In this document: piece by piece, positions 1-46,888 of the stretch
Layout: every line of letters starts with the position of its first letter
How positions within the stretch are numbered: the first letter of the stretch is position 1
NCBI GenBank assembly: GCA_018398765.1
Contig: JAHBMJ010000465.1
Coordinates: forward strand, 1-46,888
Origin: Chromera velia
Lineage: Eukaryota
Length of the DNA: 46,888 nt
Direction of reading: 5' to 3'
The notes under the pieces: model-generated
Seen by the model: only the letters and a program-made list of their open reading frames with translations
The model's database searches: none
Told to the model about the DNA's origin: nothing
Position numbers and translations under genes: made by a program

Positions 1-19
1 GGAGGAGGAGGAGGAGGAG

Positions 20-50
<31 letters not shown>
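1..50. repeat. (GGA)n trinucleotide tract, poly-Ser on the - strand
   Basis: Directly visible. Confidence 0.95.
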
Positions 51-51
<1 letters not shown>

Positions 52-189
52 ACTAGCAGAAGAGGAGGACGAGGGGTCTGAGCCACCCCCCTCCCCTTCA
101 TTGCTTCGGGCTTTGTTTCCGGGTCCGGGGCCCCGGAGCGGCGGAGCGCTTGGCGGTGGAGGGGGGGTGTCTAGTAGATTGTTATGGGG

Positions 190-339
190 GTTCTGACATG
201 TTCTTGCGCCGGTGGGGTAGGCTCGGGTGTCTGCTGGAGCTTGGAGGGGGCAGATGTGACCATCTGTGCTGCACGGCCTCCCTTGCCGAACACATTGGCA
301 CGAGGTGCACCTTCCCCCCAACCTATGGCATGCACAGCA
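190..339 (-). other. CXC/CRC-like cysteine cluster within the decayed ORF
   Basis: Manual translation CCACHRLGGRCTSCQCVRQGRPCSTDGHICP...TCQNP resembles the tesmin/TSO1 CXC pattern CxC..C..CxC..C..C..CxN. The ORF track misses it because the frame has no stop before the window edge. Confidence 0.55.
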
Positions 340-639
340 TTCGCTTGCCCTCGCCTCTTGCGAGTTCCGGGGTGGGGGGGTGGGTGTTTTGGTGCTGTGC
401 CTGGCTGTTGTGTCTTCATCTTCGCTGTCCGAATGCTCTGAGTCCACCAGATCAGGGGGTTCGTCATCCTCTTCCTCTTGCTCCCTTTCTTCGCCGCCCC
501 GCCTCTCCTTCCATGTCCTTTTAAGGTGCCTCTCGCGGACTCTCTTGTCCGCTACCCATTTACACCTCTCGAGGAGGTCCGTTGGGGCTTCATCCGGCAC
601 TCCCAGGTACCCCTTTAGGGGGGTGGGGGTCTTGGCTGG

Positions 640-1395
640 TGTATCGCTGAGGCTTTCGGAGGTTTGCGTATGTGTGTGTGTGTATGGGGTTATGTATATG
701 GGGTGAGTGTCTGCAGGGGTGCTGGTGGTTGGAATGGGGCTGCCTCTGGGGGGTTGCTGAGGCTTTCTGGGGTCTGTGGGTGTATGTGCGTATGTGTGTG
801 TGTATGCGGGGTGGGTGTCTGCCGGGGTTCTGGTGGTTCGAAGGGGGCTGCCTCTGGGGTGTCGCTGAGGCTTTCTGAGGTCTGTGGGTAGGTGTGCTTG
901 TATGTGTGTGTATGCGGGGTGGGTGGCTTCGGGGGTTCTGGTAGTTGGAGGGGGGCTGCCTCTGGGGTGTCGCTGAGGCTTTCTGGGGTCTGTGGATATG
1001 TATGTGTGTGTGTATGTATATGCGGGGTAGGTGGCTTCGGGGGTTCTGGTGGTTGGAAGGGGGCTGCCTCTGGGGTGTTGCTGAGGCTTTCTGGGGTTTG
1101 TGGGTGTGTTTGCGTGTGTGTGTATGTATGTGGGGTGGGTGGCTTCGGGGGTTCTGGTGGTTGGAGGGGGGCTGCCTCTGGGGTGTCGCTGAGGCTTTCT
1201 GAGGTCTGTGGGTGTATGTGCATATGTGTGCGTGTATGCGGGGTGGGTGGCTTCGGGTGTTCTGGTAGTTGGAAGGGGGCTGCCTCAGATGTGTCACTGA
1301 GGCTTTCTGGGGTCTATAGGTGTGTGTGCTTGTGTATGTGTGTGGGTAGGATGGGTTTCTTTGGGGGTGCGGCGGCCGGTTGGAAGGGGGCTGCA
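640..1395 (-). repeat. 108-bp (36-aa) tandem repeat, ~7 copies, QTPESLSDTPEAAPxQPPEPPKPPTPHT...
   Basis: Unit starts at 721, 829, 937, 1045, 1153 and 1261, an exact 108-bp spacing, with partial flanking copies. Confidence 0.95.
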
Positions 1396-1916
1396 TCAGG
1401 GTTCAGTGAGGAGCACGTCGGGGACTGGGTGGAGGGCATGTTGCGGGAGGGGGGGGGGTTTACTGTCTGTGCGAGTGCGGGATGGGGTGAGGTCCTCATA
1501 GGGGTGGGGTTAGGGAGGAGTCCTGGGTCCAGACTGAGTGTTCGCAGGGCGGGCAGCTGTAGGGGGGAAGCATTGTGGATGGTGGTGCTCGGTGGTGAGA
1601 GGCGGCGGTGGGGGTGTGTATGAGGGGGGAAGGCGAAGGGGCAGCATCTGGTAGTCCTGCGGTCTTCCGGTTCGTTAAAGTCTCTGTCGTCCCATAGGTC
1701 TCTTTCCTCGGGGGGGGGGGAAGGGGGTCGGAGGGGGAGAGGGTCTGAGTTTTATCTGGGGACGCTCGCTTTGTCAAATCTCCATCTCCTGGATGGTGGT
1801 GGGGTTAGGGGGGTCCTGGTGAGTTGTGAGGAGGGCGTGACGGTGCCTATGTGAAAACGTTCTGGTGTGTGGTTGGGGGATGTGGGGGGCCGCGGTTGGG
1901 GTTAGGTGTGGGTGTG

Positions 1917-2032
1917 TCTTTGGATGGGTATGAGGGAACCTTCCCCCATCTGCCCGGGGGAGGGTCTGGCCTTGTCTTTGGATGGGTATGAGGGAACCTT
2001 CCCCCGTCTGCCCGGGGGAGGGTCTGGCCTTG
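1917..2032. repeat. 58-bp tandem duplication (frameshifting)
   Basis: 1917-1974 versus 1975-2032 with one mismatch (cccccatct/cccccgtct). Confidence 0.95.
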
Positions 2033-2204
2033 GGTTGGCCCCCCTCCCCCGCCGTACAACAATCCCCTAGAGGCACACGCACCCCCCCCTCCTGCTTGCG
2101 GGGAGAGGAAGGGCCGGCCGCCGTGTCACAGGCGTTTGGGCCCCCCTCCCCCCCAGCCATGTCACAGGCGTTTAGTTGTTCGCTTGGCCGTCGGACTCCC
2201 CTCC

Positions 2205-2560
2205 TGCTGTCTTCCTGTTGCTGGCTGTTTCTTTCTGTGTCTTGCTGTCGCTAGCTGTGTCTGTCTACATCTGTCTGAATCTGCGTCCCTCTGTGTCTGT
2301 CTATGTCTGTCTGCGTCTGTCTTTGTCTATCTGTGGCTGCCTGCGTCTGTCTGTGTCTGCCTGTAGCTGTCTGTATCCGCCTCCGGCTTTCTGTATCTCT
2401 ATGTCTGTGGCCGTCTGCATCTGTCTTGTCCTGCCGTCTTTTGCCTGTCTCCGTCTGCACCTGCACTGCGGCTGCTCTGGTCTGCCTTTTTGCTTTGACG
2501 ACTGTCTACATTTGGCTTTCTGTCTGTCTGTCTGTGCCTGCTTGTGTATCTGTCTGTTCT
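2205..2560. repeat. Degenerate (CTGT)n-like tract, read in frame as Q/T/D/R-rich sequence on the - strand
   Basis: Visible tctgtctg periodicity; lies in the frame of the decayed ORF. Confidence 0.7.
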
Positions 2561-4719
2561 TGGACCTGAGCTAAGGGTGCCTGAGAAGAGAAGGGAGGGG
2601 AATAGGAGGAGGAAAGGGAGGAGGAAGAGGAAGAGGACGAGGAAGAGGAAGATGAAGAGGAAGCGGGGGAAGGAGAGGAAGGTGAGTCAGAACAAGCAGG
2701 AGGGACAGGGCCTGGCATCTCCGACAGCGAGTTCTCGATCCCCTTCTGGAGGGCCTCATCATCCGTCAACCCCGCATTGGGTGTGAGGTTGGCTCCAGCT
2801 GGGCTGACATTTAGTCGGCAGACTATTGGGGTGATGGATGGCCTTGCCTGCCTGTCTGCTCGCTAGTCATCGAAGGGAGTTGTGCGGATGGCTGCCTCTA
2901 CCATTTTTTTGACTATCTGTGGCGTCTGGGGCTGTGCGGGCTGCCTCGGGTGCGGGTTCTCTCCCCTCCTCCATCTAGCTCTCCGCTCCTCCCTCTCTTG
3001 GATTTCCTTTTCTGCCTCCTCTTCCCATTCTCTGCGGGTTGCTGTCTTAACTCGCGCTCGGCGTTTCCTAGCCTGTCTGATTGGGTCAGCCATCCCTCGT
3101 CACAGCCCAGAGGGTCCAAAAGGTCCTTGAATCGGAAGGGGGAGGATTGGTGGTGTCTTGGGCGGGGGGGTTGGAAGGGTGTGGACGTCTGCCGTAATGA
3201 AGCTAGAGCTGGGTGGCAGCTGCCTTCGTTGCTCCGCCCTCCACTCCCTCGCTTCCTTCCTCACCCTTCCAACCGCTTTGGCGTGTCCCTTCCTCTCCTC
3301 CTCCCACCATTGCGCCCTTTTGATTCGGCCCTGCTCCACCCGGGGTGGGTCTGTCCGGCATGCGTTTGTGGCCAGTGCTGCAGCGTCTATCCACCTCCTC
3401 TCCTTCTCTTTGTCCCTCTCCACTGGGCCCCACGCACATACTGTGGCTGGCTGGCTGGGTGGAGAGAGCCTAGCTGTTGTTGCTTCCCACGCCCTCCCTG
3501 CCATGGGAAGGGCGGGGTAGTTTTCGTCCGTCTCGTCGGGGGGCCCATCTGGCTGAGAGGTGGACCTGCAGAGGGATGCACATGGTGGTGGAGAGTTAGC
3601 TACCCCGCTCGGGGGGGCTTCCTTGGCTGTGGACAGGCCCACTTCGCTGACGCCATCTGCCTTACTCTTTGACTGGCCTTTTGATGTTTTTTGACGTCCT
3701 GGGCGATGGCAGTCAGTGGTTGAAGACGGAGGAGTAGGAGATGTTGAAGACGGAGGAGGAGACGGTCCAGCTCTCTTATCAAAGAGGTCATGTCGAGATG
3801 GGGAAGGAGAAGATTGCTTGTGTTCAGGAGACTGCGACATGGGTGCTGCTCCTTTGCCGAGCTTCGATGGGTTTGTTCAATGGAGATAAAAGCAGCAATG
3901 AGGAATTCTATGCTTAATCTGAGTGATGCGTATACGTTCGGCCCTGCGTGGCCGCGTATCGGTTGCTCACGTCGCTGGGTTTGGCGGGTCCTTTCGCTCC
4001 CCCCACCGGTGTCCACGCTTCCGCGCCCCCGCGCTCCTTCCGGGAGCAAAGAGAGTGGCAAGCGGACACAGGAACCGGCCCAGCAGAGTGATGCTTAGAA
4101 GAGAAACAGACGGAGACGGCAGAGATAATTGGATGACCAGATCTCCTTTATTTCTCAACCATTTTTCTTTAGAAAAGTACGAGCGGGTATCTTCTTATAT
4201 CAGAAGGTAGTGTCCTTTGTGAAAAGACTGATCGAGTAGAAAAGGTTCAAGGAGGTCTTTATAGGTAAAAAGCACCATAATAGACGTCTAGCGTTCGGCA
4301 AGTCACAACATGTAAGGCAGATTGTTAAATAATGGACCCTCATTTCGCAATATTTGGCAAATAGCTTAACAACTTCATTTTTTTTCAAACTCTTCCACTT
4401 CTGGAAAAAATAACTTTAAAATTATTATTAAATAAGCTAGTAAAGAAGTTATATTATAAGTTTACATGATGACATTGACATTGTTGTACTGTGTATCGTC
4501 ATTACTATCGTGATATAACAAATCAATCCATTTTTGTAGGGAAAACTTCATTTTCTAGTTTATTTTCTAGCTGTTAGTACAGTCTGAGAGTCAAATTTGA
4601 AAACTGATCCCCTCCATGCCCGGGATGTTCTTCAACAGAGCAACAAGTAAAGGCATAATACTAACTACTATAAATGGTGTGAGTCTCCACAAGCTAGGTA
4701 CCTACTTTCCTTCTTACAG

Positions 4720-5670
4720 ACTAAGTTACAGTTCCTCTTCTTGGTTCTCCTCCTCTTTTCCATACTCGTCATCCTCATTGACAGACTGCAGGAAAGTAGA
4801 CAGCAAGACAGTCAAAGTTATCACATAGTTTGTTTATTCAGTCATGGAGCCTTGAAGAAAATAAGTAAGAGAAAGGGCAGCAGAAGACCCCAAAAAGGAA
4901 CATTTAAAGTTATCTGTTCTGATTTGCAAGCCACAGTCTCAAGCCAGAAACATCTGATTCAAGGACTTAATTTTTTTATTGGAAAGGATTGGCCCAGCAC
5001 TGCATGGCAGACTGTTTCAGACAAACCTCGAGGAAGAGAGATGCGTTACCGACTTCCATCTCGTTCTGGATTTCTTTTTGCATGACTTTTTCTGTCCTTT
5101 GGATGTAGGGTGCCCATCCTCTGTGCTCAGGAGGCGGCGCACCGAAGTGCTTCCCCGGCCAGTCCGTCAGCTGGTCCCCCTCCTGGCAGCCTGCGCCTCC
5201 ACGATTCGGACGAGTCCCTCCCTCACGCCCCCTTCCACCCCTCAAACCTTTCCCTCCCCTTTCTTTTCCTCTGCAGCTCGTCTCCTTCCCTGTCACCCTC
5301 TGTCTCCCAGAGGAAACAGTTACCGATATAGCAGACTACTGCAGTGAAAGAAGACCCTGCTGCGGCTGTTTAAACCTTCTCAGATTTTCTAGGGCGGCGG
5401 CCCTGCCTCCCCAGACCGAGGCCGAGCGCTTCAACAGAGAGCAAATGCCCGCTTAACGTTTTCTCATCTCTTTCCATACACTTTTTTCCTTTCTCTTCCT
5501 GGACTTCCTCATCAAGACCTTCACCTATCCTGTCATCCTCGGTAACGGGCTTGAATCTGTACCCCATTATCACGTTTGTGCACCTTCCCTCTCCCAGTTT
5601 GAATTGAAGAGCACCCGATACGGTCTTCCCTTCCCTACTGCTCCAAAGCACACGTTTCCATCATAGTTGC
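4720..5670 (-). pseudogene. GC-richer island between AT-rich spacers; possible decayed coding relic of unknown family
   Basis: Short charged ORF pieces (5370..5651, 4976..5296) with no recognisable domain and no convincing splice chain. Confidence 0.25.
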
Positions 5671-6212
5671 GTAGATTTAGTTTTTAATAGACTATGTGAT
5701 GTAAAGTTATTTACATACTATAGAATTGTTAATTATAGCAGTAGTAGGTCTGCAATATCAATGTATAGAATATTATTCATTCTGGTACTGCTAGTTAGTA
5801 GTATATCTATTGTTACGATGATTCATTTTAGGATTCATTAATGAAAGGTTTAAGTTATTGGCTGGATTATAGGGTGGCAGATTATATACGTACCCGGTTG
5901 GGCTCCTAAATATTTGCAGCGTCTTTGTAATCAAGCTCGTCAATAACGTTCGTACAATTTTAATCTAGAATTTTATTATATTAAATACGAATCAATCAAT
6001 CAATTTACAAAATTTTGAGGCATTCCTCAATTTTTTTTTATGAACTTTAATTTCACTGCTATAAAAATCAATCAATCACTATTGATAGATTCATCATAAT
6101 CATGAATGATTGATCTATCATCTATATTAATTAATTGATATTGAAATGCATGAAAAGATCAATTACTAAACAAATATACTATTTAAGTAGCTATTTAAAG
6201 TAAACATCAAGT

Positions 6213-6431
6213 AGTGAATGAATGAATGAATCAGTGAATGAACAAACAAACGAACGAAAGAAAGTAAGAAACAGAGAAAGAAAAAAAAGGGGGAAAAGCT
6301 TGCAGCTCGACTATAGGGCGGAAGGAAGGAAAGATAGATAGATAGAAAGAAAGAAAAAAAGCTAGAAAAAAAGCCACAGAGACAGAGACAGAGACAGAGT
6401 TGACAGACAGACAGACAGACAGAGAGTCTCT

Positions 6432-6479
<48 letters not shown>

Positions 6480-6536
6480 GCCTGAGCCTGGACCTGCGAA
6501 AGAGAGAAAGAAAAAAGAAAGAGAGAGGGAGGGAGG

Positions 6537-6608
<72 letters not shown>

Positions 6609-6655
6609 CTATATGTTTCTTCTTCTCGGTCCTTTTCTTCAGACAGGCAGACAGG

Positions 6656-6695
<40 letters not shown>

Positions 6696-6744
6696 AAGAA
6701 AGAACGAAAGAAAGAACGAAAGAAAGAAAGAAAGAAAGAAAGAA

Positions 6745-6775
<31 letters not shown>

Positions 6776-6910
6776 GAGGAAGGAAGGCAAGGAGAAAGGG
6801 AAGGACAGAATGAAGGATACAGAAAAAAGGGAGCGGGGGTCCAGGAAGGAAGGAAGGAAGCGAGCAGGCAAGCGAGCAAGCTAGCGAACATACAAGCAAG
6901 CAAGCAAGAC
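6213..6910. repeat. Compound microsatellite block: (GAAT)n, (GAAA)n, (GATA)n, (GACA)n, (GA)n, (GGAA)n, (GCAA)n
   Basis: Directly visible; explains the spurious ORFs at 6166-7044. Confidence 0.95.
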
Positions 6911-7958
6911 GGGAGAAACAAATAAATGCAAAAAGGAAGAAGCCTACGAAGACCAACGAAGAAAGAAATAGCGGGAACGACGAAAAGGGGTATGGGAGAC
7001 AGGAAGAGAAAAAAACGAAAACGAAGGATTGTTTTGCTTGTCATCCTACCAGAACATTTTCTGGCGTGGTTTCACAGCAAGGCCGCTGCCAGGCACGTGA
7101 AAAGGCGAACAGAAGATTGGACATATTCAACAACAAAGTGGACGCCATGGTTGCGGGGGGAAACAAGAATACACATAATCCCCTATTCTCCCGATATTGG
7201 GAAAGATGAAGAATTGAGAGAGTCCTTTGAAAACCAGTTACGGAAAGTGCTCAAGACAGTCAGAAGGCAAAAGAGCTGGGAAGAGGGGGCTGGAAGGGAG
7301 ACAGACATGAAGAGAGGAAGCTGCAATCCTGCTCTCAGCAGAACATGTCTTCGGTCTGATCTTCACCGTTACACGTTCACTCATTGAATTTGTCTGATGC
7401 GCGTCCACCTCAGTGAACAACCATTGTGTCGATAAATCTTCAGACCATGTGCAGGGGGAACCGTGACAGACAGATTTAAGCTTTACCTGATCCAACCCAA
7501 TCGCTATACATGTCTCTGCACAGCACCACACGCATCAAGAGCCAGTCTGTGTGAGAGGTGTACCGACGCACGCCCTTGTCACTTTGCGCTTCCCGCAGAG
7601 GAATCGTGTCATTTCCCCCCCAACGTGGATGGATGAAAGTGAGGCATTAAGCAATGTACTAGGGCGGCTCAAAGCAAAAGAGCCCCCAGGATTCGGGAAC
7701 TTCAATCAAGGACGCGATTGAATCGACGCACACAATCCCCTGCTACCCCCTTTCTTCCCTTCCACTTGAATTAAAGGAAAGGCCCTGAAGCGTACAACAG
7801 CAGACTACTCGACCCCCCTGATGTCCAGCAAGCCAGACGCGCTTTCTCCCCACCCCCCCGACATCCTGCACTCTTGTGGCTTTCAGGTGCTATCAGGCCC
7901 AGGACCCAATCGTATCGATCGATCCTCCTTTCTTTCCTTCAGGAAGTTCTCCTTCGGC

Positions 7959-8150
7959 TCAGTCGAATTTCCTCCGTTGCGACTTGGATCCACTGCCTGG
8001 GCCCTTCCTGGGCGGCGCGGGTTTGTTTGGGCTGCCTCCGAGGGGAGAGAAGGCAGTGAGAAGAACAAAACAGACGATGAGGAGAAAGCCAATGAGACCC
8101 CAGATGAGGACCCAGTTCTCCTCGTAGTTGATCGTCTCTGCAATTCCCAT
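7959..8150 (-). CDS. Candidate 63-aa single-pass membrane microprotein
   Basis: MGIAETINYEENWVLIWGLIGFLLIVCFVLLTAFSPLGGSPNKPAPPRKGPGSGSKSQRRKFD*: acidic N-terminus, ~21-aa hydrophobic helix and basic C-tail (fits the positive-inside rule). ATG at 8150. Confidence 0.55.
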   Translation of the reverse strand: MGIAETINYEENWVLIWGLIGFLLIVCFVLLTAFSPLGGSPNKPAPPRKGPGSGSKSQRRKFD

Positions 8151-8634
8151 TCTCTGTCTGATTGGCTGCTTTGGCGACAAAGCAAAACAAAGCCAGTGAC
8201 ACGTCTGCCTACTCAGAAGGGGACGTTTCCACTCGTGTAGACGGTCGCTTACTGCCTCGACTCACGCTGACGCCCTTTTTGCGTCCTTGTCTTTTTTCAT
8301 GCGTTGTTTCCCTGAGATACCCCGAAAGTCTAGTGAGTCTGCGTCTGCGGGTTCTAAGTTCAAGGAATGGCAGCCGGTGTGCTTCGATCAAACTCTGTCC
8401 GTCCTGTTCAAGGATTCTTTTTCAAGGTAAGGGACTCCATTCAAGCACTGAGAGGTATGTATATGGAAACACGGCAGATCGAAACTGTTTTGCGTTGAAT
8501 CTTTGCGTGTGTTGTTTTCAATGAACAACATGCAGGCGTTTCACAATCCGAGCGATTCCGAGCTCGACTCCACGCGCATGCAATGCCGTCTCCGCCGTCT
8601 CCGAAGTTCACACTGAGTTCGGAAGGTCCCCATA

Positions 8635-9132
8635 ATGCTTAGATCCTGTCAAGCTATGTCACGGTCCGATCAAACCACCTCGTCTCTGAGAGCAGAGAGC
8701 CCGTGGGTCATAGACTGGCAGCAAGACTCAGAAGGAATCGCAGCCTGAGCAAAGGATCCCGCATCATCGGAGGAGGAAGGTGTTATCACCGTCTCGGAAG
8801 TCATCGACCTTCGTCAGTGTCCGCCAACGCAATCGTTGTTCGGTGTGCCCCAAGTAGCCCGTCTACCCTCCTTAATCGACGAAAGGAATTGTACAGTAGT
8901 CGCCGACCTTTCCAGCTACCCTTATTTCTCATTTGCGTCGGAAAGCGATTCACTCAGCAGAGCGGCTGAAATCTTTATTCTCTTGAACCATCTGAGAATC
9001 TACCGGATCTGCCATATGGCCGCAGTTTCCCCCGAAGTTTCCTGCCTTGACGGGAGCGTGGAGGTGGGATTCCGTGGTGCAGTCGCTGGGACTCTACTGG
9101 GGACATTCTTCGGAAAGGAACTTATCGAGTGA
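8635..9132 (+). pseudogene. Interrupted ORF of unknown family
   Basis: ATG 8635 is in frame with ORF 8836..9132, with a single TGA at 8746-8748 between them. Protein-like composition; no domain recognised. Confidence 0.3.
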
Positions 9133-9935
9133 GTCAATTCAGTCAGGCAGTGCGGGAATCTTCTGCCCTTCTAGCTGGATGTATTTTATTCTGGAAAGGG
9201 CACGGATCGCCAAAAGTAATTTAGGGATCTACTTATTCTTGAGATAAAGCCATGAGGTGACGTGCAATGGTTCCTTTCCGCTCTTGCCCGGCCTTTGTTG
9301 AATGTGCTCGGGCAGTACTTAGCACCGTCACCATTTCTCCCCCGTCGTCTCTGGCCCCACATGAGGGCGCTCGTCTCTTTGAAGCACGTCCTTCATTCAT
9401 CCTTCCTTTCTGCTGTCGTTCATTCCACCCCTCGCAGTGCCAACCGAGGCCTGATTGACCCCCCACCCCCTCCACCGTCCCAGGGCCCTCCCGATTCTTC
9501 TTCCTCCTCATCTTCATCCAGTGCCTCCTCGTCCTCCACTTCTAGTGGGAAGGGGGCGGGGGGGAGTAGAATAGGGGTGATGGGGTTTCTCCAGAGCAGA
9601 GCTAGGAAAACTGGACTAAGAATGAAAGAGACGGCAGTGGGGATCTGGAACAAGCAGCCTGTGCGCCTAGCTCGGTGTGCTGGAAAGTGCGCGGCTTGTG
9701 GAGGTGTTTGGTCATGTCAGTCGAACCTCGCGAGCTTAAAGTGGCCCTCTGGAATTCTTTTCGTGCTTACAAAATGTCTAGTGACTAAGGAGTTCCCAGC
9801 TTAGCTGCCTTCCTTTTCTTCTTTTCTGTTCGTTTTCTCCTTGCTAATCGTCCACCCAGAATCGAAAACCCGGCTTAGGTGTCTCTCTCCACTATTTCTT
9901 GGTTGCTGACCTTCTCTCTATCTTGTCTACTGTGA

Positions 9936-11273
9936 TTGCGTTGTATGTGTGTGGTTATGGTCCGTCCTCTGTTGAAAGTGGGAGTCTTTCATCATGGCTT
10001 CTTTTTTTTCTCCACGTTCTGGCAACCTCATCCGCCTCTGTCTTTCTCGTCCTATCACTGGTCCGAAAAAGTTACCTCCAGAGTGGCTCCCTCACCCCCC
10101 CCATCAACGTTTTCTGGTCCGACTGAGGAACTACCCCAGCGGATCCGTAACTACGTTTCCCTCTCCACGGTTCTGTTACAACGGGCTCTGTTGCTCCCTT
10201 GTCCTCTGACTGCAGTTGTCGGTGCTTTTCTGGGATGCACGCTGAGCCGGTTAGGGGTTCCATTTCCTTTTGATGCCATCGTCGCGGGGGGCACGGCGGG
10301 ACTTTATGTGTCGGTTGCCTTTGTATTCTTTGATGCTTGCATGTGCCTGTTGGGTGATTTGTTTTTCTCTCCGATTCTTGGGCTTTCGCATTCGAGGGAC
10401 TTTCTTCTTCTGCAGACATCGCCGTCCTGTTTTCTCTTGCTGTGCGTCTCGCCCCATGCCACATTGTTTGGCGCTATTGTATGCACTCACTTGGGTCGGT
10501 GCTGGGCTGAGCACGCAAGTCTGTCGGTGTTTTTGCTCATGTCGATGTGTTTTGGGACCATATAGGTCTGTAAATGAGTGAGCGAGGGTGTCTATATACA
10601 CGAAATCATATGCCATTTTTTGTGAGAGTGCTCCGTCGTGTTCACGCGTACTGATGGATGGATAAGTATCTCTGATCTCACTGTGCGTGCCTTTGTTGTT
10701 GCGTTATCCATCGTTTTGCACACGCACGCTTTCTCAGTGAACGTTCTTATTGGTTTATCTGCGATCATGTTCCATGCACACTCCTCTTCTCACCTTTTTG
10801 TTCGCATGTGACTACGTAATTTTGCTTGCAGTTCTCGGGTCATTTTGAAGCAACAGTTGCCTTTTGTCGGTTACTTCGCACTCGGAAGTGCAGCCTTCAG
10901 GTGGGACGCGAAACAGCGGCATGTCTGCTTTCAGGAATTTAACCAAATTTCATCAACTCACAGATTTGTCCGTCATTTTTTCTCTTCCTCTCTCCTCGGA
11001 TGTTTTTCTTTCTGAGAAGTGTGTCTCCCTGCTGCGTCCCTTGGATGTCTCCTGTATCTTCCCTTGGTATTTGGTGATGCCTTCCTGCCTGGCTGCATCC
11101 TCGACATTATATTACGCCATCGCCATCGGCCCATCTGCCTGGCTGCATGCAGTGTCTTCAGCCATGCGAACAGCTACCTGGAGAGGGAAAAAGCAAAACC
11201 TGGCGGCACTAGTAGAAAGACCCCAACAGTAGCAGCTGCACCCTCGAAGGCTCTTAGTAAAGAACAAATGTGA
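9936..11273 (+). pseudogene. Decayed intronless multi-pass membrane protein gene
   Basis: Several hydrophobic segments (AVVGAFLGCTLSRLGVPFPFDAIVAGGTAGLYVSVAFVFF; AFVVALSIVLHTHAFSVNVLIGLSAIMF; IFPWYLVMPSCLAASSTLYYAIAIG) broken by stops (e.g. TAG 10563) and frame changes. Confidence 0.4.
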
Positions 11274-11279
11274 AGTGAC

Positions 11280-11990
11280 GATCTATACAGACATTCTGAA
11301 AGCTATTACTGTGTTGTACTAATAATTTGATTTATTCACTAGAAGTGAATGGAAATTGATTTTATAAACAGTTGCAGTTGGCTAATTTTAAAAAAAATAG
11401 ACTTGATGTATCAAGCTTAAATTTTATATGAGCGTACACGTTATACATTTATTCAAAAATAGTATGAAAACTATAAATACCTGATTCAATGTTCAAGTTG
11501 CTATATAGTAGTTTGAAAACATGTTTCCTAGTAGGTCTAGACTGTCTACTATAGTGTCTAGTAGTAGGTTAAATTTAGAGGTTAAATTTTCATAGTGTCG
11601 ACATTGACCAAATTCATAAAAGGAGTAATCGTTGTTTTAAACTATAAACTTTTGGTTTAAAGAGTTTGTTTTTCCAAAAATGAAACACAATTAATGTTTT
11701 ACCTTTTTATACGATATAAATTTACTGTAAAATGTACGAGTACTGACGTGGCAGTGGTATTATGGCAATTAATGATTTACTTATGATGAAATGTTTTCAA
11801 ATTCTAAAGTTTGCTTCGATTCAAAAAAAATAGACCGTCTTTAGTCGTGAGCCAAACTTATTCTAAGACTCTGTTTACGTTCCAGTATGACTCTGTGAGA
11901 TCAACTGTCAAAGTTTAGTGTTATGTCACTTTGAATCATCAAATTCAATGCTTTGGGGATCTGCAAATAATGTAAAGTCACTACACAGCC
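11280..11990. other. AT-rich, TpA-rich intergenic island (similar ones at ~4150-4720, ~5670-6210, ~36130-37100)
   Basis: Abrupt compositional change from the flanks; many TA/TAG/CTA words; no long ORF. Confidence 0.8.
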
Positions 11991-12441
11991 ATGCAAACTG
12001 TAGATTTTGCTGTATCCGGCCTTGTTTTTTCGAATAGTAAATGTCCGAGTCCGAGTCAGCTTACTTGCTCCCAGGGGGATGGCTGCAGGCAAATAAACGA
12101 AAGACAAGAGAAAACGACAAAATGCATAGAAAAAGGGAGATGGTTCAACCATGCAGTGGCTTACACTACCGAAGCAGTCTCATGTGCATGGTCGCGATTT
12201 AGGGTCAAAAGAAAGAAAGAAAGAAAGAAAGAAAGCAGGCGAATGCCAGTGAAGCGCATCGATGAGCAGCAGGATCATGCACAGTGGACGTTGTCGGGAG
12301 TAACGAATGTCTCTTTCTCAAGATTCTAATTCTTAATGCGCGGGCTGCCAATTCAGGGAGAGGCTGGTAGCACAGGAGACTGAAAAGTTTCTATCTCCAA
12401 AAATCAGCGCGACTCTTGTTGTTCGTGCGCATGGAGGGAAC

Positions 12442-15400
12442 TCAGTGCAAAGAGAAAACAGGCCGATTGCCTGCAGAAGTGGAGCTGATTCTCACTGATT
12501 CGACTGACTGGAGAACCACAAGAATGGATCTGAACATCGAGTTGGGAATTCTCTCCAGGAGCCGCCCGCTGTCTCTGCACTTGGAATTTTCGAACTTCAC
12601 AGAACACCTTTCCTCCTTGAAAGTCGCCTCCCGAAGCTCGTTGTAGCTGAACACGGACAGAGAAGCGAACACGCACAAAATCAGACAGCTTATAAGGAAG
12701 GAGACAGGCACAGCTCTCGCCTAAAGAAAGTCTGGCGACAAAGAATTGACTGAGGGTATGTGGAAGAGAATTTTGGTGCTGGTTTGACTACTTCATGGCC
12801 GCCCAATTCTTGCTTTCTATCTGTGTCGTATCTTTGTAAACGCAACCAGACAAACTGATACTCAGAAAATGAAGGCAGAAACCGGGAGAAACGAATACCC
12901 ACCTGTAGCTTCCCTCGGGCTTGCCGAGATCGGCATCTGTTGGCTTGGTGTTTCCGTAGTACCTCAACAGTCGATCTGCATTCACAAGCACAACGAATGA
13001 ACATGAGTATTTCTGGGACCGTCGAACGTGCACATAAATTTGGTGTTCCACTTGCTGGAGAAAAGTAGACAGTCGCGCAATCTGGACCAAGTTATCTCAT
13101 ACAGGCAAGATTTACGGGTACACCGTGCTGCATGTGCGTTCTCCTCTGACCGGCCCAACCAGAGACCACTGAACCCAGACACCCCTTGCCCGCAGTATCA
13201 ATGACTTCATTCACATGCACTGAAGAAAACCTATTCATCCACCCACCAGGATCGTCTGCGTCCATGATGAACCATCGACGTTTGTGCGGGCCGTCCCCGT
13301 GGGAGTCCCACTCGTTCTGCAGTCTGATGACGAACCCTCCCTTCTTTCCGAGCGCCCGTGCCTGTTCGAGGGTCGGCATGTTCTTGCCACTCACTTCCGG
13401 CAGGGGGCCCTCGGCTTTCGGCTTCCAGGCCTGCAGGGGCTTCGTCATCGAGGTCTTCGGTGCAGCGAGCCCTGGCCGAGCTTTCCTACAGGGATCACAT
13501 TCATACATGCAGAGACCTGGTCATACAGGGATCACGTACAAAACCCAAGGTTTCCAGTTGCATTTCTCCATAGAGAAGGCAAGTGGAGCTCATTGATGCT
13601 GTTGGAGCGAATGGGTTGAGAGAATGAAACGGACTAGGAACACAACCAAACAAACGGACATAAAGAAAATGGCGGTCGTTAAAAGGCCCTGAAAAAACTT
13701 TTCTGCGTTCTGTGTGCCTTCGATTCTTTCAAATACCAGTGTCAATATTTTCCCCTCTGACCTCGGCGCTTTGTACTTCAACTCCGCAAACAGACGCGGG
13801 TACACGCCCCCGACTTGCAGCTTCACAGGCACAAGCTTCTCCGCCTCCGCCCCGCTGGGAGGCAGCTTGACCTTCCACTTGCGTGCTGTAGCTGCAGACG
13901 TTACTGCTGCCTTGTCCTTCTCCTTCCCTTCACCCACTCTGGATGCAGAGACGCGGGTCTCTCCGAAGAACACCTGCAGGAGGCGATCGAGAGAATAGAT
14001 AGAATCATCTTGAATTCTCATGAATTAAAGCAGAGAACAGACTCAAGTAAAATTGTAGAGTAAGTGTACCCAGTCCCGCATACATATAGAAGAATGCTGC
14101 GATGCACGTCTGTCTGAAGGAACCCGAAGTACGTCAAAGAATTGAACACAGACCAGAATCTTCTGCAGCAATGACCGAATCAATCACTCAACCAATGCAC
14201 AACTCCGCAAAAGAGACCGGAGGGAGACAGCCCCTTGCTTTTTCCCGAATGAATCAACTGTGGCTCATTTTCTGCTACGTGAAAGTGTCTGCTTGCTTAA
14301 TTCAAACCTGACTGACTGACATCCATGGTCGTTGCCGTCTCTGGAATGAGCGGGTGACTTGAGATCTGCACCTCCGTGCCGCCCTCTGCGGGTCCCTCCA
14401 AAGGCTGGATCTCCAGCTGCAAATCCCCAAAGAAAAAAAGGTAAAGGAAAAGCAGTCAGGAAGGAGTTCCTACCGTAGTAAATAGAGCGCTGCCTCCCCT
14501 TTCTTTGCCTTTCTGCTGAGCTTGGAGAGAGAGCAGTTTCAGGAAAAACAGTCGCACTGCGTACTGAGTCTTGAGTGAGAGTGCAACACAGAGGCAATCG
14601 AGAGTGCGAAATCAGCTGCTGACCTTTCTCCATTTGCACCTGTCCTCCGGTTTGCTCTCCTCCAATCGCTGGTGTTTGTCCAGGGCCGCTCTGTCGTTGA
14701 AGACCTTCTTGCACTCACACACCCTGTCCTTGCAGTCTTTCTTCAAGTGCGCCTCCATGTTCGACAGCTGCACGCTCTCCCCGCATCCGCACTTGACCTG
14801 TCTGTTCGGACACTCTGAGTCTTCGTGATGCTTCAGAGCCGAGAAGGGAAGAGACTGCTGGCAGGCCTTGCACGTCACAGACCGCTTCGGGCACACTTTC
14901 TGCATGTGCGTCTTGATCTCCTTGGAAGGAACGTCCGTGCCGCACTGGGTGCATTTCTCCTGCAGTCGAGTGAAATCAGTCGGTCGCGACAGAGCAAAAT
15001 CAAAGACGAACAATTGTAAATCTAAAGTGTTGGAAAGGAGGAAGAAAATAAAGGCTGATCGCCAAAGCAGCAGAGCAATGCAGCTCTACTTGGCTCAATG
15101 GATTGGTCCGTGATGGACTCCAAACCTTCTCCACCTTTTTGACTGACCTTTGCTGCAGGACAGGCACCGCTGCGGAGGTGTTCGTCCTTCTCGCTGGGCA
15201 TGCTGAAGCGCTCCCTGCAGACGCACACTCTGAGGGGGCAGTCCTTCTCCTGGTGTTGCTTCAGTTTTTGTACGACGGTCTTCAGACCGCACTCACACTC
15301 GGCAGCCCTCAGTGGACACAGAGTCTGCTTGTGCTTCTCCATCTCCGCCCTTTCCACTTCCTGAGGGAAGAGCAAGGCATTGCAAAGTGATGAATCTAGC

Positions 15401-18400
15401 TATCGGTTTCTTAGTCTCCATTTTGACTTGATCCTTCAAGCATCCATCTATTCAGTCTCCAAGTTTTCTGCTGCTCTCCGGGTCGCAAGGAAGGAAAAAA
15501 AGGGGGGGATGATTACATGCTGAAAGAGACCCCGGAAGACGAAGCCTCTCGACGTTTGAGCTCCTCCCCCATTTCCCTCTTCCTCCTAGCTCCCTTGTGC
15601 CCCCTGTATTCCTTCATCATATTGCCGAGCTGCCTGATCAACCAACTTCTTGGCTGACCATCTGGCAGCTGCACCGTTCCTTCCCCTTCGGGCACTCCTT
15701 TGCCTTGTGGTCCTTGATGGCCGCCTTTGCCATTCTCTTGCCGCACAGGTCGCAGGGGCCCTGTTTGCATGGAGGACAGGGGGGCGGAAGCGGACGTTTT
15801 CATTGGTATGGACAGGAAAAGAAGATTTACTGGCGAAGTCATGGAGCTGATATCATGTCTGAAAACAGATGAAGAGAAATACACATCAAAAAGCAAACGA
15901 AAGAAGAAATATTGGGAAGCTGAGTGACTGAGAAGCACTGGGATTCTACAGTACCTCCAAACTCAACGGCGCAGTTTTTTTTTCCACCACAAGCGATTGC
16001 ACCCCCTTTTAATTCTTTTCCCTTTTGTCCTTCTTCGGCCCGTCCATCCATCCTGAGCAGTATTCCCACTGTTTCCTTACGTGTCGGTGATTGCAGAGGC
16101 CGCTCTGTCGATGCTGCTCCAGGGCTTCTTTCGATGCCACCACAGCTCCGCACTCGCACACCCGGTTGGGGCAGTCTGCAGTCACTCGTTATTTGTTCAT
16201 TCATTCATTCATTCATTCATTCATTCATTCAGTCAGTCAGTCAGTCAGTCAGTCAGTCAGTCAGTCAATCAATCAATCAATCAATCAATCAGTAGGTAAG
16301 TCAGTCAACTATTCATTGGGTACGTCAGATAAATTGATTGGAACATCGATGCATTGATTTCAAACATTGTCCGAGATTTGTGAAGTGCAGAAAAGGACGC
16401 AACGTCCACGCATGCATTCACATTTCTCCGCCCATTCAGACAAGACACCTTCTCTCACTGCCTCAACAATTCACTCATGCAACACTCACTTACCTTTCGC
16501 CTGGTGTTTTCCGATTGAGCCTGCTGTGAAAGTCTTCCCACAGTCGCACTTGACTTGTTTCATCTCGCACTGAGTGGCCTGGTGGTGCTCCAGCACCTTC
16601 CTTGGCATCTCCTTTTTGCACACACACTTCACCTGCAAAGCCCAGCAAGGAAGCAGAGAGAGGAAACAATTGAATCGACATAAGAGCTGGGCTATTGTTC
16701 TTTTTCTCTAAGAGGCTCACATAGCTCACTCCAGATGCGCGACGGAACTTAAAAGGGCGCAAACCAAAGAGGAATATGTGGCACTGACTGACGGCAAATT
16801 AGTGAAAGAAACACTTGGAAAGGAGCTTGAGATCGGGGGACATAAAAAGACACAGACAGATCAGTCAGCATTCGCGGAAAAGACTTCTCCGCTTTCTCTC
16901 TTCGAGTGTCAACCTCTTTCGTTTTCCTGTTCATTTTCCCCCTCTAGTTGTGCATGTGCCTCGCTCCCTCCCTCCCTCTTTCTGTCTCTCCTCTTGTCTG
17001 AATGATCCACGCGGCATGCAGACCAACCATTGCTTGTGGACAGTGTTTCTCTGAGTGCTCCTTCATGTCCTTCAGCACGACGCTTGTGCCACAGGCCGTG
17101 CACGGGACCTGTGTGGAGGAAAAGGGAGGGAAGCTGGACGGCTACAGAAATGGGAGGCGCAAAAAAAAGACGAGAAACGCTTTCTTTTCCTTCCAAAGGG
17201 TGACAATGCAAAAAGGCACAGGCGGAGAGAGAGTGCATGAATGCAATTCCTTGCAAGGCTGCGCTGATGGACGGTGCAATGTGTTCATTCGATTCGATGA
17301 GCAGAAGAGACGCATTGAGGCATGGCAGGACTCTTTCCAGCAGAGCGACAAACATTAGCTGCACGTTTGACTCGATTGCCAACCACCAAACTTGTCAAGG
17401 AGAAGCCACAAAGACTGACTGAACCGTTCGTTGATTGATTGAAAAACTCGTGGATTGATTTATTGATTGATTCACTGCTGACACACTGACAGGGCGAAGT
17501 GGGCACACGCCGTCCACCAGATGCATCTCGAGCCTGCTCTTGTCCTCGAAGAACGCCAAACACTCGCAGACCCGGTTCGGGCACGCTGCACGTGACACCC
17601 AGGGAGGGCAAGTGGGGTGGGCGAGGAAGGGGTCAGTCTAGATTGGACATGAATGGCTGCATGTACGTTCTTTATGGAAATACCCTGAGTAGGTTTTGAT
17701 TCATGCGCAAGAAAGAAAAAGGGGATCTTGCACAAGCCCGACAGACCAACGGACCTTTCTTTTGGTGCATCTCGAGGCCTTTCTGGGGGACCTCCACACC
17801 GCAGTCGCACTTGGTGATTGTCAGGGGGCAGGCCTTCTTCAAGTGATCAGGGAGTTCCAGACGCTTCAGGGCAGCACCACAGTGACATTTGATCTGCACC
17901 CATTCGTTCAGGCATAGGGACGGGAGATTTTCTGAATTGAAATGCATTCACAGCGTCACTTGCGGAAGGTCAGGCACAGGACTGAAAAGATTGCGGCTTC
18001 TGAAATGTTTCACGCAGTCTCTTGTGTGTCAGAAAGGTTCACAATGTGTGCTCGTATCTCCTTCACGCTCGCATGGTTTCTCAAGAAAATCGCGTATTCG
18101 TGTTCCTGTTCAATCTCTCGCTTCTGCGTTCTGACCTCTGCTTGCGGGCACTCCTCCGCGATGTGCTTCTCGTTGTGACGTTGTTCTACGGTCCTTCCGC
18201 ATCTGGCACATTTGATCTGACAGAAGGAGCAAGAGAAAATGTGCAGGCAGGTTTATTATTCCAATCACAACAAAGTTCATCGAGGCAGACATGGATGGAG
18301 ACAAACGCTGGCACGGATTGCAAAGAAGGTTGAACGTTGACTTGACGTCACAGAACCGAGAGGAAACAAATTGCGCCTCCCTGTAGATGTATGCCGAGCC

Positions 18401-21400
18401 TCCGATGAGTTTCCTTCACACCAACCTACACGTTCATCTGTAGTGCACACTTCTGTTTCGCTCTGCAAGTCTTCTGACCATTCTGAAAGGGCAGGAGCCC
18501 TGCTTCTGGTGATGCAGGAGTGCGCTCTTGTCGTCGAAGTGGGCGCCGCACTTGCAGATCCGGTTCTTGCAACCTGCAGACAGCGCGTGTTTTCCTTTTT
18601 CAAATTGCCATATGAATACGTCTTTTGTTCTTCGACCAATCGTGCTTCAAGTTTAACGCGTGCAGTAATCTTTATGTGTAGGTATTGCGTCGTTTGGGTC
18701 TTCCAGTGTGCATAGGGGGGGACTTGTGGGAGTGAGAGCGAAAAAGAGGGGCAAAAGGAGGGCAGACAAGACTGAGAACCATTCAGATGAATGTTAACGG
18801 AGAAATGAAATTGGACAATCTGTCGTCCTGGATCACCGTCTCTCTTTGCCCACTCACTTACTCACTCACTCATCTGTCTATGCCCATTGAGCTCCCGTCT
18901 CCGCATTGCCTCCCCGCAGTCGCATGTCACTTCGGTCTCCGGACACTCGTCCGTCTTGTGCTGTGCCTCCTTCGAGCGTTGCACAGGGAAACCGCAGGTG
19001 GAACAGCTGACCTGCACACACACACACACACACACACACGGACCTTTTGACTTTCACAGAGAAGTTTCAGGTGAAAGAGCAGGCCCGTGCAGGGAGAAAG
19101 AAGACGACCAAGAGAACAAGGGACCACGGGAGGGCGGAGAACCGAGATAGGAGAAAGGCGTTCAAGGTGGAAGTGTTTCTGCGTGGTTCCGCTACCGCCA
19201 TCCATATAGTCTCGCTCACAATGTAATGCCGAGGGTAATAGAGAAACGGCCTGATGTCCCTACAGCTTCTCTAACTGCCTGCCTGGGTGAATGGCGAACT
19301 GACCACAGCGAGCGGACATAGGGTCTTTGCGTGTGAGTCCAGTTGTTCCACAGGGACCTTCTGCTGACACACGGGACAGCCGACCTGCAGGGAGACAGGA
19401 ATTACCGGCGGGTGTTTGTCTTCTCTCTGTCGTCTGCTGCTCTGCTGCAAAGCTGTGTGTCGGCACGATTCTCGCTTTTTCGTGCATAGGTTGAATGAGT
19501 CCCATACAGCCAGCCAGCGGAGAGAGAGAGGGGAGACCACCTGCCTGTCTTCTCAATCCAATAAGAACCGCTCGGAAGGTCACAAAGAAAAGCAGTATGG
19601 TCAATTTTAAGTATATAATCTGATGCCTTTCATTCCGCAGTTCCTCGGCGCAACGACAAAGAGAGCACCCTCCCCCATATTATCCAAGCAGTTTGGAGAC
19701 TTTGATTCCTTGTCTCGCAGATTTTCACTCCATTGTCAACTGAACGATTGACTAAGCGACTGTCAATCAGTCAAGTAGATACAGTTTGGGAATAAACAAC
19801 TGACGTATCGGAACGCACATGCCCCCTCCTGCTTCCTGTGGGCGGTGAGGGCCTTCTTATCCTCAAAGGCGTTGCCGCACTCGCACACACGGTTGGGACA
19901 CTCTGAAGGGAAGAGACAGGAGGCCGGGTAGAAGGAACAGATCCATAAAGTTGCACAGAAGGCAAACGGACGCAGAAGCCCTCTTCGAGCCGGGTTCTTT
20001 CAGTCGGCTGCAACTTCCGTTTTCTTCCTCTTTTTGTCTGCTGCTCTTGTAAGAGGCCCATGGGTTAAAACCGGCTCAAGCGTTAGAAAACTTCATTTCA
20101 AGAAAGAGATGGACATGCGAACCGTATTGACCTACAGGCTTCGATCACACATCTACACCCACCTCTCTACCCACTTACCGGTGACTCTGTGCTTTTGGAG
20201 GTCTCTGTGGGGAATCGGGTCGCACCCGCAGTCACAGGGGACGGGGCGGAGCGCACAGAAGACCCGCCTGTGGTTGTCCATCTCTCCCCTCAAAACTTTC
20301 TGACCGCACTCGCACGTCACCTGAAAGATTCATTCGTGCAGGCAAGGGGAAACTCCACAGGATCTGATAGCGCAAACGATGGAGAGATCAGTGAATAGAG
20401 GGAGTAACGGAAGAAAGAGTCTCCGCAGCGGCAGATAGAGAACAAAAAGCAAAAGAGTGGTGTGCACATTTCGGGCATGCGACGCACCTTCGTTTTCGGG
20501 CAGGACATGGCTTGATGCTCCTCCATGTCCTTTGCGACGACCTTGGCCTTGCACAGGGGGCAGGGGGTCTGCAGAAAGGGGCAACAAACAGGCGCGTGGT
20601 CTTAAAGGTTCAAAATGCAAAGGAAAGACAGAGGAAGAAGTCATGATCCCATCCAATTGGGGAATCGACCGAATTTCTGTTCTTTCTTTCCTGAAGCCTC
20701 CACAAATCATCTCGATGCAATCATTGTGGATGTGGTCTCTGATCTCGAAAAGTGGCAGGATGTCGGAATCTGAATCTACGTATGAAGAGCAATGCAACAC
20801 ACACGAGGAGGGTCTTTCCCAGATTTCTGACTCACCAGTTTGAGAGGACAGGTCTGCTTGTGAGCATCCAATGCCGCTTTGTCCGCCACAGCAGTGCCGC
20901 ACTTACAGACGCGATTTTTGCAGTCTGCATCGAGTTGGAACGGAACGGAAAGGCACAGAACGTGCATAGGGACGAGAAGAAGAGACAACAACAGATGCCA
21001 AATAACATGTAGGGGTGGCACGAGAGCTCAGAGCATCAGGAAAGCGGGTGGACCAGAAAAAAAAGCACAAAAAGTGGAAAGAAGACGCAGAAGGGAATGG
21101 GAAAAGTGCACCTGTCTGTCTCTCTCCTTTAAAACTGAATGTCCTCTTCCTGCTTTGCTGTACATACACCCAGAGTCATCCGTGTACACTAGCCGACCCT
21201 ACTTGACTGACGCACGCACCTGTCTTTTGGTGCAGTCCGAGATCTTTGAAGGCCAACTGCTCTCCGCAATCGCACCTGACAAAGAGGGACCGTATGCAGA
21301 CAGACGTCAATCACCAGGCAGCCGCTCTGTCAGAACAAGAAAACGCTGGATAAGGTTGAGGGACAGAGAATGTGATGTCAGGAAGCGAAGAAAGATGCAA

Positions 21401-24400
21401 GCGCTATGCTTAGGCCAGGTAGCCTTTCTCTGATTTTTCAATATAAGTGTGGTTTCCATATGCTCAACCATACAATCCTGCCTGCCTTTGTCTACCCTTT
21501 TTGCTGACTTTGTTGTCCGGTGTGCACAGTCTCTCTCCTTGTGGGTCTTTAGAGAGTCCTGAGGCACTGCAATGCCACAGAGGTCGCACGGCACCTGCAA
21601 AAGGACAGATAAGGGGGGATGGGGGGAGAATAGCAGAAAAGGGGAATGTCAGATTGGTGGATTGGCACAAAAATGAATAGATTCATCGAAATCTAGGTGC
21701 CAGTAGGAAGCAAATATGTCAACTTCGTCTTTGATTGTTTCACCACCCGTAAGCAGACTGACCTTTCGCTTTCCGCAGACCGTGCTTTTGTGTGCCTCCA
21801 TTTCCTTAAGTGCCACGCGGGCGGCACAAAGATCGCAAGAGGCCTGCATGAGAAGAGACAGAAGAATGACTTGATTTTGAGCATGTCTCAGAAAAGTTTT
21901 TGATCGGGGTCAGTAGAAGAAGAATGGAATTTCACACAAACGTCTTTGACAGAGACACGCACGTCAACGAACGAACCAAGAAGGCAAATTCAACTCGTGC
22001 AAATTCTCTGTCTCGCACAACACTTGGGGAAGGTCGTCAGTGTGTGGAATGTCGTCCCTCTGCATGTGAAATTGAAGAAATCGAAAAAAGACAAATATAA
22101 GTGAACACTGACAAATCGAAGGAGACAGGTCCCATCGTTCTGGTGTGCCAGAAGTTTCTTCCTGTCTGCGCAAGCCGCTCCGCACTCGCACACACGGTGC
22201 CGACATGCTGCGCACAGACAAGAAAGGATTGATTCCAGGACGGAATTTTTAGAAAATTCTGGTTCAGTGGTCATCCTCTTGATATATACCCATTCTTGAG
22301 CTTCCGGCAAATTATAGACTGGCAATCCCTCATCAAGTTCAGGAAATGTGCGCGATCCTTGAAAGTCGAATCACTGTGTTTTCTTTCCCTCCATTCTTTG
22401 ACCCTCCAAGTTGCAGCCTGCCCTCCCTTACGCGCACCCACCTGTGTTTCTGTGCACCGCCAAACTTTTCTGAAGCGTCTGCACCCCACAGTCACACCTG
22501 ACAACCCGAAGGGGACAGTCCGACTCCCTGTGCTCGTCCATTTTCGATCTCTGTACAAGCTGTCCGCATTCACAGGGAATCTGCATGCAGAAACAGAGAA
22601 ACAACAAAGCGTGCAAAACAGAGAGAGAATTAAGCAATTCTAATGGCATTAGACCTGACGGACCCTCTCCCCGTCCCTTCCTTCTGCCCTCCTTTCCGGC
22701 TTCCCTTCTCACCTGTGCGTTTGGACACTCCTGGTTGATGTGCGTCTCGTGGTCTCTCAGCAGAACCTTCCTCCCACAGTTTGTGCAGGGAACCTGAAGG
22801 CAGAAAAGGAAAGAACAACGAGGCACTGGATGCACTGACAGGAGAAAAGCACTGTGTATGGCACTTGAGCGTACCTCAACATCAACAGGGACGAAGGAAG
22901 GGAATATATCCACCCGTCCATGCAAACACCAACTTGATTGATTGAAATCGTAGATGGATTCCTCTGTTTTCAGCCGTCCAGGAAGACTAGGAGAAACATC
23001 ACGGCAAGAAACAAGTCGAAAGAAACGAGTGGTGAAGCAAGCAACAAAGAGACTCAGCCTTTCTTCCTCCTGGGTCGGGACCCCTCAATCTGGAATCAGA
23101 GCGCTGTGCCAACTTCATGCTGTACATATGGTTGGAAAGATTGACCGACCCTCCTGAGGGGACAAGACCCTTCTCCCTGATGCAACGCCAGCCCGCTTCT
23201 GTCAGTTGCAACAAAGCCGCACACGCACACGCGGCTCTTGCATGCTGCACAAACAGAGGGGGAGACCAATCATCAATCCAAACAAATGCCTGATCGGCAC
23301 ACAAAGAGAGAAATCAATCCATGAAAGGGACGTGGGAGCTGAGAGTGCAAGTGTTGATCTGCCCCTGTCTCAGCTCTTCTTTGATTCTACACCTTTTCCC
23401 CTTGGAGTGGAATGTGAGGTTCTAAACCCCTTTGCATGTGTGTGTTTGTATGCATCAGCGTATTCATACACGTGTGCTGGGTAGGTAATTTTGTCTCTGC
23501 TCCGTGGGCAAGACCAACCTGTACGGAGGTGGAGATTCAGGTTGCCCATGCGCACGCTCTCCCCGCACTCGCATGTCACCACCCTCTCCGAACACTCCGA
23601 CTTCTTGTGCTTTGCGAGACCCTCACGAGGAATCAGGCGGCTGCAGCTGCACTCTAACTGCAGTGCACCACAGTCGGGGTACGTCGGGGTACAGACAGGA
23701 GGAAGAATGGGTGGACTGACGCAAAAAAAGAGTCCTTGACAAAGAAAGACATCAATCTCCAAGAGAAGAAATACAGGGATAGCAAGATGCAACCAGAATC
23801 AGCCCGCTTAGCCCCACTACTGAAAAAATACACGCTCCAATGCCCTTCAAACTTTAACGAACCATCCATCCGTCCACCCTACCTCATCAATCCATCCAAC
23901 CAACCCACCAGAGTTTGGGGGCACTCATCCGCCTTGTGCTTGTCGTGGAGGCCTCTCGGTACTCTCTTCCCGCACTGACCACAGGGGACCTGCGTGCGTG
24001 CATGAGTGAATGATGGTCAAAAGCTGCCGCGGGGGTGAGCAAAGCTTGATACCCCAGCTGTTTGACGTCTTTCCTCCTACATATGCTGCTTAGGTCATTT
24101 TACATTTCGGACCTTTGAAAGAAGAACTTTCACATCCGCCGAAGCCCCCCCCTTTAGCCCTGTTTTGCCTTCTGTATTTTTTCTGACCCCCTGGCGCGAA
24201 TACTTTTCAGGAGCCGTCATGTTGTTTCAAAGAAAACGGGCAGTCTTTGAAGAGCAGAAGAGTGACTGACGGCTTTCAGGGGGCAGAGCCCGCTGGTCAA
24301 ATGCTCCTGAAGCTCCTTAACTCCCGTGAACCCGGCACCGCAAGCGCAGACTCTCTCTGGGCAAACTGCAGGAAGTTCAAGCAGGTTAAGACAGGCAGGC

Positions 24401-27400
24401 AGACGCAAATACAAGTCCAGGGATGCATTTGAATGCTGAAGGCGGTCGATGGACAACAGGCGGAACAGAGGCAGAGACGTGCGTAAACTCCGATAAAGCC
24501 AAATGCGACAGCTAGTCTTTTTCACTCACGTCTGGTCAAATGCGTGCCCACAGCCACGGACGCCACCTCTGCACCGCAATCACAGGGCACGGTTCTGAAA
24601 GGGCACTCTCTGTTTCTGTGGTCCTCTAGGTCCTCGTGCTTCACTACCTCACCGCACGCACAGGGGACCTGCAGACAGCAGACAGATAGTGAGCGCACAA
24701 AAAACAGGAGTAGTCGGACTTTAAGGTGAGTCGAATGAAGAGTCAGTCTCTCTAGCTGCCCATGGGTGGAAGAGCGCGGGGAGGGAGGTGAAGGAATCTC
24801 TCTAGCTGCCTAAGGATGGAGGAGCGCTGGCCGGGAGGTGAGGGACCTACCAGGCGAAGTCTGCATTCAGATGCCTTATGGCTCTGCATCTGCCGTCTCG
24901 GCAAGACCACCCCGCAGCTGCACGGGTCCTCCCGCATCCCGCAGGCGCTCTCAAGGTGCCCTGCCAGCTCCCTTCTGAAGAGCCGAACGCCACACACGCA
25001 CTCGACCTGCAGTTCACGCAGCATTCATAGTCCACGTGAATGTCGAAATGATCAACAGAGAAACAAGCATGCCCGTGTCACACAGCTGGCATAGATGTCC
25101 TACAAACGCATGTTATTTTGGACTGCTGGCGTCCATGTGCTGCGTAGACATGAGTCCCCATAGGAAACAGAAAACTCTGCATCCTGGAGCTGAGCCCGAC
25201 GGACCTGTGCTGCGGGACATTCTGTCTCGCTGTGGGCCTCCATGTCTTTTCGGACAATCATGACTCCACAGGCACACACAGTGTGAGCAATCAGACACTC
25301 GGTCGCCTGGTGAGCTGGCAGAGCGGCCTTCTTCATCACCTCCCCGCACTCGCACACAGCCTGAAAGGGGAGGGAGCAAGGGAGAGCAAGGAAATGTGAA
25401 AAGGGCAAAACACACCGGATCTATGGACATGTCTCACTATGTGCGGTCCTCTCCCCCCATTGATTGCCGCAATTGTTTTCTTGGCTGTGCCTCCGGCAGT
25501 CTCTTCGCCTGGACGTCTGTCAACCTGTCTGCCCGTCCCTTTGTCTGTGGTCAAGTTAGCTCGCACTGGCTCTCAAGTGCTTTGTCAGCCAGTCTCTTTT
25601 CTCGTCATCTTTTGCTTCTGTTCTTTCTTACCGCGGGTCAGACTCCTCAAAATAATCATTTTTTAATGCGAGCTCGGTATTATAAGAAGAAGTTTATTCT
25701 CATAACAGAATGATTTCTGTCTCTAATGTCAGGCACTTGAAGAAACTGACACTGCCAAGTGTGCACTCGGTGACTGCGTGCTCGGTCATTCGGTCTCGCC
25801 TCACAAGAACTCCGCAGTCGCATGGGATCTGCAAAGGAATTTTGATATTATCAGTAGAGGGGCATTTCTTTGATATTGGAGACTCTTGGGTCTCTTATTT
25901 AACTCTTTTTTTGACCTGGGAAGGGATTGAGGCCGTACAAGTTGATGCAAAAAAAACTGCGATGAAAAGAAAGGATCCTCGTCTTTCTTCCCTTTTTACG
26001 AAAGATCAGACTGGGAGCTGAAAGCACGCTCTGCAAAAAGCCGAAGAGAGATGGATCGAGAAAGAGGGAGAGAGATCCAAAGCGTACGGATTGGCAAGTA
26101 TGTGTGTTTCTGTGTGTATGTCCGTCAGCATGAAAATGAATGTGTGCATAGACAAGTCATTGTGCATATGCGTGTTTTGGTTCAGGTTTGAAGCTTCCGA
26201 GAAAGGGGGTGTAGATCTATCTGTTGGCCTTCACGACGCTCGTCCGTAGACAGCGGTCAGAAGAGCAAAGACAAAGCAAAGATTTTCCTGACCTTCACTG
26301 CTGGGCAGTCCTTTGCCCTGTGTTCTGCCGCAGTTCTCCTCTCGAGTTCACGACCGCATTCGCATCGGATCTGCAGGCGGGCAGGCAGCAAAGCAGCAAA
26401 CCAAAAGATTCCCGAACGCATCTCACACATTTAGTCTCCCATCCCCAAATCAATCATCAAATCCCACTTCAGGGATCACAAACGGGAAACAAAGAGAATG
26501 CTGGCAGCCATTTTTCTCTACATTTCCCAGTAAAATAAAGCCTTCCTTTTATATGCTATCTCTCCAAGAGACAGACCTTCTCGACAGGACATTCCGCCAG
26601 GCGGTGCTGCTGATGGGCCTCCCTGGTCATGTCTTGTCCGCACGCGCAGGTCACGTTTTCCTTTGGACACACAGTGCTCTTGTGAGTGTCCACATCCCGC
26701 CGTTGCATTCGGGCGCCGCACCCGTTGGGACATTCCACGCCGGCAGCTGTACATTCGCGTTCCTTGTGTGCGGCCATCTGTCTTCTCTCCTTTGCCTCTC
26801 CACAATCGCAGAAGACCAGACTGAGGGGACAGTCAGTCTCCCTGTGAGCCTCCAGATGACGCCTTTGCAGTCTCTTCCCGCATACACAGACAATAGGAGC
26901 ACGAGGACAAGACTCCTCCCTGTGGGCCAACAACTCAGCCCTCTCCATCCATCGCCCACAGGAGCACTCAACCTGACAAGAGAATACCAGATGAACAGAA
27001 GATGCAGTCAAAGAAGGACAAAAATCAAAAACCGCAGACAATGCCTTTACTTCTCTCCCATCTCACTCTGTCGCCTTCTCCATCTGCCTATGTGCCTTCA
27101 TACCTGTCGGCACGTTTCTGTCTGTCCGTTTGTCCATTTGTTTTTCTTGTTTCTCTGTCTGAGTGTTTTTGAGTCCATCTGCCTGTCGGTCGGTCTGTTT
27201 GTCTGTCCGTTGGTTTGTAAGTCTGTCTGGTTGTCTGTGTCTCCATCCTTTTACCTACCTCGAATACGGGACATTCAGTCAGGCGATGCGCTCTGATGTC
27301 CATCCTCGGAACTTTCTGTCCGCACTCGCACGTCACGTCTGTCATCGGACACCCCTCCCGCACATGAGCACCCAGATCCCGACGTCGCACCACAGCAAAG

Positions 27401-30400
27401 CACCCACACGTGACTGGGGCCTCTGGACATTCCTCCTCTTTGTGTGCAAGGAGATGGGCTCTCTTCGGCCTCGCACCGCACTCGCACTCCACCTCCTGCA
27501 CAGGGCATTCCCTGCGCACGTGCCTGCCGAGGCTCTCGTGGGTCAAGAGACTTCCACAACCGCGCGGACAGCGAACCTCTCTCTGCACCACCAGAAAGGA
27601 AAAGGAGAGTTACTTACGGGATGAAGAACCATGTCCCCAAAGAACGAATACACAATGAGAAACGAATTGAGGAGACAGAATTAGTCATTAACAACACACC
27701 AAGCAGAATTATTTGAACGCCGTTGCAGCAATAGACCTGTTTTGAGCCCAATGAAGCGTATGGAATGAGCTCTAGCTCCAAAACGACAAAACCAAATGCA
27801 TTCAAAGAGCGGCCATGCACCCAAATATTTCTTTCTACCTGAGGACAGGACGACGCTGCGTGGGCCTCCAGGGTCCCCCTTGCCACCAGTTCCCCGCACT
27901 TCTCGCACAAGTCCCTCTTCACAGGACACGACATGCGCCAGTGACGCCCCCTGTCTCCTCTCTTCAGTTGGGTCCCGCACTCACACGTCACCTGAAAGCA
28001 ACGTTACCATAAAAAGGAAAGATATCAATTACACAATGCCCTCCTGATGCCATCCCTCTCGATGCTCTATGCCCTCTCAATACAGAAAATACGTGCCAAG
28101 CATGGCGAAGACATCAGCGAACATGAGCATGATCTGCACGGCTCTTCGTAGAGACTGACCGTCATGGCAGCACACGTCTCCATTTTGTGCCTCTTGAGGT
28201 CTCCCCTCTCGAATGACTCGCCGCACTGCTCACACTTGATGACCTGGCAGCTGCAGTCGCTCTTTTTATGCTCCTCCATCGACCCCCTTGGAATCGCTTC
28301 CCCGCACTCACACGTGTCCCTCGACAACGAACACCTCTCTGCCAGATGGAGAGCCAAATTCCCTCTGGAGACGCCCTGCTTGCATCTCCTGCAGTGCGTC
28401 GAAGCGACGAGACATGAAGCTCGAGAGTGTAGTCGCAGGACAGTGGCAGACCTGCAAGCAAACATTCAGGAAAGCGGAAATGAATGAACGGTTTGGTCTG
28501 ATTTCATCAATTGGCATGCAAGAAAAGTTCCTGACGCAAAAACAAAACCCATTGAAGAAAAACAATTTTTCAACCAAAGAAACAGTCTGTTTCCTTTTAC
28601 CTCCGGATGACGACACCAAAGAAAGGCCTCAACAAATTCGACACCAACTCCCCCTCCCCCGCCCCATTCGCCCCACCCAACACAGAGTCTCTCTCGCATA
28701 CGAAAAGAAGGAGAACCCACATTTGCCTTCCACAACCAGAGGGGCAGTCGACCACCCGCAGTTCGCACTCCACTTCTTGGTGTCGCTCGAAAGCCGGTGT
28801 GTAGATCTGAACACGTACGGACACCAGAGATTGAAACCAGTGAAAGAAGAGAGAAGGGACAGAGAGCAAGCCATTTGGACACAGGAGTGCATGTAGACTG
28901 GCAGGATGAAAGAGATCAAAACCAAAGCAAGCAGAGACGGTGTAACTATTTCAAAACAGAAGGGGGGCCATTCGTCAAATCACCCTCTCCTGAAATCACC
29001 CGCTCACACTTTCGCTGCTTCTAATATGCGTAGCATGATTCCCTCAGGAAAGGGAGAAGTGGAAGGAATGTGGACTGTGGAGGCGTACATCAAAATCAAC
29101 AAACAAGACAACGCAACTGTAAACAACGCACCGCTCTTCCACATGCGCACATTGTCCTGTCCATATCGCAGTCGAAGGTCTTGTGGCTCTCCAGGGAGGC
29201 AGGACGTTCGAACCGCTCTCCGCAGTCGCACACTCGTCGGAAGCAGGCTGCTGTTTTTTCAGGCAATCAGGCATTGCGGTAAACATGTGCAGGGATCACC
29301 TTTTCAGTCAAATTGATCAGCAGAACGCAGTGTCCTTCTTCCATTCAGTTTCTTCGTTCTGTTCCTCTCTGACGCGTCCATTTTTTCCCTCATGCCTCAG
29401 TCCCTCTCTTTCAAGCTCTCCACTGGCCCCTCTTTCTTAAGCGGGAGGGACTTTTCTTTTGGATTTCTTCATTGACTTGATGAACCATCTAACCGACCAA
29501 TAGACTGTCAAACTCACTCACTCACTCACTCACTCACTCACTCACCTGCTCACTCACTCACTCACTCACTCATTCACTGACTGTGTTTCCGATGTCCCTC
29601 CAATTCGGCCCTCATCACCCAGGCGCCACACTCGCACGGCACCTCCGACAGCACGCACTCCTCCTCCCTGTGCCTCACCACGTCCGCACGTCTCACAAGG
29701 GCACCGCACTCACAGCGAACCTGGCCGAGGGCACACTCCGTCTGCTTGTGCGCAGAGAGGGCGGGCAGATCCCTGAACGCCCTTCTACACGCACACACTC
29801 GGTGAGCGCAACCCGTCAGTCTGTGCACATCCAGCTGTCGTTTCGGCACCTGTCTGCCACAGTCGCAGCTGACCTGCAACCATCAAGGCACAGAGCAGCA
29901 CATCACGTCTTGCTTCGAATGCCCAGATTTTGATCAGACCAATAACTGCATGGTTCCGCCTACACATATCAACTGAAAAGCGGTATCTGTCGTGGCAGTA
30001 GATGCCTGCAAATCAAAACGGCCACAGAAAAGTAAGGACACCCAAAAGAGGAATAAACAAGCATACCGACCATTTCTTCCCTGTCTCTGTATTTGCCCCC
30101 CCCCTCTTCACACCCTCCACAGAGAGCCTCCAAAGCCCATGCGGAGAGACCCCACCCAGCCCCCTCCTCTCCCGAGAGGAACGTCAACTCATCAGACAAG
30201 GACCATCCGTGCCCCCACCCCTCTCCGTCAGATCCAGCCAGAGCTTTCGTCAAATGCCCACAAATGCCGCACTCTCCCAGATAACCCCCCTTCCCCCTTC
30301 CGCTCTTTCCAGCATGACCATGGGGCCCCGAGGAGGTGCCTGCATTATCTAGTGCCTCGATCCAGTCGTCTATTCTGCTGATGAGGAAGCTTCTTGCAAG

Positions 30401-32198
30401 TGCCGCACTTGCACTCGACCCGGACCCAAAATTTCCCCCTGCTGCCTTCATCTTTCTTACCGCATCTTCGAGGAGGGCTGCTCGTTGCCGATTCTGACGG
30501 CTCTCTGCCTCCCACCGCCGTCTACGGTTTTCCAAACACGCAGACAACCGTCCGCAGATAAGACGAAATCGCTCTGCGCGAACTTCCGCCGTTCGGGCAC
30601 TTCGAATGGTCTCTGCAAGTGCGATGGGACCTCTGTCTTCTTGACTGGATGGAGCGCCCCTTGTGACCTCCGAGAGGTCACCAGAGGCCGACCCCAGTGC
30701 AGATGTGACAGCACTGGCCACCCCAGGGGGGAGCGGCAGACCCCATTTGGTTCTCTCATTCTGTGTCAGGGTGAGAGAGAAGGAGATCCTCAAGTCTTGA
30801 GTCTCCACAAAGTTCGAAGCAACCGACAGATGTCGCTGTGATGCGATTGCCGTCTCTCCCCCTATGTTGCTCGACCTTCTCTTTCCCCCAGCGCACCAGT
30901 CGGCGAAGGCTTCCACAAAAGGAGCGTACAGAACGAACCCGTTCATCGCCTTTGGCACGGAAACCAGGAGGGACTGCAAGCCTCAGGAGAAAGCGAGAAA
31001 CAGATTCCGACATATGCACACACATACACAGAGAGAGAGGCGGGGGGGGGAGGAAGGGAGGGAAGGAGTGAAGGAGACCAAAACCAGAGAAACGGTCGTA
31101 CGCAAACATTGCGGGAAAGAACGCTATGAAGGCCTCATATTTTTCAGGCTACCTCTCTCACTCCCAAACTAAGCATGGCCATGTGCATCCGCCGCCTTTC
31201 TGCTGACTTTCATTTCGACCTGCTTTCGCACTGTCATGGAGGCAGCACTGAAGCCTGTGATTTTAGCTGGGTCAAAGACATTAAAGTTCAACGTATGCAA
31301 GCAGGTGCTTGGGATTTTGATAAAAAGCAAAGTGACTGACTTACATCCATCTGTGCGTCCGGTACTTTCATTTCGTCTGCAAACGCCTTGACAATGGACG
31401 CAAACACCTCCTCTTTCACTTTACCTGCCTCTCCTCCTTTCTCTTCGAGTGCCTTGAAGGCTTCCATGATTGCCCTCCGTTCTGAAGCCAGTGAGCTTGA
31501 TGACGCTTTCTGTTTTTCATCAGCATTCGTCTCCACAGAAGGGAGAGGAGACGACGAGGCTCTCACAGAGGCCCTTCTCATCGCGTCACCTGCGCGTTGT
31601 TTCTTTCTCTTTGTCTCGTCTTGCCTCTTTTTGGCTTCCTTTTCCCCCGCCCCTTTGTCCTTTTGTCTTTCATCATTGTCTGCCGTGAGCCTCACTCGAG
31701 CCATCGCCCCATTTCCCTTCGCCCCCCTCAATGCTGCTCCGCTGGTCTCGCGGGCAGGTGTGTCGCAGAGAGCTGCCATCAAGCTGTCCACCTTGACGGA
31801 TGCAAAAGGATCAGAACCTCCTTTGGGAGCGTGTCCCCTGATGCGCCCCTCCAGCCTCCGACTTGCGACCGCAGCCTGCAGAGTGTATGCAAATGAGTAA
31901 GTGTGAGTCTCTCTTTCTCTCTCTCTGCGTGTGTGTGTGAGAGAGAGAGAGAGAGAACGAGGAGGGGGGGAGCGGGGGGAGGAAGAGAGATGGAGGCCGA
32001 GAAAGAGAAACGGACAGACAGAGGGACAGCGAAAGAGAAGGGAGAGAAGAAGAAAAGAAAAGAAGAGATGCAAAAAGAATCGATCGATGGATGAACCCTC
32101 CATCAAAGTCCTCCATGCTACTTCACGAACAACCGTCCGGGGCTTTCTTCGTGAAGGAAAGAAAGAAAGAAGCAAACGAACAAACAAACAACCAAACA

Positions 32199-32230
<32 letters not shown>

Positions 32231-33107
32231 AGGGGGAGGATTTCAGAGAAATAAGCCTCCAGACTCATGTCTCTGAAAGAACACTTTTGGACTCCATGAC
32301 TCGTGATGACTCTTTCAGATTTTGGCAGACGAAGTTTTCTTTCTGCATTTCTTTTTGAAGTCTCCAAGACGGGCTTGGTGATCCCAAGTTGACCGACAAA
32401 AGAGAAGAAAGAAGGAAGAAAAAACGCACCCGAACGATGACCATCCGACAGAGCCCTGCCATCCTTTCAGAGACCAGATAGAGGGGACATGCTGCAAGTG
32501 TCATCTTTTTCAAGTCCAGCTCCCTCTGCAGCAAGAGAGCATTGAACAAAGACCAAGTGAGACAAACTGAGAGAGATTTAGAAGATGGACTCGAACGAAG
32601 AAGATTAAGGAACTTTGTTCTCAAACCTTTATTTCGAGTGCCCAAGAAAACTAGATGCTAGCACCATTTTGTGGTTGCGATCCCGTTCACGCAATTCCCT
32701 TCTTTTGATCTGTCGGCTCCTTTTCACCCTTTGTTTGAGAGACCGATTTGAATGTGGGAGCGTTACAGTAGGTGTTATGGAACGATAGCGGAGTACATTT
32801 TGAAGAATTACAGAGCAGACTGAATCTAAACCAAGACAGAAACCATCATTCTCCCTGCCTCTTTGTCAGCCAGTCTGTCTTACTTCCCGTGGGCCGTACC
32901 TACTTATCTGAGTCACAAGCGGCTTTTGTTGCTGTCTACTTCATTTGAACTGAGAAATTCTTTCTTTCTTTCTTTCTTTCTTTGAAACAATCCTTTTCGA
33001 TCCATTTTGTCGACTAACATTGTTCAGTATTTGTTTGGTCATCAGAAGAGAATCTGCAAGAAGATGCAACAAACGAAAACTTTTGATCCGATACGTCGTT
33101 TGAAATG

Positions 33108-33141
<34 letters not shown>

Positions 33142-35735
33142 TACATACAAGCACAAATACACATGAACATGAGTGAACTGTCTGCTTTCGCATTCATTCA
33201 TTCATTCATTCATTCATTCATTCATTCATTCATTCATTCATTCGTCTAGCCAGCCGTTCAGCCATCACTTTAGAATGCCCACCAACCCGTCCAACGTTGA
33301 AAGAGCCAAGTTGGTCACACAAACAGGCAAAGCCCACCAAAAAACCCAAAAGAACCACAACAACGAATCAATCAATACCACACTCAGACAGTCAGTCAGT
33401 CACTCAGACAGTCAGTCAGTCACTGAAGCCGGCAGGCAGCCGGAAAACTAAACAGCCAGGCAATGCGTCAAACTCCTTCCAGTGAATCTGCTACCAACAA
33501 AAAAAAGAAACACCCACCCAGTCTCAAAAGTCTCTGCACGTGAGTCACCGCGTCGATCAAAACAGGGCCCCACTCCCCCGCTGCCCCCCCCCCTCCCCCC
33601 TGGCGCCTCTGACTCTGACTCTGCCTCTGCGTCTGAGACTTCCGCTGCCCCCCCTCTCCATGAGCACACGCAAGCAGCTGAGCATGTCCCGCCGCAAAGA
33701 GGTCCTTCAAGAGCTGCTCTCTCTCACATCGGAACACAGAAAGGGCACTCGATAATTTGTCGCCGAGAATGTGAATGGGTATCACATAGAAGACGAATGG
33801 GTGGGCAAGAAGCGACAACAGCCGTGAGTCCATTTTGATCTCCACACCCATCTCTCCGGCTCTTTTGCGTACTCGAGAAACTCGTACGCGATAGAAGTTG
33901 CGGCACAATGGCGTCTGAGAATGTTCATGCCTGTCTACTTGCGTAGTATCATCCTACTCGCTCTTGAAGGATGAATCTGAATACAAAGAGAAGAGGTTTT
34001 CTGTCCTTTTCCATTTTGCCTCGTTTTCGTTAGTCCTTCTCAAGTCTTGACTCTTCCTTTCCGAGAGAAATCCGCAGATCATGTGTGAATCTTGCTCCAG
34101 CGAAGATGCATGTTGACTAACTCACCCACCATGTTTTCCGTTTTCAGTTGAAGCGAACTCTCGTCCATCGCCACGGAGTGACGCTCCAGGGCTCGCACCT
34201 GCATTTATTTATTTGCATTTCCATGTGCAGGGAGGGTGGGGAGAGGGATGTTAAAAGAAAATCCGATAGATACAACGGGCAGACACCCGATCTTTGGGCC
34301 CGAAAGAAACGCGAAAGAAAAACGCAAAGCATTCGACCAGAATTCAGACGTTCGAGTGTCGAGTGCGCGAAAAGAGAATCACGGCCCGTGCACCAACAGT
34401 AGCCATGGCGCATGCTGAAAGTCAAGAAGTCATGTATAGACCCTTCTTCGTCGAGCATCGGAAGTAATAAAACAACCCCGTCTTCGTTCTTCGTCGGGGA
34501 CACCCCCGTTCCCCCCCTTCAAACTGACCACATCCTTCAGGACTTCCAGCTCGTCCTTCATTAACAGAATCTGAACGATTATGTGAACACACATAGAGAT
34601 GCACACACATGCCACTCATATGCATGTTCACACAGATTGAGATATGTGCCTTCAAAACCGTCAGACTGAGTGGGACTACACAACAAGGCTAGAATTCAAA
34701 AGACATTCTTCGCAACGAATTGTCCCCTCTTTTCATCCTGCTTCTCGTCCGTCGTACCGGATTCCATTCCTTTCCAATCTTCCGCTCTCCTCTTCCCGTT
34801 TCTTTTGGAGCCTCGCATTGGAAAGCCTGAACACGGAATCTGCAATCAGGTGCTTCCAACCGCTTCCAACCGCTTTTCGCGTTGGTTCTTGAAAAACTGA
34901 AATACGGATGAGAAGGTACGAATACGCTTTGAGACGACAGCCCCCCCCTCTTCTCCCCTTACCTCATCGTCTAGAGCCTGTCGGAGCGCCCCCACAACTT
35001 CTGTGGAGGCATCGACTTCCGAGAAGTTCCTCTTTTGACCGAATTGCAGAAGGAAAGCGGAGCGCTGCCTCTGGACCTCGGCACCCAATTCGAGAGACCC
35101 ATGCACAACAGCGCCTCCACCCAGGACCTCGTCATTCGTGTCCCCTCCACTCGCATTCCATCTCTGCATGCACACACACATACAGATGCAGACTCTCTCT
35201 CTCTCTCACACACACGTACACACACACACATACACACGCGCGCGCGCGAACGCATGCATGCACGCACGTGTACACGCATGCATGCATGCAAACAGAGAGA
35301 GAGAGAGACGGGTTACATCCCATCACAACAGTTTGCTTGCCCTACACATTTCTATTCAGGCAAAGACCATCGGTGCAGCACTACAGAGTGGCAGAAGTAC
35401 GGACGCGTCATGAGTATGTAGTGCAATGTTCTCACAACCCATGGGTCCAAACACCGTGCTCGGATACGTAAATGCATGCGCTCTTGAATACACATATATG
35501 CGAGAGTTGACGTTTCGACTGCATGTGGAAAGGAAATTGCGCGAGGGATGCATCCTTCAGCACTGACCGAGGGTCTCTGGGTGAAGTCGGACCTCACACA
35601 CCCCTCCTTCCCGAATCCGGAGACAGCCCCCGAAGGGGAAGAAGGGAGCTGGTGCTGCACGGAACTCCTGCCTCCATGGGTCTTATGCGAGAGCTCCCCC
35701 AACCAGTGCTCGAGTCGCTGGTGCCTCCCCAACAT
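12442..35735 (-). CDS. Giant poly-TRAF-type zinc-finger protein with EF-hand-like, IPT/TIG and PH-like domains (~52 exons, ~2760 aa)
   Basis: Manually chained GT-AG exons with matching phases and no in-frame stop, 5'->3': 35735-35568, 35163-34963, 34570-34529, 34198-34130, 33713-33518, 33053-33019, 32525-32430, 31875-31345, 30973-30071; then 38 zinc-finger exons from 29873 to 14624; then 14416-14321, 13973-13762, 13485-13247, 12975-12903, 12646-12442. The start codon (35735 or further upstream), a few 5' splice sites and the end of the last exon are uncertain. Confidence 0.85.
12490..13350 (-). other. PH-like domain (three exons) at the C-terminus of the zinc-finger gene
   Basis: Spliced translation KKGGFVIRLQ...PHKRRWFIMD...RLLRYYG...KPEGSYSYNEL follows the PH beta1-beta4 pattern (K.G.L, KRRWF.L, L.YY, P.G.I). 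The C-terminal helix Trp is not evident. Confidence 0.6.
13762..14416 (-). other. IPT/TIG domain (two exons) of the zinc-finger gene
   Basis: Spliced translation LEIQPLEGPAEGGTEVQISS...MDVFFGETRV...WKVKLPPS...VPVKLQVGG...AELKY matches the TIG signature (I.P..Gp..GGt.v.I, V.fG, v..Pp, V.v, F.Y). Confidence 0.8.
16196..16292. repeat. Intronic compound microsatellite (TTCA)n(GTCA)n(ATCA)n
   Basis: Directly visible. Confidence 0.95.
29512..29581 (-). repeat. (GTGA)n microsatellite abutting a splice donor
   Basis: + strand (ctca)n immediately left of the exon boundary at 29582. Confidence 0.9.
30900..31480 (-). other. Degenerate EF-hand pair split by an intron
   Basis: RRAIMEAFKALEEKGGEAGKVKEEVFASIVKAFADEMKVPDAQMD|SLLVSVPKAMNGFVLYAPFVEAF has calmodulin-lobe spacing, but the Ca-binding acidic loop residues are missing. 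Confidence 0.5.
33191..33242. repeat. Intronic (CATT)n microsatellite
   Basis: Directly visible. Confidence 0.95.
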
Positions 35736-36045
35736 GAGGTCCACGCAGCCTCTATCGACGACAACGGGGATTCACAGGTGGACCAGCATCCGGTGGAGGC
35801 AGTATAGTGCGTAGACACTGAACAAAAGTCAAAATCAACCCGGCCCCACCTACAAATATGCCCTTGCACTCACCGGCACTCTCAAAGTCGAAGGAACCCC
35901 TGAGCATGAACAAAGCGGTGGCCCTTCGAATGTATAGCACAGAGGCAAGTTGCCATGAAGCAGGAAGCAGGCATACATGCAAATGTAGGATCCACGCGCA
36001 TATCGACCGATCGATCTGTCTCTTAATTTCCATTTCCCGTGCACA

Positions 36046-36061
36046 TGCATGCATGCATGCA
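36046..36061. promoter_or_regulatory. Tandem TGCATGCA palindrome upstream of the zinc-finger gene (candidate ApiAP2-type site)
   Basis: TGCATGCATGCATGCA about 300 bp 5' of the candidate start. TGCATGCA is a known apicomplexan AP2-bound motif, but the same word also occurs as an intronic microsatellite (~35255-35290). Confidence 0.25.
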
Positions 36062-36524
36062 AACTGCGCGATCGATACGTACACGAGAGTGGGCGCGCAT
36101 CGCGCGCAGACGTTGTCGTGACCCTGACTTCTTGTGCGCAAAATTATACAGCATAGCATGAAAAAAAATATATACAGCTTATAATTGCAGTTGTACATAA
36201 AATTATATAGCATGAAAAAAATTATACAGCAGTGGAGTCTGGCGTTGAAGCGGCCCGAACGATGTTTAAATGCCGCCATCATATATGTACACAATGTCAT
36301 TGTTAGCTTAAGAAATTATATACATCTAGAAGTTCAGTGTGAAAGATTGTCTATTGCATTAGCTAGGAATGTGAATCATCATAAGGTAAAAAAGAGAGCA
36401 GAGACCAGAAGAAAAACATACACACACAAAAAAAAAGTTAGAACAAAGAAGAACAACTGTAATTTATGATAAAATTAGACGGGTTTATAGTCTAACAAAA
36501 TTATAATATTATAGGGCGGAACAT

Positions 36525-36572
<48 letters not shown>
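36525..36572. repeat. (ATCA)n microsatellite in the AT-rich spacer
   Basis: Directly visible. Confidence 0.95.
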
Positions 36573-36574
<2 letters not shown>

Positions 36575-37570
36575 ATATAGTATAGTGAAACATGCGTGCA
36601 TATGTTCTATCATAACCCCCAAACAACCACATATATGCACACATGTTTAGATTAATATATATAGATGAAATTTAATTAAATACGATATAAGATTTAGAAT
36701 GAAAATACATAGGTTTCTACACAGGTAATTGCCATGCAGCCCCCATACTACCCCACACTCAGGCTACGTGGTCTAAAGTTTTTACTTTCAATTAAAAAAT
36801 GCCAGTAATGAATTTACTACTACTAACGATGATAAATAATGATAATGATCATCAAATAATGAAGAAAGAATTGTTTTTTTATGTGAAGATTTTAAAAATC
36901 AAAGTGATCAACAAATGGTTTAATATTCATAACGCGGGCCAGTGGGGCCCCAAAATCATGCATCGATCAAGATCCTATGATCATCATAACAAAGTGTATG
37001 CCATTGCTCCAAAAATCCCATCATTGAAGCGTTCATTCATTTACTAAGTCAAATTTTGATCATCTCATTTTTCATTGAAACATTTATGAAATCGCACATT
37101 CATTTATGCATTTATTCATTCATTCATTCATTCATTCATTCGTTCGTTCATTCATTCATTCTCTTATTCATTAATTTATGCGTGCACTTATGCATGTGTG
37201 TATATACATCACTACTTCATACTTGTGTCCTGACTCGACTCCTTCACACAAATATCGCGGAAGCATCAGTGAGGGCGGAGATAAAGACAGGGGTTGACAG
37301 AGGACCAGCCAGGGAGGGAGAGAATCAATCAGGCCAATACATGGGCAAGCAAGGGAGTGAGCAGGAACAGCAGGCTCGGATCAAGAGGAGTCATTGACTA
37401 GATTCAGTGTGCATGGCTTTTGTGCATGTCTCTCTTGAGGGACTCTCTTTATCGACAGGCCGGAGGCGTCATTCCGTCCTTCTAGTGAGTAAGCCCGAAA
37501 TCGGCCATAAACCAGGCGGCCTTTCTCTGGCCATCATGAGACAGCGACTTGCTCACAATCAGTGGGTCAG

Positions 37571-40500
37571 TCAGTCCGAGTCTGATCCAGGATCTGGGTA
37601 TCCTAGAAGCAGATTGTCAAGCTGCTGGTCTGCATCTCGCCCGTTGTCTGTGGGGGGACGTGGGTTTTGTTCGTTCTCTGCTTCTGCTGTCTGACTGTCA
37701 GATGAGTCCGAGTCGTTATCTTCTTGCAGCACCAAGTTTGTCTCCCCCCTCTTCACCCTCTCCGTCTCTTCCTTCAAGCCCAGGGGACGGAAAGAACATG
37801 CCGCATCATACCAAAAGATGCCCAGACGACTACGCATGCCAAGGGAGACACCATCGGAAAGCTTTGGGGGCTCCTTGTCCTTCTCCCCTTCTTCATTTTT
37901 CTGCTGCTTTCCCTGATCTCTCTCCTGCTGAATAGGTGCCGTCTCTTCTTCCTTGGCGGTTTCGAAAACCGTTCTTTCTTCTTCCGCCTCTTTTGTATCC
38001 TCTTCATCTTCTTTTTCTTCGTCTTCTTCCTCATCCCTCTCTTCTTCCTCTCCCTCCATCTTGCTCCGCTTCTGCTTCTAGGTTCTGATCTGTCTTTCCC
38101 CCTCCCCCCTTTTCTGCCTCCTGACTCCCTCCCCCCCTCCCTTCCAACCCCTCCCAAGACTCTGAACATCTAGAGCCAGAGTCAGATCCTTCAAACGAAG
38201 AGGCAGACGAAGACGAAGAAGACGCCCCCTCCAAAGACTTGTCGGCCTCTTCTGCCGATTGCCTGCATATGTTCAGTCGTTGGATACACTCCATGCATTC
38301 AGGGCAAATGGCAAAAGGCAAGCAGGAGTCATGCGTTCTGCTCGGTAGAAAACACCACTTTGCTCTCCATAGCATTTAGAAAGAAAAACTTGAAAAGAAA
38401 AGAAGAAGCCAGTCGTAGCCTGTCCAATCCAGAGCAGTTCACTCACGCTCGCACGTTTCTCAATAAACAAGCGACTTTTCCTGGTTTAAAAACCAAGAAG
38501 CCTCTCCAAGTCTTCTGTTCTTGTTTTCTCTCTTTTTTGGCTCACCGGCGAGGAGCGGGCTGTACTTCATCTGCGTCGCTGACGTTGACTGCAAGCACAC
38601 AGGGAGGCAGGCAGGCAGACAGAAAAAAGATAATGGCTAGGGACCTCAGACCCTACTTAGTCTAAGAGCCCAGTGCATACCGGAACATTCAACTTCAAAC
38701 GACACATGTTGCACGAGTCTCAAAATCAAAACCAATATGTCATATGCAGTTGTCTGTCCATCACACATACCCCAAAATAAAAGGATAAGAAACGAAAAGA
38801 CAGCAACAGGCAGCCTTCGCAGAAAGCAAGGAAGATGGACAGAAATAGATTGAGCATAAAGCTGACCTGAGTAAACTTCGTCTCTGTCTTCTCTCACAAA
38901 CGGAGCAGGGAGAGCCCGTTCAAGCCAATCTTCCTCCTCCGACTCCATTCCCTCATCCCTTCCTCTTTCTCCCTCCCCCTTTTCTTCCTCCCCTTCACTT
39001 GCCCCAAACAAATCAAGGTCCACCTCCCCCTCCTCAGGAGCGCTCTCCTTCATTGAGGGGCTAGGGGCCAGAGGAAGCCAACACTCCAGGGCCAGGCCGT
39101 GGACGGAAGCGACCTAGAAGCGGTGTTTGATCGTTGGAACAACTGATAGCTGCACGGTTTAGGCATCCGCCTATTGGCTTTCTTTTATTCGCATAGACTC
39201 GGAGGCAGACAGGCACATAAGCAGGGGGGACAAAAAATCTTTTACTTTTTGTCATTTCTTTCAGTTTTGTTCAGAAAACATACTGGGGATGGACGGGGAC
39301 TGACAGTAAACCCATAGGGAGATTAATGGATCCAAAAGTATATCAGCTTCAGAGAAAAAGTGAAGAGTGAAACATGTTGACAAAGGCATACCCACATGCA
39401 TACGATAACACACATACACCCGCGCGTGCGCGTAGATACAAACACACACACACACACATACAAAGAGAGTCAGAGAGAGAGAGAGAGCGAAAGAAGAGAG
39501 ACCTTGAAGTCAGGGTTGCCTCCCAGGTGCATCACCCCAAAATGCTTGGAGAGAGGCAGTTCCACAAACGCATAGTCACAAAGACCTTGTTCGCCGCCTT
39601 TCTCGTCCATCCTTCTCCCTCTGCCTCTCGTCGATGGGCCCCTCTGACGACGGCTCTTGGGAAGGTGTGCGTCCTCAACAAATCTGCAGGTAGGCAGGCA
39701 GGCAAGAACATACATCGACCTTTTTGGTGGGCGCATGAATAATTTCGTCAAAGATGAAGCTGAAGGCAGTAAGTTGAATTGTTGAAAAATCTGGAGTCAA
39801 CAAAGACAAGCACGGCAACCCACCCACAGTACCCTTACACCCATCCTTACATTGTTGTTGGAAGAAGTCTGGTGGACCCCCACACCAACACACTAACCGG
39901 TACTTCGGCCGTACCCCCCTTTCCTTTGCTTTATCTCTCACCACCGTGAGAGCCGTATGGACCGCAGAACACCACACATTGACCTCGACATCCGACAGCT
40001 GAGAGACGAGGGAAACCGAGCTGCTGCTTCCTCCATCTCGTTTTTTCTTTTCGTCTTCTTCCTGTGCGCCCTCGCCGTCGAAATCCGGACCTAAAAGTGG
40101 CACGCCTGGTTTGTTGTAATGCAGATGGAGGGCCAGGATGGGGGGGTCTGTGGTAGCCTGAGCGACCCGATCCCGGATATACCGCACCCAACGAGCGACC
40201 ACCGCCATCGCTGCCTAGTCTAGAATCTTCTTCTTCGCTCTCATGAAGCAGAGATAGTGCTGCATTGAAACAGTAAGGGAAGGCAAGGGGAGAAGTCGAA
40301 AGGTCGATTCGGTACGAGATTCCTCTTTCATTTTCGTCATCCGTTTTGTAGTTCCGATGATGTAATTGGCTCGGCCAATATGCGGATAGTGTCTGACTAG
40401 CTGGCTGACTGACCCATAGAATAACGGTTGAGTGCATCTGTAGGAATGTGCGGAGGGCTCTGAGGACGTCGTCGAGGTTGGCAGTCGAGTCGAGGAGGAC

Positions 40501-43500
40501 GGCGTTCTGACCGAAAGAGAAGAAAGCGTCTCCCACCTGCACGCAGCCACACACACACACACACACACACATACACACATACACACACATATGCAGGGAG
40601 GTAGAATTCGGCAGCTGATGGAGTGACAAAGTGAAGAACGAAAGGAGTAAAGAGACGAAACAAAAAGCACTCAACCGACGAACCGAAAGAAAGGGGCAAA
40701 GGAGAAAAACGAATGAAATACGAAAGGGCAAGTGCAGATCTTTCCTTCCAATCTCATGTGACTGGGGTGTGCATATCCAATCAAACAGAGAGATCCATCA
40801 CCTTCCATTGGACTCCATTCAACTCCACTCACTTTCTTCAGCTGCGAAGGCCGCAGAGGGAACCCGCTCTTTCGTAACCTCTCCGGAACGACGCAACCGA
40901 AGAGACGCCCTGCGTTCCTCCCAGTCTCGAAGGAACTGCTCTCTTCAAGCGATGCCAAACCGAAAGCTGTTGAGGCGTTTCCGTCCTCATCATACATGGT
41001 TGAGCCCTCGATGTCCCTAGTTGTCTGCTTCTTGAAAGAAGCCAATCGCACCAAAGACTTGAAAAATGATGGTGAAGATGCTGGCGCGCCCCCTTTTTCT
41101 CATCTCTCTTCTCCCCCTTCCCCATCTAGAATTGAAGAGGCAGATGAACCCTTTCGCGGCGCTTCCAGATCTCTTCCTCCTTTTCCCTTCCCTCCCCAAA
41201 CCCCCTTCTTCCCCTTCTTGAGATCATTCCCTCCTCTTTCCGGGTCCATATCGATTCGGAATTCACCCGACCGATTGCCTCTCTCTCCCCTGCCAGACGT
41301 GGAGGAAGCTTCAGCCATGTACCCCGCCAATCGAGTTTTTGAATGCGTACTGGGGGACACCGCTTTTCCTTTCCCATTCCCTTTCTTGCTCTTCCCGCCC
41401 GCGTCCTTCCCTCCACGTTTACTTTTTCCTTGGGAGGGACGAGTGGGGCTGGGTGAGCGGTCGGCCCACATCGCTTCGTCTAGAAGAAGTCTTTGACCCT
41501 CGCGAACGAGCGGATCCCAACGTTCTCCTGCAATGTCAAACGCCGGCCTTCTTCATGGAGTCAATTCAGCTGTCCTATCAGATGGTGCGTCTTCCTCTTT
41601 GTCTTGCATCGTGCTGTTTCTTCTCTCCCTGATGAGACTGAGTCGTCTCTCTCGTGCACTTGCAGGCACACCTCTCTTTTTATCCGCCTGTGCCTACATG
41701 GGTCTTGCCACCTCTAGATCTTTGAGGAAGGGATGGTCGTCCTTTGCGTTGACGGGAGGCTTTAAAAGCCTCTGAGTGATCCACAAGAGCTCATCGAGAT
41801 CGTTCACACCCTCTGCAGACGCCGCAAGTTCCTCATCCTCCGCAAGTCTGCATAGAGAGGCTTAATCAGGAGGAACAGGGATAATGAGTGGGAAGCCAAA
41901 TATTGTCACCTTACAGTCATTCAATGGCACACAAGCAGGAGTTCTCTCTGATGAGGGAGCTGCTTAGAGTTCACACAAAAAGCTAAGAACAAAGAGAAGA
42001 ATGGACCATGTAGACAGACAGACCTCTGAGAGCAGATAACGGCCCATTGAAAGAGAAATTCGTCAAAACACTTGGGGGGTTGGAACTTCTTTAGTATCTC
42101 CGTCGAGTCCTCTCTCCACTTTTCTAAAGGACTCCGGTGGACTGTGCTTCTTGATGAGACGTTCAGGAGGGTGCGCCTGCTGGGTGACTTCACTACGGTA
42201 CTACTGAACGTCGGCATCTCTGCAACCCGGGCAAGCTGATTATGGAACGACGGCGGCGGGACGCTGGTCAAAGACGCCACCGTCTTCTGCCTGTCACTCA
42301 CAATTTCTGTGTCCCACTTCACAAGAATGTGAGAGACCACACTATCAATTTCGACCAACGTGTCCAACAAAGCCTCCTTTGACACCTTCTGCATCTCCTC
42401 AAATACCTTGCTGCAGCGAGCAAGAATGAACGAGGACAAACAGAGGGACGCCTCAGTAAGGGCACCCCCTGAGTCCCCATTCCCCTGTGCCTCCCCACTG
42501 TCAACCAGCCTCAGCGTGTCCTTGCTGACCGAGCTATCGATCATTTTCTATATCGGCCGAAGAACACACTTGAGCACAGGAAGGACCCACATGAATGGGA
42601 CCCGAACGATTGTGTCAGGCAGCACAGTTGCAGGGTCAGAGGCCTCGTCTACCTCCCGCACCAGCTGAGAGATGTCCGCTATGTAACCCGTCACGATGAC
42701 TCCGACGATTCTGATCAGATACGCCCCGTTGAGAGCGAGGATCACCGCGACTATGCCCAGGTTCTGGAGGGGCGTCATCGAACCCAAAGCAAGCATCTGC
42801 GATCAGAGGAGAGGAGAAGTTCGGGAATTAAGGGAGACGAAAATTCAGAAGAAATCTGAACGATCGATCAAATCTGGTGCAAAAATCAGAACGGATGGCT
42901 GCAGCATACAGCAACACTCAAATTGTTCTGTTGGATTGACTAAAGTGCCAAAATCACTTTGACGCGAGTACGGCAACAGCTTCTTTACCCATTTACCCAT
43001 GCACCGACCTGGAACAAGACGAGAGAGAAGAGCCAAGTCCCCAGACCCTGCGATTCCAGGCTGTTGAGAATGTCATTGTCCTGACTGTTGAAAGGGCTCT
43101 TCCTGCTCTGAACGATGAAAGACGCGATGGCGATCCATGTAGCCTGGGAGAGTCTCATGTTGCTATTCTCATCTGCATGCAGTGTGAGAAGGGGAAAAGA
43201 CAGATATTGTATCTAAAAAGCAAAATTAAATTACAAACTTTGCACTTCAATGTGTATACGAGATACTGGATCGCCTATTTCTTTACACAGGAACTTTCTG
43301 TCTCGTCTGGTGATCTTTGCACCCTTTTCCGTCTGACTGACCCAGGTAGAAAGCAAGGCACAGCTGCAGGAGGATTTTCCGAATGATGATTGTGAGCTCC
43401 CAAAATTCAAAGCCTGGGCGGAATCCCTGAATCAGGAATCCAAAACGCCGCCTAAAATTTGCACGGAGAGGTCTGTTGCTCTCCACCCTCAACCGTCTGA

Positions 43501-44265
43501 GCTCTGTCATCAAAGCAACGCCCATCAGCATCGGGATTACCACCCCAAGAAGGACCATGATGCCTGCCGCAATGCCGGACCACCTGATGTAGACCTCTGA
43601 CGTGCAGGTCACGGAGGGCGCGCTTTTAAGTCGGGTCTCCTCAAGGCCTTCCGCGAGAGGCTCGCACCTGCACAAGTCGTAGTCAGATTGGAAAAAAACA
43701 AAAAAGGCATTTGATTCTGTCTGGTTAGTCCAGATGCACTTAGCGGCGATTGAGGGAAATCACAGCAAAGTAACGTTAGGCGGGAGTACAAAGAAGTGAG
43801 TCTGGAAGCCGATGCTCTCTCCATGCAGCGACAGGAAAGCTGCAAACAAGTTCAGCGAGAGGTTCCATTAGAGGGCGGGTTCTGAGAAACAAATGCACAG
43901 GAGGGTCATGACCACAGAGCAGCCAAGAAGAAGGGACTGGTCAAGCAAATAGATTGGCAGAGAGACCAACAACTGACCGTAAAACCTCAAAGAGCTCCTC
44001 CAGAGAGCCCTCAAAGGTCAGGAAAAGGAGAACGATGTATCTGTAGACAGGCAGCCCATGGAAATAGCAGTTGGGAGTGTTCAGACTTCCTGGCTACCAT
44101 TCACTTTTCACGATACACACAGACTCCCTCACCTTAGAGTCATAGGCGGCTGTCAGCTCTGATCAACCTGAGACTTCCAGCTACTATCACTGAGTGTCTC
44201 TCCTCACACCCATGCCATGTGCCTGACTAAGATACGACCACAAACACAGATGCCGCGCCCTCAAA

Positions 44266-44305
<40 letters not shown>

Positions 44306-46307
44306 AATACGTGCGCGCACGCAGAACAAAAGATGGAAAGGGGAAAATATAGAGGACTAAACGCGGCGACTGATATAGAGACCATGTCCTCAAAAAGGCA
44401 TTTGAGGAGTCTGCGGAACTCTCGGGACCCTTTTAGCTGAGCCACGCGGGGAAGAAGCAGAAAGTCGTACCTGCATGCATACAGAGTGGTCAAGCGATAG
44501 ATCGATCAATTCATCGAGGAGGTCAAAACACAGCTAGAAGGGGAGAGACATACATGCAGTGAGTCACTGTGTGCTTTGATGTGAAACAGGAGTTCGCAAC
44601 GGATTAAGATGGAGTGAGGGTGAAAAAGAGACATCCCGATCGAAGTCCCACAAACAACTCTTCATTGGAGGACTGGATCGCAAGCAATACCCCATGCAGC
44701 TGAGCACTTTTAATTCTGACCGACCGACCTCCAGATCCCGAGGACCCGCTTATTCCACCTCCTCCAGATCTCTAGCCTGATCAGTTGTCTCTGCTGGGCT
44801 TCCGTCAGTCCACCTGCCCTCATTCTGTTCTCAAGTGCTAACTCCTGTTGTTTTCGCATCTCTGCCACTTCCCTCTCCCTCTGTCTCTCTTCCTTCGGTT
44901 GTCGAAGCTCCGGATCGTCCCAATGGAACTTCATAGTCCTCTTGGAAGGGGAACCCACGAGGGATGCACTCTGGCCGCCCTCTTCTCCCTCCTCCTCAAT
45001 CACCCCCGCAAACTCGATGGCGGGCTGACCGTACGAACATGCGCCCCACTGCTCAGTCTCTTCTTCATCAGTTGGACAGCCACTTGCTTCCCGAAGCTTT
45101 TGCTGCCATTTTCGCTGAGCAAAACGACTGTGTGGAAGTAGACGCACGCATAAAAAGCATAGCACAACAATCCATCCAGCTATCCATCCATCCATTTACG
45201 CATTCACGCACGCACGCACGCACACACACACACATACACACACACACACACATACACACACACACACACACAGTCATTCATTCAATCTCTCTCTCTCTCG
45301 CTCTCGCTCTTTCTGTTTCTTTCTTGCACACAGTCACAACCACAAAACCATAAAAACCCAGGGAATGAAGGAAGGAGAGAAAAGAATCGGAACACGTCCA
45401 TTCACCAGACAAAAATGGCAAGTTTCGTCTTATTCGTTTTCAATCAGTTCCTTTCACTCATTCGTTGTCTCACGGGGGCTGCCTGACCATTTCTCTAGAC
45501 AGATCTTTTCCATTCTTATCGCTTATTTCCCCAGTTCCTCTGACTGACTTGTATACATTCACTGCCACTGCACTAAAAACGATGGAGGCCCCAAGAAGAG
45601 TCAGGAAGAGCCCGGAGGCCACCATCTTCAGGGTGTTTCCGATCTTCAGGATGATGAAAGCTTCGTCTTGAGGGTATCTGGAGCAGAGATGAGAAAAAGG
45701 CAGAGAAAACAAGATCATTAGAGAAGCAGAAGACGGCACTCTTGGACGACTACAGACAGGATAGGCGAGGGCGAGGCCTCCAAAAAGAGTCGACGAAACT
45801 TCCGCAAAGCAGCTCTAAACTGCGGAAATGGATGATCAAACTGGAATCTCTGCACGCGCAAAAAGAAATGGGGCCCCGAATCTACTTCGCCAAGAAACAG
45901 GTGAATGAGTATAAATGAATATATGAGTTGGTTGCGGTGGGTCATTCTCGAGATCGGCAAAGTTCTCCTGAATGAAAAAGGAATCGGCCTTCTTGGCTGG
46001 CTGGCTGACCCTGCTGTGAGAAGTAAGGGTTCAAGGATGCACTCTGTAGAGAGGACGCCGTTGATCGAGGGGACCCCTGGGATCATTTCATTGAAGACTT
46101 AGTCCGGTAGGCCCTCTGGCATGTCTGCTCCCGACACTTCCATCAGTCCGATGAACCCCAGCAGAGAAAGAAAATTCAGCAGGACACCTGCATGCACACT
46201 TATTCACTCATTTGCTTGCACACACGGACAGACAGACAGACACACACACACACACACATACACATACACACGCACATACACACGCATACATACGCACATA
46301 CAGACGC

Positions 46308-46346
<39 letters not shown>

Positions 46347-46349
46347 CAT

Positions 46350-46436
<87 letters not shown>

Positions 46437-46717
46437 TGTACGCATACACGCAAAGGCAGACAGAGGCGCAGATAGACAGAGAGAATCTCAAAGTGAAGTC
46501 ACCAGGGTCTTCCTGAAAAGCTGAACGGGAAAAAAGGAACTTTAATCGATCGAGCCACGACGGAAGTCTCGGAATATACATCTGAGGAGTCCATGACATC
46601 TTCAACTAATGTATGTCAGGGCCTGCATGAACACGACTGACGGATTGCGACCACGTGCGTCTTCTCGTCCTCCTCCGACGGCATGGAGTTCAGAGCCGTG
46701 TAGAAGATCACCATCGC
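37571..46717 (-). pseudogene. Multi-pass membrane protein gene (TRP-C/PKD2-like protist family), 5' end beyond the window, with 7 in-frame stops
   Basis: Sixteen phase-compatible exons: 46717-46642, 46187-46010, 45677-45549, 45127-44729, 44470-44375, 44040-43978, 43667-43342, 43172-43009, 42796-42024, 41847-40833, 40536-40414, 40259-39898, 39683-39503, 39149-38867, 38588-38546, 38262-37571. Family motifs: RVLLNFL, LSTECIL, FEVLRC, SVTC, RFGFLIQGFRPGFEFWELTIIIRKILL, SPF...ILNSLE. Stops at 46099 (TAA), 42548, 41694, 40215, 39114 (TAG), 41553, 41100 (TGA). One frameshift at ~38060-38140. Confidence 0.8.
46225..46450. repeat. Long intronic (CA)n / (CATA) microsatellite
   Basis: Directly visible. 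Confidence 0.95.
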
Positions 46718-46888
46718 CTGCAGAAGTGGTGAGTGCAGGACAGGAGATTTCTTTTGGACTGTTTGAGGAGAAACAGGTGTGAGAGAAACTGGCGAAGGAA
46801 ATGGAGACATGCAGGGGAATGAAAAGAGGGGCAGGAAACTTCGTAGCTCAGGGAGTACGGCAGTCTCACATGCAGTGACGTTGGCCGC

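What the first reader, a model, noticed from the sequence alone, without database searches (positions are those of the whole stretch)
1..46717. Window-wide RIP-like C->T (mainly CpA->TpA) hypermutation signature in a non-fungal eukaryote
Seen: two unrelated long genes (1-3840 and 37571-46717) each carry 7 nonsense codons while keeping their frame or exon phase. Of the 14 stops, 11 are TAG/TAA, and all are reachable from CAG/CAA/CGA/TGG by C:G->T:A transitions. Repeat copies differ mostly by TG->TA or CG->CA/TG, and the spacers are TpA-rich. The ~2760-codon zinc-finger gene between them is untouched. Established: fungal repeat-induced point mutation (RID/DIM-2 dependent) gives CpA->TpA changes in duplicated DNA and leaves AT-rich relics. 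Inference: a locus-selective, deamination-based genome-defence process may operate in this protist; I do not know of one being described.
Basis: partly seen in the sequence, partly recalled or inferred. Interest (0 to 1): 0.85.

Follow-up and report, generated by a model that had tools for sequence, protein, structure and literature searches.

The report
Cytosine decay in algal repeat DNA
In this stretch of alga DNA (closest matches are Chromera velia), a repeated element differs from its sister copies mostly by C-to-T changes, likely from cytosine damage in silenced DNA, but the bias is too broad and too local to be the fungal RIP defence that was proposed.

Summary
Partly confirmed. The window is Chromera velia-like. 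'Gene 1' (1-3840) is part of a multicopy element. Its copies differ almost only by transitions (294 transitions, 50 transversions; Ts/Tv 5.9). Where this copy differs from most others, 26 of 27 shown sites are C:G->T:A, including 5 of its 7 stops. So directional C->T erosion is real. It is not RIP. The context is broad (CpA 11, CpC 7, CpG 5, CpT 3 of 26; CpA about 2.4-fold, 95% interval 1.0-5.6). RIP composite index is negative in 46 of 46 1-kb windows. The AT-rich spacers are not CpA-depleted. '11 of 14 stops are TAG/TAA' is what context-free C->T predicts (70-78%). Both genes also need frameshifts. CpG is not the hotspot either, so plain CpG-methylation decay fits poorly. Best reading: homology-independent, mildly CpA-leaning cytosine deamination in silent DNA. 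A genome-wide mutation bias cannot be excluded. No enzyme or methylome could be tested, and I found no paper describing this in Chromera.

The parts
1..3840 (-). Intronless low-complexity ORF of a multicopy element, cut by the window edge; 7 stops (3102 TGA, 2865 TAG, 2508 TAG, 2253 TAG, 1904 TAA, 1754 TAA, 1316 TAG) and 2 frameshifts; Cys-rich CXC-like motif near 300-350; family not identified
   Evidence: no family
1400..4270 (.). Part of the element on which other genomic copies were laid; C:G->T:A-dominated differences
   Evidence: 957 and 740 contigs laid in two DNA runs; summed depth mostly 300-1300 against about 33 in the single-copy flank (run X1)
646..1400 (-). 108-bp tandem array in the ORF; 22 of 35 differences from the majority letter among 5 core units are C:G->T:A, 14 of those 22 at CpA
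   Evidence: p=0.005 against 23 of 67 C sites; units are CA-microsatellite-like, so slippage and shared ancestry can inflate this
1914..2030 (.). 58-bp tandem duplication that shifts the reading frame
4275..4404 (.). Piece of a much higher-copy short repeat next to the element's 5' end
   Evidence: summed depth 14,443 (X1) and 5,222 (X2) in this bin; loose ends at 4275 and 4404
4400..6200 (.). Single-copy, partly AT-rich spacer; TpA-rich, no convincing CpA depletion
11250..12000 (.). AT-rich spacer (GC 0.30); holds the only 4 of 464 windows passing loose RIP thresholds, driven by high ApC and not by low CpA (o/e 1.20)
12050..36000 (-). Multi-exon Cys/His zinc-finger repeat gene, used as the intact control; ends approximate
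   Evidence: intron-like DNA 47% GC
36100..37250 (.). AT-rich spacer (GC 0.33), CpA o/e 1.36
37571..46717 (-). Single-copy pseudogene of a Chromera multi-pass membrane protein family; 6 nonsense codons, 1 frameshift, one splice donor near 44376 that reads AT in place of GT (inferred from paralog residues I-S-V-Y); continues beyond the window

Best explanation
Copies of the repeated element at 1-4270 differ mostly by C:G->T:A changes in all sequence contexts with a mild lean to CpA, likely because cytosines in silent DNA of this alga are methylated or poorly repaired and deaminate over time, and the single-copy pseudogene next door likely decayed the same way. Shown: the spectrum, its direction, the broad context, the reality of most gene 3 stops, and that gene 3 has no close copy. 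Inferred: that the process is concentrated in silent DNA (the element's implied equilibrium GC is 16-31%, while introns here are 47% and the genome 49%); that it is clock-like and does not need homology pairing; that gene 3's stops came from C->T; that the chemistry is 5-methylcytosine or cytosine deamination. Expected long-term result: repeats and dead genes fill with nonsense codons and drift towards AT-rich DNA.
For: run X1: C>T 90, G>A 117, A>G 42, T>C 45, transversions 50 of 344 places; run X2: 277 transitions and 49 transversions of 326. Diverged paralogs of gene 3 give Ts/Tv 1.1 (57:51; Fisher p=2e-11). Of the 40 rows shown (393 in all), 27 are sites where most laid copies disagree with the window, and 26 of them are window C:G->T:A (p=4e-7). 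Five stops read CGA, CAG, CAG, CAA, CAA in the other copies (rows 3102, 2865, 2253, 1904, 1754). The 13 minority rows (changes in other copies) are 9 C->T, 1 T->C and 3 transversions. Derived C->T makes up at least 68% and probably 75-81% of all places. Per-site rates CpA 2.7%, CpG 1.8%, CpC 1.1%, CpT 0.7%. Same nonsense load in the single-copy gene. Context-free C->T erosion of zinc-finger-locus DNA fits the spacer dinucleotides best of 7 models (rms 0.16).
Against: No methylation data or methyltransferase/deaminase gene for Chromera was found or testable. CpG, the usual 5mC target, is not a hotspot (5-fold CpG excess rejected, p=0.002). Context rests on 26 to 35 sites from two or three copies; only 40 of 393 rows were shown. 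No neutral single-copy spectrum exists for comparison. For gene 3 the origin of the stops is not shown: paralog residues at 42550 are E/E and at 40217 K/R, not Q or W, and its amino-acid polarity (13 C->T-type: 3 T->C-type) does not differ from the intact paralogs pooled (16:9, p=0.31). The window's own letter is absent from the laid contigs at most element sites (present at 2865 in X1, 1904 in X2), as expected when contigs drop rare variants.
Confidence: 0.45

Rival explanations
1. Ordinary genome-wide mutation bias. Chromera mutates mostly C:G->T:A everywhere (spontaneous deamination, UV or oxidative damage, or a recently weakened repair pathway). It shows only in unselected DNA, and selection keeps the zinc-finger gene intact.
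For: Single-copy gene 3 and the repeat have the same nonsense load (p=0.78). Broad context; pooled 35 sites do not differ from background (chi-square p=0.14). A slight 5' pyrimidine excess (20 of 26, p=0.049) and one CC->TT doublet at 2873-2874 fit UV damage. A 2-3% layer of recent change would be invisible in intron composition.
Against: Ts/Tv 5.9 with 68-81% derived C->T implies equilibrium GC of 16-31%, but intron-like DNA here is 47% GC and the genome 49%. That needs strong GC-biased conversion or a recent shift. In the tandem array the CpA changes mostly follow a purine, which UV does not predict.
Confidence: 0.35
2. A true RIP-like defence: a homology-sensing, methyltransferase- or deaminase-driven process that mutates duplicated DNA at CpA (or CpA and CpG) during a sexual stage and leaks into neighbours.
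For: Strong directional C->T in a repeat. CpA is the top context in the 26 sites (p=0.024) and in the tandem array (14 of 22, p=0.005). RID-related DNMT4 exists outside fungi, in diatoms (PMC9998398, passages).
Against: Gene 3 has no close copy: other contigs match only in pieces of at most about 180 bp at roughly 80-90% in the rows listed, yet it is as broken. CpA share 42%, and 70% is rejected. RIP composite negative in 46 of 46 windows. Spacers are not CpA-depleted, and CpA-specific models fit worse (rms 0.21 for 2-fold, 0.85 for 20-fold). Contigs of depth 207 (428 bp, X2) and 371 (203 bp, X1) suggest about a dozen unmutated identical copies. PMC9998398 found DNMT4 in no MMETSP species other than diatoms and does not mention Chromera in its main text.
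Confidence: 0.12
3. Classic CpG-methylation decay of transposons, with the other contexts being background.
For: CpG o/e is 0.51-0.54 in the element against 0.72 in the zinc-finger locus. CGA->TGA at 3102.
Against: Only 5 of 26 changes are at CpG (16% expected with no bias); 5-fold and 10-fold CpG excess are rejected (p=0.002, 2e-6). The spacers keep CpG o/e 0.79.
Confidence: 0.06
4. The stops are not lesions: assembly error, stop-codon reassignment or RNA editing.
For: No direct evidence; the window's own letters in the element are seldom seen in contigs.
Against: Gene 3 matches two DNA runs with 0 differences over the listed pieces. The element's other copies have sense codons at five stops. 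The zinc-finger repeats use 74 CAA/CAG codons and no in-exon stop in 1,696 matched codons. Frameshifts accompany the stops.
Confidence: 0.02

Closest known systems
Repeat-induced point mutation (RIP) of ascomycetes; RIP-like TpCpG hypermutation in Pucciniomycotina (PMC3318451, passages read)
   Same: Directional C:G->T:A excess among copies of a repeat, nonsense codons from CAA/CAG, CpA as top context.
   Different: Weak context bias, no CpA depletion or positive RIP index, an equally broken single-copy gene, many near-identical copies surviving, no RID homolog shown.
Passive deamination of 5-methylcytosine in silenced transposons (PMC3318451 passages for fungi; plant TE methylation in CG, CHG and CHH recalled)
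   Same: Clock-like C->T transitions concentrated in repeats, high Ts/Tv, no need for pairing.
   Different: CpG is not the hotspot here (1.8% against 2.7% at CpA); no methylome or DNMT known to me for Chromera.
Localised hypermutation of integrated viral DNA in Bigelowiella natans (bioRxiv 10.64898/2026.01.13.699255; abstract, introduction, first results and passages read)
   Same: A proposed deamination-based, locus-selective defence in a non-fungal SAR alga, so the idea has a precedent.
   Different: Opposite direction (T/A->C/G, only at TpA), over 1000-fold rate difference measured in mutation-accumulation lines, viral targets. Here only copy-to-copy differences are seen.
Diatom DNMT4 (RID-related) and DNMT5 transposon methylation (PMC9998398, passages)
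   Same: Shows that RID-related and TE-methylating enzymes occur in SAR algae.
   Different: DNMT4 function is unknown and it was reported only from diatoms; nothing on chromerids in the main text or the supplements that were searched.

Membership tests
RIP | C:G->T:A transitions dominate differences between repeat copies | tested here: met
   Ts/Tv 5.9; 26 of 27 polarised sites
RIP | Strong dinucleotide or trinucleotide target preference (CpA in Neurospora-type RIP, recalled) | tested here: not met
   CpA 11 of 26, 2.4-fold (1.0-5.6); 70% rejected p=0.003; pooled 35 sites p=0.14
RIP | Restricted to duplicated DNA | tested here: not met
   Gene 3 has no close copy and the same nonsense load; that its stops are C->T is inferred, and leakage from neighbours is not excluded
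RIP | CpA-depleted, TpA-rich relics with positive composite index | tested here: not met
   46 of 46 1-kb windows negative; 0 of 464 pass strict cut-offs; spacer CpA o/e 1.24
RIP | RID/DNMT4-type methyltransferase encoded and required | not testable with these tools
   No genome held; no paper with Chromera and DNMT4
RIP | Acts in bursts in a premeiotic sexual stage | not testable with these tools
   Needs crosses or mutation-accumulation lines
CpG-methylation decay of transposons | CpG mutates several-fold faster than other cytosines | tested here: not met
   5 of 26; 5-fold rejected p=0.002
5mC-linked decay, any context | 5-methylcytosine present on the element | not testable with these tools
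   No methylome found
APOBEC-like or UV signature | 5' pyrimidine preference, strand bias, CC->TT doublets | tested here: inconclusive
   20 of 26 after a pyrimidine (p=0.049), strand 18:8 (p=0.24), one doublet
Transposable element (for 1-4270) | Dispersed multicopy DNA | tested here: met
Transposable element (for 1-4270) | Reverse transcriptase, integrase or transposase; terminal repeats | tested here: inconclusive
   No family hit for the visible ORF; Atlas scores at most 0.85, leads only; the rest of the element lies outside the window

The most novel reading that the evidence does not exclude
Chromera velia, the free-living relative of apicomplexans, has an undescribed genome-defence mutator: a non-CpG, CpA-leaning cytosine methylation or deamination activity aimed at silenced repeats and spreading into neighbouring genes, a weak functional analogue of RIP in an alveolate.
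Probability: 0.2. Interest if true: 0.8.

Novelty: new member of a known kind. Interest (0 to 1): 0.4.

Why it matters
C->T erosion of repeats is common, so the basic signal is ordinary. Two things keep it worth a genome-wide look. The spectrum is steep (Ts/Tv about 6) in a genome that is 49% GC, and it is not centred on CpG. If it proves selective for silent DNA, it would be first evidence of cytosine modification or deamination as transposon control in a chromerid, with about 30 Mb of transposons (PMC4501334) to test it on. The test is cheap for anyone holding the assembly. If it is genome-wide, it is a note on Chromera's mutation spectrum.

Tried and rejected
No whole genome is held, so copy alignments came only from two contig lay-overs, each showing 40 rows. 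RNA: no RNA holder listed for 39500-44200. In some searches the listed RNA pieces on gene 3 were paralogs with the same differences as DNA paralog contigs, and the element ORF had little RNA cover; neither is used as evidence on expression. Element identity: no hit; one search gave 2 hits, both multihaem cytochromes matched on a proline/CxxCH stretch, rejected; Pfam found nothing in the frames scanned; Atlas hits 0.81-0.85 (MSL2-CXC, CSRNP_N, hypothetical) are leads only. No related DNA in metagenome or viral collections (one search reported 2 matching stretches but returned 0 loci). Earlier findings: nothing in 3 look-ups. Literature: 0 papers for Chromera + repeat-induced point mutation, Chromera + RIP + transposable, Chromera + DNMT4; some searches gave listings with nothing on Chromera methylation or hypermutation (listings only, except passages of 10.1101/2021.11.30.470311). 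Supplements 13-23 of PMC9998398 and 13-16 of PMC4501334 were not searched, and bioRxiv supplements are closed; they could list chromerid DNMTs. A first count of 27 window-specific C->T sites was corrected to 26 after row 3299 proved a minority letter in run X2. A spliced model of gene 3 was not built; its codon counts come from tblastn segments (1,521 codons) and are approximate. Rejected: stop-codon reassignment, CpA-only and CpG-only models for the spacers.
Full report
Organism and layout. One exon of the gene at 37571-46717 has two relatives among 522 candidates, both Chromera velia CCMP2878 proteins at 85-86% identity. Over other segments identity is about 33-86%. Two DNA contig sets of 196 and 201 Mb hold all sampled words of 39500-44200, in line with the 193.6 Mb, 49% GC genome with about 30 Mb of transposons (PMC4501334, passages and supplementary file 10). 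The species is inferred from these matches. No whole genome was available.

The stops. From ATG 3840 the minus-strand frame has 10 stops. A path with 7 stops exists (4 TAG, 2 TAA, 1 TGA) but needs a shift at a 58-bp tandem duplication near 1914-2030 and a shift back at a 110-bp unit of the 108-bp array. Gene 3 has six in-frame stops (46101, 42550, 41696, 41555, 41102, 40217). Its last exon needs one frameshift; if that lies between 38080 and 38045 there is no seventh stop. The tally is also uninformative: all three stop codons are one C:G->T:A step from CAA, CAG, CGA or TGG, and from codon counts context-free C->T predicts 78% (element) and 70% (gene 3) TAG/TAA, against 79% seen. The zinc-finger gene is a fair control: 62 of 63 matched repeats are stop-free and the exception lies past a splice donor.

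Gene 3 is real, broken and single-copy. Five contig pieces in run X1 and five in X2 cover 37500-44200, apart from short simple repeats, with no other letters and no gaps, at depth 25-29 in X1. The five stops inside that stretch are therefore not assembly errors, with the caveat that these runs may be the assembly's source. Other contigs match only in short pieces (up to about 180 bp among those listed), and their differences are symmetric: A>G 19, G>A 19, T>C 11, C>T 8, transversions 51 (Ts/Tv 1.1). The paralogs do not show Q or W at the stops that align well (E/E at 42550, K/R at 40217). At 431 codons aligned in both paralogs, changes private to the window copy are 13 C->T-type and 3 T->C-type of 45, against 12:4 of 32 and 4:5 of 33 for the two paralogs (p=0.31). 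So C->T origin of these stops is plausible but not shown. One donor site near 44376 reads AT where paralog residues imply a junction, which would need G->A changes at TpG (inference).

On 1400-6150, 957 (X1) and 740 (X2) contigs were laid, with summed depth mostly 300-1300 over 1400-4260 against about 33 in the flank 4420-6150 in X1 (depth is not a copy number, so 'tens of copies' is approximate). Differences: C>T 90, G>A 117, A>G 42, T>C 45, transversions 50 of 344 places in X1 (Ts/Tv 5.9); 277:49 of 326 in X2. The tool showed 40 of 393 rows. In 27 of them most laid copies disagree with the window; 26 are window T or A against C or G, one is the reverse (p=4e-7). They include five of the seven stops: 3102 (CGA in others), 2865 and 2253 (CAG), 1904 and 1754 (CAA). 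The stop at 1316 is CAG in the other array units; 2508 was not among the rows shown. The other 13 rows are minority letters of other copies: 9 C->T, 1 T->C, 3 transversions. Against two high-depth contigs the window copy differs at 10-14 of 542 bases, which scales to about 50-75 changes in the element. Derived C->T is then 68% (minimum) to about 81% of all places, and the implied equilibrium GC is 31% down to 16%. Intron-like DNA in the zinc-finger locus is 47% GC.

Context. The 26 sites are CpA 11, CpC 7, CpG 5, CpT 3, against site shares of 23, 35, 16 and 26%. CpA is enriched 2.4-fold (95% interval 1.0-5.6; one-sided p=0.024). A 70% CpA share is rejected (p=0.003), and so is a 5-fold CpG hotspot (p=0.002). 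Pooled with the other copies (35 sites) the context does not differ from background (p=0.14). In the tandem array 14 of 22 C->T changes are at CpA (p=0.005), but the units are CA-microsatellite-like and not independent. A 5' pyrimidine excess is borderline (20 of 26, p=0.049) and there is no clear strand bias (18:8, p=0.24).

Not window-wide. The composite RIP index is negative in all 46 1-kb windows. Of 464 500-bp windows, 15 are positive, 4 pass loose cut-offs (all at 11201-12000) and none passes strict ones (cut-offs recalled). Pooled AT-rich spacers (2,678 bases, GC 0.31) have TpA o/e 0.92 but CpA o/e 1.24, the same as the zinc-finger locus (1.23). Eroding zinc-finger-locus DNA to the same GC fits best with no context bias (rms 0.16), then a 2-fold 5' pyrimidine bias (0.19), a 2-fold CpA bias (0.21), the element's observed rates (0.26), and far worse for strong CpA (0.85) or CpG (2.4) bias. 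The spacers may also simply be ordinary intergenic DNA.

Mechanism. Shown: strongly directional, broad-context C->T differences in one repeat family, with many copies still near-identical, and a neighbouring single-copy gene with a similar nonsense load (7 of 122 and 6 of about 130 stop-capable sites; p=0.78). Inferred: a clock-like deamination process that does not need pairing. Whether it is focused on silent DNA (my best reading, 0.45, from the gap between implied equilibrium GC and intron GC) or is the genome's general bias (0.35) cannot be settled here. True RIP gets 0.12.

Comparison and novelty. It works like passive cytosine decay of silenced transposons and resembles RIP only in direction. 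It fails three tested RIP features; two are untestable. RID-related DNMT4 is reported from diatoms only (PMC9998398). Searches found nothing on RIP, methylation or hypermutation in Chromera; unseen supplements may bear on this. Verdict: new member of a known kind, interest 0.4; the bolder case, a non-CpG mutator defence in a chromerid, has probability about 0.2.

Noticed in passing
window 8500-9804 (+): A frame with 6 internal stops (4 TGA, 1 TAG, 1 TAA) plus a final TAG in 436 codons, against 11-23 stops in the other five frames; possibly a third broken gene. No Pfam match; homologs and copy number not checked.
   Followed up: partly
window 4275-4404 and about 11112-11134: A very high-copy short repeat, also present in RNA contigs, abuts the element's 5' end. 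The letters that precede it in other copies match about 20 bases at 11112-11134, suggesting the end of another mobile element there.
   Followed up: no
window 4600-5700 (-): Single-copy stretch with protein-like fragments in changing frames and many stops; perhaps an old decayed gene or element. No Pfam match.
   Followed up: partly
window 12050-36000 (-): Very long multi-exon gene with about 60 Cys/His zinc-finger-like repeats (about 26-residue period); family not identified.
   Followed up: partly
window 37571-46717 (-): Member of a Chromera family of large multi-pass membrane proteins with several paralogs, some seen in RNA contigs; P0003 has a weak DUF7630 match below cut-off.
   Followed up: partly
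window 300-350 (-): Cys-rich CXC-like motif in the element ORF; Atlas neighbours are hypothetical eukaryotic proteins and MSL2-CXC/CSRNP_N clusters at 0.83-0.85, leads only.
   Followed up: partly
window 2873-2874: Adjacent CC->TT change in this copy; adjacent C->T rows also at 3259-3260 in another copy. Would fit UV damage.
   Followed up: partly
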